This document shows, piece by piece, positions 1 through 64,000 of a stretch of 64,000 nt of DNA. The stretch comes from a virus (taxonomy: Duplodnaviria; Caudoviricetes), in IMG/VR virus record IMGVR_UViG_3300042755_000021, positions 1,903 to 65,902 of that record; one strand, given 5' to 3'. Position 1 is the stretch's first letter. Each line of letters opens with the position of its first letter. The position numbers and the translations under genes are program-made. The notes under the pieces were generated by a model. The model was not told the origin of the DNA, ran no database searches, and saw only the letters and a program-made list of their open reading frames with translations.

Positions 1-426
1 ACCGGGATAGTCATAATCGATCTCGGTGATCAGCAACTCGTCAGCATAATGTATAGCTTGGTTATATACTGACTCGCCACCTATTACGTAGCAGGTGTCT
101 AGGTCTTTTATAACCGCATGTGCCTTAGCTTTACGAATACCTTCCCTTAAGCTACCTACTGCCGTTAGGTTATCAGGTACTCTATCGTAGTACGCATCCA
201 TGAACTCCTTAGGTTTAGACGTAATAACAATGTTAGTGCGTTTAGGTAACGGGATAGATCCTAAGGAGATGAACGTACCGCTACCCATTAACACCACACC
301 GTTAATCGTAGTGCGTCTAAAGTGCGCCATGTCTGCCGGTAGCTCATACGGCAGACCGCCCTTATAGGCGATCACACGGGTATGCTTAGACATAGCTGCT
401 ATGATTACTACTTTGATTTTATCCAT
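1..426 (-). CDS. folA: Dihydrofolate reductase (C-terminus runs off the window; absent from ORF track)
   Basis: Manual translation from ATG 426: MDKIKVVIIAAMSKHTRVIAYKGGLPYELPADMAHFRRTT..VLMG..PLPKRTNIVIT..YVIGGESVY; DHFR motifs; thyA nearby. Confidence 0.93.
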   Translation of the reverse strand, partial: MDKIKVVIIAAMSKHTRVIAYKGGLPYELPADMAHFRRTTINGVVLMGSGTFISLGSIPLPKRTNIVITSKPKEFMDAYYDRVPDNLTAVGSLREGIRKAKAHAVIKDLDTCYVIGGESVYNQAIHYADELLITEIDYDYPG

Positions 427-428
427 GA

Positions 429-878
429 TCACCAACTCTGGCTAGGTGGTAGTTTAGTATCATACGGGCGCGCATTAAGCCATTTAGCAACTTCTTCTAA
501 ACTGTCTAATACGGTAGCACCGTTCCTTAGTACTAGGTCTTTAACGGCCTCCAACGACATTAGCAGTGAAGCATCGTATTCCACGCTAGCGTGAGCGACT
601 ACGCAGATTATGGTTTGTGTGGGGCGTTTATTAGAATCGTCTACAGCTTCGGCGATGCTATACACACCACTAATCAACGGTGTGATTACGTATAGGATGT
701 AATCGCAGCTATTGCGTTGTTTAAGCTCTTCGAGTTTGCTCGCATCCGTCCAGTCGGCTACGACCGGGTTAAAGTAGTTAATGTCTAGTAACGGGATCAA
801 GTGGGTACGCCAGTCTTCTGAAATACAGGTACCGCCTAAAAACACGGTAGGTCTGCTAGGTAGCATAATTATCTCCAT
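429..878 (-). CDS. Nucleoside 2-deoxyribosyltransferase-like (NDT/TIR-like Rossmann fold) protein
   Basis: VFLGGTC..WR..LIPLL.I.YFNPVV.DW...EE..QR..CDY.LYVITP...GVYSIAEAVDDSNKRP pattern of the Nuc_deoxyri_tr2-like family. Confidence 0.8.
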   Translation of the reverse strand: MEIIMLPSRPTVFLGGTCISEDWRTHLIPLLDINYFNPVVADWTDASKLEELKQRNSCDYILYVITPLISGVYSIAEAVDDSNKRPTQTIICVVAHASVEYDASLLMSLEAVKDLVLRNGATVLDSLEEVAKWLNARPYDTKLPPSQSW

Positions 879-883
879 GGTAG

Positions 884-967
884 TGGTGTGTAGTTTAGGA
901 TGCTATCGATAAACTCACTAGGGGTTGGTGTGTAGTTTAGGGATGCTATCGATAAACTCACTAGGGG
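884..967. repeat. Tandem 41/42-bp direct repeat at the AAA-ATPase/NDT junction
   Basis: TGGTGTGTAGTTTAGG(G)ATGCTATCGATAAACTCACTAGGGG at 884-924 and 926-967, differing by one G. Confidence 0.95.
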
Positions 968-2246
968 TATTACGGTGTTGGCGATATAGATCTGCTAAAT
1001 CACAACCCATGATAGGATTAAACTCTAGACCTGGCTCTAGTATTAACTCAGGTACGTTTAGTTGTATATACTGCGTAACTTCGGTATGTTCTAGGGCTCC
1101 AATATAGAACGATTCATCTACCCGACCTTTACGTAATACGGCTGGGTCAATGTTGGTAACGTCGTTGGTGGTCATGAATATAATCGTGTCGTGTAAAGGA
1201 CATACGCCGTCGATTGTGTTTAAGAATCCCGATAGGGTTAGCGTGCTAAAATCGATATTAACTGTTTCATTAATAGCTACGTTACCGACTGCTTCGGGCG
1301 ATTCGCCTATGGGTTTTAATACGTCATCCTCGGGTTCCGGTTTAGGTACTAGCTTAGGTCGTAAGCCGTTACGTGTTTTAAGTGCATTACTAGAATCGAA
1401 GTCTTCTATCAGTACAAATGATCCGCTATCGATAGTGCCGACGGCTTTGTCAAAACTTGTATCGGACATACTACCAATATTAATACGGTAGATATCGTTC
1501 TGATATTGACTAGCTAATGCTCGTACTAAAGTGGTCTTACCGCTGCCGGGCGGACCGTGTAATAATATCACTAGTTTATAGGGAATACCGCGGTCTTTAT
1601 ACCATTGCTCGCCTTCTTTAAAATCGTCAATCGCTTTTAGCAAGGCGATTTTTAGATTAGCATTAATAACTACCGTGTGTAACGAACGTGGTCTAACGAT
1701 TACGGGGTCATCCCATGACTTAGATCCCCAGGTATATGCGTAATGTTTATCCTTAGCTGGCTTGTAGGTAAACTCACCCATCATCTGTTTAACAATATCC
1801 ACATTACGGGTAAGGCCGTGTACACTAATCTCTTCCTTCATTTTATCGGTAGCGCCAGATTCCTCCTTAACCCGTTTAAACCAGAACAGTCTACGGCGGT
1901 ATATAAAGAACTGGATGCCGTAACCAGCGCCAAATACATTGACATAGCCACCTGTACGCCACTGGCGTTCTAGTGAATAGCTACGAGCTACGGTAGCAAA
2001 TCCTTGTTCTAAATACCATGCTAGGAAACACTGGTAGTTAAGTTCATTACCCCCATATCCAGCGTTGTTAAACGTAAGCGTAGTGGTTAGCTGTCGTTCG
2101 GTGTAGTCGTAAATAGCTTTAGGGATGTTCCGTAAAAAATAGGTTACCACACCCATAATCCACATCATCAACACCCCACCAAACACAGGCGCGTGTTTGG
2201 TGAACTCAACCATTGTTTCATATAACTGTTGTAGTTGATTTAACAC
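918..2246 (-). CDS. BCS1-like membrane-anchored AAA+ ATPase
   Basis: N-terminal TM helix, BCS1_N-like region, Walker A GPPGSGKT, Walker B VLIED, LSGFLNTIDG, SRH MTTN..DPAVLRKGRVD. Confidence 0.88.
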   Translation of the reverse strand: MLNQLQQLYETMVEFTKHAPVFGGVLMMWIMGVVTYFLRNIPKAIYDYTERQLTTTLTFNNAGYGGNELNYQCFLAWYLEQGFATVARSYSLERQWRTGGYVNVFGAGYGIQFFIYRRRLFWFKRVKEESGATDKMKEEISVHGLTRNVDIVKQMMGEFTYKPAKDKHYAYTWGSKSWDDPVIVRPRSLHTVVINANLKIALLKAIDDFKEGEQWYKDRGIPYKLVILLHGPPGSGKTTLVRALASQYQNDIYRINIGSMSDTSFDKAVGTIDSGSFVLIEDFDSSNALKTRNGLRPKLVPKPEPEDDVLKPIGESPEAVGNVAINETVNIDFSTLTLSGFLNTIDGVCPLHDTIIFMTTNDVTNIDPAVLRKGRVDESFYIGALEHTEVTQYIQLNVPELILEPGLEFNPIMGCDLADLYRQHRNTPSEFIDSIPKLHTNP

Positions 2247-2255
2247 ACAGCCTCC

Positions 2256-2711
2256 TTAGGGGTTAGTGAACAGCAACGTACCGATCGCCAGCCGTGATTC
2301 GGGGTAACCGCTCCAGTTAGTCTCTGGCACCGGTAGTCGATCGACTAGATAGCCGGATTTATCAGAGTATTTGTAGCCGCTGATGACAGCTACGGGTTGT
2401 GGTTCGCTAGGTACGTCTAGATCAGACGTTCCGGCGGACGGATCTTTGTTAATGAACTCACTACAGCCAAACCCTGGTCGGGTTAATAGATTGGCATGTA
2501 AGAACTCTTCTGTGGCTATAAAACTACCCACGTTACTTACATTGGCTGACAACGATTTGCCGGCGCCATCTGGTAAATCTATTATCGATTCGCCTAGCAA
2601 AGACATGTCAGTACATATCCCTAATCCTAACGAATAACCTAGGGTGGTACTACCCGTTACTACGTCCATATGGCGTTGCCATCGTTTACACTGACCACAG
2701 GTCGGTTTCAT
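2256..2711 (-). CDS. Cys-rich hypothetical protein (putative metal-binding)
   Basis: CGQCKRW..GLGIC..FGCSEF; co-oriented in operon. Confidence 0.6.
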   Translation of the reverse strand: MKPTCGQCKRWQRHMDVVTGSTTLGYSLGLGICTDMSLLGESIIDLPDGAGKSLSANVSNVGSFIATEEFLHANLLTRPGFGCSEFINKDPSAGTSDLDVPSEPQPVAVISGYKYSDKSGYLVDRLPVPETNWSGYPESRLAIGTLLFTNP

Positions 2712-2725
2712 TATAGTACTCCGGT

Positions 2726-3880
2726 TTAGATAGCTACGTCTGCTTTAATATACGGATGTGTGTTATAGTTAGTTAACGCGCCCACTAACTCAGTAACCGT
2801 GTGGTTAGCAATGTTGATGTTAACCGGTAGATTTAAGGTAGGCAGATCATACGGGAGGCGGGTTAGCATCTCTTTAACTTGATCTAAATGGTTAGTGTAG
2901 ATATGCACGTCCCCGAACGCAATAATAAGATCACCAACCTCAAACCCACACTCATTCGCTAACAAGTGGATCAGTGTTGCGTAGCTGGCTATATTAAACG
3001 GCACGCCTAGAAACATATCAGCGGAGCGTTGATAGAGTTGTAAGCTTAAAGCATTGCGTTTAATACCTAGCTTATCCAATAACTCATGCTGGATTACAGG
3101 ATCACTACCGGCAGTGTCAGTCATCTGTAAACCCGCATACTCACGCCGTTTATTAAAAATATCCATACGTTCTTGGATCGTCAACTCCTCTACATAACAC
3201 TGCCATAACGTGTGGCATGGCGCTAAAGCCATGCGACCGAGAAGTACGTTCTGTTCTGGCGTCTCGGTTTCATCCGGTAAATCAATAGGATTCCAGGCCG
3301 ATACAATATGTCGTCTAGACATTGGGTTGTTCTTTAGACGCCGCACTAAATCCTTTAGTTGATCTATATGAATATTACGGTTAAGATCTATTGTCCACGT
3401 GCGCCACTGATGGCCGTAGATAGGGCCTAATGCTCCTTTAGGTTGTATCAGCTTTGGCACAGTCTTAGGGATATGTGCGCTATTTAAATACGCTATACCT
3501 GCCTTAATATCGCCTTTAGTGCGTAGCACTTTACGAGCCTGGTCTTTAGACATATTTAACTTAGTGGCTAATAGTTCGCATCGTTCATAAAACGATAGTT
3601 CACGCTCTTCGTAGAAGTCTTTAGATAGCGCCCATTCGTCCCAGATCTTAGCACCTAACTCATGGAGCCGTTCATTATCTGTACTACCTTCTAAGAACCA
3701 GACTAATTCAGCAGCTACTGCTTTGTAATTAGTTTGCTTTAAAGTAAGTAATGGAAAACCGTCACGAAGATTAAAACGGACCTGCTCACCGAATAGTGAG
3801 ATAGTGCCTGTACCTGTGCGATCGCCTCGGCGTTTACCGTTGGCTAAAATACGATTAATTAATTCAACATAAGGTGTCAT
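2726..3880 (-). CDS. thyA: Thymidylate synthase with two insertions
   Basis: DRTGTGT, ELVWFLEG, GPIYGHQWR, catalytic PCH, YQRSADMFLGVPFNIASY, DVHIY. Confidence 0.97.
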   Translation of the reverse strand: MTPYVELINRILANGKRRGDRTGTGTISLFGEQVRFNLRDGFPLLTLKQTNYKAVAAELVWFLEGSTDNERLHELGAKIWDEWALSKDFYEERELSFYERCELLATKLNMSKDQARKVLRTKGDIKAGIAYLNSAHIPKTVPKLIQPKGALGPIYGHQWRTWTIDLNRNIHIDQLKDLVRRLKNNPMSRRHIVSAWNPIDLPDETETPEQNVLLGRMALAPCHTLWQCYVEELTIQERMDIFNKRREYAGLQMTDTAGSDPVIQHELLDKLGIKRNALSLQLYQRSADMFLGVPFNIASYATLIHLLANECGFEVGDLIIAFGDVHIYTNHLDQVKEMLTRLPYDLPTLNLPVNINIANHTVTELVGALTNYNTHPYIKADVAI

Positions 3881-3881
3881 G

Positions 3882-4175
3882 TTATACTCCGTCGGGTGGT
3901 AGTTTGGTTAGGAGGCAGCTGCCTGATATTTCACGGCGCTGGCCGGTACTATCATCAAACACATAGCGGTCATCAAATCGGATGATGCCGCCGAAGGCGA
4001 CGCCATCGTAGGTATTAAGTGCACCGGAATAACATTTAATGCTAGTACGGGCATTGGGTTCTTCAGGCTCTTTACGTACACACCCTATGAACGTAAAAGA
4101 TACTATTAATAGTATTATTAATAGACGGATATTCACGGTGATACTCCAGTGGTTGGTAGTGTTGTGAAAATACAA
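3882..4175 (-). CDS. Small membrane/lipoprotein-like protein (paralog of 4133-4417)
   Basis: Hydrophobic N-terminus ending FIGC; KCYSG..YDGVAFG..G.C. Confidence 0.65.
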   Translation of the reverse strand: MYFHNTTNHWSITVNIRLLIILLIVSFTFIGCVRKEPEEPNARTSIKCYSGALNTYDGVAFGGIIRFDDRYVFDDSTGQRREISGSCLLTKLPPDGV

Positions 4176-4417
4176 GGTCCTTGTATACGCATATCAGTAT
4201 TAGTAGCACGGTCGTGTACGATGGTATAGCTAGCGTAGAACGTGATAGCGCCGATGGCTACGCCTTCGTAAATAACAGTACCGCCAGACCAGCATTTCAC
4301 TTGGGTGAATTCGGGCGGTGGTGACTTGGCGACTGGTTGGGTATGTGGGGCATGGCGGATATAAATACCGGCTACACTACAGATAATTATGACGAACGCT
4401 AAAAAACGGATAGACAT
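4133..4417 (-). CDS. Small membrane-anchored protein (paralog of 3882-4175)
   Basis: N-terminal TM; KCWSG..YEGVAIG..GPC. Confidence 0.65.
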   Translation of the reverse strand: MSIRFLAFVIIICSVAGIYIRHAPHTQPVAKSPPPEFTQVKCWSGGTVIYEGVAIGAITFYASYTIVHDRATNTDMRIQGPCIFTTLPTTGVSP

Positions 4418-4521
4418 GTTATTATTCCAGTGGTTGGTGGTTTAGTGGGTATACAGTACTCGCGATAATATTCCAAGGCGCACATATAGCACCTAGTATA
4501 GTTAAAATAAATAGACGGTAA

Positions 4522-4555
4522 TACTAGAGGCTACCAATTAGGGTAGCCTCTAGTA
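4522..4555 (-). terminator. Hairpin terminator
   Basis: TACTAGAGGCTACC / GGTAGCCTCTAGTA stem followed on minus strand by TTACCGTCTATTTATTTTAAC. Confidence 0.75.
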
Positions 4556-4559
4556 TAGG

Positions 4560-4694
4560 TTACGCGGTAGTGGCCACTTTAGTGGCGTATAATAACAAAC
4601 CGATTAAGTTTAGGCGTTCTAGCGGGTAGTTAGGATTTGCGCGCCTATCGGCTGTAACTAAGGCAAAACACTCATCACGAAGTGACCTGGTCAT
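4560..4694 (-). CDS. 44-aa hypothetical protein (below ORF-track cutoff)
   Basis: MTRSLRDECFALVTADRRANPNYPLERLNLIGLLLYATKVATTA; preceded by AGGAAG, ends just before terminator. Confidence 0.5.
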   Translation of the reverse strand: MTRSLRDECFALVTADRRANPNYPLERLNLIGLLLYATKVATTA

Positions 4695-4706
4695 AACTGT
4701 GCTTCC

Positions 4707-5156
4707 TTAGTAATCGATTTTAGCAGGGATCTGCTGAATTACATCGACTAAGGTATAGTTCATAATTAGCAACTGGGCATCGTAGTAGCCATATAGCTTT
4801 TCATTCGGCCGCACCATCACGCCAATATATAACTTGTCGTCACGGCGGTTATGGTATTCATCAAACTTCGCTGTATCGCAAATATCCTGTTCGCATGAAT
4901 CGAATACCTTTATAGCCACGTCTAGGGCTATAGGAAATCGTTCGTCGGGGTAATGTTCTTTTACCCACTCAGTAATAGCTGCAACATACTCTTCGCGATC
5001 TACGGCAACTAGATCTAATAAATCACAACGCTGATCAAGGGCTAAGATACTGGCTTTCTCTTCGTACCGCTGCATTTTGTGCTGGCGTTGTTTATAAACC
5101 GGGTCGACCAAGTGGGCGACTAACTCTAACAGATTAAACGTTTTAAACAGTAACAT
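4707..5156 (-). CDS. Hypothetical protein
   Basis: Tightly packed co-oriented ORF. Confidence 0.65.
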   Translation of the reverse strand: MLLFKTFNLLELVAHLVDPVYKQRQHKMQRYEEKASILALDQRCDLLDLVAVDREEYVAAITEWVKEHYPDERFPIALDVAIKVFDSCEQDICDTAKFDEYHNRRDDKLYIGVMVRPNEKLYGYYDAQLLIMNYTLVDVIQQIPAKIDY

Positions 5157-5158
5157 GG

Positions 5159-5500
5159 TTATAGCCTCGGTGCTGGTTTATCGATAATAGTACAACGTGT
5201 ACGACCTTCTATTACGCACCAACCTAGTGGTACGCGTGTCGTTAGATCGTCATTTATTTCTACGCAGAGCGTGCTCATGAAGTTTTTAGTAATGGACGTA
5301 TAGACTAACTCCGTTATAGTGCAATGTGTGTCATTAGCAATAAGTAGGGTAATATTAACACGCCACCATCTCGGCTTAACCATCATCTTGCGGCAGTTGT
5401 TATGATACTGTACAGGGGTCTGTACAGTATCTAGATTATCGTTGACGGTATGGAACGTAAAAGTAGCGTGGTCTTCTAAAGCAGGATTACGTTGCGCCAT
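5159..5500 (-). CDS. Hypothetical protein
   Basis: Co-oriented ORF with GGA RBS. Confidence 0.6.
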   Translation of the reverse strand: MAQRNPALEDHATFTFHTVNDNLDTVQTPVQYHNNCRKMMVKPRWWRVNITLLIANDTHCTITELVYTSITKNFMSTLCVEINDDLTTRVPLGWCVIEGRTRCTIIDKPAPRL

Positions 5501-5509
5501 GGGTTTATC

Positions 5510-5836
5510 CTAATGGTAGTAGTGTGGTCTACGGCACCCCGACCGTAGCCAGAGTCGCCGTTGTAAATGTTTAGTGCTTCGTACGAGGCCGTTAGTAATT
5601 AGTTTATAGCCAGAGCGCTTACCGCGCACGCCTAGCCCATCGTCCAACGTATAAGTGGCGCGCTGCTGCTCCAGTCTACGCAACAGCCTATAGGCGCGCT
5701 GATAGTTATCTACAGCTATATACGTAGTCCACGGTTCATATGCGCGATTCCTAAACGCGTAGAATGGAGCCCGTGGGTACGGGTCTCCGTGTATGAATAT
5801 ATAGTCGTCACACTCGACTATATGGCGTTTACGCAC
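5510..5836 (-). CDS. Basic Arg-rich hypothetical protein
   Basis: Co-oriented, overlaps upstream stop. Confidence 0.55.
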   Translation of the reverse strand: MRKRHIVECDDYIFIHGDPYPRAPFYAFRNRAYEPWTTYIAVDNYQRAYRLLRRLEQQRATYTLDDGLGVRGKRSGYKLITNGLVRSTKHLQRRLWLRSGCRRPHYYH

Positions 5837-7163
5837 CAGGGATCCGAATATATACTACAACATCTACACTGGTAGAGTTACCAGGGTTTTTATTGATTAC
5901 AGCAATATAAATACGTCGACCACGGACGATTTGGCCAATAGTAGGGGTAGTATCAATAGTAGGTTGTAGGTATGCTTTATGCAGCCACTCTTCTATATAT
6001 CTGCCTGCTGCGGTATCGAAATCTGGTAAGCGTGAGAACGATTCGAAACCAGACTGTGGTAATGCCATACAGCTAACTGCCTTAATGGAACTATCAGTAC
6101 CGCCTACTGTCTTAATCGTATACACCGCGTCAGGCTTATTAATTACATTACACGCCATACTAACCGACGGGTCGTTAAATAAACGGTAGAGTCTGGATAC
6201 TTCGTCAGCGTCCGGATGTACTGCGGGTGTAGAAACAAGCTCCGGTGGTGCCGACGGCAGTGTGGTGTGTAATGTAACAGGTGTAGCATTACGTAAATAA
6301 ATGCTGGCTTCGACGCCATCTTTAATAATGGAGCTAGGTTCGCACACTATGATACAACTGTAGTTATCGCGGGTTAGCTTAGCGTATATTTTAGGCGAAT
6401 GCATAGGCTTAGCTAACGCTAGTTGGAGCTGTTCGTATAAAAACACTTTAGACGCTGCATTAAAGAACGGCATATTAAGGAAATGCTGGAACTCCTCCGC
6501 TGATAATGATTTACAGGTAATAGCGGTCAACGACTCACGTTCTAAAGTTCTAACACCTACCATCGTAGTCCCAGACCCTACGATAGCTGTAAAATCTTCC
6601 GTGTATTTAACTGCCTGTTGTTTAAATAACCGCTGTAATGCATCTGCTTCATCCTCGACAGACTCACTCACACTAACGGTACCTACCGGGTCTGGCTGCA
6701 CTATATGTAGCGCGGCACCTAAGATATTAGCTGCTTCATCCGTATCCATCGATGCGGCTTTGGTATCTAGTTCATCGGCGTAGTTCATATTGTCGATAAG
6801 CTCTACGGCTGCATCACCCCACCCACGAACGATTTCCAGATATAGCCGAGTAGACTCTAGACGTACGACACGCACGTATTCAAAAGACGGAGTATCTGCA
6901 CGTGATAAATAATATTTATCGATTAATAATCCGGGTTCTGGTTGTGACTCAATATCGCGTACGAGGCAGCTTACCTCTACGCACTGTAACGAATCACCAA
7001 GGATGTTGTTAATAATGGTGAGTACGTGATGTTCATCTAAGTCGTAGAACGCATACCCTTTGACGTAGTCAGTAGGATCGGTTGGTACGGCAATGGATGT
7101 AGGACGTGTTTCAGTAACCGGGTCTGCATCTAAATTAGACCAGCTAGTAAATGGTTTGTACAT
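5829..7163 (-). CDS. Hypothetical protein with internally duplicated ~130-aa domain
   Basis: DEADALQRLF..AITCKSL..EFQHF..PFF and DEVSRLYRLF..AVSCMAL..GFESF..PDF. Confidence 0.75.
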   Translation of the reverse strand: MYKPFTSWSNLDADPVTETRPTSIAVPTDPTDYVKGYAFYDLDEHHVLTIINNILGDSLQCVEVSCLVRDIESQPEPGLLIDKYYLSRADTPSFEYVRVVRLESTRLYLEIVRGWGDAAVELIDNMNYADELDTKAASMDTDEAANILGAALHIVQPDPVGTVSVSESVEDEADALQRLFKQQAVKYTEDFTAIVGSGTTMVGVRTLERESLTAITCKSLSAEEFQHFLNMPFFNAASKVFLYEQLQLALAKPMHSPKIYAKLTRDNYSCIIVCEPSSIIKDGVEASIYLRNATPVTLHTTLPSAPPELVSTPAVHPDADEVSRLYRLFNDPSVSMACNVINKPDAVYTIKTVGGTDSSIKAVSCMALPQSGFESFSRLPDFDTAAGRYIEEWLHKAYLQPTIDTTPTIGQIVRGRRIYIAVINKNPGNSTSVDVVVYIRIPGA

Positions 7164-7177
7164 GGTATTAATCCTAG

Positions 7178-7618
7178 TTAACGGTGGTAGAACGCTGTGA
7201 AACCAATACAGTTATCTAACATGCGTACATCATCTACGAATGCGAGTGTGCCGTATTGGGTGTGTGTGATAATGTCAATATATCGACTATAGTGTACCCA
7301 CACTAAAGTTAGGTTCCTGTGTAGGAACGCATCTAAATCCGTAGGGGTTTGCTTTACGCCATATTCCTCTACGTAATGGCCAGGGTCATAATCATCGCCG
7401 TGTATATGAGCCATACCCGCTGCATATAACGCATCGTATACGGCTAGCTCATCTAGTTGTCCCGCTTCAGATATAGCGGCTAGTAAACACTCGGTCATGC
7501 TTAACCCGTACCGGGCTAGATCATCAACGCACTGGTCTTCTGTATAATAGTAAGGCTCCATTAAAGGTAATATAAATGAGTGCTGATGATAATCAGCCCT
7601 CGGTGTTAGTAGCTGCAT
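7178..7618 (-). CDS. Acidic hypothetical protein
   Basis: Co-oriented ORF, D/E-rich. Confidence 0.65.
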   Translation of the reverse strand: MQLLTPRADYHQHSFILPLMEPYYYTEDQCVDDLARYGLSMTECLLAAISEAGQLDELAVYDALYAAGMAHIHGDDYDPGHYVEEYGVKQTPTDLDAFLHRNLTLVWVHYSRYIDIITHTQYGTLAFVDDVRMLDNCIGFTAFYHR

Positions 7619-8045
7619 ATAACGAGCTCCTATAAACTACATCCATCTGATAGCTATCGCTATCATGTATTTTAAAATTCTCTATTACCATAACCTCGCC
7701 ATGGCTACGGATAGCATCTATAGTAGTCTGTAAAGCACGGCGTACACTAACAGCTACGTCACCTACTTGTATTTCTAACAATGCAACTTCAGCCATATAC
7801 GCTTGTTGATTGGCTGTGGTTAAAGAAGTAGTAACATCTAAACCGTCTTGTGTATCGAACTGTTCTAATACATCGACTAGTAAGCTATCGGCTAATGCAT
7901 TAGGCCCGTAGTCTAAATCAAAAGCATGGTGTAATGCTGACTCAACTACTGCGGCTTCCTCTAAACCCCTTACCTCGTTAATAGCCCGTGTACAGTGCTC
8001 ATCGAAATATAGGGCATTAGGCCGGGCTATAATGAATGATATCAT
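7593..8045 (-). CDS. Acidic hypothetical protein
   Basis: GGAG RBS, co-oriented. Confidence 0.65.
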   Translation of the reverse strand: MISFIIARPNALYFDEHCTRAINEVRGLEEAAVVESALHHAFDLDYGPNALADSLLVDVLEQFDTQDGLDVTTSLTTANQQAYMAEVALLEIQVGDVAVSVRRALQTTIDAIRSHGEVMVIENFKIHDSDSYQMDVVYRSSLYAATNTEG

Positions 8046-8120
8046 CTATATACTCCAAAATTTACGCATATAGCCCCACCACGAAAGAACAAGGGTAATC
8101 CTCATTCTTCCGTATCGTGA

Positions 8121-8486
8121 TTAAACCGTGTACGTACCTTCCACACCACGAGCGGTACGGTTTTTAGTACGTGCTTCAAAACTTTGTAACGCTGACTGAG
8201 CGAAACCAATAGCCATTTCGTTTTCTTCGCACGGGAACATGCGATTAACGTGCTCAGTACGGTGGATGACGATGGCCAGCAATGCTTCACTAGTTACGCC
8301 ATTCACGCCGTTTAGTTTCACAGAACCATTCTGAAAATTAATATCAGTTTTGGTCTCACCGTGTTGGACTACGTACTGATGTCCGTACACACCAGCCGGG
8401 GAAGCGGGTTCATCTGGATTGCCTAGGGCTAATACGGATACTGCATTGGCGTCACCGTAAATCGTACGGCCGTTGAACTGGGTCAT
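8121..8486 (-). CDS. tad1: Tad1-like immune-signal sponge (anti-Thoeris/anti-CBASS)
   Basis: G..GH.Y..I.FQNG....GVNGVTSEALLAIV.HR......FPCEEN..A......AL.....RT..R..RGVEGT matches my recollection of the Tad1 family pattern. Confidence 0.8.
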   Translation of the reverse strand: MTQFNGRTIYGDANAVSVLALGNPDEPASPAGVYGHQYVVQHGETKTDINFQNGSVKLNGVNGVTSEALLAIVIHRTEHVNRMFPCEENEMAIGFAQSALQSFEARTKNRTARGVEGTYTV

Positions 8487-8489
8487 GTG

Positions 8490-8627
8490 ACTCTCCGAAC
8501 TCTAAAAGATTGATTAGGATGAGGTGGGAATCGGTTGGGGCGCAGTGCGGTGAACGGTAAAGGCGTTCCGTGTCACTAACCCCAAACCGACTGGCCGCAG
8601 CCACTGGTGAATCACCAGCCCAGTTCG
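8490..8627 (-). ncRNA. Structured GC-rich RNA element upstream of tad1
   Basis: Long stem 8531-8540/8580-8590 with nested helices, plus hairpins at 8592-8603 and 8604-8618. Confidence 0.5.
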
Positions 8628-9110
8628 TTAAAACTCAGTACTACCCTCAGTAGGGTCAACCCAGGTTAAATCATTGTCTTCGGTAGGCGCGGAGTTGATG
8701 TAATTAATCGCGTCATCAGGATCGATAAACACGTTAGCACCAGATTCGCGCACTAGCTCGGTAAGCTTACCCATGTCTAACTCAGCTTCGGCGTCACCTG
8801 ACTCGCCAGACATCGCTAACATTGCTGTTGTCGTAGGGTTTTTCAACGCAGCAGCGGTAAGTTCCGCTACCGCCGTAAATCCCGTTTGCTTGGGTTTGAT
8901 CACGTATAAACTCATGATCGCGTCTTCACGGGCTTTGGTTTCGATTTGCATCGATTCAAAACCCACACTACGGCTGTGCCGGATCGATTGCTTGAAATGA
9001 TTTCGTAAGGCTGGGTCGATACTGCCTCGTAACATGAACCCAGTCGGTAATTTTTTACGTGGTGTTTCGATCGCCTCTAAGGCGTCTCGCAGTTGATCTG
9101 TACGACTCAT
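8628..9110 (-). CDS. Degenerate NDT/TIR-like protein (paralog of 429-878)
   Basis: LYVIKPKQTGFTAVAEL..KNPTTT..LVRESGANVF aligns with LYVITPLISGVYSIAEA..KRPTQT..LVLRNGATVL. Confidence 0.65.
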   Translation of the reverse strand: MSRTDQLRDALEAIETPRKKLPTGFMLRGSIDPALRNHFKQSIRHSRSVGFESMQIETKAREDAIMSLYVIKPKQTGFTAVAELTAAALKNPTTTAMLAMSGESGDAEAELDMGKLTELVRESGANVFIDPDDAINYINSAPTEDNDLTWVDPTEGSTEF

Positions 9111-9134
9111 GTGTTTTTACTCCTGAATTCGCTT

Positions 9135-9160
9135 AGAATTCGCATAGTATATCTCGGTTT
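9135..9160 (-). promoter_or_regulatory. Putative early-type promoter
   Basis: Minus strand GAGATATACTA, related to the GATATATACTA element at 18.6 and 32.6 kb. Confidence 0.5.
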
Positions 9161-9185
9161 ATCCACAACATAAACTGTATCATCT

Positions 9186-9385
9186 ATCGCGTACGCCCGC
9201 GTAAGATATACTAAGGCTCGCGCGCGTGCGCACGTTTGTTTATAATTTATATAATATTTATATTATATAAATTAAATAATAAATATAATAAATACTTTAG
9301 GATTTACCCTAGTAAATCCTAAAAACAATATTTCTTTTGGTATTTATACCTACGGTATAAATAAATAATACTAATCGCGTACGCG
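9186..9385. other. AT-rich palindromic locus, candidate replication origin
   Basis: Three inverted repeats (9243-9274, 9296-9323, 9341-9363) bracketed by direct repeat ATCGCGTACGC (9186, 9374). Confidence 0.5.
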
Positions 9386-9584
9386 CTAAGAAGGCTATCG
9401 CCGTAACGATTTTGGTTAAGACCAAAATCATCTGGATAACTACCCCACAGCGGCATAGCCGGGAAACGCTCTTAAAAAATTCATTTGGGGGCGCGGCGGC
9501 GGGATGATCGGCACCGCAGCGGGATTTATGGCGCGCCAACCATGTTTAAACGCACGGCAGCATAGCTAAATCAAACGATCTACG

Positions 9585-9630
9585 CTAAGACCAGGCTACC
9601 CTACTGCTTAGGTTTAGCCTGGTCTTAAAT
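9585..9630 (-). terminator. Hairpin after 9641-10051
   Basis: TAAGACCAGGCTA / TAGCCTGGTCTTA inverted repeat. Confidence 0.65.
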
Positions 9631-9640
9631 CGCCTAGTTA

Positions 9641-10051
9641 TCAGCTAGGTGAATATTCGAAACGAGTTTCACCGATAGGTAAAACAATCCCTACCCCGTT
9701 CGAATAGGGTTTAAATACTACGTTCGGTAGCTTGCAGTGCTCGTTCAACACCCGACTAACCGTACGGTAGGGGATACCTAACCGTACGCAATCATCAAAC
9801 ATCAGATCCATGACCTGGTATAATTTACCTGCTTCATACCGAGCTTTGACGTCTTCGACCGTAGGTTGCTGACAGATTTGCCCTAGGCGTAATATTTTAA
9901 TAATCATCTCAGCATGTCTATCGAGTACGAGTAATACCGACTTGACGTGTTTTAGATAACGCCAGAGACCTCTGACTAGGTAGACTGCCACGATGCAGAC
10001 AGCCGACCATAAAGCGGATTGCACGATGTGCGGGGTTATGTAATTAAACAT
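9641..10051 (-). CDS. Membrane-anchored hypothetical protein
   Basis: N-terminal TM ALWSAVCIVAVYLV; GAGGA RBS. Confidence 0.65.
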   Translation of the reverse strand: MFNYITPHIVQSALWSAVCIVAVYLVRGLWRYLKHVKSVLLVLDRHAEMIIKILRLGQICQQPTVEDVKARYEAGKLYQVMDLMFDDCVRLGIPYRTVSRVLNEHCKLPNVVFKPYSNGVGIVLPIGETRFEYSPS

Positions 10052-10095
10052 GATATATCCTCAACATTAAATTTTACTACAATGGAATTACTATG

Positions 10096-10256
10096 TGGTG
10101 AAATACGGCTAATTTAGATCGACTGCATGGTATAACCTGCATAGACCTAGTGCACGAGCGTACTGTTAACTGCCGGCTCTCAGTTAGCGGTATGCAGTGA
10201 GCCGTCATAGACCCAAGGGGTGCAGCGCATGCGCTGCACCCTAGGGGTGTATGCCG
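10096..10256 (+). ncRNA. Candidate late small RNA
   Basis: TACTATG at ~10090, no usable ORF, internal stems, ends in hairpin 10218-10241 + TATGCCG. Confidence 0.35.
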
Positions 10257-10353
10257 TCACCGTAGTGATCTGATATATAATGTATGTCTCTTTTTTATTA
10301 CATTAGACGCAGTTAGTCTAGTACTATGAGTTAAAATTTATGAGGCGCTATTT

Positions 10354-10788
10354 ATGCAAACAATTCCATTGGAGTTGCGCCGTAATTGGGTGAAACTCCA
10401 AAACACTGAACAAGGGTGTTTGTTGCAAGCAGAGGCCGGGGAAGTAGTCTATTATTTTTATTCTGTATACCCTCCACCGCCAGAAGCTACCGGGATGGTA
10501 GAGGATGCGGTAGGCGGGCCTTCGCGTCTAAGAGGCGGTAGTATTTGGGTCCGCAGTAAGAACTGGAGCCGTATTTCCTACATCCCTTATAACGTGGATG
10601 GTGATACAGTAGAAGTTATCGTAGGTTCTTTGCCTAATCTGAACACTGATGATAAAACCGACGTTATCAGTGCCATTAACGAAGTCAACACCTTAGCTAA
10701 AACCAAAGTGGATAGTGACGCTATAGGCGACCTTAGCGCACCCTCCATTAATTTCACAGCCCAATATATAGAAGCGAGCCAGCCATGA
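10354..10788 (+). CDS. Fibre-associated virion protein
   Basis: C-terminal LNTDDKTDVISAINEV module shared with next gene; start of + strand late cluster. Confidence 0.7.
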   Translation: MQTIPLELRRNWVKLQNTEQGCLLQAEAGEVVYYFYSVYPPPPEATGMVEDAVGGPSRLRGGSIWVRSKNWSRISYIPYNVDGDTVEVIVGSLPNLNTDDKTDVISAINEVNTLAKTKVDSDAIGDLSAPSINFTAQYIEASQP

Positions 10789-11321
10789 GTTTAGTATCAC
10801 AAATCAATGCCTTAATCGTAGCCATCGGTGCGGATGTTAAAGACATTCGTGATAAAGCCGGTACACTAGCCAGTCTTAATACCACGGATAAAGCCAGCCT
10901 AGTAGCAGCAGTTAATGAAGTCAACACTGCACTAGGTGATGCCAGAGATGTATTAGATGCATTAATCAACGATACCTTAGGCGTCGGTACAGTAGACCAC
11001 GTATGGTCTATCGATAAAGTAATCAGTTATGTGCTATCAGTTAAATCCGATATCTTAGGTGGTATTGCCCCGACTACACTGGACACTATCTTCGAATTAG
11101 CCGCCGAACTACAAAATGCAGAAAACGATGTAGGCAGTATCTTTACTGCCTTAGGTTTTCGCGTTAGTGTGGATGCAGCTCAATCGTTCGATTCCACACA
11201 GCAGGCCCAAGGTCGTAGTAATATTGGCGCTGCTTCTGCGGCCGCATTAACGACATTAACCACCAACGTTGGTGACACAACTACTGATTTTACAGCAGCC
11301 TATGTAACCGCTAAAACGTGA
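10785..11321 (+). CDS. Head/tail fibre-like protein
   Basis: MSLVSQI..AIGADVK, LNTTDKASLVAAVNEV, TLDTIFELA, DAAQSF..QQAQGRSNIG fibre motifs. Confidence 0.75.
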   Translation: MSLVSQINALIVAIGADVKDIRDKAGTLASLNTTDKASLVAAVNEVNTALGDARDVLDALINDTLGVGTVDHVWSIDKVISYVLSVKSDILGGIAPTTLDTIFELAAELQNAENDVGSIFTALGFRVSVDAAQSFDSTQQAQGRSNIGAASAAALTTLTTNVGDTTTDFTAAYVTAKT

Positions 11322-11329
11322 GGTGACCC

Positions 11330-13975
11330 ATGAGTCTGGTATCGCAGCTAATAGCGGTAATACAGGCAATCGGTGCGGACATCAAAGCACTAGGCCAGTC
11401 TATTACGACCGGGCTAGCAGCTAAAGTCGATAAAGTGACAGGTAAAGCATTATCGACCAATGATCTGACCGATGCATTACTGGCCAGTCTAAACGTATCA
11501 CACTCATTCATTAAAGATACGTTTAGTGGCTCTTATATAGACGGTGGTGTACTAACACCTACCGGTGGTATTAATTTCAGTGTCTCAGCAGGTAGCGGCT
11601 ACGCTAGGGATAACCTGGGCGCAATCGTAGAGGTTAACTGGGGCACATTAACTGGCGCGTGTCTGACTAACGGAGATAATTTTATCGGTGTGGACTATAA
11701 CGGTGACTTAGTCATATCTACCACCTATATAGGGCCTGACCATATCGGCCTCGCTTATATAAACACCTACAACGGTAATACCGCGATAGCCGGTTTAAGT
11801 AACCTCCGGTTTAAAGCGCTAAACCACATCTACAACATGAACGACTACATCCGTAAAGTCATCGGGTCAATGGTGCATGATGGATGTAATATATCATTAC
11901 AGGCCAACCCTAACCAGTTAAAAGTAACACTGGGTAGTGGTGTGATGTGGTCTCAATACAATCCGCTAACTATATCGGATACCAGTACGTTCACTAAGTT
12001 ATTCGGTAGCCTACAGGGGTTCGTACCAGATACGACTAACCTTAACACGATTAACACGGCCTATTGGAACGACCGTAGTCAAAACTACGGTAGTGCGTTA
12101 GTTGCTCTTACCGCAGGGTACTATACGAAACACCTATTCTTCATTAACCCTGAAGGATTATTGTTTTTCCTATACGGCACCGCTCAATACGCGACGCTGG
12201 ATGATGCTAAACTAGCACCGGAACCACAAGCGCCTATCAGTATTAGTGCCAGTATCTGTCGGGTGGCTACGGTGATCGTACAACAAGGTGCGACTGATGT
12301 ATCAGTACTAAACGACACCAGACCGATCTTCCAGCGACTGTTCCAAACTGGCGTAGTGTCTAGCCCGTTAACCGTGGTAAGCCATCATGACTTAGTAGAT
12401 AACCAAGACGGCGATGACCATACGCAGTACCACAACGACACCCGTGGCGATATACGGTATTACCGTAAATCAGAAATCGTAGCGTTTTTATTGGGTAAAG
12501 CAGAGGCTACGCATACACACGTAGTTAGCGATATCACGGGATTGACCGCTACGCTAGCGACTTTAGCGACGTTGAATAGTCCTAATCTAACGGGTGTACC
12601 GACTGCCCCGACCGCGGCATATGGCACTAACACTACGGCATTAGCCACGACGCAATTCGTACAGACTGCGATGGCTCAGGCTATTGCTGATTTAATCGGT
12701 AGTGCGCCCGGTACGTTAGATCAACTAGCTGAAATCGCTACCGCCATTGGTAATGATCCTAATTTCGCGACTACATTAGCGAATCAGTTAGCCTTACGGT
12801 TAAGGATAGACGCGGCTCAAACACTGACAGCACCGCAGCAGGCCTTCGGTAGAGCTAACTTAGGGCTAGCAGCTAGCGCCACAGTCGACACCAGTACGAC
12901 CGCCAACATTACTGACGCTACGAATAAACGTTTTGTAACGGACGTGCTGTTAGCTGTACTCCAGTTAACGAGCGGTACCAACAGCGGTGACGAAACCACA
13001 GCGACTATTAAACTTAAGTTAGGGGCTGCTACAGCCTTAGCTGACGGTTATATGACATTAGCCGCGATGGGTAAGTTAGATGGTATCGCGGCTGGCGCTA
13101 ACAACTATGCCCACCCTAACCATAGCGGTGATGTGGCATCTACGGGTGATGGCGCTACGGTAATCCAACCGGGTGTGGTAGGTAATAGTAAACTAACCAA
13201 TATTGCCTCAGGGATCATAAAAGGACGAACTGCGGCCGGCACTGGTGCTGTAGAAGATCTAACGACTATAGATCTGTTATCGATGTTGTTAGCGGGTCAG
13301 TGGTATAAAGATGAAGACTTTCCACAGGGTGGTGTAGGGTTACAGGGGTTTTCGGCCGCACAAGCCGGTGCAGGTTCCGGCGTGACAGGTTTAGCTATTG
13401 CTGGGGTAGCTGGCGTAATACAGATGTCTACTGGTACTACGGCTACCGGCTGGTCAGCTGTAAACGACACACCGGCGGTATCGCATTTAATAGCGGGCGC
13501 AGGCGAGTTAGTAACCATCGCTAAATTCCAAATACCTGTATTATCAGTAGCCGCACAGCGGTTTAGTGTACGTATTGGTTTCGGGGATTCCACGACGTCG
13601 GCGGACAACGTAGATAGCGGCGGTTATATTGAATATACAGATACCGTAAACGGCGGTAACTGGGTATACTGCACCGCGTCAAACTCTACCCGTACTAAAA
13701 ACAACTCGGCGGTAGCCGCCGTAGCTCAAACAGGCGATAACTGGACTTATTTAAAGGCTATGGTAAACGCTGCTGGCACGCAAGCCGATATCTATCTGAA
13801 CAACACGTTGTTAGGTAGTATCACCACTAATATCCCTACTGGGACTGCCCGTGGGTTTGGTATGCATTTTGATATTGTCAAAACTATCGGTACTACTGCA
13901 CGGACGTTAAACATCGATAGAGTGTACCAACATATGGTCCGCAGCGATAGCGCTAGCCAGAACTGGAGGTTATAA
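11330..13975 (+). CDS. Long tail fibre protein
   Basis: 881 aa; SPNLTGVPTAPTA..TNTTALATTQFVQ, APGTLDQLAEIATAIGNDPNFATT, Y.HP.HSGDV, beta-rich C-terminal domain. Confidence 0.85.
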   Translation: MSLVSQLIAVIQAIGADIKALGQSITTGLAAKVDKVTGKALSTNDLTDALLASLNVSHSFIKDTFSGSYIDGGVLTPTGGINFSVSAGSGYARDNLGAIVEVNWGTLTGACLTNGDNFIGVDYNGDLVISTTYIGPDHIGLAYINTYNGNTAIAGLSNLRFKALNHIYNMNDYIRKVIGSMVHDGCNISLQANPNQLKVTLGSGVMWSQYNPLTISDTSTFTKLFGSLQGFVPDTTNLNTINTAYWNDRSQNYGSALVALTAGYYTKHLFFINPEGLLFFLYGTAQYATLDDAKLAPEPQAPISISASICRVATVIVQQGATDVSVLNDTRPIFQRLFQTGVVSSPLTVVSHHDLVDNQDGDDHTQYHNDTRGDIRYYRKSEIVAFLLGKAEATHTHVVSDITGLTATLATLATLNSPNLTGVPTAPTAAYGTNTTALATTQFVQTAMAQAIADLIGSAPGTLDQLAEIATAIGNDPNFATTLANQLALRLRIDAAQTLTAPQQAFGRANLGLAASATVDTSTTANITDATNKRFVTDVLLAVLQLTSGTNSGDETTATIKLKLGAATALADGYMTLAAMGKLDGIAAGANNYAHPNHSGDVASTGDGATVIQPGVVGNSKLTNIASGIIKGRTAAGTGAVEDLTTIDLLSMLLAGQWYKDEDFPQGGVGLQGFSAAQAGAGSGVTGLAIAGVAGVIQMSTGTTATGWSAVNDTPAVSHLIAGAGELVTIAKFQIPVLSVAAQRFSVRIGFGDSTTSADNVDSGGYIEYTDTVNGGNWVYCTASNSTRTKNNSAVAAVAQTGDNWTYLKAMVNAAGTQADIYLNNTLLGSITTNIPTGTARGFGMHFDIVKTIGTTARTLNIDRVYQHMVRSDSASQNWRL

Positions 13976-14577
13976 TGGCCACTGTTTTACATGTATTGAC
14001 TTACGGGTATACGGATAACCCCAAACAACTCCCGGCTGACTGGCCTGCTATTGTACACAACGTCCCGGACGATACGCCGTTACCAGCTAACTGGTTGTTG
14101 TTCGCGGACGATGACGCTTATCGAACATACGTAGCCACGCACAAACCCGCTTACGATGCTGCTATCGCCGTACAGTCGTTGGCTGCCCGCCGAGACGAAG
14201 CATGGGAAGCCATTAAAGCTTACCGTGATATGCGTGAATCCAGTGGTGTGAAAGTAGCCGTGGATGGCGTAGACTACTGGTTCCACAGTGACGTCAGATC
14301 TTTAATCAAATACCTGTTTTTGTTATTCTTATCCACGATATTCGCCAGCTATTTTCCGCCGGGTTTAAAATGGAAAACGATGTCAGATGCTGAGGTAGTC
14401 ATTACTACAGCTCTAGTAATCCAGGTGTTTTTTAAAGTATTTGAAGTTGGTGGGACGTTGTTTGCTATAGGTCGTCTACATCGTGCAGCTATGTTAGCTG
14501 CACCTGAACCATCTGAGTATAATTATCGTGAACCTGGGCCAGGGATTCCTCCCTGGCCTCCTATCTACGGAGAATGA
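13975..14577 (+). CDS. Tail fibre assembly protein, DUF4376-like
   Basis: AWEAIKAYRD..GVKV..YWFHSD; directly downstream of fibre. Confidence 0.75.
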   Translation: MATVLHVLTYGYTDNPKQLPADWPAIVHNVPDDTPLPANWLLFADDDAYRTYVATHKPAYDAAIAVQSLAARRDEAWEAIKAYRDMRESSGVKVAVDGVDYWFHSDVRSLIKYLFLLFLSTIFASYFPPGLKWKTMSDAEVVITTALVIQVFFKVFEVGGTLFAIGRLHRAAMLAAPEPSEYNYREPGPGIPPWPPIYGE

Positions 14578-14580
14578 GGA

Positions 14581-15078
14581 ATGTCAAAACTTATACTACC
14601 TACCGTGGAGGTAGCGTTTAGTCGATCACATCTACCGTTCAGTTACGGCATACGGGCTATTACTAGCCCGCCTGGCGAATGGATGGCTGAGTGGTCACAC
14701 TGCGCGCCTATCTTACCTAGTGGTAGAATCATCGAAGCCTCCGCATTACGCGGAGGTGTATTACAGGATACGTTAGCGAATTTTAAGCATCGCGCTACCA
14801 GCTGGGCTATTGCTGAATATGAATGTGCTGATCCTGATGCGTTCTATGAGTTCTTATTAGCGCAGGAAGGTAAGCGTTACGATTACACGGCGCTAATAGG
14901 GTTCTTAGCGCATAATCGTGATTATCAGCTAGATAGCGATTGGTTTTGCTCAGAGTTAGGTGAAACCGGTTTTATTAAAGGTGGCTCACCGCACTTCGCT
15001 GGTGTATTAAAAGGATTTGTATCACCTGAGGAGTTATGGTGCGAACGTTTACGTATAGTGACAGAATCAGCGGCATAA
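14581..15078 (+). CDS. Permuted papain-like (YiiX/YebB-like NlpC/P60) amidase
   Basis: WSHC..IIEAS..GV..YDY..WFCSEL: His before Cys. Confidence 0.8.
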   Translation: MSKLILPTVEVAFSRSHLPFSYGIRAITSPPGEWMAEWSHCAPILPSGRIIEASALRGGVLQDTLANFKHRATSWAIAEYECADPDAFYEFLLAQEGKRYDYTALIGFLAHNRDYQLDSDWFCSELGETGFIKGGSPHFAGVLKGFVSPEELWCERLRIVTESAA

Positions 15079-15118
15079 CGTCTAAGGACTACCCTAGGGT
15101 AGTCCTTAGGATATGCCG
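15071..15118. terminator. Bidirectional palindromic hairpin with TATGCCG on both strands
   Basis: CGGCATA 15071-15077, palindrome 15082-15109, TATGCCG 15112-15118 between convergent genes. Confidence 0.75.
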
Positions 15119-15493
15119 TTATAAACCATACACCACACTACCATCTTTACATTTATAATTACCCGGATATCGCTGACACGTCCCCGCTAATACACAAGCT
15201 TGTTTTAAAGAAGACATAACCTCGTCATATACCCCATAATCAATTAAACACAACACATCGAGTAGTTCAATAGACGCACGAAGCTTAATATACGTCGTAG
15301 CTATAGAGTCTTCCAGACAACCTATTACCATATAACGCTCAGGACACGCTATAATCGCATTTAAGTGCCTTACAGCTATAAACGAATACGATAGTACCTT
15401 AAGCTCACTATACCAGCGTATATACGCTAAACGGCGCCCAATAGGTATAGGCTCCCGTGGCTTAGCTAAGATCGCTAGATATTCCAGTAACAT
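15119..15493 (-). CDS. Hypothetical protein
   Basis: ORF fills gap, ends at the palindrome. Confidence 0.55.
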   Translation of the reverse strand: MLLEYLAILAKPREPIPIGRRLAYIRWYSELKVLSYSFIAVRHLNAIIACPERYMVIGCLEDSIATTYIKLRASIELLDVLCLIDYGVYDEVMSSLKQACVLAGTCQRYPGNYKCKDGSVVYGL

Positions 15494-15767
15494 AAGTCAC
15501 CCCAGTGATATATTCAATCACATAATCACCTATAGTAGCCCCAGGTGTTTTAAGATGCGCGCATATTACATCCATGAGTTGCGCGGACTGTATATTACTA
15601 GACTGCGCTAAATAAGCCGGTAAATCACTTACCCGCAACATATGTTCGGAATGTCCGTTAGTCCGCTGTATGATTAACAACCCCGCTGGCGCCAATGGCT
15701 TAGCATAAGCAATGATATGCCCGTACTCACCACAATAACTAATATCAATAGTCATGATAATCCCCAC
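15462..15767 (-). CDS. Hypothetical protein
   Basis: Co-oriented with 15119-15493. Confidence 0.55.
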   Translation of the reverse strand: MGIIMTIDISYCGEYGHIIAYAKPLAPAGLLIIQRTNGHSEHMLRVSDLPAYLAQSSNIQSAQLMDVICAHLKTPGATIGDYVIEYITGVTYVTGISSDLS

Positions 15768-15814
15768 TCTAAGTATGATTATGTGTAGTTATAGTTTACC
15801 CTGAGGTATAGTCC

Positions 15815-17032
15815 ATGTCTACGTTAAAGACCGTATTACAAGAGGCTTTTAAAGACCTCCGTATTGATCCTGCGTTGTTCTCACAAATACATCAGTATTC
15901 CGCTGCATTCGTTAACCGTAATGATGACCACATTCGTTTTTTCGGAGGCAACCTATTAGGCGTATACCCCGTACGATTTAAGTCTAGCGATAAAAATGAA
16001 TGGCTAGATGATATATTACATATCGATGAATCCGATACACGTGAAGCGATATTGCGATTACCCAGCATTAAGGAAAACTGGATCCGTGCAACGGACGTAA
16101 TGAACCTAAGCTGTTTATACTTAGTGCACGCCATTAAAGTTATCTATCAGTCTAAGCTCTCACCTATAGAACGTGAGCGAGTAATGATTGATGTGTTGAT
16201 GGTATTGCATTATAAGTTCTTCGGTAGTATCTTAGCGCATTATTTTAAATACCCCGCTGATGAAGCCACTGCACTGGCTACCTACGCTGCGCTGTCTAAG
16301 AAGTTCGCTATTAAGCAATACGGTAACTGGTATGCCGTATTAGAGAATCGGTGTAAAGACATTATCGCCGAGAACAGTATCCACTTTGAGACTATAGCGC
16401 GATTCGATGATGATGAAGCTATCATCTACATGATCACAGATACTCAAGGACGACTAAAGTCCATCGTTAAAAAGATATGGGCTGTATTCGAGGTCGTTAG
16501 ACAGCAGAACGCTAAGATCCTAACTGCCGGTGGTACTATTGAGTTAGATGGTAAAACTATCGTACGTGATGTATCACGAATGTATACACCTTATCGTCGT
16601 TATTTAGGTGAGATCGTCTCTGAACGAAATCGGTTTATTAAACCCGAACTCGTAGAGGTTATCGGTAGTGCTATGCATACGATGCCTGAAAAACTACTGA
16701 CCGATGTCTTGAGTTATATGGTAGACCACTATCAAGATAAACGCATTACTGCGTTATTAGACGAGACCATGCTACACGCGTTTGATTACCTATCTAACGA
16801 TCGACGAGCCCAAGACCGTATGAATGATATCGCTGCATTAATTGCTAAGTTACGGGCACTATATATGGCGTCTAGATCCACGGATCCTGCATTGATGAAG
16901 ATGCGTGAGCTAGGCGAGTCTATCGTACACAGCGCAGTAGTAGGCCGTAGCGCCGCCGTAGTGGCCTCTGTAAGAACTGGATTACTACTGTACATCGTGT
17001 TACGTACATTTACCATGAAGCACTATGGGTGA
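15815..17032 (+). CDS. Conserved phiKZ-like phage protein, probably virion structural
   Basis: 405 aa; H..FFGGNLLGV..VRF N-terminus recalled from jumbo phage core genes; GAGG RBS. Confidence 0.6.
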   Translation: MSTLKTVLQEAFKDLRIDPALFSQIHQYSAAFVNRNDDHIRFFGGNLLGVYPVRFKSSDKNEWLDDILHIDESDTREAILRLPSIKENWIRATDVMNLSCLYLVHAIKVIYQSKLSPIERERVMIDVLMVLHYKFFGSILAHYFKYPADEATALATYAALSKKFAIKQYGNWYAVLENRCKDIIAENSIHFETIARFDDDEAIIYMITDTQGRLKSIVKKIWAVFEVVRQQNAKILTAGGTIELDGKTIVRDVSRMYTPYRRYLGEIVSERNRFIKPELVEVIGSAMHTMPEKLLTDVLSYMVDHYQDKRITALLDETMLHAFDYLSNDRRAQDRMNDIAALIAKLRALYMASRSTDPALMKMRELGESIVHSAVVGRSAAVVASVRTGLLLYIVLRTFTMKHYG

Positions 17033-17038
17033 TCATCT

Positions 17039-17158
17039 ATGTTTATTAATCCACACCGAACTGTTGTTAGACACCACAGACCTGACCCTACTGGACCATT
17101 ACTCATATTACTCGTGATTATTTTAATTAGCATGGGGTTAATGTGGTGGGCACTATGA
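17039..17158 (+). CDS. 39-aa single-TM protein (holin/antiholin candidate)
   Basis: MFINPHRTVVRHHRPDPTGPLLILLVIILISMGLMWWAL; ATGA overlap with i-spanin start. Confidence 0.55.
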   Translation: MFINPHRTVVRHHRPDPTGPLLILLVIILISMGLMWWAL

Positions 17159-17697
17159 TACTATTAGCGTTCATCCGTAAACATTTGATGTCAATTATGG
17201 CTATAGTAGGATTAGGTTACGTTATTTACGGAATCTACCATATAGGGTATGTACAGGGCAGTAACGCCGTACAGCAACAATGGACGGATGCTAAATTTAA
17301 ATTAGCTAAAGAAACTATCCAGCGTCAAAATGCGTCTGCTGCTATTACCGATAAAGTTACACACGAGTACGTAACCCGTATTCAACTCGTCCAAGCCCGC
17401 CAACGTGTTCTAATTAAAGAGGTACCTCGCTATGTTACGCCACGCGCTGATACTCAGTGTGTCATTACTAACGGTTTCCGGATGCACTGGAACACCGCCA
17501 ATCAATCCCTATTGCCCGATCCCTCCGTCAGTCCTGATGCAGCCCCCGGTACGACTGAACTCTATGATACTCCCATTCAAATACGACTCAGTGACGTTGC
17601 CACCCAACATGCTGCTGAAGCCAGTAGATGCCAAGCCACCGAAGAACAACTAATACAACTACAACTATGGTTAACTGCTCAGCAGGCTATTCCTTAG
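17155..17697 (+). CDS. i-spanin (Rz-like)
   Basis: N-terminal TM then periplasmic helix (..GY..G..AVQQQW, TITDKVTHEYV-type segment); track start 17143, probable start 17155. Confidence 0.85.
   Translation: MILLAFIRKHLMSIMAIVGLGYVIYGIYHIGYVQGSNAVQQQWTDAKFKLAKETIQRQNASAAITDKVTHEYVTRIQLVQARQRVLIKEVPRYVTPRADTQCVITNGFRMHWNTANQSLLPDPSVSPDAAPGTTELYDTPIQIRLSDVATQHAAEASRCQATEEQLIQLQLWLTAQQAIP
17432..17653 (+). CDS. o-spanin (Rz1-like lipoprotein) embedded in the i-spanin in another frame
   Basis: Signal peptide + lipobox VSGC, Pro-rich mature part CPIPPSVLMQPP. Confidence 0.85.
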   Translation: MLRHALILSVSLLTVSGCTGTPPINPYCPIPPSVLMQPPVRLNSMILPFKYDSVTLPPNMLLKPVDAKPPKNN

Positions 17698-17699
17698 CC

Positions 17700-17753
17700 A
17701 AAAAAAAAAATAGCCTCACAGCGACCCGAAGGTCGCTGTAGGGTGCTATGCCG
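17700..17753. terminator. Bidirectional terminator: U-tract on minus, TATGCCG on plus
   Basis: A-run from 17699, ACAGCGACC-CGAA-GGTCGCTGT, TATGCCG 17747. Confidence 0.8.
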
Positions 17754-17830
17754 CCACTAGTATTTTCACGACTCCTCGCGAATGATTTATAATTTTAACG
17801 TGTTTATATCAATAACATAACACGAATGCA

Positions 17831-18559
17831 TTAGCAATAAGCCGCTACTACCGATGCATCTTTTACTTTACTACCTACCCAGCAATCGCTTGCTAGAGAG
17901 GCCTTGGCACCGACGCCGTATGGCACGTCACAGAAGGCCGCAGGACCGTCGTAACACTGCCATGATTCACTGCCTGTGGTCTTAACCCATAATAAGCCAG
18001 TGGGTGTTACACTGAGTTTAGCGTGCGTATCACCGCACTGACAGGAGCCCATGTTACCAGTGAACGTTACTACGCCTTTTGCTAATAACGCTTCAATCAT
18101 TGAACGCATATGCGTGTTGATGCGTTCGAAATCCATGCGGACGTACGATGGCTTCACATCCAACAGCGGACGGTAGATGTAGCCGATCAGTTCGTTCTTT
18201 ACTGCTCCGTCTATCGCGCCGTATACCCGCTCACGCCAGTAGTCTGAGAAATCACCCGCCTTATAAGGGCGGTATGCATTGCGTCGTGCCGTACTGTAAA
18301 CTACATCGTTAGGCTGACAGTAATACCATGCTTCTGGTATTACAAGGTCAGCTGGGATACCGTGCGTTTCACGGTAATGCTCGTTTACACTACCACCAGC
18401 TAGTGCCTTAGGACGATGACCCAGATAACACGGATCACCTGGCACCAGCCAGAAGAAGTCTAACCGCCGTAACGCAGCCGCCAACGTAACGACATCGATA
18501 GACACACCTTCGTTCAACACTACGTGTACATTTTGTTCCGCGAAATAAATGCTTTTCAT
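17831..18559 (-). CDS. Hypothetical early protein
   Basis: 242 aa ORF behind early-type promoter at 18.6 kb. Confidence 0.75.
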   Translation of the reverse strand: MKSIYFAEQNVHVVLNEGVSIDVVTLAAALRRLDFFWLVPGDPCYLGHRPKALAGGSVNEHYRETHGIPADLVIPEAWYYCQPNDVVYSTARRNAYRPYKAGDFSDYWRERVYGAIDGAVKNELIGYIYRPLLDVKPSYVRMDFERINTHMRSMIEALLAKGVVTFTGNMGSCQCGDTHAKLSVTPTGLLWVKTTGSESWQCYDGPAAFCDVPYGVGAKASLASDCWVGSKVKDASVVAAYC

Positions 18560-18594
18560 AACAGTATCCTTGACCTAGTTAATAGTGAGAGTGA

Positions 18595-18650
18595 GGAAGT
18601 TAGGCTTATGACTTCTCTCCCTTAAATAGTATATATCTGAAATAAAATGC
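18595..18650 (-). promoter_or_regulatory. Early-type promoter + conserved leader
   Basis: TCAGATATATACTATTTAAGGGAGA..TAAGCCTA; near-identical copy at 32.6 kb. Confidence 0.7.
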
Positions 18651-18674
18651 GTTCACGGCATATTGGCTAGCGGC

Positions 18675-19061
18675 CTAAGCCGCCTCACCATACCCACTAA
18701 ATAACCGATCCCCACGATCACTATAGACCTCTACGTATAACCCTTTCGCTAGAGCCAGTTTAATCATCTGCTTAGTACCAGGCGATTTACCATCCCATAT
18801 CGCTAATAGTGCATCCGCTAAGTCAGCCATCTCGCCATTACGAATATACCCTGCCCGCTTACCGTATCTATCCCAGTCAGCCGGCTTAGCCATAACCTCT
18901 AAACCATATTCGTCAGCTACGTCCTCACCTAGTGTGTCTACCCCGGGAGCTTTACCCGACACCACTGTAGTTACCGACCGTCTATACCGGAATCGCCTAA
19001 ACGCTAACCTAACAGTCTGGTATCTAGTTACACCACGACTTCCCGCTATAATAAGCTTCAT
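18675..19061 (-). CDS. SLOG family protein (YspA/DUF2493-like)
   Basis: LIIAGSR..VVSG.APGVDTLGE..ADWDRYGKRAGYIRN.EMA..ADAL.A.WDGKSPGTK.MI. Confidence 0.9.
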   Translation of the reverse strand: MKLIIAGSRGVTRYQTVRLAFRRFRYRRSVTTVVSGKAPGVDTLGEDVADEYGLEVMAKPADWDRYGKRAGYIRNGEMADLADALLAIWDGKSPGTKQMIKLALAKGLYVEVYSDRGDRLFSGYGEAA

Positions 19062-19537
19062 GTCTTACGTAAAACATTAACGGCATCATGTACTGCCATA
19101 ATGACCGCGTTAGATTCAGCAACCTTTAACAGCAGCTGTTGCGAATCGTACAGCGTAATTAATAGATGTCTTACGTATTTATAATTAGCCGTAGCACGCG
19201 CCCGATGGCAGCTCGCTAATGCTAACTGTATAGAGTGTATATACAGTAACAGTAACATCACGATTATAACGGGTATAAACAGAGCAGTCTGTACATCATT
19301 TGGTAAATGTAAACGATTCAGGAGTATGGGTATTAGCAGCAACGTTACAATTAACCAGATTCCTGATGGATTAGCCCCAGGGTACGGTGGAGCCCAGTTA
19401 ATGCTTAGGGTGTTAGGGTCTTTGAAAAAGGTAATATGTCCATCGTCACCAATCGTGTATATAGATCTAAAAATAGGGGCATCCGCTTCATGGTCTAGTT
19501 CGAACTGCATAGCAGACGGTATTGGTACTCGCATCAT
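19058..19537 (-). CDS. Two-TM membrane protein
   Basis: Two hydrophobic segments (IWLIVTLLLIPILL; LFIPVIIVMLLLLYI). Confidence 0.65.
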   Translation of the reverse strand: MMRVPIPSAMQFELDHEADAPIFRSIYTIGDDGHITFFKDPNTLSINWAPPYPGANPSGIWLIVTLLLIPILLNRLHLPNDVQTALFIPVIIVMLLLLYIHSIQLALASCHRARATANYKYVRHLLITLYDSQQLLLKVAESNAVIMAVHDAVNVLRKT

Positions 19538-19589
19538 AATAGGCTCCGGTATTTATAGTACACACATTACGTTGCGTTGTTTAAAATAA

Positions 19590-19625
19590 CGGCATAGGTA
19601 GTGTACGGCCTAGGCCGTACACTAC
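19590..19625 (-). terminator. Palindromic hairpin + TATGCCG after terminase
   Basis: GTAGTGTACGGCCTAGGCCGTACACTAC then CTATGCCGTT on minus strand. Confidence 0.75.
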
Positions 19626-19632
19626 TCGTTGT

Positions 19633-21816
19633 TTAGTAGTAATCCACACTCTGTGCCGAATGCCTAAATCGTCTGTCACGCATCTGCTGCTGCACACGTT
19701 TAACGCGCTGCTTAGAGGCGTCTGATAATAAATTATCTAACGAGTTAGCATCGATGTATTCTTCCGTGAGTTTAGCATCCAGTGATTTAATACGGCTTTC
19801 TAAACGTAAAGCCAACATCTCATCATTCGTCCCGCGTAACGATACGAGTAAATCCTCTATATCTAACCGTACGCGCGCCTGTCTAACTTTATCGTAGTTT
19901 TCCACAGGCGTTAACACCCGTTTGTGAACCTCACCTTCCTTATACTCAGACACACCTGATAATGCATTCTTAATACCATAGAATGCTAGGTTTTTAGAAC
20001 TAGTCAAGAACCACACGCCTAATAACCAAGCTACTACCATATCGTCATGTCCATCACTCGAATGATCAATCCTACCGTTCTTGGAAACCAATCCCGTGAT
20101 CTCATCAATCAGGCGTTTATCATTAGCGGTGTCACAGCACAACATTGCCGCGCGTAACAACGTATCGGAGTACAGCGCCCCACGACTATGTCTGCCGCTA
20201 CCCGCCGTAACAAATCCAAATAACCGTTTAGACCGATCGTAGAAGTGTTGATTACGACGCTGCATACCATCCTGTACCTGCCTAAACTCCTCTTTGTATT
20301 CTATAGGATCATCTACTACTAAGTTATAAATCCGTTTAAATGGATCGATTCCTTTAGTAGATAATATTACGATTAGTGCATCGATTAAACCCATACCTGA
20401 GCTCTTACGTTCAGGTATAACCGTAATCGTAGGATACTGTATTAATAGATCAGCCATGTAACCTGCGAAATAATACAGATTAGCCTCACTGCAATTAGAG
20501 GCTGCTACCACTTCCAATGTAGATGTATCCATAATTACCATGGTGATGGAATCCTTACCTACACCCTCACTGGTATCCATACCCATAACGAATGTACCAC
20601 TAGACATCCGACGCTGGATCTCATCCAGCGGTATATACCAGCGTAACAGATAATTGTCTTTAGATATCTGCACGTGTTTAGGATCACGCTGTGCTTTGCG
20701 TAACCGATCGTTCAACGCAGTAGGTAATGGTGAGGATAACCCACCACTCGTCCATTTGTTAAAGAAGTCACGATCCGCCGCTTCGCCTTGCGAGTTGTTA
20801 TCCCGTAACTGTTTTAACAACCACTTATCAGTATACCCTAGTTGGCGATGAGACAATGTAATGTTAACTAATGGCATTAACCCTGGCGAGTTTTTCTCTA
20901 CGATAGCGTGTAGCTCGCGCTCATTAGTCGCATCGTATAAGAACTCAGTCCATGGCATACCGCCAGACAACAAATCAAACATGTACTTACCGCTAGGATC
21001 ATCTTTCTTACCGGCAGTCGTCGTGAATATCGTACCGTACGGCGTACCAAATTGTTCAGCTTCTTCCCGTGCTGCTGTACCTGATGCTAGCATAGCCGAT
21101 AGAGTAGTCTTAATGAATGGACAGAAAGGACCCTCATCGATTGTTGTAATCGGTGCTGTCAAACCCCGTCCTACGTTGTTAGCACCTGCTTCAGAGTTCT
21201 GTGGTACACAGGTGGTATATACGTTGTTACGTTTATTACATTCTACTTCGATTGTGTTATCCGAATCTGTTTTATCACGCGCTTGTAGATACGGGGGTAA
21301 GTACCCCCGTATCTCTTTAAGCCGCTCCACGTTAGCCACCCGTAACGCATTATCTTTAGTTAACAAGTTAATACGCGTATTGAAACAGATGATGTATAAC
21401 AGATAGGAGTTTAATAAATCCGTTCCTAGTGATTTACCAGTCTGACGTGGCTGAATCAGAAACGGTCTGATGTGCGCAAAAAAACACCAGAACAACGCGA
21501 TATTACCACGATTAGCCCGTAATGGCAAACCCACTGGACTACCGCCCTGAGGCGGTACCCTAGCTACTTCCCTAAAGAAATACCATGGGTTGCGCTTTAC
21601 CTCAGCAGCAACCATAGCAATCTGCTCCTCCGTGATATTAGGGTCATGCGGATCTACGAATTCCAACTCAGGCTGCGTTAGCACTAGAAAGAAGTAATAG
21701 TTCTTAACCCCCATAGCCCGGAGCTTTTCAGCTAACTGTAGGAACGAGGTGTTGCTGGTAGACTCGTGGATAATACTGTTCGGATATTTTCTAAAGTCCT
21801 CTAAGAATAAAATCAT
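19633..21816 (-). CDS. terL: Terminase large subunit (phiKZ gp25-like)
   Basis: Walker A PRQTGKS, Walker B TTIDE, nuclease GMDTSEG and GHDD; synteny. Confidence 0.93.
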   Translation of the reverse strand: MILFLEDFRKYPNSIIHESTSNTSFLQLAEKLRAMGVKNYYFFLVLTQPELEFVDPHDPNITEEQIAMVAAEVKRNPWYFFREVARVPPQGGSPVGLPLRANRGNIALFWCFFAHIRPFLIQPRQTGKSLGTDLLNSYLLYIICFNTRINLLTKDNALRVANVERLKEIRGYLPPYLQARDKTDSDNTIEVECNKRNNVYTTCVPQNSEAGANNVGRGLTAPITTIDEGPFCPFIKTTLSAMLASGTAAREEAEQFGTPYGTIFTTTAGKKDDPSGKYMFDLLSGGMPWTEFLYDATNERELHAIVEKNSPGLMPLVNITLSHRQLGYTDKWLLKQLRDNNSQGEAADRDFFNKWTSGGLSSPLPTALNDRLRKAQRDPKHVQISKDNYLLRWYIPLDEIQRRMSSGTFVMGMDTSEGVGKDSITMVIMDTSTLEVVAASNCSEANLYYFAGYMADLLIQYPTITVIPERKSSGMGLIDALIVILSTKGIDPFKRIYNLVVDDPIEYKEEFRQVQDGMQRRNQHFYDRSKRLFGFVTAGSGRHSRGALYSDTLLRAAMLCCDTANDKRLIDEITGLVSKNGRIDHSSDGHDDMVVAWLLGVWFLTSSKNLAFYGIKNALSGVSEYKEGEVHKRVLTPVENYDKVRQARVRLDIEDLLVSLRGTNDEMLALRLESRIKSLDAKLTEEYIDANSLDNLLSDASKQRVKRVQQQMRDRRFRHSAQSVDYY

Positions 21817-21824
21817 GATCCCCC

Positions 21825-23492
21825 CTAGACCCGCACGTTAATCCCCATAGCAGCTAACTCTAAATCCGTAGACTCGCGTCTAATGAACTCTAGTCGTACT
21901 AAGTCACCTGGGTGTATGGGCGCGGTGATAAGTTCAAGCCATTCCACAGCCTGCGCTACAGTTAACTCACGCACCCAACTAGATGCTGGTAACTTAACGC
22001 GTACGTGAGTAGGTTCTGGTGCGTGTGCCTCTAATCCCGTAGCGTATAGTGGCATTGACGGCCAGTACACACGATCTAACCAATCGCCTACGTTAGATAG
22101 ACCTTGCGATATATCAAGTCGTTTATAGATCGGGTTACCAAGGTCAGGACTTGAGTTGGCGTGCAGTTCAGACCCTAAGATCACATCGGGCTTATAGGCT
22201 AAGAGCGTGTATTGTGTAGCACCTGTGTTGGTGGCTCCTGCTTTCAGTTGTATAGAAAACAACTGGAGGTATCTGTAGGATAAATATCCGCTGTCTACCG
22301 AGTTTAGATTAACGGCTACCGTAATATGTTGCCATGCGTCTAATAACGTTCCATCAAACACAGGTGTGTTCGAGACAGTCTCGATGAATGGCGTAGCGTC
22401 TACCAGTGTCGCTCGATCTAAGTCGTATAGTAAATAATCCAATACCCAACGGTTTAAACCACTACTCCATTTAGGGATAACGAATAACTTAACCGTATAG
22501 GCACCGTCCGCCTGAATCGCTGTAACACGATAAGGCTGCGCAATAGACCGATCAGGTATAGGTGCGCTCACCCCATAGGCGTATTCGTTAGGCTGTAGGT
22601 TATAGACTAGTACTAGCTCAGCGGTATTACCTGCCCGTGCAGCAATATAGCGATCTACCCCTAATAGCGCAAACCGTGTACCGTCGATGGGTAGGGTGAG
22701 TGTGCTGGCATCGTCGTACGTAACACGCCCCTGCACTGAACCTGACTGTAGTGTTAGGTTAACCGGATATTCTAACAGATGGCTGTCTGTTACGGATAAA
22801 TAGGGTGAGAGTAGCTCAATCCCAACAATATACCGTTTACTAATATCCGTAGACCGAATAAAGTTAGACAGCGTAGCCAACATACGGAACTTACTCAGCA
22901 CGATACCAGTGCTAGAATAAACCACACAAGTAACTACATCGCCGTCTGCCACCGCTTCGATTACGTTTGCTACCGCTGGCGTCTTAACCGTTAGATTAAC
23001 TACACCGGGCGTTACGCATAACTCTAACGGTATGTTCTCGCTAGTTAATACACCGCTACCGTTAAACACACCGGAGATCACATGACCACTAACCGATGTA
23101 TCGGTACCTTTAAACACCTTAACATGGTGTGCATTAGATCCCCGTAAATACAACCGTGAATCAAAAGCTAACGTATGCGGGGTTACATCGGTGTTGATGT
23201 AGACGCGGTATGATTCAGATACGTGGTTAGGTCCGGTGCTCAATATGATGTCGTCCGGGAGTATCCCGCCGTTTAGATCCGTAAATGAATGCGGCTCTAA
23301 TACAGACAGATGCGTGATAGAGTCTACGGCGACGACCCGGTAGAGTCCTGTGTCCCAGTCCCATACCGCATCATCTACATTAGGCACGTACCGGTTCGCT
23401 GGTAGTCCTAATGCGCCTATATAAATCTCTTTGATAGACCAGTAGCGAAAGCCACGGCCCTGGTCTGGTAAGACCGGTACAGGTGCTGGCAT
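21825..23492 (-). CDS. Virion structural/baseplate protein (phiKZ gp26-like)
   Basis: 555 aa, follows gp27-like gene; YVPNVDD motif; synteny. Confidence 0.75.
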   Translation of the reverse strand: MPAPVPVLPDQGRGFRYWSIKEIYIGALGLPANRYVPNVDDAVWDWDTGLYRVVAVDSITHLSVLEPHSFTDLNGGILPDDIILSTGPNHVSESYRVYINTDVTPHTLAFDSRLYLRGSNAHHVKVFKGTDTSVSGHVISGVFNGSGVLTSENIPLELCVTPGVVNLTVKTPAVANVIEAVADGDVVTCVVYSSTGIVLSKFRMLATLSNFIRSTDISKRYIVGIELLSPYLSVTDSHLLEYPVNLTLQSGSVQGRVTYDDASTLTLPIDGTRFALLGVDRYIAARAGNTAELVLVYNLQPNEYAYGVSAPIPDRSIAQPYRVTAIQADGAYTVKLFVIPKWSSGLNRWVLDYLLYDLDRATLVDATPFIETVSNTPVFDGTLLDAWQHITVAVNLNSVDSGYLSYRYLQLFSIQLKAGATNTGATQYTLLAYKPDVILGSELHANSSPDLGNPIYKRLDISQGLSNVGDWLDRVYWPSMPLYATGLEAHAPEPTHVRVKLPASSWVRELTVAQAVEWLELITAPIHPGDLVRLEFIRRESTDLELAAMGINVRV

Positions 23493-23496
23493 AGCA

Positions 23497-26154
23497 TCAT
23501 CCTATAATAACTGACGGCGTTAGGTCAGTACGGTTATTTAAGAACCGTCGAATTAAATATTCAACGAAGCGATATTGATCAGGGTTCAGTGTAATGAGAT
23601 AATCATACTGGTGTGGATAAATCACTACGTATCTGAGATCTACTACACGTACACACGGATCGACTGATAGTAGTGCGATGTAGGGTTCAACCCAGGTATC
23701 TACGGTAGCGTCGCTATAACTCAGCGATAACTCACCGGCATTCAAAAATCCATCTAATAATAAATGAATAATGCGGCTACAGAATGGACTAACTAGCGCC
23801 CATCGCTCGCTTACTATCGCTGGATAGCGTACGTTAGTTTCATGTAGACGTGGCGTTAAATAATCCATTACCCGTGTATCAATGTCTAAGGCAGTCTTCC
23901 TAAACGGTACTAAGTGCCGTGTAGTATAGGACTCTACCGCTACCGCATAATCGGTAATCGCATAAGGTCTACCATCCGTCGTTAGCGCCCCGCTACCTGA
24001 TTCGGCGTACCGCACCTGCTCCCGTAACTTTAACTCACCCGCTACTATGGTACGGATATTACGGTCATTACGGATATTGTAATAGTTATTAACGGATAAT
24101 ATTCCACCTCGTACAAAGTCTTGCTCACGCGGGGCATCCGGCTGCATGTGCTCTGGTAACGGAAATCCGTAGGATCTTACCTGTATCAATGTATCCGCTG
24201 GGGCGGTCGTAGGGCGTTTCGTTATCGTTACAGTAGCCCCGTCTATGTAGTAGTCTAAATCCTGTATTAGTGAATAGCCGTCCATAAACACATCGACTAC
24301 GCCAGCCGGTAGTAAATAGTCCTTTACTACAGTACTCCCTAACCATACCGCAGTCTCCTGTAACTTAAACTGGATCACACCCGTATAGTCGGGTGTTAGC
24401 GCAGGAGCTACGAAGTAATAGATGCGATCATTAATCTTAACGCACGGGAATAAATTACCTAGCGCTAGCGCATCATAATCCCACGCTAAGGTCGGTATGT
24501 GTCCATTACCTACTGTACCGTCCGGGTCGTAATAATAGTAATCCGTATCAGTAATATCAGTCCAAACTTCCGATGGCAATCCGCCAACAACTGGACACAC
24601 GTAACATCTAAAGCCGTATTGCGCTAAGCCAGTCGATGTAATATCCGTGTTATACCGTACACCGGAATCGCCGTACGTAACAGAGGCATTAAAGGCCTCG
24701 ACCACGGTCGCCGTATTTAAAGCAGCCGGCAGATAATGTAACTGTTCACGGAGTGTATCGTTACGATAACCTACTAGCAACCCATCTCGGTAATAGAACA
24801 ATCCTCGTTTTCCATTACCGGTCGTGCGGTCAGTGATTGCTAATACAGGTGGTAACATCACATATGGCGCTACCGAGGTCTGTACGGGTAAGAGCGGTGA
24901 CGCCAGTGCCCGGGTAACTGCATTATAGCCGTAGGCTGATTCCACTAATATAGTATTAATGGTTTCTATGTCGGCTTGCATTACTGCGGCGTAAGCTGAG
25001 TTCTCCAGCGTAGCGGCTGACCATTCCGGCACTGTAGTAGGCGTGACCATAGCCTCTACGATCTGTGGATACGACAATCGATAGAGGTCTTCGATTCGAT
25101 TGTGTTGCTGTTGCAACCCACGTTCAAATCCACCTTGACGTACTACTAACATGATCTGCACGTCTGGATTGGCCAATAATGGATTCGCGTGCTGTAATGC
25201 AGTAACGTCCTGTTTGTTAATACTATACGCATTATGGGTAAGCTGTCTAACGGTAGCTGGACGTAGTCTACCCAAATAACCGCCAATATACTGCGTACCA
25301 CCTAGCGGTACCGTTAGATAGATATCGTTATCATCGTAGTAATCAATAGATTCATACGCTGTACTGCGCAACAGTAGATATTTACGTTTGTTAATATCCA
25401 GTAGACTAGTGAACTGCGGTAGATCCGCTAATCGGTAAGTGGTGATTTCTTTTATCGTAGAGTCCCACACGAATGATAGATGCTTACCTAGATAGTCGGG
25501 TGTATAGCCAACGGGTTTAGCTATTAGCCTTCCATCACTATAATACAGACCGTAGCCACGCCCAGTGTATAACGTAGCGATGGCATCTGTGATCAACATA
25601 AACGCCGTATAGTCAGCCATGCTCAACACTGTACGAGCAGCCGACCGTAACCCGTGTGCAGGTTCCGGCGCAGTTAGGTGCCATCCCGCAGTATCGTAAC
25701 GCGCATTGGCATAAAACCGTACGTAGAGTTTATCGCTATCTAAAGACTGACCCATGTAATCCGTTAACGGCAAATGTCTTACTGCTAATATCAGATTACC
25801 GTCCGTGTTCCGTCTTAGGTACCCGTAGTCTACCGGCACCTTAGCACCATTAGACATAAACATATCGACTACAACTCGGTCTTGTTCTAGCACGGCTACT
25901 AAGCTAGTCCATTCATTAGTCCTTAAATCAATTTTAAATAGACTAGCATCTAGTTGCCCTATTTGATATACGTGCCAATAGCTCCGAGTACCATTAATAA
26001 TAGGCAGCGGTACACGCTGCCATAGTACCGGTGCCGCTAAAGTAGCACCACCTACAGGCGTTAACCGCGCTGCTAATAAGGTATGCTGGCGGTCTTGTAT
26101 AGGCTCACACCAAACATGTTCTAACGCGTGTTGTACTAATAAACCGCCCATCAT
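23497..26154 (-). CDS. Virion structural/baseplate protein (phiKZ gp27-like)
   Basis: 885 aa, HVWCEPIQDRQ start; synteny. Confidence 0.75.
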   Translation of the reverse strand: MMGGLLVQHALEHVWCEPIQDRQHTLLAARLTPVGGATLAAPVLWQRVPLPIINGTRSYWHVYQIGQLDASLFKIDLRTNEWTSLVAVLEQDRVVVDMFMSNGAKVPVDYGYLRRNTDGNLILAVRHLPLTDYMGQSLDSDKLYVRFYANARYDTAGWHLTAPEPAHGLRSAARTVLSMADYTAFMLITDAIATLYTGRGYGLYYSDGRLIAKPVGYTPDYLGKHLSFVWDSTIKEITTYRLADLPQFTSLLDINKRKYLLLRSTAYESIDYYDDNDIYLTVPLGGTQYIGGYLGRLRPATVRQLTHNAYSINKQDVTALQHANPLLANPDVQIMLVVRQGGFERGLQQQHNRIEDLYRLSYPQIVEAMVTPTTVPEWSAATLENSAYAAVMQADIETINTILVESAYGYNAVTRALASPLLPVQTSVAPYVMLPPVLAITDRTTGNGKRGLFYYRDGLLVGYRNDTLREQLHYLPAALNTATVVEAFNASVTYGDSGVRYNTDITSTGLAQYGFRCYVCPVVGGLPSEVWTDITDTDYYYYDPDGTVGNGHIPTLAWDYDALALGNLFPCVKINDRIYYFVAPALTPDYTGVIQFKLQETAVWLGSTVVKDYLLPAGVVDVFMDGYSLIQDLDYYIDGATVTITKRPTTAPADTLIQVRSYGFPLPEHMQPDAPREQDFVRGGILSVNNYYNIRNDRNIRTIVAGELKLREQVRYAESGSGALTTDGRPYAITDYAVAVESYTTRHLVPFRKTALDIDTRVMDYLTPRLHETNVRYPAIVSERWALVSPFCSRIIHLLLDGFLNAGELSLSYSDATVDTWVEPYIALLSVDPCVRVVDLRYVVIYPHQYDYLITLNPDQYRFVEYLIRRFLNNRTDLTPSVIIG

Positions 26155-26158
26155 AACC

Positions 26159-27106
26159 TCACCGGTATTTAATTAAATATTCTACAGCCTTAACAAAACT
26201 AGCGACGTCGTCACTATTTTTGTGTTGCTCAGCTATACGCCCTATACCTGTTTTACGGAAACCACGTTCTTGCAGTGACGTAAAGCATAATGCTATCCAG
26301 GTAGGCGGATGCTCTAATGCTACAGACATGATCTCGTTATGGTTAGCACCCCACCACCCACCACCAATAATAGAGTAGATGAAAGCCCGTGTAAGTTTCT
26401 CAAAACGAATACTATTACCTTTCGTAACGAGTGCTGATACAAGATCATCAATACTATACATGCGGTCTAGCTCATCGATAATCTTAAATACGTCAGGCAT
26501 CGATACGTAGGTAGCTCGTGCAATCATGTTAGCGAACCGCGCTTTAGTAGGCTCATCCAACTCGGACGGCGCGTCGTTCTCTAAGAACATGCAGAGATAG
26601 AAATACGCAGACATTACGCTGACGCGCATTTGTATATCAGTAGTTAATGCTAATCGAATCGTTAATGCGTCCGATAGAAAACGTGCGTAGAACGCTATCG
26701 GCACAACCCCTACGTTCATCAAATCGATATAGTCTTGACTGTCTAACCAATGCGTCTGTAATGCACCACGGAGTACCGCTAGGTTATATTCTAAATAACC
26801 TTGAATAGCATAACCGCCGTCACGTAGCTCACGCGTAGCACTACGAACGTCAATATAAACAGTTTTCATTTTATGACGTTCATCAGTAATCACTAATGGG
26901 TGGCCAAACGGCGGAATAGGCGCTAAGCCAGGCGTCACCATCAGAAACCCGTCACTACCTACAGGGTTACCGGAAGGTGATTTAGGCGTAGTAATTTGCA
27001 CGTTACCAATTACACGCTGACGCTCTAATTCATCCATCGTTTTCTGCATAATGCAGTTCTTAATAATCGTTGTATCGTAACTAGTAGCAAACATAACCGT
27101 CTCCAA
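26159..27106 (-). CDS. Conserved virion-associated protein (phiKZ gp28-like)
   Basis: 315 aa, ALEHPPTW; divergent from sheath; synteny. Confidence 0.7.
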   Translation of the reverse strand: METVMFATSYDTTIIKNCIMQKTMDELERQRVIGNVQITTPKSPSGNPVGSDGFLMVTPGLAPIPPFGHPLVITDERHKMKTVYIDVRSATRELRDGGYAIQGYLEYNLAVLRGALQTHWLDSQDYIDLMNVGVVPIAFYARFLSDALTIRLALTTDIQMRVSVMSAYFYLCMFLENDAPSELDEPTKARFANMIARATYVSMPDVFKIIDELDRMYSIDDLVSALVTKGNSIRFEKLTRAFIYSIIGGGWWGANHNEIMSVALEHPPTWIALCFTSLQERGFRKTGIGRIAEQHKNSDDVASFVKAVEYLIKYR

Positions 27107-27189
27107 ATTTTACCCATTAGGGTAATCAATAAACTATTACTATGATGTGTGTGTAACACATTCATACAATCTGCACTGGGAGCATTGCG

Positions 27190-29472
27190 ATGACCATTTA
27201 CAAAGCAACACCTAAGGCAATCGTACAAGGAATTCGTGACGTTTCTCGTCGGACGATTCCACGCGAGCCTGAACAACTACCACAGCATTTGCCTTTATTC
27301 TACTTGCTAACAGAACACGGCCCATTAGAGCCACAAGTATGCGTTGGTGAATCTTTCAAACAACTCTACGGTGATCGTACATTAGACTACCGTAGTCCTT
27401 ACCTAACTCACCAAACTGTTTTAATGGATTACGTGAACCAAGCGGGTAACCAGTTCATGGTACAGCGCGTTAAACCAGTTAATGGTAAAACAGCGATGAT
27501 CCGTTTATCGGTGGAATACATTCCATGCGAAGTTCCTATCTACGAACGTAATGTCGCAGACGGTACTATTAAACTGAATGCCAGCGGTGTGCCTATTCAA
27601 GAGATGAACGGTACTAATCCAGTGTTCGCTATTGGTCATCGTTTAGTATGGCGTACGACTACAGCGCCATGGACTGTGCCTGCGGCCACTCTATTTGCAG
27701 CGGGTACTACCTTAAACGACTTCCGTGCCGGTACAGTAACTGCCTCTGGCGAAGCGTTGTCTACCTTAGTGAAAGCTAACGGTGACCGCGTTAGCTCTAT
27801 ACTGATTCCAATCATGGATTTAGAAGTAGCCGATTTTGGTGAACATGGCAACCGTAAAGGTATTCGTTTGTCCGCCCCTAACGCTGATGATTTATCACCC
27901 GGCGATACTAGCGCTATGAACGTATTAGGTAGCTACCTCTATCGCTTAAGCTGCGTAGAGCGCCCTATCAATGATGCCACTGCTAACTTAGTGCGTACTG
28001 TAGCAGGTGAACCTTACCTAGAGTTAGGTTTCAAAAATGCGCTGTACCACCCACAGTCTGGTTTACCGGTATCTGTAAATGAGCGTTTCATTGAAGCCTA
28101 CCAAGCGCTTAACGATCCTACGATCGCTCCGCTCTATGGCCCGTTTGGCCGTTCGTATGTTTACGAGACACAATTAAACGCATTATTGGCTATTATTGCT
28201 AATGGCGGTGTTGTAGTGAACGGAAGCTCGACCACGATTGGTGAAGGTTTTTACGATACGACAGCAGCTACCTATGGCCGTACTGCGGCTACAGCGTTCA
28301 CAGGTCAGGCTGCCAATCGCCATCTGTTGAATTTGTTTACCGGCGTAGATCAAAACGGCGTGCCGTACTGGTCGTTCGATGTACGTAATTCAGTTAAGTT
28401 TGGTGGTGTGGCATTCGGCGACAACAACGTACATTACGCTACTGGCGGTGATGATGGGTTGGTGTTGGATAGTAACCTTAAACCGAATATGTTGGCTAAC
28501 TTGCAATTATTCGATGCTGCGGTAGCTAACCTAGCGGGTAATTTCGGTGACATCGGTTCGCATATGTTAGACGTAGCGAAATATCCGTGCTCCACAATCT
28601 GGGACTCCGGTTTCAGTATGGAAACGAAGAAAAAGTTACTCACACCTATGTCCCGCCGTAAAGATATCTGGGTGTTGTTGTCTACGCAAGCCGTGGCTGA
28701 ATACGATAACCCATTAGTGCCTGTGCTTAATGAGTTTAAATACGCTGATCCAAATACCAGTTCGGAAGAAACTGCATTCGCTACGATTCTCCGTAATGTA
28801 GCGTTAGCTAGCCCAGAATCGTTTATTGATGGTACCCCAGCCTGCCGTGCGTTTATCGTCGGTCGTTGTGGTAAACTCATCAGTAGCGAATACCGCGGCT
28901 ACTTACCATTAACTATCGATATGGCTGCTAAGGTCGCCGCATGGATGGGCGCTGGTAATGGTCGTTGGACATCCGGTCAGTCTATCGACGAGCAACAACG
29001 TAATATCGTAACATTGTTCCGTGACATCAACATCACGTACCAAAACGATACCACGTATAATGCCGAATGGGAAGCAGGCCTGATCTGGGTTCAAAACTAC
29101 GATCGTAGATCACAATTCTACCCAGCGTTCCAATCCGTATACCCTGATGACACCAGCGTGCTGAACTCATTACCTACGGTTGCGGCATGTTGCGAACTAG
29201 AGCGTGTAGCGCAAGCCGTATGGCGTGACTTATCGGGTAACAGCGGTCTAACGAACGCACAGTTTATCCAAGAGTCCAACCGTATGATTGTAGCACGTAC
29301 TGAGGGTCGTTTTGATAACCGCTTCGTTATCCAGCCAGAAACATTCTTCACCGAAGCAGATGCCACCCGTGGTTTCAGCTGGGGTACTAACATCCACATC
29401 TACGCTAACAACATGAAGACAGTTTCTACTGTAACGATTGTTGCCCACCGTTTAGAGGATCTTGCCCAGTAA
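27190..29472 (+). CDS. Tail sheath protein (phiKZ gp29-like)
   Basis: QGIRDVS..PEQLPQHLPLFY; DSGF..TKK; WIQNYDRRS.FYPA-type C-terminus; precedes tube. Confidence 0.9.
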   Translation: MTIYKATPKAIVQGIRDVSRRTIPREPEQLPQHLPLFYLLTEHGPLEPQVCVGESFKQLYGDRTLDYRSPYLTHQTVLMDYVNQAGNQFMVQRVKPVNGKTAMIRLSVEYIPCEVPIYERNVADGTIKLNASGVPIQEMNGTNPVFAIGHRLVWRTTTAPWTVPAATLFAAGTTLNDFRAGTVTASGEALSTLVKANGDRVSSILIPIMDLEVADFGEHGNRKGIRLSAPNADDLSPGDTSAMNVLGSYLYRLSCVERPINDATANLVRTVAGEPYLELGFKNALYHPQSGLPVSVNERFIEAYQALNDPTIAPLYGPFGRSYVYETQLNALLAIIANGGVVVNGSSTTIGEGFYDTTAATYGRTAATAFTGQAANRHLLNLFTGVDQNGVPYWSFDVRNSVKFGGVAFGDNNVHYATGGDDGLVLDSNLKPNMLANLQLFDAAVANLAGNFGDIGSHMLDVAKYPCSTIWDSGFSMETKKKLLTPMSRRKDIWVLLSTQAVAEYDNPLVPVLNEFKYADPNTSSEETAFATILRNVALASPESFIDGTPACRAFIVGRCGKLISSEYRGYLPLTIDMAAKVAAWMGAGNGRWTSGQSIDEQQRNIVTLFRDINITYQNDTTYNAEWEAGLIWVQNYDRRSQFYPAFQSVYPDDTSVLNSLPTVAACCELERVAQAVWRDLSGNSGLTNAQFIQESNRMIVARTEGRFDNRFVIQPETFFTEADATRGFSWGTNIHIYANNMKTVSTVTIVAHRLEDLAQ

Positions 29473-29503
29473 TGGGTAAGTCCTTATAAGGAGTGCACGC
29501 ATA

Positions 29504-30370
29504 ATGGCAAGATTTAGTAATACATTTATTGGTCAACAAGCTTACGGCCAAACGAGCTTGACGCCAATGATCGATGTAACTAACGGCGGTCAGTTTGGGC
29601 TGTTGACGGACTTCCCGCATTATATTTCATCTACTCCGTATGTACGCCGTAATATCGTTTGTCGTGTTATCGACTTGCCACGCGGATTCGATTTCCTCCC
29701 TAACCCGGAGAAATTTCGTGCTGCGGTTAAAGCGATGTTTGAGCTACATCCGAAAGCAATTGACTTAGGTAATACCAAGCTTACTGTTGAGTCGGTTGAT
29801 ACACCAGTAGGTGGTTCTGGTGAGAAACTTGAAACACCTTCTAACGTAACGCGTGGTGTAGTAGAACCTAACTTCACGTTGGTAGAACGCCAAGGTCGTC
29901 CGTTTACGGCTATTTTGGAAACATGGGTAACGTTCTTAATCATGGATCCGATTACTAAGATTCCGCGCTTAGTTACACTGGCTCAAAACAAAGGTAAGAT
30001 CATCGATTTGCTACCGGATTTTATCGGCGCTACGATGTTGTTTTTCGAACCAGATCCAACGTTTACTAAGGTAGAGAAAGCTTGGCTATCTACTAACATG
30101 TATCCGAAAGAAACACCGGACGAAGAAGGTAAATTCGATAAAACTACCGCAGGCGATCTTCTAGAGTTCCAACTCCCAATGACCGCATTAACACAGGTAG
30201 GCTACGGCGTTAAGTTGTTAGCACAGCAGTTGTTAAATGAAATTAATTTAACAGGCGCTAACCCTAATACACGTCCTGCATTTATTGATGCGATCTCGCC
30301 TGATGTATTGGCAGCTAACGGTTTTGCCGAACAGCTCGCTAGTGCAGCTAGCACCGCGATCAAAATCTGA
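29504..30370 (+). CDS. Tail tube protein (phiKZ gp30-like)
   Basis: 288 aa after sheath; PYVRRN, PDPT..VEKAWL.TNMYPK. Confidence 0.88.
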   Translation: MARFSNTFIGQQAYGQTSLTPMIDVTNGGQFGLLTDFPHYISSTPYVRRNIVCRVIDLPRGFDFLPNPEKFRAAVKAMFELHPKAIDLGNTKLTVESVDTPVGGSGEKLETPSNVTRGVVEPNFTLVERQGRPFTAILETWVTFLIMDPITKIPRLVTLAQNKGKIIDLLPDFIGATMLFFEPDPTFTKVEKAWLSTNMYPKETPDEEGKFDKTTAGDLLEFQLPMTALTQVGYGVKLLAQQLLNEINLTGANPNTRPAFIDAISPDVLAANGFAEQLASAASTAIKI

Positions 30371-30377
30371 TCATACG

Positions 30378-30417
30378 CTCCCCTCAGAGCCGTAAGGCTC
30401 TGAGGGGAGATATGCCG
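30378..30417 (+). terminator. Hairpin + TATGCCG after tail tube
   Basis: CTCCCCTCAGAGCC-GTAA-GGCTCTGAGGGGAG then ATATGCCGT. Confidence 0.8.
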
Positions 30418-30858
30418 TTATGCAGGCAGTTTAGGTAAGACCAGTGAATTAGTTGGGAACGCAGATAAAGCTAATACAACCCCTTTGATCTCCTCCATGA
30501 ACAGACCTAGTTTAATCGGGATAGTATACGAATTGACGCCATTAGTAGCAACTACTACTCGTGCGTGCGGTATATCGTAACTTACGAACACCAAGTCAGC
30601 ATCGATACGTGAACCGTATGGACCAGATATCGAAAATAAAATATCAGACTCACCTGCTTCACCGATAGCACCACCGTTATGCATAGCACCGGTTAATTTA
30701 AAGTCAGGATTATCAACACCATCGATGTTAAAAATAATAACCCGGTTAACTAACGGGTCATCTAGATTAGCCTTTAAGACGGCTAGTTTATTATAGATAG
30801 CTTCGAAATGTGGGCGTAAATGTGACATAATAGACTGATTGAGTTTAGACTCTTGCAT
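30418..30858 (-). CDS. Hypothetical protein
   Basis: Convergent to tube gene. Confidence 0.65.
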   Translation of the reverse strand: MQESKLNQSIMSHLRPHFEAIYNKLAVLKANLDDPLVNRVIIFNIDGVDNPDFKLTGAMHNGGAIGEAGESDILFSISGPYGSRIDADLVFVSYDIPHARVVVATNGVNSYTIPIKLGLFMEEIKGVVLALSAFPTNSLVLPKLPA

Positions 30859-30882
30859 GATAGATACCTTAGCGGTTAGTGT

Positions 30883-31119
30883 TTAATAAGACCCATAAAC
30901 TAATGGTTCTGTACGTTTGATATAGGCTACTGCCTTATCGAAATCACGGTGCCAGCGTTTGCTATAAGGGCGTTTTAATATATTCGCCGTAGCCAGACGA
31001 ATACCAGGCTGCCATTTAGTAGGCGTAGGGATGCCGCTAGCTTGAGCTAGTTCTAAGTTAACTAGCTTAACATTAGTGGCTAGTAATGCTTCGTTGTATG
31101 GATTCATAGAGGATACCAA
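30883..31119 (-). CDS. Hypothetical protein
   Basis: Short co-oriented ORF. Confidence 0.5.
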   Translation of the reverse strand: MVSSMNPYNEALLATNVKLVNLELAQASGIPTPTKWQPGIRLATANILKRPYSKRWHRDFDKAVAYIKRTEPLVYGSY

Positions 31120-31170
31120 AAAGAAAGATTAGAGGATACGTTGTAGGGCTCCTAGGAGCCCTACGCTGTA

Positions 31171-32034
31171 TTATGCTTTATATAACGTCCACTTACAGCC
31201 GTAGCTGCTGCAATCGTTAGTGCGGTATGCACCGCGAGTAATACGTATGGCTGTGCGTACGCCTGCCGGCATTGCTACCGGTAATGAGTTGTAGTACTCG
31301 GTCTCGTTACCCGCGTAGCCAGTAGACCATGAACCACTGGTAGGTGCTGGACAATGGCGTTCCACACCCCCATCAAAGAACCATAACAGCCATTCAGTGT
31401 ACTCGTTGACGTGAGCCAACGAACTGTCATAATACTCAGCCGGTGAGTCCATCTCCTTAGGTAGCTTAGCCGCCTTAGACCAGTTCAACGGTAGACCCGT
31501 GAACGGACTTAGGCTGGCCTGACGCACTACACCATCCAGCCAGTTTTCAGCGCCGTTAGATGTCTCTACCTCCACGCTACCTAACCCGATGAACAACGCA
31601 CGGATGTCCTGTTCTTTGCGTAAATCATTAGTGGTGCGTACTCCGTCCCATCCGACGCCAGCAGGTAGATATGATTCACCTGGCTCAGCTGAGGTCAACC
31701 AGTCGTCAGCATCTTTAGGCAATGCCTTCAGTGCCTGAGCATGCTGCGTGAACCCGTTGGCACCTAACGAGATCAGCTCACCATCCGTGAACATGAACAA
31801 CTCCCATTTACTCGGGTACCACCCGTGTTTTAACACTAGGTCACCGTTACGGGCAACCTGTCGCGTACACCGTTTTGAACGTTCGCCACTGCGTTCAGCC
31901 GAGATCACAGCACGTATAACACCCTGCGGTGATAGTACAATTTGTCTAAAGCCGGTATTGGCTTTGGCTTGGCCATTATTGATAACCATAGAATTTCTTA
32001 TTTCAGTTGCAGTGCTCATGATATTTCTCCACAT
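31171..32034 (-). CDS. Hypothetical protein
   Basis: 287 aa; probable start MSTATE; ends at palindrome 31143-31164. Confidence 0.75.
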   Translation of the reverse strand: MWRNIMSTATEIRNSMVINNGQAKANTGFRQIVLSPQGVIRAVISAERSGERSKRCTRQVARNGDLVLKHGWYPSKWELFMFTDGELISLGANGFTQHAQALKALPKDADDWLTSAEPGESYLPAGVGWDGVRTTNDLRKEQDIRALFIGLGSVEVETSNGAENWLDGVVRQASLSPFTGLPLNWSKAAKLPKEMDSPAEYYDSSLAHVNEYTEWLLWFFDGGVERHCPAPTSGSWSTGYAGNETEYYNSLPVAMPAGVRTAIRITRGAYRTNDCSSYGCKWTLYKA

Positions 32035-32092
32035 CCAAGTTTATTAGCAGATAGTAGGGATGGATGTATTCCATACTAACTCAGGAAATTTA

Positions 32093-32239
32093 TTAAGCAG
32101 TAGCAGCGAGATATTCAGCTACTGCGGCATCGGCAGCGTCACGCATGCTATTACCAATACAACCACACCAGCGGCCTACGACCGCCAACCACACACCATC
32201 TTCGAGTTGCGTAAACTCGATCATACCTACGTTTGACAT
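32093..32239 (-). CDS. 48-aa hypothetical protein, HicB-N-like pattern (not in track)
   Basis: MSNVGMIEFTQLEDGVWLAVVGRWCGCIGNSMRDAADAAVAEYLAATA; GAGGGG RBS; AT-rich promoter upstream. Confidence 0.55.
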   Translation of the reverse strand: MSNVGMIEFTQLEDGVWLAVVGRWCGCIGNSMRDAADAAVAEYLAATA

Positions 32240-32289
32240 AGCAATACCCCTCGACTACAGTATATGCTAATTAAATATAAATTAATTAG

Positions 32290-32336
32290 CTAAAAAAATA
32301 AAAGGCAGTGAGTGATAGCCTAGGCTATCACTCACT
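32290..32336 (-). terminator. Rho-independent terminator
   Basis: 30-bp palindrome AGTGAGTGATAGCCTAGGCTATCACTCACT + TTTTATTTTTT. Confidence 0.85.
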
Positions 32337-32341
32337 CGTCA

Positions 32342-32542
32342 TTAGTTACCGTTGCGTGAACCTGCCCACGCACCTGCGGCAAATCCCACCACGATACCCG
32401 CGCATGCACCGGCTGCACCACATTTCCATCCGAAGATCTTCAATTCATCTTTGGTGAAAGATGATTTCTCATCCTTCTTAGAATCATTAGTCTTGGCAGA
32501 TTCGTCTTTAGCATTGGTTGTATCTTCTGGTTTAGTGCTCAT
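32342..32542 (-). CDS. Small early tail-anchored membrane protein
   Basis: Charged N-terminus, C-terminal Gly/Ala-zipper GAAGACAGIVVGFAAGAWAG; own promoter and terminator. Confidence 0.7.
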   Translation of the reverse strand: MSTKPEDTTNAKDESAKTNDSKKDEKSSFTKDELKIFGWKCGAAGACAGIVVGFAAGAWAGSRNGN

Positions 32543-32579
32543 AATCGTATACTCTTAGTTAGCCTGAATAAAAGGGTTG

Positions 32580-32636
32580 TGAAGATAGGCTTAGTTCTCT
32601 TCTCCCTTAAGTAGTATATATCTGAGATTATTTGGG
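32580..32636 (-). promoter_or_regulatory. Early-type promoter + conserved leader
   Basis: TCAGATATATACTACTTAAGGGAGAAG..TAAGCCTA; matches 18.6 kb copy. Confidence 0.7.
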
Positions 32637-32665
32637 ATCTCAGATATACCTAGGCTAACTATTGA

Positions 32666-33286
32666 TTACTTCACCTTCGGCCTAAATGCGTTAGGATACC
32701 CTTGAGGGATACAGGCCTGGGCCTCACGGAGTGTGCGTACAGTAGGGTTTAGACCACCCACTGTATCTGCCAACCCATCGCCCAAACACTCCCCCACTAA
32801 CTTATCTAGCATCGCAGTAACTCGAGCTAATGATAACTCTAGAATCTCACGATCCACGGCTTCATTAACTACACCCCCCTTACCAGCCTCTGGCCTAAAC
32901 AACTTAGCGGCCTGATCGCTGACATCACACAGCGCTGCGAATGACTGAGGTTTTGTGGATATAATGCGTAGCAACGGCTGTGCTTGATCTAGTAACCCTG
33001 ACTTAACCTGCTCGTTAATAGGTTGTGCGCTCGCTAACTGTTTAAATAATATACCCGCTACCGACCGATCGGGCTGTGCAATAGGCTCGATAGTAATTAA
33101 ACCCTCGCCCAGTATTATAGTTGTAACGGCTGGTGGTGTCTGCATACCATATACGGCTGCCTGTAACGCATCTATAGGCGTAATAGCGTAACCCTCCGCC
33201 GTTAACGCATTAACAATATTCGCTGCTAGCTTGGGACCCGCCCAGAACTCTTTTAACGCATTAGCAATAATCTCTACAGGTAACAT
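32666..33286 (-). CDS. Hypothetical protein
   Basis: GGGAG RBS, co-oriented. Confidence 0.7.
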   Translation of the reverse strand: MLPVEIIANALKEFWAGPKLAANIVNALTAEGYAITPIDALQAAVYGMQTPPAVTTIILGEGLITIEPIAQPDRSVAGILFKQLASAQPINEQVKSGLLDQAQPLLRIISTKPQSFAALCDVSDQAAKLFRPEAGKGGVVNEAVDREILELSLARVTAMLDKLVGECLGDGLADTVGGLNPTVRTLREAQACIPQGYPNAFRPKVK

Positions 33287-33316
33287 GTGAAACTCCCGAA
33301 TAATGATAGTATAAAA

Positions 33317-33484
33317 CTAGGGCAATAAACCCAATAGATGTAGAACATGGACTATAGCGTAATAAAACGCTACAGGTGGAATCCAGCAGATATCTCTAGG
33401 GGCTAGATATGTACCACCAGCCCATAACGCTAGGAATAATAACCCCGCTATTAAATTTAGTAGCTCAGATAAAAACTTTGCCAC
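33317..33484 (-). CDS. 55-aa two-TM protein (GTG start; not in track)
   Basis: MAKFLSELLNLIAGLLFLALWAGGTYLAPRDICWIPPVAFYYAIVHVLHLLGLLP. Confidence 0.45.
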   Translation of the reverse strand: MAKFLSELLNLIAGLLFLALWAGGTYLAPRDICWIPPVAFYYAIVHVLHLLGLLP

Positions 33485-33905
33485 GATAGACCCCTAATAA
33501 CAGTACGCCCTCGAACATAGGTTCCGTGTATACCGACAGGGTATCTAAAACCATCGGCAGACTGCATGTATCAATAACTACACGACATCTACCGCACTGT
33601 CCGTTATTAAAGAGCCCAATAAAACGATCACCGTCTTTTAGTCTATCTAACCTACCGACCCTATACTTATTCATTAAGTCCACGGAATCAGTACTCAATG
33701 AACCATTAATGGTGGCAGTTGTATCTAACGGCGCGAAAGCGGGCTTAAACTCAGGCGGTGTAGTGGAGCGACCACCAACTACAGGTGCCATAAACGGATA
33801 CCGTGGTCGATAGACGTAGATAACAGACTGTATGACAATACCAAATATAACTAGCATTAGAACGCCAGCTACTAACATGTAAAACTCAGTATGTGGCGTG
33901 CACAT
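33465..33905 (-). CDS. Membrane-anchored hypothetical protein
   Basis: N-terminal TM; GGAGG RBS. Confidence 0.65.
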   Translation of the reverse strand: MCTPHTEFYMLVAGVLMLVIFGIVIQSVIYVYRPRYPFMAPVVGGRSTTPPEFKPAFAPLDTTATINGSLSTDSVDLMNKYRVGRLDRLKDGDRFIGLFNNGQCGRCRVVIDTCSLPMVLDTLSVYTEPMFEGVLLLGVYRGKVFI

Positions 33906-33950
33906 AAATCCTCCGTTAGGAGATAGGGTAACCCTATCTCCTAGTATCGT

Positions 33951-34823
33951 TTAAGTAAGATTAATATGCTTATCCACGATGTGATCATCCGCCCATTTAT
34001 TATAGGCTTCAGCAGACACACCAGGGACCGGAGTATGGCTATAGTTAACGCTAGAGTCAGACACCACCACACCGCGTGACTGACCGTAGACCTTAGGACC
34101 TTCATCACGTGGTTCCAGCACTGGTTCGGCATCGCCTTCCCAGTTATTCGTAAAGTCACGCATTGCTGCATCACCTTCTACTTTATCGAGTACTGACTCT
34201 GGTGTTGGTAGTGGTGTTTCAAACCAACCCGGGATAACTATAGACAGTCCGTCCGCTGGCGGATATAGATGGATTTCCGATAGTATTACCTCGCGGTGAT
34301 GTAATGCCGCCGTTAATGATTGTTCGTGGCGCACTTTATCCGCTGGAAAAAACTGCTGAGGCTCCTGTAGTAAATGATTACAGCGAGCCTCCACCCCATA
34401 GGTAGACTGTAGCCATTCGCAGATTTTGTTTAGTAATAGAGTCTTACCCGTATTAGTAGGGCCTGCTACCAATACGTGGAGTTTGTTAGGCTCTTGCAAT
34501 ACCGATAGATTAGTAAACGGCGCTAATCGCGGCATCTGGTTTCTTTTAGCAAGTTGTATCTCAGCGTTCTCACGCGCTAAAGCCTGCTCCGCTATCAACA
34601 AAGCGATTTCACTTTTGCTATACGCACAGCGCTGCGTTAACGACATCATAGCTTCCATGTAGTGATTGGACTTACGTGCCGGTTCCGTAGCCTCAGTCCG
34701 TACAAACTTAGGTCCTTCCTGAGAGTAGGCTAGTTGTTGTACACGAGTAGCTAATTCGCGTAGCGTCTCAGCATTTAAGTGAGCTTCTGGATGGTCGATG
34801 ATATCTTGAATAGACGCGATCAT
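33951..34823 (-). CDS. Hypothetical protein with P-loop and shared N-terminal module
   Basis: LVAGPTNTGKT; N-terminus IIDHPEAHLNAETLRELA. Confidence 0.7.
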   Translation of the reverse strand: MIASIQDIIDHPEAHLNAETLRELATRVQQLAYSQEGPKFVRTEATEPARKSNHYMEAMMSLTQRCAYSKSEIALLIAEQALARENAEIQLAKRNQMPRLAPFTNLSVLQEPNKLHVLVAGPTNTGKTLLLNKICEWLQSTYGVEARCNHLLQEPQQFFPADKVRHEQSLTAALHHREVILSEIHLYPPADGLSIVIPGWFETPLPTPESVLDKVEGDAAMRDFTNNWEGDAEPVLEPRDEGPKVYGQSRGVVVSDSSVNYSHTPVPGVSAEAYNKWADDHIVDKHINLT

Positions 34824-34851
34824 GATGAATTCCTACGTTAGTAATAAAGAG

Positions 34852-35133
34852 TTATGACCAGGGCTGCGCGCCAATGGACATTTGTAAATCGGACATCTCA
34901 GCTTCTAGCTGCACTATCTGTTTTTCAGCCTCGCGTAGCTTAACACCTAATATTAGGTTCTCCTGCAACAACGTATCGTATTCTAGTAACTCTACCGGAC
35001 TAATCCGTTTAGCTAATTCTTTCACATCGCCTATAAGCTCAATCGATACGGGATCTTCGGCGCAGGCTTTAATTAACTCACGGATTGACTGAGGAGGCGC
35101 ACCGCGCCGTATCATCACAGTAGTTGAGTTCAT
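34852..35133 (-). CDS. Coiled-coil hypothetical protein
   Basis: Heptad-like C-terminus; ATGA-type overlap. Confidence 0.6.
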   Translation of the reverse strand: MNSTTVMIRRGAPPQSIRELIKACAEDPVSIELIGDVKELAKRISPVELLEYDTLLQENLILGVKLREAEKQIVQLEAEMSDLQMSIGAQPWS

Positions 35134-35900
35134 CCCGCACCTGCCGGTGCAGCTACTGCTGCCTGTAGTGTATCGTTAAGATCATCTAACACCACCTGCG
35201 TACGTTCGATACATTGACGTAGCGTAGAGTTATCATTCATCAGCCCTAATATCTTTTCAGCAGCTTCGTGCTTATCATCAGCCCGCACTACAGCTAACCC
35301 AGATAACACCCCGTTTAACGCTAAAGAAGTCGGGGTAGTACCAGCATTACGTAATACGGCATTGAGCGAGGCTAATTCAGCTTCACTAACATCGAAGTAC
35401 GGTATAGCGAATTGTAACGGCGCTTTAACCGCTGCATTGTACGCACTAAGTTTGGTAATGAGTCGATTATGTTCCTCCAGGGTTAGTGCGTACCACTCGC
35501 GTGTCGTCACCAGTAACCCCGCTGTAACTCCCGTTAATGTAATGCTGGTTAATTTACCAGACCCTAAATCTACAAGTGCTTGATTTAACGAATCAATCGT
35601 TGCGGTATAATTACACCCAGGAGACTCATTAAACTCATACCGCATAACCCGGCCGGTTTCCACTAAATCAGGCGGTACTAGCTTTAGGCCATATACGTCC
35701 TCAGCTACGTCTTTAGAGAACCGGGCATGGCCAGTCCATGGATTATATAGCCATGCTTTATCGGCATGCACCTTACGCCATTCTTGAACCGTGGTAAGGA
35801 TAGTGCCGGACGCGCGTTCGCCGTTATCCGGCCAAAAATACAGACATGGTGATTTGTCATTAGACACTGTAGGTAGTACTGACATGGTAGTAAACTCCAT
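35130..35900 (-). CDS. WLYNPWTG-motif protein
   Basis: AWLYNPWTGHARFSKDVAEDVYGL; paralog of next gene. Confidence 0.7.
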   Translation of the reverse strand: MEFTTMSVLPTVSNDKSPCLYFWPDNGERASGTILTTVQEWRKVHADKAWLYNPWTGHARFSKDVAEDVYGLKLVPPDLVETGRVMRYEFNESPGCNYTATIDSLNQALVDLGSGKLTSITLTGVTAGLLVTTREWYALTLEEHNRLITKLSAYNAAVKAPLQFAIPYFDVSEAELASLNAVLRNAGTTPTSLALNGVLSGLAVVRADDKHEAAEKILGLMNDNSTLRQCIERTQVVLDDLNDTLQAAVAAPAGAG

Positions 35901-35908
35901 AGTTGGGC

Positions 35909-36322
35909 TTAAGTAGTAGCGCGTTTAACCGCAGTTTGTACTAAGTCGCGCTGTTGTTCTCTAGTGGTAACTATTAAGTCTTTAATATCACCGCCTAATT
36001 GGATATACGTTAAGTCGCCGTTAACAACGACCTGTATAGCCTGGTTAATAATAGTAAGCGATAATGAATCACCGGCATCCATACACGTCCATACTGAACG
36101 ATCGGGACTCATAACCCCGATAGGCGGACTAAATACAGATTCTATATTGAGCCCGAACAGGTCATTAGCTACATCACTAGCGCTACGGGCAGCACCCGTC
36201 CATGGGTTGTACAGCCACGCCGAGCTCTTAAATTTATCCCGCCACTCAGCGGCAGTCATATGCCCTGACATGCGTGACCCCGTACCCGGCGAGTAGATAA
36301 TGCTACGATGATGCTGACTCAT
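35909..36322 (-). CDS. WLYNPWTG-motif protein
   Basis: AWLYNPWTGAARSASDVANDLFGL. Confidence 0.7.
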   Translation of the reverse strand: MSQHHRSIIYSPGTGSRMSGHMTAAEWRDKFKSSAWLYNPWTGAARSASDVANDLFGLNIESVFSPPIGVMSPDRSVWTCMDAGDSLSLTIINQAIQVVVNGDLTYIQLGGDIKDLIVTTREQQRDLVQTAVKRATT

Positions 36323-36882
36323 GCTTTATATCTCGGATCGTTATAGGTTTTATGAAACACGTCTATCTGTTTCACGACCGTGGTTAATAGTATCCCGTAG
36401 TTGGCCATGTCACCGGTCACCGGCACACTACACCCTACAGCATTGCCCGCTTCGTGTATTATACGTAACAACTCTGAGTCTGGTTCAGTATCGAACTTGA
36501 ACGTTTGCACGATGCCAGAAAACCCGTAACACCACCAGAGCTTTAGCAGCGTAGACCGTACAAATACCCAGTATTGGTCAGCAGGCATTCGTACCGCTAA
36601 CCCGAAATGCTTACAGATTTCGTGAATAGTATCTTTCACGATAATATCAGCGTAGCGGGATGTGCCGATATTATCGCCAGCAGATAATACTGAGGCTATA
36701 GTTTTAGCCAGTGGTAATAACTCTAACAGTATATCATGCGGCTGCCATACGCGTGAGTCCATACCATCCTGTATCTGGATAGAGTTATCGTCGTTGAAAA
36801 AATAGGCCGCACGGCGACTGGGTTTGTAAACGTCGTGTAACTGAATATAGACGTGTAAAGGCAGTAAGTATGCTTGATCCAT
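36319..36882 (-). CDS. Hypothetical protein
   Basis: GAGG RBS; coupled to next gene. Confidence 0.65.
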   Translation of the reverse strand: MDQAYLLPLHVYIQLHDVYKPSRRAAYFFNDDNSIQIQDGMDSRVWQPHDILLELLPLAKTIASVLSAGDNIGTSRYADIIVKDTIHEICKHFGLAVRMPADQYWVFVRSTLLKLWWCYGFSGIVQTFKFDTEPDSELLRIIHEAGNAVGCSVPVTGDMANYGILLTTVVKQIDVFHKTYNDPRYKA

Positions 36883-36897
36883 AGTAACCTCGATTAG

Positions 36898-37485
36898 TTA
36901 AGTGACATTACGTCCGTCGTTAAAACCCCGTAGAAAATAATGCCAAGCTATTTCAATATCACGATCGCAATAATCGCTTGGGTCCGTAGGATCACGTACA
37001 AGCGTTTGGCCAGACCATATAGCTTCGAATAACTTACGTGCCTTAGCGACGTGCTCGTTATCAAACCCGCACTCACCCGTCATACGGCTTAGATAATAGC
37101 CTACCCGCCGTACTTCAGTAGGACACTTATATAGAGACACTGGCATTGACTCATACCGACCAGTAGTAGCGTTCTCTGTAATCGGCACGACTATCATAAA
37201 TGCAATACTATCATCGAACTGATAGTTCTCGCCGCTGGACAGTACTATAGTGCGGACTACTGGATCCATACCTTCGCTACCGCGTGTGGCTGTAAACATA
37301 ACCGCCCCAGCTACGCCGATGAGTTTAAGCGTAGCAATACTAATAACCTGTTCAGCTGTATCAGCCCAGAGGTTAGTGGTAGCTAACCGTAATTTAGCTA
37401 ACCCTAGCCATTTATTACGGATAACGGTATCGGTTAATGTATCAATGCCTTTAGTCAGCTCATTTAAAGCTTGATTTAAGCTCAT
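36898..37485 (-). CDS. Hypothetical protein with C-terminal R..FE..Y.D..W module
   Basis: Probable start 37485 (MSLNQ; ATGA overlap, GGAGGG RBS); track start 37557. Confidence 0.65.
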   Translation of the reverse strand: MSLNQALNELTKGIDTLTDTVIRNKWLGLAKLRLATTNLWADTAEQVISIATLKLIGVAGAVMFTATRGSEGMDPVVRTIVLSSGENYQFDDSIAFMIVVPITENATTGRYESMPVSLYKCPTEVRRVGYYLSRMTGECGFDNEHVAKARKLFEAIWSGQTLVRDPTDPSDYCDRDIEIAWHYFLRGFNDGRNVT

Positions 37486-38183
37486 AGCCCCTCCAACCCA
37501 TTTACATCGATATGGTGGTCCTTTAACCAGCCATACATACCGACCCAGCCTTTCCATTGTTCATCGGTGGTGTACTGTTCATACGAACCATCCGCTTCAC
37601 GATCCACGCTGTCTTCAACCCAGCGTTCAAATAGTTTACGCACAGCTGCGATATCCCACTCGTCTGAACCAGTAATGACTGTCAGCAAACGATATTCCTG
37701 TTTAATGGCATCCATATCGGCAGGATCAATCGTCGTGTAAAATGTAGCGGTTTGATCACGGATATAATCAACATCCACTGCGGTGCCACCACTAACTACT
37801 AAAGCTGACCGTACTGTAGGCATTGTCTCAAATGGCCAGAGTTTGGCCGGATCTAATACGATGACTTCTGTACGGTCATCGATGTATACGACGTACGCTA
37901 GCTGTACTACGCGCAACATGCCGTACGTATAATGCCCGGGATTACGATGATGTGTGTCAGCACATACCTGCGGTGGCTGCGATACTATTGATACGGTACG
38001 TACGTCTAAATTAGTTAAACAGCACGTGAACGCTTTTTCTAAGCGTTCAGCCAACAAGGCCTCTTTAGACAGTATATGGCGATCGGGTATTTTGGACTTA
38101 ATAGTCTTGGCTAAGAGACTGACCGCTTCTACATTAAGATATTGGTCAGGGTGTGCTACAACGTGGTTAATGTCTATATTCAT
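37482..38183 (-). CDS. Paralog-family protein (shared N- and C-terminal modules)
   Basis: VVAHPDQYLNVEAVSLLA; TVRSALVVSG; RKLFERW. Confidence 0.7.
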   Translation of the reverse strand: MNIDINHVVAHPDQYLNVEAVSLLAKTIKSKIPDRHILSKEALLAERLEKAFTCCLTNLDVRTVSIVSQPPQVCADTHHRNPGHYTYGMLRVVQLAYVVYIDDRTEVIVLDPAKLWPFETMPTVRSALVVSGGTAVDVDYIRDQTATFYTTIDPADMDAIKQEYRLLTVITGSDEWDIAAVRKLFERWVEDSVDREADGSYEQYTTDEQWKGWVGMYGWLKDHHIDVNGLEGL

Positions 38184-38235
38184 GATAGTGTCCCGCTAGT
38201 TAAAAGACGGTAAGGTTAGCCCTACCGTTGTGTTA

Positions 38236-38577
38236 TTAAGAATGTTTATTAGCCCAATACCGCGCTAGATAACGCTGCATACAAGGCCCGACTGCACTAG
38301 GTACACCGCCTAACGATACCCAGTCATCAGCCAACTGATCACAATGCGTAGGAAGCCATCCGAAGTGTAATCGGCCATCGGCTGTAGTGCAAGCAAATGA
38401 TGGCGCTATAGCCGCTACACCCAACTGCTGCATCAACTCAGTCGTAGGAGCATCCACCGTAACCTTATCCCACTTATGGATAAAGACAATAATAGATTTA
38501 CCTGCTACGACCCATTTCATGCGTGTCATAAAGTGCCCACGCTGCGCCATGTCTAAGGCGCCGCTGTACGTATTCAT
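38236..38577 (-). CDS. tad2: Tad2-like (DUF2829) immune-signal sponge
   Basis: YSGALDMAQRGHFMTRMKW N-motif and GWLPTHCDQLADDW C-motif. Confidence 0.8.
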   Translation of the reverse strand: MNTYSGALDMAQRGHFMTRMKWVVAGKSIIVFIHKWDKVTVDAPTTELMQQLGVAAIAPSFACTTADGRLHFGWLPTHCDQLADDWVSLGGVPSAVGPCMQRYLARYWANKHS

Positions 38578-38587
38578 CTAAAACCCC

Positions 38588-39226
38588 TTAGGCCAGTTGC
38601 AGTGAACGGATACCTAGAATCCAGCCGTCACGCCAGGCTAACCATATTTGCTGCAAACGACTATCATTGTAGTTAGTCGGATTAGCTAGCTGACGTGAAA
38701 CATCTTCGTATCCATCCAACATAGCTTCATCAAATGCCCGTCGTGCACGGTAGATTTCATGACTATCTAAATGATATTCAGCCGAGATCAATTCCAGGTC
38801 CGCTTCCGTATCTGTGCCTAAAGTGCCGTATACATCGATGCGTGCGGGTGAGGCATCGGTATCGCATCCGCTTACCACTACCGCCGTTCGTATACTGGAA
38901 CACTCTAACAGCATCAGGTTAGACACTAACCCGGCGTGTGCTGACACAGCACCTTTGTTAGATACCATAAAGACAATTGCATATTCCGGCGATAGTGCCT
39001 TAACCGACTCGTAATTACGTGTATGATAAATAATCTCGTTATCCCACACAGTAGCCTCTTTTAATGCTAACACACCCGCTCTAATAAGTGCTTGAGTGAC
39101 TAAATTAAAAGGATCAGGCGTAACTACTTTAGCGAGCATTAAAGCGGTAGCTAAGGCACGGACAGATTCGATGTTGGTGTACGCCTCAGGGTTACTGAGT
39201 ACGAGTTGCGGGTCTAATGCATTCAT
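38588..39226 (-). CDS. Paralog-family protein (shared N- and C-terminal modules)
   Basis: LVLSNPEAYTNIESVRALA; SIRTAVVVSG; RARRAFDE..NY.D..W.AW. Confidence 0.7.
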   Translation of the reverse strand: MNALDPQLVLSNPEAYTNIESVRALATALMLAKVVTPDPFNLVTQALIRAGVLALKEATVWDNEIIYHTRNYESVKALSPEYAIVFMVSNKGAVSAHAGLVSNLMLLECSSIRTAVVVSGCDTDASPARIDVYGTLGTDTEADLELISAEYHLDSHEIYRARRAFDEAMLDGYEDVSRQLANPTNYNDSRLQQIWLAWRDGWILGIRSLQLA

Positions 39227-39277
39227 GATAGTAATGTCCCGTGGTTAAAATATAACGGTAGACCAGAATCGGTCTAC

Positions 39278-39970
39278 CTAAATGCTGTTGATAGCAGCCT
39301 GCGCTGAGGCTATCGCACGTTGTTCGGCCTCTCGATCGATAGTATCTACGTACGGCGTAAACTCTACACCTAAGAACTCTGCCCAGTCAGCGGCTTCTTG
39401 ATTCGCGTAGTCCAAGTTCGTATGTTTAAACGGTGTAATCAGACCAGCTGAGTCACTCCATTTAGGGTTAACAGGTCGGTCTGCATTGGTCAAATAAACC
39501 CAATAAGTAACCTGATGTGATTCAGTCATCCGTACGACGCGTACTTTAAACTGAGGTGCGAGTAAACGCGTTAGCACGCCAGGGTTCACCGCTGCGATGT
39601 AATCAGCGTCTTCTTTACTAGCAATACCCGGTCGTGTGGGCGACAGACCTGTAACTAATATCCCGGCTGATGTAAAGATCGATCCGGTCGCAGGTACGAC
39701 ATGCCATGGACCAGGTGTGGCTGCCGCAGCTAACTTACGCAAATACTCGACGTTAACCGGACCGTTAATATCTAGGTCGTGTAAACGTATCGACACGAGT
39801 CTGCACAGTTCGGTAAACTCACCGTCATTTAATGCTTCAGTGATAGCAAAGGCTTTATAGGCTGGTACATCTTTAGAGCCAATACAAAACCAACCTTCGT
39901 TGGTGTGATACCCAGTGATCTCACTGATCGGGTGCGGGTACCGTAATTCGTCAATTAGTTCTTGATACAT
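39278..39970 (-). CDS. Ead/Ea22-like domain protein
   Basis: LRKLAAAATPGPW..DADYIAAVNP.VL..LL. Confidence 0.7.
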   Translation of the reverse strand: MYQELIDELRYPHPISEITGYHTNEGWFCIGSKDVPAYKAFAITEALNDGEFTELCRLVSIRLHDLDINGPVNVEYLRKLAAAATPGPWHVVPATGSIFTSAGILVTGLSPTRPGIASKEDADYIAAVNPGVLTRLLAPQFKVRVVRMTESHQVTYWVYLTNADRPVNPKWSDSAGLITPFKHTNLDYANQEAADWAEFLGVEFTPYVDTIDREAEQRAIASAQAAINSI

Positions 39971-40092
39971 CTTAGTATTCCAATAGTTAAAAGTAGGTAG
40001 TCTATACAGTACAGCTAAGGTTGTACTGTATAGCGTGAGTTGACATTACAGGTTAATAATGTATATCGGTAATTAATTACAGTCAGAGTGCA

Positions 40093-40311
40093 TCACCGAT
40101 AGATTACGCTAACCACTTTAGCGGTAGGGCCGTACTGGTGGAGTGCTTTCGCAGCAGCTGCATCGTGGTTGGATTTACCCGCCATGGGTATTATTACCGT
40201 AGCACCCATCCAATAACCGTCCGACCGTAGATACGTCAAACGTACTTCGTAGCTATCAGTTACCTGACGCTCCGCTAGCTTTTTACCCTTCCCCATCGCC
40301 ATATTCTCCAC
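40093..40311 (-). CDS. Hypothetical protein
   Basis: Short co-oriented ORF. Confidence 0.55.
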   Translation of the reverse strand: MENMAMGKGKKLAERQVTDSYEVRLTYLRSDGYWMGATVIIPMAGKSNHDAAAAKALHQYGPTAKVVSVIYR

Positions 40312-40750
40312 CGTGCGTCAGCGGCGAACGGTAATTAGTGATAGTCAGTGCGAGTCCCGGTGTAATCGTGAACCGCGCATTCCAGGTATACCCAACGGTA
40401 TTATCCGTAGCATAAACATCTACGGAGTCTATAGTACGGTCTATTGCCTCGTTTACCCGACTACGCATTAGGCTCTCACTACGTTCCATAAACTCAGTGA
40501 TCGTTAAATCACAGTTACCTACTAACTCACCCCATACACTGTCGCAGACCTTCCCCAATACACGCATTAGGGCCTCTCTGTCTAACCCGGTTTTGGTAAT
40601 AGCGCGTTCATGTTCTACCGCAGCCCGCCAGGCAGTTAACCATTCAGACAACCCAACATCGGTAGTTGTATAAGAAGCATGCGCACTCACGGCAGCGGCG
40701 TACCAGTCGGGTTTAGGGCCGTCTGCATAAATATCATAATACGCAGTCAT
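40283..40750 (-). CDS. Hypothetical protein
   Basis: GAGG RBS. Confidence 0.6.
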   Translation of the reverse strand: MTAYYDIYADGPKPDWYAAAVSAHASYTTTDVGLSEWLTAWRAAVEHERAITKTGLDREALMRVLGKVCDSVWGELVGNCDLTITEFMERSESLMRSRVNEAIDRTIDSVDVYATDNTVGYTWNARFTITPGLALTITNYRSPLTHGGEYGDGEG

Positions 40751-40770
40751 TGTATCTATCCTCAGTTAAA

Positions 40771-41172
40771 TTAGCCGCAGATTGCGGCACTATGTGTACG
40801 TCCGGTTAGTATCCCTAGTTCCTCGGAATCAACCGATACGGAACACCAGTCCTCTATACTTAACTCAAACTCAGTCATTAAAAATGCTCTGATGGTAACG
40901 ACGGATTGGGTATCGTCCGCGTTCGACACAGCATGTACTTCCATTAACTCAATACCTATAGCAGTGCCACCATTACGGGTATGGCTAGTAGTTACAGGCA
41001 CTATAACTGTATTTGGTCTGGATGGCGAATACAGGCCATAGACCGGTTTCAACGGCTTCGATAAAAACCAGTCCTGGCGGGTACGTTGAGAGTATGCTGT
41101 AATCGCGGCGCCTAACCATAGACCGTATTCGATGATGTTAAACTTAGCACCCAGTATCATCACGTGTTGCAT
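40771..41172 (-). CDS. Hypothetical protein
   Basis: GGAG RBS. Confidence 0.6.
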   Translation of the reverse strand: MQHVMILGAKFNIIEYGLWLGAAITAYSQRTRQDWFLSKPLKPVYGLYSPSRPNTVIVPVTTSHTRNGGTAIGIELMEVHAVSNADDTQSVVTIRAFLMTEFELSIEDWCSVSVDSEELGILTGRTHSAAICG

Positions 41173-41181
41173 AATTACTCC

Positions 41182-41451
41182 CTATAGGCCGTGACTACGA
41201 CCGTCTAATGAGGTATCCCTAAAAGGAATACCGCCTTCTTTTAATATCGTGTCAAACCACGCGTCGTTCAACTCATCGCGGAGTTCACCCCCTACGAATT
41301 CACCCGTAGCGATGTTGAACCAATCGCGTAATCCACGCACGTCGTTATACGCGCTATGATAAACGCGTTTACGTAAGCCAAACCAATCAGTCACTGTGGC
41401 TTTATCCGAATGATTAGCAGTGTTGCTAATCGTTATTACAATCTGTGCCAT
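41182..41451 (-). CDS. Hypothetical protein
   Basis: Co-oriented ORF. Confidence 0.55.
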   Translation of the reverse strand: MAQIVITISNTANHSDKATVTDWFGLRKRVYHSAYNDVRGLRDWFNIATGEFVGGELRDELNDAWFDTILKEGGIPFRDTSLDGRSHGL

Positions 41452-41992
41452 TACTATATCCTAATGTTCGAGCTTTAAATAAAACCCGTGTTGTTATTGG
41501 TGTTTCTAATGCATCGGGCGAGTCATTATCGATTACACTCGTTGCTAATATTCGCGTCGTCGCATAATCGCTAGTCACGTATTCAAAACCGTTCTGTAAA
41601 AACCACTCCTGTGACTTAGTGCTAAATGATATTTCTACCAGATATCGTATACCTTCCGGTAAAGCAGTCTCTAATAGCGCTAGCGATCGCTTACCCAGCC
41701 CAAGTTTACGATAGCTAGGCACAATCCCTGTCCAACGCAGTATCGCTTCATCATCTTCCCCCAGAAACCATCCAGTAATCCCGATGACTACTGCCCCTTG
41801 TTTAATTAACCAGATACCACCCGGATTATGACAGTCGTTAGTCTGCCAATCGATAGTAGCTACGATGGCGCCAGCTGTATACTCTGGATCATCCCAAATA
41901 GTGCGTAATTCAGGATACTGGGTAAACGGACATAGCGGTTCTGCTATCGTTAATACGCTGTCTAAAGGTATAAGTGTCAACTCGGGTTGCAT
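41426..41992 (-). CDS. GNAT-family acetyltransferase
   Basis: LRWTGIVPSYRKLGLGKRSL (motif A), WFLQNGF; probable start 41992 (track 42058). Confidence 0.82.
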   Translation of the reverse strand: MQPELTLIPLDSVLTIAEPLCPFTQYPELRTIWDDPEYTAGAIVATIDWQTNDCHNPGGIWLIKQGAVVIGITGWFLGEDDEAILRWTGIVPSYRKLGLGKRSLALLETALPEGIRYLVEISFSTKSQEWFLQNGFEYVTSDYATTRILATSVIDNDSPDALETPITTRVLFKARTLGYSNGTDCNND

Positions 41993-42320
41993 AGGTAGGC
42001 TCTCTTGATTTACGATTGCGGGTGTGTATCGTGTTTTTACGTCGTCTATACAGTACACGTTTACTGATACGGTGGTTAGCGATTAACATCAATCGCCGTG
42101 AGGTAAGTTTAATATATCGAATAACTCGTCTATGCATGCGTAGTACAGACTGGTTAAACTCAACGGAGTTCGGCACAGTCGGACTAGTGTATTCATGAGC
42201 CGACATAGGTGTGGACAACAATTCAACTGGCACACCTAACGCCACAGCCATCCGATCACGCATGGTTTGCACGAAGTCTTGGATACTACCTAGGGGAGAT
42301 GGATCTATTGATTCCAGCAT
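41910..42320 (-). CDS. Hypothetical protein, basic C-terminus
   Basis: Co-oriented, overlaps neighbours. Confidence 0.45.
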   Translation of the reverse strand: MLESIDPSPLGSIQDFVQTMRDRMAVALGVPVELLSTPMSAHEYTSPTVPNSVEFNQSVLRMHRRVIRYIKLTSRRLMLIANHRISKRVLYRRRKNTIHTRNRKSREPTYATRVDTYTFRQRINDSRTAMSVYPVS

Positions 42321-42859
42321 CTTTTACGTGCCTCTATTAAGTAACGGCGTGTATCGGCCTGGGGTGTGGCGCGTATCAGCTGCCCGCGCCATTTAATACG
42401 TCGGTTAGATTGTAATCTACGGTGCAGTCGCCGGCGACAGAGCTGTGCTGCCTCTGCCCGTCGACGTGCATGTACTCGTACGGACGCTTCATGTAACCCG
42501 GCAAACAGGTCTTCTAAATCAAACAACGTCCGGATAGCTTCGTATTCCGGACCCTCCGGTACCATGCGTGCTGCTAACATATCTGTACGTACTACCACAT
42601 CGTAATCTATAAAACCAGCAGATTGACGGAGACGTTCTGCCGGAATAATATCTACATTACGCTGCGGCACACTAATGGTGTTTTTATAATCACCCGGTAG
42701 TCGTATTTGGATTAGGCCAGACTTGGTGCGTTTGACGATAATGACGCGGTTAGCGTTTAAGAATGGCCGCACGTCAGGATCCATACCTATGTCGCCATAA
42801 GGGCTTAAGGTACACCATACGCCTGGCGCGTATAGATCGGTTTTAGTTAATGCATCCAT
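42305..42859 (-). CDS. Hypothetical protein
   Basis: Co-oriented ORF. Confidence 0.6.
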   Translation of the reverse strand: MDALTKTDLYAPGVWCTLSPYGDIGMDPDVRPFLNANRVIIVKRTKSGLIQIRLPGDYKNTISVPQRNVDIIPAERLRQSAGFIDYDVVVRTDMLAARMVPEGPEYEAIRTLFDLEDLFAGLHEASVRVHARRRAEAAQLCRRRLHRRLQSNRRIKWRGQLIRATPQADTRRYLIEARKRCWNQ

Positions 42860-43068
42860 GGGATACGTCCTTTAGCATGATAGTATTTAGTACGTAGTTC
42901 AATCTGATGTAGCTGAGGTTTATAAAAACTCCGGCTACGTGAACTACTGCCTCTAAAGCGTTTTAAGCTCAATGCTCCAAAACGCCTAGTAATAGTACGA
43001 CGCGTAAGGGGTTTACGCGCACGTGGATCAATATACGGGAACATATACCCGTTTACGTAGTAGCACAT
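42847..43068 (-). CDS. Small basic protein
   Basis: AGGAG RBS; Arg/Lys-rich. Confidence 0.55.
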   Translation of the reverse strand: MCYYVNGYMFPYIDPRARKPLTRRTITRRFGALSLKRFRGSSSRSRSFYKPQLHQIELRTKYYHAKGRIPWMH

Positions 43069-43541
43069 GACTCCTCCTTTTCTCTGGCCATGCGATCTAG
43101 TACCATTTTCAACTGGATAACCAATTCAGAGTCATCCGTTACTATGGTAAATAAATCCCAAATTAATGTACCGTCGGGCCGGCGTACAGGTATAAGCTCT
43201 ATAAGCAGAAAGTCCTTCAGTAACGGCTCTTTAGTTACCAACACACTAAATGCAATACACTGCGTCTGGTTAGTCGGTGGTAATGCCTCTAACATCATAA
43301 ACCGTATACGCCCAGGTGTATCTTTAAAATCGCCATTAGCATAAAGTTCAAGTGACCATGCTGGTCGACGTAACAACACCGTACCGATAGCGTGTAGTAC
43401 AGCCGCGTGATCATTTTCTACTAACTGATAATAGATAGCTCCTACGGGTAGTTCTAACAGCCAATGTTCATCACATCCGCCGCGCTGTCCCGTCACCCCC
43501 GTTGCGTTAAGCGCTAGCAGCGCCTCCAATAATAGTGACAT
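43053..43541 (-). CDS. Hypothetical protein
   Basis: GGAG RBS. Confidence 0.6.
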   Translation of the reverse strand: MSLLLEALLALNATGVTGQRGGCDEHWLLELPVGAIYYQLVENDHAAVLHAIGTVLLRRPAWSLELYANGDFKDTPGRIRFMMLEALPPTNQTQCIAFSVLVTKEPLLKDFLLIELIPVRRPDGTLIWDLFTIVTDDSELVIQLKMVLDRMAREKEESCATT

Positions 43542-43557
43542 GTTTAATACTCCAAAA

Positions 43558-43788
43558 TTATCGAACTAATCCGCAGTAACCCTTACCCGTCTTTACGGGT
43601 ATGCGTTTAACGGGTCGCACTGACTCAACGCCAGTCTTAGGCACAATGTCTTTAGGGTCGGCTTCCATAACAACTTCATCCACCCAAGCCATACAGTCCC
43701 CACCAAGACAATTACGTCCTGCATTAGTCGATATACTAGCCACACAGATTTTAAAATAGGCATCGTTTTGCGTGTATACGTTCGGCAT
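43558..43788 (-). CDS. Small Cys-motif protein
   Basis: C..CLGGDCMAW..GYCGL; first gene after AT-rich promoter. Confidence 0.65.
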   Translation of the reverse strand: MPNVYTQNDAYFKICVASISTNAGRNCLGGDCMAWVDEVVMEADPKDIVPKTGVESVRPVKRIPVKTGKGYCGLVR

Positions 43789-43847
43789 GTTAATAACCCT
43801 CGTGTTAATAATAGGAGTGTGTGTACACTCCTAGTGATAATATATAC

Positions 43848-45824
43848 CTACTTAGTAATCGAATCCAAATAGTCCTTCAATATGGTTTCCGTATAGACAG
43901 GTACGCCTAATGCTAATGCATGCCCTAGTTTAGCCCCAGGATTATTACCCGCTACTAGTGCCTTGGTATTTTTACTAACTGTATTAGTGACGTTAGCGCC
44001 TAGACTACGTAGGAGTGCAGTCGTCTGCGCCCGGTCAATAGTTTCAAACGTCCCCGTAAAACACCACCGCTGACCACACAACACCCCTGATTCATTATCC
44101 ACGCGGATACGCGAGGTAATACCTGCTAATATATCACGCATTCTAAAGTCAGCCAAAGTTACCATAATAGTAACCGCTGTTCCAGTCCCTATACCCGGTA
44201 GTTCTTCTAATGCTTCTACAGTGGTGTTTAGCAAATCATCGATGGTAGGATACCGTCGGGCGATTGTTAACGCTGTCTGTCTCCCTACACCGGATATACC
44301 CAACCCCGCTATCAAACCGTGGTAGGTGATCGACCGCAACCCGCGTAACTTACTAACGAATTCCTGTACTAGCCAGTGCTCATTATACAGTTTAGGTATC
44401 GTAATTTCCCCTTTAGCTATTTTGAATATATCCACGTAGTCCTTAACAGTACCGCTAGTATAAAGCAGCCTAACGGTTTCCGTAGAGACACCATCGATAT
44501 CTAATCCGTTGGGCGATAAAAACCATGTAAGTCTGGCTATGTTTTGTTCAGCACAGTTTACTTTATCAGGACAATACAACAACCCACCGTCAGTTATAAG
44601 AGTCGACTCACAATACGGACAACTACGTGGGATACTAATAAACTTAGTTGCCGCATTAGCTGGGTATAAGTTAGCGATAACCTTAGGGATCACGCTGCCA
44701 GCACGCGCTATTAATACCTCGTGGCCGAAACCTAACCCTAAGCGTCGGATCTCATCAGGGTTGTAGAGATTTACCCGTGACACCACTACATTGTTAATCT
44801 CTACCGGATCCAATATCCCTACGGGCGTTAATACGCCCGTGCGCCCCATAGACCATTCTACCTTACGCAGTCGTGTCTTAGCAGTAACATTAGCCCATTT
44901 AAAGGCTATCGCCCATTTAGGGTATTTAGTGGTCTCGCCCAGCGATCGCTGGATTATCGGATCGTTAATCTTAATAACAATACCATCCGTAGGCGTATCC
45001 ATTTCCGCCCCAGCGGTACGCCAGTGTTCGATGTCCGCTATGATCTCAGCCATGGTACTATAAACAACCCAGCCATTAAACAGCTGGAAGCCATTATCTA
45101 CCAGTAATTTATACTGCTGTTCTACCGTGAGATCAGGAATAGTATCACCATGGATAGAGTAAGCAGTGAACTGTATAGGTTGTACGTACGTAGGCTCACT
45201 GAGAGCCCTTAGAAGCCCTGCCGTGGCGTTTCTGGCGTTACTGTACTGCTCGTCAGTCGACCGAGTGAGATTGATCACCTGGAGCGTCCTATAGCCCATT
45301 ACAGCCTCGCCCCGTATATATACATCACCCGTAAGTGCTATAGTCTTAGGCATGCCGCTAATGCGGTCGTAAGCATAGGTTATTTGTTCACCTATAGCAC
45401 CGCTACCTCGCGTAGCTAACCGCACGAACTGACCGTTTCGGTAAAGTCCTTCGATAGCCATGCCATCGTGTTTGAAGTCTACCACGTAGTTAAGCTTAGC
45501 CTCTAACTTAGACGGTAATACAGCTAGCAATTTACGTTCAAACGTTAACAAATCTTCCGTGAAATAACATTTGTCTAAAGACAACATCGGCACAGTATGT
45601 TTAACCTCTTTGGCAGGCATCACCGTGTCATGTGGAATGATAGTATCCAGACCTACGTAGGTTTCCGTAATGCCTGGATGCTGGCGTTCTATCATTAGTC
45701 CTTCTTGATAGAGCGCATCATATTCAGCATCTGTAATTTTAGGCTTGCCGATGTTAAACAGCTCATCGTGAAGTTGTAGTAGCGCCCGTAACTCTACGTA
45801 CCGATCAATAATAAGGTTAGTCAT
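43848..45824 (-). CDS. ligA: NAD-dependent DNA ligase
   Basis: Domain Ia (DAEYD.L), HTVPMLSLDK, KxDG (FKHDG), RGEAV, DGIVIK, AIAFKW, OB fold, C4 zinc finger, HhH, BRCT. Confidence 0.96.
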   Translation of the reverse strand: MTNLIIDRYVELRALLQLHDELFNIGKPKITDAEYDALYQEGLMIERQHPGITETYVGLDTIIPHDTVMPAKEVKHTVPMLSLDKCYFTEDLLTFERKLLAVLPSKLEAKLNYVVDFKHDGMAIEGLYRNGQFVRLATRGSGAIGEQITYAYDRISGMPKTIALTGDVYIRGEAVMGYRTLQVINLTRSTDEQYSNARNATAGLLRALSEPTYVQPIQFTAYSIHGDTIPDLTVEQQYKLLVDNGFQLFNGWVVYSTMAEIIADIEHWRTAGAEMDTPTDGIVIKINDPIIQRSLGETTKYPKWAIAFKWANVTAKTRLRKVEWSMGRTGVLTPVGILDPVEINNVVVSRVNLYNPDEIRRLGLGFGHEVLIARAGSVIPKVIANLYPANAATKFISIPRSCPYCESTLITDGGLLYCPDKVNCAEQNIARLTWFLSPNGLDIDGVSTETVRLLYTSGTVKDYVDIFKIAKGEITIPKLYNEHWLVQEFVSKLRGLRSITYHGLIAGLGISGVGRQTALTIARRYPTIDDLLNTTVEALEELPGIGTGTAVTIMVTLADFRMRDILAGITSRIRVDNESGVLCGQRWCFTGTFETIDRAQTTALLRSLGANVTNTVSKNTKALVAGNNPGAKLGHALALGVPVYTETILKDYLDSITK

Positions 45825-45864
45825 AAAAAGTTATCCGTTAATAATACATATCTTACTAAAAGAC

Positions 45865-45900
45865 ATAAAAAAGAAAGGACTGCTTACGCAGTCCTTTCGT
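45865..45900 (-). terminator. Rho-independent terminator
   Basis: AAAGGACTGC-GTAA-GCAGTCCTTT + CTTTTTT. Confidence 0.85.
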
Positions 45901-45912
45901 TAGGTTATGCCC

Positions 45913-46755
45913 TTAGGCTTTGAACACCGCCCATTTAAGTAATCGATCAGCATGCCAAACACAGTGGTAAATTACCTTAGCCTTCGACGCTAGTTCCGTA
46001 TAAGCGCGTTCTTTACAGTTGCGTTTATCCAGATCAATACGTTTAGTTAAAGCGCTACCACGGCAGGGTATAATGAAACTCAAGGTTTCTTCATACAGCG
46101 AAGCCGCATCGAACGGTGTACGCTTAGGTATCGTACCGGTAGGGTAGTTACCAATATACGTCGTATCGATGTGCTGGTTTAACGCCCGCACACGTTCCTT
46201 AGCAACTACCTTAGCCGAACGGTGCTTATCGGCCAGCATCCGGTTAACAATCCGAGTTTTCCCGAGTTGTCGTGGATTCAGCCACGTCGGTATGTTTTCC
46301 CAACGTACATCAAACTCGGCATTAGTACGATGCACTGCTCCTAACGCTGGATGCGGTAATTCACCGTATACACGGGCTGCGTCCAGTAAGTCTCCGATAT
46401 TGCCAATAGTTTTACCAGGTGATCGAGGTTCTACTAAAATAAGTGAACCACGTCCAGAGTCCAGGGTTACCTCGACTTGTGGCTCAGATTTCCCTAACAA
46501 ACGCGCGGCCTTATTTTGAGACGTGGTATGATCTGGTAGGCAGTGCCGTAATGTATCATAGAGTTCAGGCGATAACGTGAACTTGCCTTCAAGTGCCTGG
46601 CTGATTGGCGCCGAAGTATCGCTCAGCATCGACTGGAAATGTATTACCTTATAATTAGGAAAAGCTGCGAGGATATGTGCCCGTAAGCGCTCATATTCCT
46701 CAACACCACTCGTAATCATAATCGTATTAGCGTCGGTACTAATAACCACTGTCAT
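45913..46755 (-). CDS. Hypothetical protein
   Basis: 280 aa ORF ending at terminator. Confidence 0.7.
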   Translation of the reverse strand: MTVVISTDANTIMITSGVEEYERLRAHILAAFPNYKVIHFQSMLSDTSAPISQALEGKFTLSPELYDTLRHCLPDHTTSQNKAARLLGKSEPQVEVTLDSGRGSLILVEPRSPGKTIGNIGDLLDAARVYGELPHPALGAVHRTNAEFDVRWENIPTWLNPRQLGKTRIVNRMLADKHRSAKVVAKERVRALNQHIDTTYIGNYPTGTIPKRTPFDAASLYEETLSFIIPCRGSALTKRIDLDKRNCKERAYTELASKAKVIYHCVWHADRLLKWAVFKA

Positions 46756-46767
46756 GGTAGTATACTC

Positions 46768-47706
46768 TTAGTTAATGAGATTGCCATCTACGCGCATTAG
46801 GTCAGCGATATGCTTCGACCGATGGGTTATAACGGTCGTGCGCCCTGAACCATCTAGGTAGTAGGCGTACTGATGATTGTAATATTTAAACGTAGTAGTG
46901 AACTGGTGTTGCTGCATACAGAACGTTTTGAAGTCCATTGGATCCTGCTTAGCATTTGAGTAGATCTCGTTATACAAACCGATATATACTAAATCAAACC
47001 AACACGGTGTAATCATAGACAGACGATCTAGGTCGCGCATTAAGCCTTCGTCAGGCTCTACTACATCCGATTCGTACGGATAACGCGTACTACCTATCAA
47101 CCGCGCTACCGTATCGAGAAACACCGCCATGAGTTCTTCGTTACCTGACTCACCCAAGAACTGGGTGGGTACGGTATCCCGAATATCATCTAACACCAAC
47201 CCCGCCCACTGACGCGTACCGCTAGAAAACACTACTGGGTATTCTTCACCTTCGTAGACCTCTGCAAATGGCGCCAACGCGCGCTTAATATTAGCGTCAT
47301 CATCCGTAGCGCCTTGTGAGTGTGCATGATCATGCCATGCTAATGCGATAACTATAGTCTGTGCTTCCCAGCGTTGCTTCAGTGTCAACATGCCTACGTG
47401 CCCGTAAGTTAGGTGTTCCAAATACTCATAGTACAAAAACAATGCCATCAGCGTATGAATCTGGTGGTGGTACCCGTTGGTGAAGCAGTGATCAGCGGTA
47501 TCTACTTTATAGTACCAGCCAGTAATGCTGATAGTCCAGTATTTACCGGAGGCAGGGAACAACTCCATAATCATTTTGTTTACAGCAGTTACGATCAGTG
47601 ACATCCGGATGTCGCTGAGATTACACATAATGCCTTTGTCAATAAGGCGCGCGCGTACTGCGTTAATAGCTGCACGTTGTTCGGTGGTGAGTTTAGATTT
47701 AAACAT
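46768..47706 (-). CDS. HD-superfamily phosphohydrolase (PDE-like H..H / HDxxH pattern)
   Basis: GYHHQIHT, AWHDHAHSQG, LMRDLDRL; probable start 47706 (MFKSK). Confidence 0.72.
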   Translation of the reverse strand: MFKSKLTTEQRAAINAVRARLIDKGIMCNLSDIRMSLIVTAVNKMIMELFPASGKYWTISITGWYYKVDTADHCFTNGYHHQIHTLMALFLYYEYLEHLTYGHVGMLTLKQRWEAQTIVIALAWHDHAHSQGATDDDANIKRALAPFAEVYEGEEYPVVFSSGTRQWAGLVLDDIRDTVPTQFLGESGNEELMAVFLDTVARLIGSTRYPYESDVVEPDEGLMRDLDRLSMITPCWFDLVYIGLYNEIYSNAKQDPMDFKTFCMQQHQFTTTFKYYNHQYAYYLDGSGRTTVITHRSKHIADLMRVDGNLIN

Positions 47707-47707
47707 G

Positions 47708-48205
47708 TTAGTATCTCTGGAGTTTGGTAGGGGATTGCCATGCTGGATATAGATCCCGGATAGCATCGATTAGTTTTATCTTAGACTTAGCATATCGCAG
47801 TATACCGTTATCCATACCTTGCAATATAAAGAGTGGATTAACAATAGAGTTATCATCATTATCCTTTAACTTGATATAGAGTAACTCGATATCGTTAGTA
47901 CTAATTAACCGTGCGATATACTCGTTATAAGATTCACCCACACGCCGGGTTAACTGGTGGGTGAGATGACACGTACGTTCGGTGAATCCTGCTGCGCGTA
48001 GCGCGTTATACGTAACGGCGGTATTCTCGAAGACATCGTGCAAATACCCAGCTGCTGTAGCATCATCACTGATCCCTACTACACGACCTACGGCATCACC
48101 CACACGTTTAACGTGGTTGTAGTAAGGTTCTTCACCACCTCGGCGCATTTCAGCGCCGTGTGCCTTTAAAGCAAATGCGCTTGCGCGCTCAGTATACTCA
48201 CTCAC
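47708..48205 (-). CDS. MESH1/SpoT-HD-like small alarmone hydrolase homolog
   Basis: FALKAHG..RRGG.EPYYNHV.RV..YLHDVFENT..LTRR..SY.EYI.RL..IKLKDN. Confidence 0.85.
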   Translation of the reverse strand: MSEYTERASAFALKAHGAEMRRGGEEPYYNHVKRVGDAVGRVVGISDDATAAGYLHDVFENTAVTYNALRAAGFTERTCHLTHQLTRRVGESYNEYIARLISTNDIELLYIKLKDNDDNSIVNPLFILQGMDNGILRYAKSKIKLIDAIRDLYPAWQSPTKLQRY

Positions 48206-48248
48206 GTGCTACACCCTACTAATAACACGATTAATACGAATAATAATT

Positions 48249-48752
48249 TCACGACATACCCTCCGACTGTGATGCCCTATCTTTAAGCGCAGCATTAATA
48301 GCGTGTATAACTTCAGTAATCATAACCGCATCGAACCGCCGCCGCAACGGCAATACCATGGGTATACCTAGCTGGTCTAATAGCTGTGTTAAGGCCAGAC
48401 TTAGCATTACGCGTTCGGCGTTGGTAGCCAATATCGTACCATACGTAAAAATGGTAGGTACGCCTTCCATAACAACGTCATTACGCTCAGTGGCCATAAC
48501 TACAACGTATTGCGTATCGACTGGTGGATCGCGTAGATCATGCACTCCTAGGTAGTATTCTTTAGAGCCAATCACATTTGATTTTTTATCCAGATACACC
48601 TGGATAAATAGATAATCCCCGTTGGCTTCAGTAGCGTTAATAAAAGCCAAGTAATCCTGTAGCCGCGCAGTTGGACTAATAGTCAGATGCATACAGAATT
48701 CAATTAGTTGTCTAAGTGCGGGAGACCCGCGCGATTCGCCTGGTTCGTGCAT
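48249..48752 (-). CDS. Hypothetical protein
   Basis: Co-oriented ORF. Confidence 0.55.
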   Translation of the reverse strand: MHEPGESRGSPALRQLIEFCMHLTISPTARLQDYLAFINATEANGDYLFIQVYLDKKSNVIGSKEYYLGVHDLRDPPVDTQYVVVMATERNDVVMEGVPTIFTYGTILATNAERVMLSLALTQLLDQLGIPMVLPLRRRFDAVMITEVIHAINAALKDRASQSEGMS

Positions 48753-48757
48753 GGTAA

Positions 48758-49048
48758 TTACCTCGATTTGTTAATAGTGCCGTTGATAGGGAGGCGGGGT
48801 TTATAGTCAGTATCCTCCCAGACCGTGGTTTGGGTTTCGATGTTCCAGATATGCGCATCCTGCCCACCGAATATGTTATTAGGGCTGGAGTCGTAGTGTC
48901 GCTGCGCGGCTGCTACGAGCTGTTCGATAGCTTCGTCCTGTGTGGGGTATACACCCACTAGATCGGATATACCGCCTTTGGGATAATAGTTCAGGGATAG
49001 AAACGCCATAAAGGTCGGCTTGGGTGCTACCACGGTATCAGACATCAT
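48758..49048 (-). CDS. Hypothetical protein (YYPxGG motif)
   Basis: NYYPKGGISDLVG. Confidence 0.65.
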   Translation of the reverse strand: MMSDTVVAPKPTFMAFLSLNYYPKGGISDLVGVYPTQDEAIEQLVAAAQRHYDSSPNNIFGGQDAHIWNIETQTTVWEDTDYKPRLPINGTINKSR

Positions 49049-49269
49049 AACCCTCCTGGAAACATATCCAGTGCTAATCGATAAATACCCATGTAGATCA
49101 GTACGATAACCGCCAACCCCATGGATCCCAAAAACAATTTTAACAGCGGCCAGGTCTTTAGGTTACCAGGGATCTTAACAGCTCCTGACTTAGTAAACCA
49201 TCCCGCTATAAAACCCAGTACTGCAAACATAAACAACACCAGGAGTATGAGTCCTATAACTGCCTTCAT
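49045..49269 (-). CDS. Two-TM small membrane protein
   Basis: Two hydrophobic segments; ATGA overlaps on both sides. Confidence 0.65.
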   Translation of the reverse strand: MKAVIGLILLVLFMFAVLGFIAGWFTKSGAVKIPGNLKTWPLLKLFLGSMGLAVIVLIYMGIYRLALDMFPGGL

Positions 49270-49613
49270 GGTAGTAATCCCAGTAGTGTATTAATACGGC
49301 TAAGTTCGTCTTCGGTAAATGCACCGTGTGCCAACTTAACCACTAAAAGCTGGTGTTCGAATGATAGTTTATTAATCCGCACCACGCCATTCGATAGATC
49401 GGCTAATAGTACAAGATCAGTGAGTGCTATACCGCGTAGACCGAAAAACTCCTGTAGTTTAACAACCCAGTCGTCAGATATATGCGCTGTGCCAGACTCC
49501 ATTTTGTTTATGTAAGAAGACGTAACACCCAACTGTAACGCCATATCTTTTAAACGCAGATTAGAATCTATACGCGCGTGTTTAATACGTCTCCCAAACA
49601 TAGTAGTCGGCAT
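49266..49613 (-). CDS. XRE-family HTH protein
   Basis: FGRRIKHARI..LKDMA.QLGVTSSYINKMESG. Confidence 0.88.
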   Translation of the reverse strand: MPTTMFGRRIKHARIDSNLRLKDMALQLGVTSSYINKMESGTAHISDDWVVKLQEFFGLRGIALTDLVLLADLSNGVVRINKLSFEHQLLVVKLAHGAFTEDELSRINTLLGLLP

Positions 49614-49617
49614 TTAA

Positions 49618-50154
49618 TCACTCGTCAGCAGATTCCATGGTAATACACGTTTCCGTAGGCGTTAGTCCAGTGCGAGCCACCAGCTCGTCCATAACCTGTA
49701 CCACGGTATCAGAGCCTACGTACATATCCAGATCCACAGACATAGTAAACTTACCACAGATTGCTTCGATAACCTGCACTACGGTATCAGGGCCTATATA
49801 CATATCCAGATCCAACACCCGGCGGATTACACTGATATCCCAGCCCATCGTTTCAGCGAGGTCGTCCGCATCAAGCTGACGGCGAATCATCAGGTTGTGT
49901 AGCTCTATCTTTAGCGTAACTAAGATACCCAACGCTATAGTAAACTGGCCATCCTTAGGAGGCGTCCACGGTTGTATAGGCAAACGTTGCGCCATTAATA
50001 GGTTTAACTGACGATAGATCTCCTGTTTAAGAAACCGCAGACATTGGTCTCCGTTGTAGGCGCGTACTATCAAATCATCGAAGTCATCCACCCACATCGA
50101 TATCTTACCCGCACCATCTACGTGGCTATTATAACTTACTTTCATTACTGGCAC
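49618..50154 (-). CDS. HicB-like antitoxin with HTH and duplicated C-terminal segment
   Basis: HicB-type N-domain, KIELHNLM..LAETMGW..IRRVLD; DLDMYIGPDTVVQV / DLDMYVGSDTVVQV. Confidence 0.7.
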   Translation of the reverse strand: MPVMKVSYNSHVDGAGKISMWVDDFDDLIVRAYNGDQCLRFLKQEIYRQLNLLMAQRLPIQPWTPPKDGQFTIALGILVTLKIELHNLMIRRQLDADDLAETMGWDISVIRRVLDLDMYIGPDTVVQVIEAICGKFTMSVDLDMYVGSDTVVQVMDELVARTGLTPTETCITMESADE

Positions 50155-50905
50155 CTTTTAGGTTAGTTTCGTGGATAGTAATTAACTCATTAAGACGAGT
50201 CAACGTAGAGGCGATCAGTACCGTACACTGTACCATTTCGCCATCGACGTAATCGGATTCACTCGCGTAGATGATCATCCATGCGCTGTCCGTATCACAG
50301 CAACGCTGCTGATCCACCGCAGATAAAAACACAGATGGATGCCAGGATTCTTTAGCCATCATATCTGCGAACGATAGAAAGTGTGATGTATGCGGGTTAT
50401 GCATAATGGTCAGCATCCGGTGCTCTGGTAGTTTAGCTTCCGTTATCGAAGCGTAAATCTCCTTAGGATCCCAAACGATCAAATAGAACGGTCTAGGCAT
50501 TACTACCGGCGTATCATCAACGATCATGTTGCTACCTACAGTAGCCGTAGCCCGTAGATCGCCGTTAGCTATCGCTTCTAATATATCCACAAACTCAGGG
50601 TCATTACTAAACCAACCCTCCGCAGCAGCGCGTGTAACTAATGGCTCCACATCATCCAGATATTCTTCATCGTTAATGACATACCCGCCTACTGGCATCG
50701 GTATCAACGTACGGACTTGATGTCCTGGGATAGTAGGTAGCACATTAACGAACGACACCACCCCTAGTTTAGAGGCATGCATACCGAAGGTTTCAATTAC
50801 TCGATCGCTTAAATCAGCGCCTACCGCAGCACGGTAGTCTGCAATGGCTTTTTCAGTAGCCGCACTATTACAGTTAGTCCAGATTCTAAAATTAGTGGTT
50901 GACAT
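50129..50905 (-). CDS. Hypothetical protein
   Basis: 258 aa, GAGA RBS. Confidence 0.7.
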   Translation of the reverse strand: MSTTNFRIWTNCNSAATEKAIADYRAAVGADLSDRVIETFGMHASKLGVVSFVNVLPTIPGHQVRTLIPMPVGGYVINDEEYLDDVEPLVTRAAAEGWFSNDPEFVDILEAIANGDLRATATVGSNMIVDDTPVVMPRPFYLIVWDPKEIYASITEAKLPEHRMLTIMHNPHTSHFLSFADMMAKESWHPSVFLSAVDQQRCCDTDSAWMIIYASESDYVDGEMVQCTVLIASTLTRLNELITIHETNLKGASNESKL

Positions 50906-50982
50906 GTTAATGGTCTCGTAAAAATATAAATGGGTAGTTACTGGTAACGAGCGTACATGCGCTCGTTACCAGTGGTAATGGT

Positions 50983-51420
50983 TTAGGCTGTAGCTGCGCG
51001 TTTAGCAGCTGTGCGTAATACGTGACTGACAGCTTCAATATCGCGATTATGGTCAGTTGCTACATATGCACCAATAAAGTTAATAGGCGTAGTAGCATCA
51101 GTACCGCGTGTAGCGGCAAATGATACGACGTCCTCACCTATCTTGGTTTCAAAGGACATCTGAGTCAGTTCGGAGTTTTCGCTCATAGCTTGCTGCATTA
51201 ACTCACCTGCTACTAAGTGCGTAGCCGCTTGGAATGCTTGGCGGTGATCGTGCGTTTGTTTAACCTGAGCCAGTGTCAACCCAGTGCCTTCTAACGTAGA
51301 CTCATACAGGTTATCGCCAGCATTAATCACATCACCGTTAGCAGTCATCAATGGACGGATCTGGGCTGCGATGGACGAAACAGTTTTGGATGGTTTAGTA
51401 ACAGACATGATAGTCTCCAT
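50983..51420 (-). CDS. Hypothetical protein, stand-alone transcription unit
   Basis: GGAG RBS (start MSVTK), AT-rich promoter ~51535, hairpin 50939-50974. Confidence 0.75.
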   Translation of the reverse strand: METIMSVTKPSKTVSSIAAQIRPLMTANGDVINAGDNLYESTLEGTGLTLAQVKQTHDHRQAFQAATHLVAGELMQQAMSENSELTQMSFETKIGEDVVSFAATRGTDATTPINFIGAYVATDHNRDIEAVSHVLRTAAKRAATA

Positions 51421-51565
51421 TAGTTTAAGTAGATGAGCTACACGGACTCAGTTTTATAGTGTATGATAAGCGATGGTAGGCTAACCCTAACATCAGATAA
51501 CCAGTAAACATTTTAATTTAATGGCTGTCCTGTAAATAATATATATGCTAATTATTATAGAATCA

Positions 51566-51603
51566 CGGCATATTACTAAAGGATGGCCTAGGCCATCCTT
51601 TAG
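51566..51603 (-). terminator. Palindromic hairpin + TATGCCG after head protease
   Basis: CTAAAGGATGGCCTAGGCCATCCTTTAG then TAATATGCCGTG on minus. Confidence 0.75.
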
Positions 51604-51608
51604 CGTTA

Positions 51609-52394
51609 TTACCATTTAGCAGACGGCGGCAATATCAACCCAGACGATGTTGTAGCCGGTGTGGGTTTATCCCAACCTAGCGTTTGCATCGTTCGAGTTA
51701 AATTAGATGCGACATCTGATTCCATCCCTAGATTCATACGCTGCGCCATGTTACGCGCTAATACCATATGCTCACGTGTGAAGCTTAAATCCACTACAGC
51801 TTCTAGTGACGGCGAAGCCCATTTATTAGCGATACTAATACCAGGCTCATTAACGTAGTCCCAAGTATAAATCTCACGAATAACTTTTAAGATCCGTCCG
51901 CTAGCATCCAGATAATCGTCCGTAATAGAGCGTATCGAGAAACAAACGTTTTCCTTAGGATCTTCTAGTTGCGCCCGTAATACCTCACCCCGTGGGCCAG
52001 ATGGCTTAATCCACCCAATAATCGTAACAATCGGGTTACCTTGCTTATCCTTAACACTGGTCTTATCGATTTCGATTTTATGGATGTGGCAACATACGTT
52101 AGTCTCATGGATATCCATGATCCGGTACAGGAAATCCTTTTTAGACATCCCTGGTTGGAATTTAGGATGTCCGTATTCCGACCGTAACGTACCCGTAGAT
52201 GCCCGGCGCATTAAAATACTACTGGCTTCGAATAGTTTTTCAACCTCCGGGTTTAGCGGATAAAACTGCCCCGAGCTGTTATAGAAATTCAAAGCCCCTA
52301 AAACAACCCGATAGTATCCCTGCGCATCCGGCTTTAGCGACCCTGTTTTGTTAGTACCTACCAGTGCGTTACACTGGTATGTGATATTAGACAT
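51609..52394 (-). CDS. Prohead/head maturation protease (phiKZ gp175-like)
   Basis: GYY.VVLGAL..NS.G.FY, SEYGHP, CFSIRS, TWDYVNEPGI; synteny. Confidence 0.88.
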   Translation of the reverse strand: MSNITYQCNALVGTNKTGSLKPDAQGYYRVVLGALNFYNSSGQFYPLNPEVEKLFEASSILMRRASTGTLRSEYGHPKFQPGMSKKDFLYRIMDIHETNVCCHIHKIEIDKTSVKDKQGNPIVTIIGWIKPSGPRGEVLRAQLEDPKENVCFSIRSITDDYLDASGRILKVIREIYTWDYVNEPGISIANKWASPSLEAVVDLSFTREHMVLARNMAQRMNLGMESDVASNLTRTMQTLGWDKPTPATTSSGLILPPSAKW

Positions 52395-52412
52395 GCAGTT
52401 ATCCCCTGTTGG

Positions 52413-53138
52413 TTATAGCCGTAAAAGTGTTTCGACGCCTTCGGTAGTCTCCGCTGGATTTACCAAAGCCGACATCATTCCCTCTTCAAAATAAGCACCC
52501 ATGAATTTAGCCGTGGTGTTCGTAGGTCCGTAAATAATACTACGGAATGCAATAAACGCAGGAGGCTTAATGAGCTCGTTCTCGATGTGATCCAATGTGT
52601 GGCGATAGTACTTAGTACGGTCGCCCCTACTCCGGGTAATAGATGCAGCGATCATCTCTAGCGGCGTGTTGTTGGGACCTAGTACTAACCCCCCGTGTTT
52701 AACGGATGATATAAATAACTTACCTAAGTCCGTATAACTAATGTACCAAGGTATATGCCCCTTCGCTACAATCTCATCGTAAATGTAATATACCAAGAAC
52801 GAATCTTTAACAAGATTATAGTTCGGCGTAATCACACTACCTGCATCAAATGTAAACTCGTAATATTCATCCCCATCCAATTTAACAATAGAGGTACTGG
52901 ATGGCGTGATCTGCATCGTTGCATTAGTTAACGATACACCATAGTAGGTATCGTCTACCGTAATAGCATAGATACCTACAATCCGGATTTCGTTGGCGAT
53001 CGAGGCCAGTTTCGTGTTGTTATACCGTGTCGGTATATAGATCCGACACGTCTTACGCGCAATCAACTGCCCTGTATCGGTCTCATACAACGCGTCATGC
53101 ACCTTAGTCGCGTCGCGTTTAAGTTTCGTAATGTCCAT
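52413..53138 (-). CDS. phiKZ gp176-like protein, probable vRNAP beta-prime C-terminal fragment
   Basis: Synteny; PLEMIAASITR and C-terminal segment loosely resemble beta-prime C-terminal regions. Confidence 0.6.
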   Translation of the reverse strand: MDITKLKRDATKVHDALYETDTGQLIARKTCRIYIPTRYNNTKLASIANEIRIVGIYAITVDDTYYGVSLTNATMQITPSSTSIVKLDGDEYYEFTFDAGSVITPNYNLVKDSFLVYYIYDEIVAKGHIPWYISYTDLGKLFISSVKHGGLVLGPNNTPLEMIAASITRSRGDRTKYYRHTLDHIENELIKPPAFIAFRSIIYGPTNTTAKFMGAYFEEGMMSALVNPAETTEGVETLLRL

Positions 53139-53168
53139 AGCCCACCTTGTATTAAACCGTTACATTAA

Positions 53169-54641
53169 TCAGCGTGTCGCACACACAAGCTTAGCCACCC
53201 ACTCAGTAACAATATCGATTACCGCTAATAACCCTGCCTCCCGAATAGATAATTCAGGGTTGGCCTTAGCCACAGAATCAATACGCGTTAATACCGTCTT
53301 AGCATTGGTATGCGGATACAACACATCACACACTAAACCACGGATACATTCGTAGAGATCTGAGATGCAGTCAATACTCACTAGCCCTAAGCAGTGCAGC
53401 AAACGATTCTGTAATGCTTCTGGTGAACGCCCAGCTAACCCAACTTCATCTAAAGCAACGATCTCTTTAGCCATTGAGATTTTAATAGCTGAGATAGTGT
53501 TATTATAGACATTGCTGCGCTGCGCTGATTTAACCATTGATGCACGGCTAGTCCATATAGCGGTATACTCTTCAGCCTTAGCTAAGAGTTGATCATAACC
53601 ATCGTTACGGTCGCTGACCGCTGCACCAAATAAGATCTCTGGTGTGCCACCGGCTTTTAACCAATCTTCGTAAATATCGTAGTTAACGACTAATTGACCT
53701 AACTCAGGCGTACGCACCATGTATTCAGCATTAGGCGCAGGCCAGCGTTGTACTAGTGTCTTAGCGCGTCCAGTACGATCACGGGATTCAAACACACGGT
53801 TGATAATACGGCCAGTGTGGTTTACGACTTCAGCCATCAGCAACTCGTAGCTAGAGAGATTCATGTTAATCCCTTCCAACGGTGCGGCCGCTAATCGGCG
53901 CGCCATCAAATGCACCAACAGCGTACGCTTACGGCCAATCAATCCAGTGTCTAGTGTTACCATGCTATTTAGAGCAGACTCACCTTCTTCATCACGCATA
54001 GCCAACACAAAGAACTGCGTATAGACCTGCGTAACGAATTCAACACCGACTTCTTTAACAAACTTATCGATATCTGCGTCTAGCCGCGTACTACCTGTTT
54101 TCAGTAAAGCTAAGACAGCTTCGCTAGGTAACTGTGGATGGATATTAGCTCCTTCTTTAATTTCAAACGCAGCCGATTGGCTGTAAGGAGCTACTAGATC
54201 CGTTAACAGCGCGTTACTCCAAATCGCTTCGTATTTATCAGGTACTACGGATAGTACAGTGGCCATATTGTTTGGACGCTGACGTAGTTCCGCATGTACA
54301 CTGTCTAACACGCTGCGTATTAACGGATTCACAACGTTTTTAGCTAAGTGTAAATCAAAACGTACTGCTTTGCTAATCACTTCGGTAGCTTTATTTAACG
54401 CGTCATCGTGTAGACAGCGTTTATCCATACCAACATTACCACTGGCTTCAGCCAATCGATAAACGATATCAGATGCGCTGGCTTGATCCACGTAAACAGG
54501 ATCATCCACGAGTGTGTTGTATGATGCATTCATCAAATCACTTAATGGCGTATTACCGCTATAAGGTTCTAGTAACACACCGGATGCTGATAGTTTCTCG
54601 GCGAGTAATGCGGTAGCCGACACGCATGCTGACTTAATCAT
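53169..54641 (-). CDS. Virion head protein (phiKZ gp177-like)
   Basis: 490 aa between vRNAP beta and gp176-like; synteny. Confidence 0.6.
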   Translation of the reverse strand: MIKSACVSATALLAEKLSASGVLLEPYSGNTPLSDLMNASYNTLVDDPVYVDQASASDIVYRLAEASGNVGMDKRCLHDDALNKATEVISKAVRFDLHLAKNVVNPLIRSVLDSVHAELRQRPNNMATVLSVVPDKYEAIWSNALLTDLVAPYSQSAAFEIKEGANIHPQLPSEAVLALLKTGSTRLDADIDKFVKEVGVEFVTQVYTQFFVLAMRDEEGESALNSMVTLDTGLIGRKRTLLVHLMARRLAAAPLEGINMNLSSYELLMAEVVNHTGRIINRVFESRDRTGRAKTLVQRWPAPNAEYMVRTPELGQLVVNYDIYEDWLKAGGTPEILFGAAVSDRNDGYDQLLAKAEEYTAIWTSRASMVKSAQRSNVYNNTISAIKISMAKEIVALDEVGLAGRSPEALQNRLLHCLGLVSIDCISDLYECIRGLVCDVLYPHTNAKTVLTRIDSVAKANPELSIREAGLLAVIDIVTEWVAKLVCATR

Positions 54642-54654
54642 AACGGACTCCTGA

Positions 54655-54849
54655 TTAATTAATTAAGTGCGAATATTCAGATTGTAATTTCGCTACCACC
54701 GTTTCACATAACGCACTACCGTACATATCTGTTCCTTGGAGCTGCGATGAAACCTCTTCACCCACAATTGCTGTTAACACAGATACGGCTAACTCGCAGG
54801 CATTAGCCAGTGTTAAATGGGTGGTTACTTCATTTTGTTTAGTCGACAT
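54655..54849 (-). CDS. Small hypothetical protein
   Basis: GAGG RBS, fills gap. Confidence 0.55.
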   Translation of the reverse strand: MSTKQNEVTTHLTLANACELAVSVLTAIVGEEVSSQLQGTDMYGSALCETVVAKLQSEYSHLIN

Positions 54850-54903
54850 ATTAAGCCTCGTTAATTAGCGGTAGGGAGTATCCCTACCGCCTATAGCCAG
54901 TGT

Positions 54904-57477
54904 TTACTCAGATTCGTATGCAGCTACCATCTGCTTACCTAAATGGATTAAGAGCGAGTTAGTAGTCCCTATCAATTCAGCCGAGTTCACAATCCGCCGA
55001 GAGATAGAATCGTATGCAAATATAGCATCGATCAGTACCCCGTCAGCCGTCGTGTTCTCACCAGTCAACACGCGTCCGATGATGGATTTCATCTGGTGCG
55101 AAAACACCAATTTATCACCCACACCCATAGCCACGTCACCTGTAACATATACCTTTATTATAGCTGTATTGGATTCTAAAGGCTGACCTCCTACTCTATA
55201 GCCAATCTCTACACGACCGTCTACGGCACGCAACCCCATCTGCTTATTAAAGCGTCTGATGTTAGCGTCAGAGCGTTCAGCTAATAACCGTAAGGTGGTA
55301 GACATATCGTCTAGCTCGCCCGCATATAAAACCTCGATCTTATCAACCGTCCCAACCATCTTAGCTTTTGGTGCAGATGATGACAGTAAATCCAGTAAAG
55401 CCAGTGATTGATCGTCAAATATTTCGGTATTACCCTCACTTGTGTTGTGGAGCCTACATAAAATACTTTCAGGTTCTAAATTATCCTTAACACTGACCAA
55501 ATTACGGACTTCTTGATCGAACGCTACCTTGATATACCGTACCTCAGTAGAGAGTGTCGTCATGCGCTTAGCTAACGCTGTAGTGATAGCCGACGAGTCT
55601 TCTAAGGTGTCCACAGACTCCCATAACACCACCCTAGCCATTAATGATGTCTTGAATATTACCTGACTAGGATCTAAGGTATCTCTAACAAAATACTGCT
55701 TGTTATAGATGAGGATATCACCGGCTTTTACAGTAGCTCCCACCTTCAGATCAGTAGTGACATCATGCGGGATAACATTACCAGACCAGATGCCGAATCG
55801 ACGACCGATCTCGTAGTTAGCCACCTCACCATCACTATAGGTCACCGTAATCACTTTATCTGATAGTGCGGTCACCGTACCATCCACCCTCGCAGTCTTA
55901 GCGTACAAATCATCTGTACGATGCGCTAATACTCGCTCGTAGCCAGTACGACACGGTACAGGTGTATAGCCCTCGCAATGTGTCGTCTGTGAGTTCTGTA
56001 CGGAAATAAAGTTAACCCGTTTAGGGTCATCTCGATCCGCACCTGGCGCGAGTAACATAGACGTACTGACGATCCGTGAGGCATTACCTTTATCCTCAGT
56101 CAACCGTTTAGTAGTGCCTCGTAGTGAGTTATAACACGGATCCGCTGTAGCGTAGGTCACGGTCGCTACGTCACCACTATCTTTCGTAGCCTCAGACACA
56201 GTACCCTTAGAACTTGGATGAAACACCCGTGCTTCCGCAGTCATCGACCGAGCTGTACGTCCGCCAGAGCCTGAATAAATAACCTCTTCTTTTTCACGTA
56301 AAGCGTGAATAGGATTGGATTCTTCAATAGGCATCACCGACTGGTCTTGTAGGATAGACATCCATACGGCCTGCGGGTTAAGATCTACAGCGGCGTTAGC
56401 AGTAGCAGGTCGGGAGGCGTAGCCACGCATTGCTTTGATGAGTTCAAAATAAACCATACCGGCAAAACGCTCGTAGCCTTTATCCCGCATAAAACTAATA
56501 TCCATCTGATGCGGCGATTGGTCGGTTAGCAGTAACTCAGCACTACGTACGAATAACAACACTAAATCCGTAGGCTCACGCATCTCTTCTAGAATAGCGC
56601 GAGTAATGTGATCTACCCAGAGTTTGAACATCATGTCAAACTCACGCACCCACCGCACGCCTATGCCATTCGCATCCAATACGTTAGCGTAAACTTCCTT
56701 TTTATCAAACATGTAAATGCTATACCGTTTGATTTCACGGTGGTAACGCAAGAACCCGCCTAAGATCAGTTCGGACACACCCGTACGCTCTACGACTAAT
56801 GTCTCGTCTTCAAAACGTATGGCGAACTCCGACTCACTTAAGGTTAGGTGCGCTCCTTTAGGCTCACGGCGATGTTTGGTATTTAGCGTAGCTAATAAAT
56901 TACCTAGCCCTAACTGATGCGCTAGTACTATGCCCAACGGTATTAGCTTACCGAATATCCCTACTTCCGCTACGTCCACAGGCCGTGATGCGGTAGGGAT
57001 ACCAAAATAAGACTCGAAACTACCGAGTAATGTTACCCCAGTGTCCGTTTCGGTTAAACTTACCTTTAATAACTCACCTGCCGTGTTCATCAACAAAATC
57101 GCATCAGTCGATCTGGCTACTGGCACTAACATGACTTTAGCGGTAGCATGCTTCTCTATAGTGGACATAATGTCCAAACCAAAGGTTTCCAACCGTCTCC
57201 CGTAGTCAAAATAGAATGTATATTCTTTAGCTGTAAATGAACTAATACGCATCGCCAACGTAGTATAGAGACGCGGTAACGTATACTTAGAGTCGAATAC
57301 ATCAGCCATCTTAACATCGGTAATAACGTTGTTATTAGCATCAATCGCGATAGCAGTTACCTTATCCGCAATCCACTGCGCGTAATCAAACGCCGTGCGC
57401 TCTGACCGAGTCACAAACATTTTACTATAGTAACTAGTCAATGCCACTTTGTCTGGTGCTACTTTACGAATGGGAAG
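54904..57477 (-). CDS. rpoB: Virion RNAP beta-like subunit (phiKZ gp178-like), exon 2
   Basis: LPIRKV start, GSGGRT, EATKDSG.V, DDPKRVNFISVQ, TGYE, GDKLVF beta motifs. Confidence 0.92.
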   Translation of the reverse strand, partial: LPIRKVAPDKVALTSYYSKMFVTRSERTAFDYAQWIADKVTAIAIDANNNVITDVKMADVFDSKYTLPRLYTTLAMRISSFTAKEYTFYFDYGRRLETFGLDIMSTIEKHATAKVMLVPVARSTDAILLMNTAGELLKVSLTETDTGVTLLGSFESYFGIPTASRPVDVAEVGIFGKLIPLGIVLAHQLGLGNLLATLNTKHRREPKGAHLTLSESEFAIRFEDETLVVERTGVSELILGGFLRYHREIKRYSIYMFDKKEVYANVLDANGIGVRWVREFDMMFKLWVDHITRAILEEMREPTDLVLLFVRSAELLLTDQSPHQMDISFMRDKGYERFAGMVYFELIKAMRGYASRPATANAAVDLNPQAVWMSILQDQSVMPIEESNPIHALREKEEVIYSGSGGRTARSMTAEARVFHPSSKGTVSEATKDSGDVATVTYATADPCYNSLRGTTKRLTEDKGNASRIVSTSMLLAPGADRDDPKRVNFISVQNSQTTHCEGYTPVPCRTGYERVLAHRTDDLYAKTARVDGTVTALSDKVITVTYSDGEVANYEIGRRFGIWSGNVIPHDVTTDLKVGATVKAGDILIYNKQYFVRDTLDPSQVIFKTSLMARVVLWESVDTLEDSSAITTALAKRMTTLSTEVRYIKVAFDQEVRNLVSVKDNLEPESILCRLHNTSEGNTEIFDDQSLALLDLLSSSAPKAKMVGTVDKIEVLYAGELDDMSTTLRLLAERSDANIRRFNKQMGLRAVDGRVEIGYRVGGQPLESNTAIIKVYVTGDVAMGVGDKLVFSHQMKSIIGRVLTGENTTADGVLIDAIFAYDSISRRIVNSAELIGTTNSLLIHLGKQMVAAYESE

Positions 57478-59404
57478 CACCCCATTCACGGTGGACCATA
57501 TCTACACCCTCTCCTAAGAGTTCGGGTGCCTACCGTTTCGGCTAGGCTAACACCTAGAATCTTTCGATTACGTATCTTGGATACGCCCTACTCTACTCGC
57601 TTTAATCCCCGAAGGAACCATCTGGTTTTAGACAGATGTTATTATGCATGTCCTATGCACTAGCTTTCGATGGCCTCTGAGCACAACCCATATCTTTCGA
57701 CTTAGGGTCTTCGCTGCGTCGATCATGCCTCTCTCTATCGTTTTGACCGTGCCTGATTGGAACATTACCCTACAGGTGTTACACTGCGTTTCTGCGTGTA
57801 AGTGGTAGATAGACAGATATGGCGTTTTCCCGCAATTAGGTAGGTTACTAATACCGTATTTCGACGGTATGGGGACCGGTGTGAACAGCAATATTTCTGA
57901 ATAGGTTAGAACAGTACAGTAAATTCATTTACGACTTTACTGACCTCAGCGTCAAGATTTTTAATATCAGTCGTCCGAGGTATATTAAAAACCCTATAGA
58001 CATCGGATGTTTGTTTAAAAACCCTTAACACACCATCAATTTTATACCAGCGGGCGTATGCCCGCTTTAAACGAGATATCAGTTCTTTCTCTACAGTGCC
58101 GTTACTTAAGCTCAGATACGTTAGTACAAATAATTTATGGCCGTGGGTGGCAGCCAGTAATTTTTTATACGCATCACGTTCTTTAACATTAGTAAAGGCC
58201 TGCTCGCCGCCAAAAGCGGCTACGGATTGGTAGTGCTGTATGCCGTTAAACTCAATAAGTATATCGAGTTTCGGCAGATAGAAATCATATCGATATAGAT
58301 ACGGCTTAATCCGATATTCTCGAATGTATTCGATGCCGTATTTTTTCAGACACGATTCCACAGCCTTCTCACCTTTAGATTCACAACAGAACCTACAACC
58401 TGTTTTTGAACTAACATGGCTGTTTGGTCTTAGTTGAAATGCACCGTGTGTCGGACAGATAATATCTACCGGTCGTTTATTACTCCGGTATACGACCTTA
58501 CTATAGTCGTAACTATCGCCATGCACTTCTTTAGCATTCTTTATAAAATCTTCCGTAGATAACCGAGTGTCGTCTGTGTGACATTTTTTACACTTACAAC
58601 CAGCTAAATGTGCTGCCGCGCGTTGTGTAAAATCACCGTGTATATCACACGTGATAATGACCGTAGATGCTAGGGTCTTAAACGCAACTTTATCATAACC
58701 GTATCGTTCACCGTGTACTAGCTTAGCTTTCATGATAAATGCTTCTTTAGAAACCTTATCTGCTTCTCTAGCACATTTAGGACAGTCGGTAGCTTTAATA
58801 GCGTGGCTATACATATCTTGCCAAAAAGAGCCATGGCGCCGACAGATTATCTCTACCTTAGTCTTAGCGTTTACGTAAACGACCTGACTATAGTCATATC
58901 TGTCACCGTGGATCTGTCTAGCTTTAGTGAGTAGCTTATCAAATTTACGCGCCTTAGTTATCTCGACATCACAGCTACTACAGCCGTGTTTTGACCAATA
59001 ATGCTGTAACGGCGTCAATGTAATATCACCGTGTTTTTTACAGGTAATAGTTAACACGACATCCTTTTTAACGTACACCGTTTTTTGGTAGTCAAACCTA
59101 TCTTCGAACTTAGCGCGAGAATTACGAATAAACCCCTCAGTTGTAAGTGTATTATGCGCGGCATTTATTAAGATAGCGCAGGCTGGACACCTGCTACCGC
59201 TTAAATGAGCGTATATCGACTGATAAAACACGCCGTGTGTGTGGCATTCAATAGGTATTTTATCAGAGGTAGTAAATGTCTCGGGTAAAAGATCGTAGTT
59301 ATAGTCTTCGTGTGCCGATGGGCGACACGTAGCTAACCTATTCATGAAATATTGCTTGTTCATTATGTATAGTACGTTAGTTAGTCATACTATACTGGCT
59401 TTTA
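57478..59404 (-). ncRNA. Group I self-splicing intron in vRNAP beta gene
   Basis: Exon ends ..GGGGAT; IGS GTCCCC 57871-57876; P AATTGCGGGAAAAC 57824-57837; Q CGCAGCGAAG ~57709-57718; R GCTCAGAGGCCATC 57669-57682; S TAGATATGGTCC 57493-57504; terminal G; exact 3' site uncertain by up to 3 codons. Confidence 0.92.
57906..59363 (-). CDS. Intron-encoded homing endonuclease (DUF723-like Zn repeats + Vsr/DUF559-like PD-(D/E)xK domain)
   Basis: Repeats of HGDRYDYS.V.Y....V.I.C..HG.F.Q..H..CP.C; C-terminal SKGE..YDFYLP..LIEFNGIQHY. Confidence 0.92.
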   Translation of the reverse strand: MNKQYFMNRLATCRPSAHEDYNYDLLPETFTTSDKIPIECHTHGVFYQSIYAHLSGSRCPACAILINAAHNTLTTEGFIRNSRAKFEDRFDYQKTVYVKKDVVLTITCKKHGDITLTPLQHYWSKHGCSSCDVEITKARKFDKLLTKARQIHGDRYDYSQVVYVNAKTKVEIICRRHGSFWQDMYSHAIKATDCPKCAREADKVSKEAFIMKAKLVHGERYGYDKVAFKTLASTVIITCDIHGDFTQRAAAHLAGCKCKKCHTDDTRLSTEDFIKNAKEVHGDSYDYSKVVYRSNKRPVDIICPTHGAFQLRPNSHVSSKTGCRFCCESKGEKAVESCLKKYGIEYIREYRIKPYLYRYDFYLPKLDILIEFNGIQHYQSVAAFGGEQAFTNVKERDAYKKLLAATHGHKLFVLTYLSLSNGTVEKELISRLKRAYARWYKIDGVLRVFKQTSDVYRVFNIPRTTDIKNLDAEVSKVVNEFTVLF

Positions 59405-61132
59405 ATCCCCTCTTTGTTTACGCATACGGTTTTTAACACCAGCGGCTTTAAACTGGCCGTTTTCATTTACACGAGGTAACTGGAACCGTAGTGTAGTTGG
59501 TTTACCCACTACCGGTATCACACTGACCGTATGGATATCGAATGAATCCGTAAAGTCATCTACCGGCTGTACCGTGTAGTTGTTAATAATAATACCCGCA
59601 CGCTGTAGCTGCAATATACTCGCAGCAACGTCTTTGTGCAGTACTTTACGCACGTAGTCCGTATCGAAGTTCTTTAAAGAACTACTTAACATAGAGTGAT
59701 CGTTTACCCCGGCAATATACTCAACCATTGGGTTTTTATCAGCAATCTGTAATTCAGCCTGACTCACCGTAGCCATTTGCTCCAAGGTCTCATTGGGATT
59801 AAATGGGTTTTTAATGGTTTTATAGCGGGTCGATAACTGCACTAAACGACGGTGTTCAGCCGCGCTTAATTTACCTGATCTGGCTAACGCATCAGCGGCT
59901 CGTACCACACCGCTGTCTAATGCCGTATCCGTTGGAGTATACGGCTTATAATACCCAGTCGATACAGATTCCGATTCAGCCCCTAGCCGCTCTAATGCCT
60001 CTAGATCCTTATCAATCTCTTTATCGCTATAGACTACCTCAGTCGCATCTACAATCTCATCATCAGCACTATCGTCCTTAGCAGCCGCCACCGCCGCTAC
60101 GGCTTCGCTGATATTCCCTACTGGAGCATCCAGCGTCGCCTGCACCTGTGCCGTTAATGAATCATTACCCGCTAATGCTTCTTCCGCTTCATCACCCGTT
60201 AACTCACCTTCAATCTCAGGCTGGTCATTAACCTCAGGTTCATTACCTAAGGTCTCTACCACTGTAGTCGTTTCCGAGACACTCATCAGGAAACGCAGAT
60301 AACGTCGTTTCAGCACATCAGGCTCTACCTTACCAGTCTGTACTTTTTGGTTAGCGTCTAGCGTATGATCTACACGCCATTTATTAACAGTACCTAGATT
60401 AAGTGCCGTCCATTGCCCAGCATGTATAAATAGTAGACTGACCCGATCTAAAATATTAGGATCCAGATGATGCATGATCGATTGATCGCGTTGTTCCGAA
60501 AGCCAAATATAAAGATCTAAGATCACGCGTAAACTATCCGTGTTAAACCGAGTCATAAACGACGCATCATGATGCGTGATACCATGCTCTAACCAACTCA
60601 ACGGTGGTAACTGAGGCGGGAGCTGCACCTGTATGAAGTGGTGTCGCTCCGATGTGTTCGCTAAGCGGTTAATATTAGCGATAACCGTCCGGTGTAAGTT
60701 AGCCCACTGGTTATAGGGCGTCAGTAACGTTTTGGTGTAACGGTAATGCCGCGCAATCAAACTGTACGATTCAATTAAGAGCGACCGTGGGTTTTTGAGC
60801 ATAGACGCATTATTAGTAATCCGTTTAAATTGCTTATACTCGCGGTGGTAAGCTGTGAGTAATAGCGCAGTCTGTACCGTCATTGCCATCGGGTCACCTA
60901 ACCGAGCGGATGCATCCAACTCGGTAACGTGTTCTACCAATATATCGTTTTTAATACCTTGCAGTAAATCATCGTCCGGGGTAATCCCCGCATGCTGAGT
61001 ATCTATATCCGTAAAATGATAAACACTGTTCATTGGCAAAAACAAGGTCGATAAAGCAGTCATTGGCGGTGCCACCAACTGACTTAGTTGACGGATCCCG
61101 TGTGCTCGGTAGAAATTACTAAAGAGTAGCAT
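59405..61132 (-). CDS. rpoB: Virion RNAP beta-like subunit (phiKZ gp178-like), exon 1
   Basis: F..FYR.HGIR start, acidic linker, ends RMRKQRGD at splice site. Confidence 0.88.
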
Positions 61133-61133
61133 T

Positions 61134-62756
61134 TTAGTCCCCAGTCATATTAAACAATACTCGCTCTACGGTGTCTACCATAGGCGATGCAAAAAACCCA
61201 CCACGCGGATTTAAGTAGGCATTAGGCTTACCTAGTAGCGTGTGAATCTCGGCAATAGCTTCGTCTGTATAAACGATGTTAGCAGATGCAGTATCACCGT
61301 CGAAATCGGCCGCAAGTAGCTTTAGTCGGCTAACGTGTGGGATTAAACTATCCACGAACACCGGCTCTATAAAGGTAGGATATTCGATAGCCGTGTAATC
61401 ATCGCCCATCGGTAGCCAGTCATGCCCTAACTCTCTACGAACCTCACCTTTAACCGTGTTTTTAACATATGCGAATGAAGCGTAGATACTACCTACCCCC
61501 GTAACCGGATACCGTGTAACGAACATCCCTAGCGTGTTCCATAACCGATAACCGGCTACGTACATTAACTCGCACAGTGTGATGGGATGTACGTGTTTAG
61601 GATCTAAGCCTTTAGGTAAGTCATCTATATCGTTGAAGAACTTAAACGTAAGGTCAGGACCACGGTATACTAGACCGATATAATAGCCTTCGATGAGGAC
61701 GGGCTTAAGTCGTACGTACACTTCCTTATAGCTATTAATAACACGTTCTAAACCACTGGTAGTAGACCATTTATCAATCGTGTCCGCATTAATTTTCACG
61801 TACTCGCGATGTAGCGTCTTAGGATTCACCAATAACGCCTCACCTTCCTTACCGGAGAATACCTGTGTTAACCAACCTGTCATCAACGCATGCTTAGTCT
61901 TAGGTAACGCGCCACGCATCAGTTGGTATAGACCAATACCCGTTTGATTAATCTTAGGGCTATTCAACTCACCCAACACCGCCGGACTAGTATCCATCGC
62001 AGTCAATACATTACGAGTGCCGTTGAAAATTCGACGGGCTCCCCATTTATCTTGCAAGAACCCACCTTTACCTTCGAGTAAACCGATGATATATTCGTAG
62101 ATCTTTAAGAACGTAAGCTGTAGTGAATAGCGTGAGTTATCCAATATCTTAGTAGCCGGCCCGGCGTTCGGATTAATCGTATTACTAATACTGATCAACG
62201 ATCGATAGAACTCATTAATCTCGCCTTCTTTAATACGTCCGTCTCCGTCGATTTGGACATCCCTTAAGCCAGCCGGGATAACCATGATCTTATCAGTCGT
62301 GGAGGATTCTTTAAACTTAGTAATGAACTTAATCCGTAAATCACGGATGTCACTACCCGTCCCTTTAAATACAATCTGTTTCCACTTCGACATAAACAAC
62401 TGATAGCCGGTCTCACCGTGCATCGGGTCACTAGGCACAAAGTCATTGATAGTCTCATCCCATACGACGTAAGCTTTACTGGACATAATCTCACCGTAGA
62501 GACCCCGTAAGCGTAATAACTGTTTATAGACGTAAGGATGTAGGATTTCGGTTTTAATATCGATATAAGAGAACCGCGTGTCACGTTCATCACTGCCAGT
62601 ACGACCAAACGTAGAGATAGAAAACAGGCCTTCTTCATGGAAATTAGTACTACCACCGTCGAATATATCGAGTACGCGGGTAGGTTTAGTACCGGCTAAT
62701 CGTTCTTTAGTAGGTACCATCAAACTGATGTTAGCGGGTATGTCGGTGCGCTTCAT
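61134..62756 (-). CDS. rpoC: Virion RNAP beta-prime-like subunit (phiKZ gp180-like), catalytic
   Basis: GLFS..FG, GKGGFLQ..R.F.GTRNV, TRYPV, ADFDGD Mg-binding motif. Confidence 0.95.
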   Translation of the reverse strand: MKRTDIPANISLMVPTKERLAGTKPTRVLDIFDGGSTNFHEEGLFSISTFGRTGSDERDTRFSYIDIKTEILHPYVYKQLLRLRGLYGEIMSSKAYVVWDETINDFVPSDPMHGETGYQLFMSKWKQIVFKGTGSDIRDLRIKFITKFKESSTTDKIMVIPAGLRDVQIDGDGRIKEGEINEFYRSLISISNTINPNAGPATKILDNSRYSLQLTFLKIYEYIIGLLEGKGGFLQDKWGARRIFNGTRNVLTAMDTSPAVLGELNSPKINQTGIGLYQLMRGALPKTKHALMTGWLTQVFSGKEGEALLVNPKTLHREYVKINADTIDKWSTTSGLERVINSYKEVYVRLKPVLIEGYYIGLVYRGPDLTFKFFNDIDDLPKGLDPKHVHPITLCELMYVAGYRLWNTLGMFVTRYPVTGVGSIYASFAYVKNTVKGEVRRELGHDWLPMGDDYTAIEYPTFIEPVFVDSLIPHVSRLKLLAADFDGDTASANIVYTDEAIAEIHTLLGKPNAYLNPRGGFFASPMVDTVERVLFNMTGD

Positions 62757-62812
62757 CGCGTAGCCCCTTTAGACTGAATGTATGAGTTTAACCAAAAATC
62801 TAGGAATCGATC

Positions 62813-64000
62813 ATGGCGACCAATGAATTTGAAGATCTAGGTGATTTTAATTTAGATCAGTTCGACGACGACGGCATGGGTGGATTTGATTTCGAGCCGC
62901 CCAAAGACCCCCGTAGTCCGACGAATAAAATATTAGGTGGATTTGTAGATGGTATTAAAGCCACGATTACAGATCCCAATACCACTACCCGTATCATTAA
63001 AGGCGTATTACCAGAAGGGTATACTCACGCATTAGACATGGTTGACGGTGTAGCCAGTAGTGTTAGTGAACTGTATAATGAGGCACGCAAAGAAGCGAAG
63101 CCGGTTATACGCGATTTAAAGAAAGGCGTAAAGAAAGTACTGCCTACGGCTAGTAAGATATTGCCTAAAAAGCTATCCGATAAATTAGCGGAATGGAGTA
63201 ATTCAGATCCTGATCACCCACGCGCCACTGCCATAGATCCTGAGTCCAGCGAAATAGTCATGGGTTTAGGCTCTATCTTTAACGCGCACTTAGAGGCACA
63301 AAAAACCCGTGAGCTAGAGGCAGCTTCTAAGCAAGACATTAAGGATATTACGACGGCCAAACAGACTAGTACACTGCTAGGCCAGCTAGGATTTCTAAAT
63401 GATTCAACCCGTAGACTGGTAGATTATCAAGATCAGGTTACAGCAAGCTACCAGCGTAAATCCTTAGAATTACAGTATCGTCATTATTTCGTTAGTCGCA
63501 AACTCCTCAACACCATGGAGCAGCACTTAGAGTTAACCCGTGCTTCGTTCGGAGTTATCGCTAAAAATACCGGGTTACCAGACATCGTTAAGTACACCAA
63601 TCACGAGAAAATGATTGACCAACTCAAAAGTCAAATCTTCGGTAACGTTACCGAGCCGCTCAGTCAATGGTATCGCGGTATAGGTAAGCGTGTTGTCTCT
63701 AAGAGTAAGGCTGAGATAAAAACATTCTTTAGTGATGTTGGCGGTCATATAAATGACGCTGTAATGATGGGCGAGGCGGCACAAGACGGCATGAACGATG
63801 CCCGCGATATGCTAGGTGAGGAAGGTGCTAGAGATGCAGGGCTAGATATGGCAGGCGGTGCCCTAGGTGGGTTAGCGGCTAATGCCGTATTAAACCGCAT
63901 GATCAAACCTATTAAGGATAAGATAGCTAGTCAAGGATTTATAGCAGCCTCAGATTATGCCCTGATGCGGAAAATCTCTAGAATGCCGGCTAAGGCTAGA
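62813..64000 (+). CDS. Large tail protein (phiKZ gp181-like tape measure/lytic), N-terminal part, runs off window
   Basis: Open frame from ATG 62813 (MATNEFEDLGDFNLDQFDDD..YQRKSLELQYRHYF..TGLPDIVK); divergent from gp180-like gene. Confidence 0.82.
   Translation, partial: MATNEFEDLGDFNLDQFDDDGMGGFDFEPPKDPRSPTNKILGGFVDGIKATITDPNTTTRIIKGVLPEGYTHALDMVDGVASSVSELYNEARKEAKPVIRDLKKGVKKVLPTASKILPKKLSDKLAEWSNSDPDHPRATAIDPESSEIVMGLGSIFNAHLEAQKTRELEAASKQDIKDITTAKQTSTLLGQLGFLNDSTRRLVDYQDQVTASYQRKSLELQYRHYFVSRKLLNTMEQHLELTRASFGVIAKNTGLPDIVKYTNHEKMIDQLKSQIFGNVTEPLSQWYRGIGKRVVSKSKAEIKTFFSDVGGHINDAVMMGEAAQDGMNDARDMLGEEGARDAGLDMAGGALGGLAANAVLNRMIKPIKDKIASQGFIAASDYALMRKISRMPAKAR

Follow-up and report, generated by a model that had tools for sequence, protein, structure and literature searches.

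A fixed heptamer, TATGCCG, follows GC-rich hairpins at gene ends in an uncultivated phage, and the question is whether it marks the end of a transcript, the start of one, or neither. The original prediction was a sequence-specific signal, for termination or processing, read by the phage's non-virion RNA polymerase. We conclude that the elements are very probably terminators of a Chimalliviridae jumbo phage, a form of the motif of phages phiKZ and 201phi2-1, ending structural (late) units on one or both strands. This kind of element is already known, having been published in 2024 for phiKZ, and the window, which is the whole stretch of 64,000 nucleotides that was analyzed, adds a further phage's version. 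The phiKZ motif, a hairpin followed by TTATKYYGT, was described by Putzeys et al. (2024, PMC10914365), who used ONT-cappable-seq to map the 61 RNA 3' ends behind it, and in phage 201phi2-1 motif A resembles the hairpin and tail seen here (PMC11512511). We infer by homology that RNA 3' ends lie at the elements of the window.

The window and its relatives

The window covers ~24% of a phiKZ-like jumbo phage genome. Chimalliviridae genes on the fragment include those for a phiKZ-type tail sheath, a tail tube, gp26-28-like proteins, a Peptidase_S80 and a split RNA polymerase of beta type; they stand in phiKZ gene order, and the phage is thus placed among the Chimalliviridae jumbo phages. Genes for a non-virion polymerase were absent from the 66-kb fragment. 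Megablast against 50,697 phage records returned no near relative, nor did a single-protein scan of viral contigs; the related loci came from an alignment query. Together with the window, these 80 viral loci form the family set of 81 loci (1.59 Mb). Rfam at the gathering threshold gave 0 matches over the whole window. Positions 10000-19999 were traced to two sequencing runs, both of sediment-metagenome DNA, and to no RNA run.

TATGCCG is tied to strong hairpins

Each of the eight predicted pairings of a hairpin with TATGCCG was present where it had been placed, the minus-strand positions having originally been given as the higher coordinate of the heptamer. The window contains 14 copies of TATGCCG where 11.9 +/- 3.4 would be expected, and 28 of 100 shuffles have as many or more. 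Genome-wide enrichment of the heptamer was therefore rejected; its number is at chance level, and only its link to hairpins is non-random. Eight of the 14 copies are intergenic and lie 0-6 nt (mostly 1-3) 3' of a stable stem-loop; the remaining six lie inside genes, have no hairpin and show no sign of conservation. Strong hairpins, defined as perfect stems of at least 9 bp with a GC fraction of at least 0.4, number 20 in the window. TATGCCG was found within 9 nt on 7 of their 40 flanks, where 0.044 were expected (Poisson P ~6e-14), and TATG on 12 of the 40 (1.5 expected).

The stem-loops at the eight sites are stable and GC-rich, with perfect stems of 9-14 bp at seven and a 6-bp stem at one, and the 70-nt contexts fold with energies of -23 to -41 kcal/mol. 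All eight tails fit TATKYYG(T), the base after TATGCCG being T at six. No T-rich lead-in precedes TATG, and the phiKZ layout of a pyrimidine-rich 5' arm and a purine-rich 3' arm with a YTT lead-in was not found; G-rich 3' arms are confined to the stems at 30378, 17718 and 10212. Across the family this feature varies. Perfect palindromes centered on CCTAGG account for five hairpins of the window, and three of these belong to the eight sites. The TATGCCG-tailed strands had been described as lacking a U-tract, and this was upheld by a consensus intrinsic-terminator scan of 10-20 kb, which flagged none of six. Only two strands passed the same scan, the T11 side of the hairpin at 17.7 kb and, at the terminase hairpin, the antisense side.

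Elements and flanking genes

A stop codon precedes the site on its own strand at seven of the eight, the exception being the copy at 10.2 kb, and all three well-supported convergent junctions of the window carry an element. Most of the neighbors originally named were recovered, namely the tail-fiber/tail-protein operon, the Rz-like spanin, the large terminase, the tail tube (PF23806) and the Peptidase_S80 head protease; the amidase was not confirmed.

The putative two-sided terminator at 15071-15118 (both strands) lies where the tail-fiber operon, ending at 15078 (plus), meets the convergent gene 15119-15493 (minus). Its hairpin (15082-15109) is a perfect palindrome with a CCTAGG apex, flanked by TATGCCG at 15112-15118 on the plus strand and at 15071-15077 on the minus strand. 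The convergent-junction hairpin at 17700-17753 (both strands; stem 17718-17739, extended to ~17746) has two unlike tails, as predicted. The Rz-like spanin gene (17143-17697) is closed on the plus strand by TATGCCG (17747-17753), and the gene 17831-18559 on the minus strand by a T11 run, which shows on the plus strand as the A-run 17700-17710. The putative tail-tube terminator (30369-30417, both strands) stands at a convergent junction 3' of the plus-strand tail-tube gene (29504-30370), a position conserved family-wide. Its hairpin (30378-30409, 14-bp stem) is followed after 1 nt by TATGCCG (30411-30417), and its minus tail, TATGATC (30369-30375), was absent from the original prediction.

Three elements act, if the reading is correct, on the minus strand. 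The one at 18656-18684 is a short stem-loop of 6 pairs (18669-18684) with TATGCCG (18656-18662) 6 nt away; it lies between two minus-strand genes, its loop contains the stop codon of the gene 18675-19061, and an AT-rich box, GATATATACTAT, follows beyond the tail at 18626-18637. Directly 3' of the large terminase gene (19633-21816) is the element at 19590-19625, with a hairpin at 19598-19625 (13-bp perfect stem, CCTAGG apex), 1 nt, and TATGCCG at 19590-19596. The element at 51566-51603, 3' of the Peptidase_S80 head-protease gene (51609-52394), has a hairpin at 51576-51603 (13-bp perfect stem, CCTAGG apex), 3 nt, and TATGCCG at 51566-51572; an AT-rich box lies beyond it at 51536-51547.

A variant member, also not listed before, occupies 45861-45912 (both strands) upstream of the DNA ligase gene, with a minus-strand gene on either side. 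Its hairpin (45873-45898) carries on the sense (minus) strand a phiKZ-like tail of TTTTT and TATGTCT (45861-45867), and on the antisense (plus) strand TATGCCC (45906-45912).

The copy at 10250 had been taken as the end of a plus-strand gene unit, which is wrong, as it sits in a divergent intergenic region (10052-10353). The element (10203-10256, both strands) is two-sided, with an extended hairpin at 10212-10247, a perfect core at 10218-10241, and tails each 2 nt off the stem, TATGCCG (10250-10256) on the plus strand and the newly noted TATGACG (10203-10209) on the minus strand. A late-promoter-like box, ATTACTATG (10087-10095), stands ~120 nt upstream of it, so the element, which precedes the tail-fiber operon, is probably an insulator or a leader (promoter-proximal) terminator. 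That no annotated gene ends at 10.2 kb counts against a gene-end reading of this copy, and a leader or insulator role is an extra assumption.

Placement and conservation in the family

No 4-mer is more enriched 3' of strong hairpins across the 81 loci than TATG (29% vs 1.9%, 15-fold). When overlap with the stem end is allowed, it is found on 42% of strong-hairpin flanks against a background of 3.6%, and in 75 of the 81 loci. TATGCCG is the commonest heptamer in these tails (117 cases). The tail consensus is TATG followed by Y (0.85), Y (0.86), G (0.63) and T (0.49), most commonly 2 nt off the stem. Loci that seem to lack TATG tails mostly hide TATG inside a perfect stem. The few true tail-less exceptions (e.g. 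L063, L093 and L020) had no readable sheath promoter in a covariation comparison.

Placement follows gene ends. With genes called crudely as greedy ORFs of at least 80 aa, hairpins with TATG were counted 80 times at convergent and 12 times at divergent junctions (216 and 226 available, respectively), and hairpins with TATGYYG 49 and 5 times. Between co-directional genes, TATGYYG was found 28 times on the sense strand and 10 times on the antisense strand. Antisense tails between co-directional genes, such as that at 45906 (plus) and those on 35 of the 87 tail-bearing co-directional flanks in the 81 loci, count against a pure gene-end role.

The tail-tube junction separates tail from stem. A hairpin is present there in 64 of the 80 related loci, 52 of the 64 with TATG on the tube-sense tail, and most of the 80 differ in stem sequence at this position. 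Relatives with protein identities of 93%, 77% and 62% keep TATGCCG beside unrelated stems. These observations bear on whether the element acts in DNA, as a cruciform for replication, recombination or packaging or as a mobile palindromic repeat. The perfect CCTAGG palindromes would suit such a role, but the stems are unrelated both between copies and between relatives, so the element is not a mobile repeat. In addition, placement follows gene ends and strand, and the homologous phiKZ motif coincides with RNA 3' ends (PMC10914365). We regard a DNA-level function as extremely improbable.

The terminator reading, by comparison, is supported over a gene promoter, as originally argued, by the match to the phiKZ motif, by the convergent placement and by the retention of the tail while tail-tube stems turn over. 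The original prediction is thereby supported in part, with specificity for the non-virion polymerase a candidate property. An RNA-level alternative is that transcription reads through and a nuclease cuts in or near UAUGCCG, the hairpin then shielding the new 3' end. Processing sites are usually built in this way, with a fixed single-stranded sequence beside a protective hairpin, and mapping of 3' ends alone cannot separate processing from termination. The nearest named relatives of the phages that keep the tail, however, have hosts as unlike as Pseudomonas, Xanthomonas, Erwinia and Klebsiella, and this breadth argues for a phage-encoded reader. TATG is also the recognition motif of the phage polymerase itself, used by the phiKZ non-virion polymerase at late promoters, and several 201phi2-1 terminators, picked to cover its motifs, halted reporter transcription in uninfected cells (PMC11512511). 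Processing is thus a very unlikely explanation of the elements.

Relation to late promoters

TATG was correctly named as part of phiKZ late promoters, where it is the proven core and transcripts start at its G (Yakunina et al.). That the tail holds this same tetranucleotide counts against a sole terminator role. The hairpin might then end the upstream unit while the tail's own TATG, initiating at its G, doubles as a late promoter for the next gene or for an antisense RNA. The tails at 10250 (plus), 18656, 19590 and 51566 (all minus) each point toward a gene that lies 56-149 nt downstream, and those of the 10.2 kb element point out at both flanking genes.

Several features speak against such a dual signal. 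A promoter at the convergent junctions, where the tails are concentrated, would serve no gene, and at the relatives' convergent tail-tube junction both strands keep the tail. TATG by itself is insufficient for promoter activity in phiKZ. Three of the terminators are separated from the next gene by AT-rich, promoter-like boxes of their own. The late-promoter-like box ahead of the tail-sheath gene, AAACTATTACTATGATG (27125-27147, plus), provides a contrast case, as its conserved context, ATTACTATGATG, differs from that of the tails, with no hairpin upstream and no CCG behind TATG. The box recurs in the relatives of 93%, 77% and 62% protein identity, the two closer ones also sharing a longer block downstream, and it is the only conservation-backed promoter box of the window; intergenic TATG contexts gave no clear promoter consensus, and the AT-rich box pattern as such a consensus was not enriched (28 vs 32 expected). 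On balance, a second role of the tail as a promoter is unlikely. The phiKZ promoter TATG likewise has no preceding hairpin or conserved 3' sequence, whereas the tail runs on into YYG(T), mostly without a gene downstream.

Proposed mechanism and implications

We propose that termination would proceed by folding of the hairpin in the nascent RNA as the phage multisubunit RNA polymerase slows on the tail, and that the transcript would be let go between UAU and G or just past this point. Tail-bearing phages span ~33% to 60% genome GC, and over this range the tail is conserved, stems turn over and the U-rich lead-in is not always retained. Such a pattern suggests that phage machinery recognizes the sequence of the tail, which would then be more than a weak RNA:DNA hybrid. 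The GCCG of the tail would make the RNA:DNA hybrid strong, where a U-tract would weaken it, and this makes transcript release harder to explain.

The tail would most simply be read by a non-template-strand TATG pocket of the phiKZ non-virion polymerase type. It is possible, if rather doubtful, that TATG(YYG) is read during elongation by the same pocket of the beta-like subunit (GP123 in phiKZ) that sets the late-promoter start, causing a stall from which the hairpin releases the transcript without a U-tract. With the RNA ending at the U that precedes G, the bubble would share the -3 to +1 register of the open promoter complex. One pocket could then serve both start and stop in a polymerase whose promoter reader is built in and non-exchangeable. 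This would explain why TATG inside genes is rarer than chance on both strands in the family (0.73 and 0.67 of expectation). Should the TATG pocket of the polymerase indeed be the reader, termination by a multisubunit RNA polymerase in this way would be new.

For annotation, predictors that require a hairpin and a U-tract miss predicted terminators of this kind. A rule of hairpin plus TATGYYG marks putative transcription-unit ends in most of the uncultivated Chimalliviridae examined (75 of 81 loci).

Comparison with known terminators

Class II signals of T7 RNA polymerase are short fixed sequences of the ATCTGTT type that act without a hairpin on a single-subunit phage polymerase. Like the elements here, they would tie termination by a phage-encoded polymerase to a short fixed sequence in place of a U-run. 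The analogy, which was part of the original prediction, fits poorly because class II signals need no hairpin and every conserved copy of the tail has one before it; the polymerases concerned here are multisubunit, and the sequences show no similarity.

Canonical intrinsic terminators resemble the elements in having a stable GC-rich hairpin, formed in nascent RNA where a unit ends and two-sided at some convergent genes. They differ in the U-tract, which is missing here; the 8-9 nt past the stem read nnUAUGCCG, a fixed sequence in place of the U-run.

The closest likeness is to the phiKZ motif. Both have a GC-rich stem-loop followed by TATKYYGT, of which TATGCCGT is an exact fit, and they agree in gene-end positions, in two-sided copies at convergent genes, in family and in the order terminase, sheath, tube. 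A hairpin with TATG[CT][CT]G is present 3' of genes in the phiKZ sequence, and in its first 50 kb a hairpin with TATG was found at 4/4 convergent and 0/4 divergent junctions. Stems in phiKZ are a near-fixed CCYCCCC/GGGRRGG pair, whereas those of the window are diverse and include the five perfect CCTAGG-apex palindromes. The phiKZ tail is degenerate and opens with a short U-rich YTT, in contrast to the fixed TATGCCG of the window, which has no lead-in Ts. As the U-rich lead-in of AT-rich relatives is missing here, the tail appears to stand in place of the U-tract.

Source phage and gene content

The window takes up 64,000 bases of a viral contig of 65,902 bases, with an estimated completeness of ~24% (IMG/VR). 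Encoded in the window are a phiKZ-type tail sheath, tail tube (PF23806), large terminase, Peptidase_S80 head protease and NAD-dependent ligase, as well as virion proteins resembling gp26, gp27 and gp28, and RNA polymerase beta-type genes that are split; the genes follow the order of phiKZ gp25-gp30. Sheath identity to named jumbo phages of Xanthomonas, Klebsiella, Erwinia and Ralstonia reaches only 35-40%, and no near relative of the window was found among 50,697 phage records. Based on this divergence and on the gene content and order, the phage, which comes from a sediment metagenome, is assigned as an uncultivated, distant phiKZ-like (Chimalliviridae) jumbo phage.

A virion-RNA-polymerase-type gene (PHROG 3148, 1424-position profile) is interrupted at 54904-61132 (-), giving an N-terminal ORF of 576 aa (59402-61132, -) and a C-terminal ORF of 861 aa (54904-57489, -), between which lie an HNH/homing endonuclease gene (57906-59363) and one small ORF. 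This layout suggests an intron with a homing endonuclease; Rfam gave no group I intron match at the gathering threshold.

Hairpins with a TATGCCG tail

The heptamer TATGCCG is not itself enriched in the window (14 copies vs 11.9 expected). Eight of these copies are intergenic and lie 0-6 nt past a stable stem-loop, at 10250 (+), 15112 (+), 15077 (-), 17747 (+), 18662 (-), 19596 (-), 30411 (+) and 51572 (-), which bears out every site of the original prediction. The proposed check of motif count against hairpin position revealed enrichment next to strong hairpins: among the 20 strongest, the heptamer occurs within 9 nt on 7 of 40 flanks against 0.044 expected (P ~6e-14), and TATG on 12 of 40 against 1.5 expected. 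The eight sites have no common stem sequence, the heptamer is invariant, and the base that follows it is T at six sites and C at two. The claimed lack of a U-tract also stood, as none is present in any TATGCCG tail; a consensus hairpin plus T-run scan of 10-20 kb found none of the six TATGCCG-tailed strands there and did pick up the T11-bearing strand of the hairpin at 17.7 kb. Variant tails also occur: on their minus sides, the 10.2 kb hairpin has TATGACG and the tail-tube hairpin TATGATC, and a copy at 45.9 kb has tails on both sides, TTTTT-TATGTCT in the sense and TATGCCC in the antisense direction.

A perfect palindrome forms an identical hairpin from either strand. CCTAGG at 15093, 19609, 31151, 32319 and 51587 sits exactly at the tip of a long hairpin that is a perfect palindrome with arms of 10-14 bp; these are 5 of the window's 13 CCTAGG sites, and the hexamer itself is not enriched.

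Three further long hairpins after minus-strand genes (4521-4556, 40002-40033 and 50940-50973) lack TATG and share another minus-strand tail, (A)CTACC or TACC with TTTA 3-4 nt on (TACCGTCTATTTATT, ACTACCTACTTTTAA, AACTACCCATTTATA). This tail recalls the phiKZ middle-promoter box AAanTTACc (PMC4666361) and may represent a second terminator class or a hairpin-abutting promoter.

Conservation across relatives

The tail-tube gene (29504-30370, +) ends at a convergent junction with a putative terminator at 30369-30417. Relatives with 93%, 77% and 62% tail-tube protein identity have a hairpin at the same junction with wholly different stems and TATGCCG kept, on both strands in two of the three.

An alignment-based scan of IMG/VR supplied 80 further loci of ~20 kb each, which together with the window amount to 1.59 Mb and 441 strong hairpins. 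Across these 81 loci, TATG is the top enriched tetramer in the 12 nt past hairpins (29% of flanks vs 1.9% background, 15-fold). When overlap with the stem end was allowed, it occurred on 42% of flanks (background 3.6%) and in 75 of the 81 loci, and TATGCCG was the most frequent heptamer (117 cases). The tail consensus is TATG followed by Y (0.85), Y (0.86), G (0.63) and T (0.49), usually starting 2 nt past the stem. In 64 of the 80 loci, the 110 nt after the tail-tube stop codon hold a perfect hairpin of 7 bp or more, and 52 of these 64 carry TATG on the tube-sense tail, typically as (T)TTATGCCGT; several loci scored as hairpin-less have imperfect stems and the same tail. The tail is retained in lineages of about 33% to 60% GC.

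A few lineages replace the tail. Locus L019 (~10870-10930) has TTTTGCCGC after the tail-tube hairpin, with GCCG retained and TATG gone, and in L063 (10878-10915) the tail is simply a run of T. Lineages of this sort could show, as natural experiments, which segment of the tail is important.

Placement at gene ends

Late promoters of the phiKZ non-virion polymerase have TATG as their proven core, and transcription starts at its G, so the original caution about promoters was justified. Placement decides between the two readings in favor of a terminator. By junction counts resting on crude gene calls in the 81 loci, hairpin plus TATG occurs 80 times at convergent and 12 times at divergent junctions, two types of about equal abundance (216 and 226 available), and TATGYYG follows hairpins 49 and 5 times, respectively. 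Between co-directional genes TATGYYG is found 28 times sense and 10 times antisense, and one-sided TATG tails are sense in 31 cases and antisense in 14. In the window, the element occupies 3 of 3 well-supported convergent junctions and only 1 of 4 divergent ones. The terminator originally proposed is thus supported by gene-end placement, by tail conservation despite differing stems, and by a match to the phiKZ tail TATKYYGT. This support does not extend to the proposed specificity for the non-virion RNA polymerase.

Within ORFs of at least 200 aa in 72 non-redundant Chimalliviridae loci, window included, TATG occurs at 0.73 (sense) and 0.67 (antisense, as CATA) of codon-shuffle expectation. 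Among the 256 tetramers it is thereby the 13th and the 5th lowest, respectively, beside Shine-Dalgarno-like words and homopolymers. This avoidance fits a genome-wide transcription signal and does not separate start from stop.

Promoter-like boxes and the 10.2 kb copy

The sheath gene has a late-promoter-like box, AAACTATTACTATGATG, with no hairpin ahead and no CCG behind. It is retained in the relatives examined, and more distant loci have a similar box with G replacing C before TATG. At three window terminators, an AT-rich box, GATATATA(C/A/T)TAT, lies 20-30 nt further downstream, ahead of the next gene (10272-10283, +; 18626-18637, -; 51536-51547, -). These boxes are probably separate promoters of the next genes; across the whole window the pattern is not enriched (28 matches vs 32 expected).

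The two-sided 10.2 kb element sits in a divergent intergenic region, ~120 ORF-free nt downstream, on the plus strand, of a late-promoter-like box, ATTACTATG (10087-10095, +), that is identical in sequence to the core of the box ahead of the sheath gene (27136-27144). The element is most simply read as a promoter-proximal terminator that precedes the tail-fibre operon and either acts as an attenuator or closes a short non-coding transcript. The span 10087-10256 (+) could be a leader or small RNA of roughly 160 nt, or an attenuator, and the minus-strand tail would shield the adjacent genes on that strand. Promoters paired with terminators in a comparable way, and short RNAs derived from 5'UTRs, are described in 201phi2-1 (PMC11512511) and phiKZ (PMC10914365).

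How the tail might work

In AT-rich relatives a few Ts open the tail, which could pass for a short U-tract. The window elements lack these lead-in Ts, and the stem is followed over 8-9 nt by nnUAUGCCG, not a weak hybrid; because of this, and because the tail is kept over so wide a GC range, the evidence points to recognition of the tail sequence itself. The sigma-like subunit is a permanent component of the phiKZ non-virion polymerase (PMC12809450). During elongation, when the RNA 3' end lies at the U before G, TATG would be offered in promoter register to the pocket in GP123, the beta-like subunit, that reads non-template-strand TATG at late promoters. If the enzyme stalled at this point, 4-6 nt past the hairpin, the stall could stand in for a U-tract. 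We regard action through the polymerase's own TATG pocket as a tentative, rather doubtful proposal; a link between pocket and termination is unmentioned in the polymerase structural papers and in the phiKZ and 201phi2-1 transcriptome papers.

Comparison with known terminators

The element is not a canonical intrinsic terminator, since its tail has no U-tract. The original analogy to T7 class II terminators fails in the strict sense, since a hairpin accompanies the tail every time. Nor is the element novel: phiKZ has 133 termination regions by ONT-cappable-seq, 61 of which share BCCYCCCCHWWDGGGRRGGBYTTATKYYGT, a stem-loop followed by TTATKYYGT (PMC10914365), and in 201phi2-1 the most frequent terminator motif reportedly bears a strong resemblance to it (PMC11512511). 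In the first 50 kb of phiKZ, hairpin plus TATG[CT][CT]G follows gp23, gp30.1, gp31.1/gp32, gp35, gp49 and gp51/gp52, and hairpin plus TATG occurs at 4 of 4 convergent and 0 of 4 divergent junctions.

Anatomy, placement and conservation are established directly for the window elements; RNA 3' ends at them would be expected by homology with the mapped phiKZ and 201phi2-1 motifs. The element is useful for annotation and, on its sequence features, is of the phiKZ-type terminator kind already known. In silico, it shares with that kind the stem-loop, the TATKYYGT tail (fitted exactly by TATGCCGT), the gene-end and two-sided placement and the host family, but has no counterpart of the near-fixed CCYCCCC/GGGRRGG stem or the U-rich lead-in of phiKZ, both of which vary across the family.
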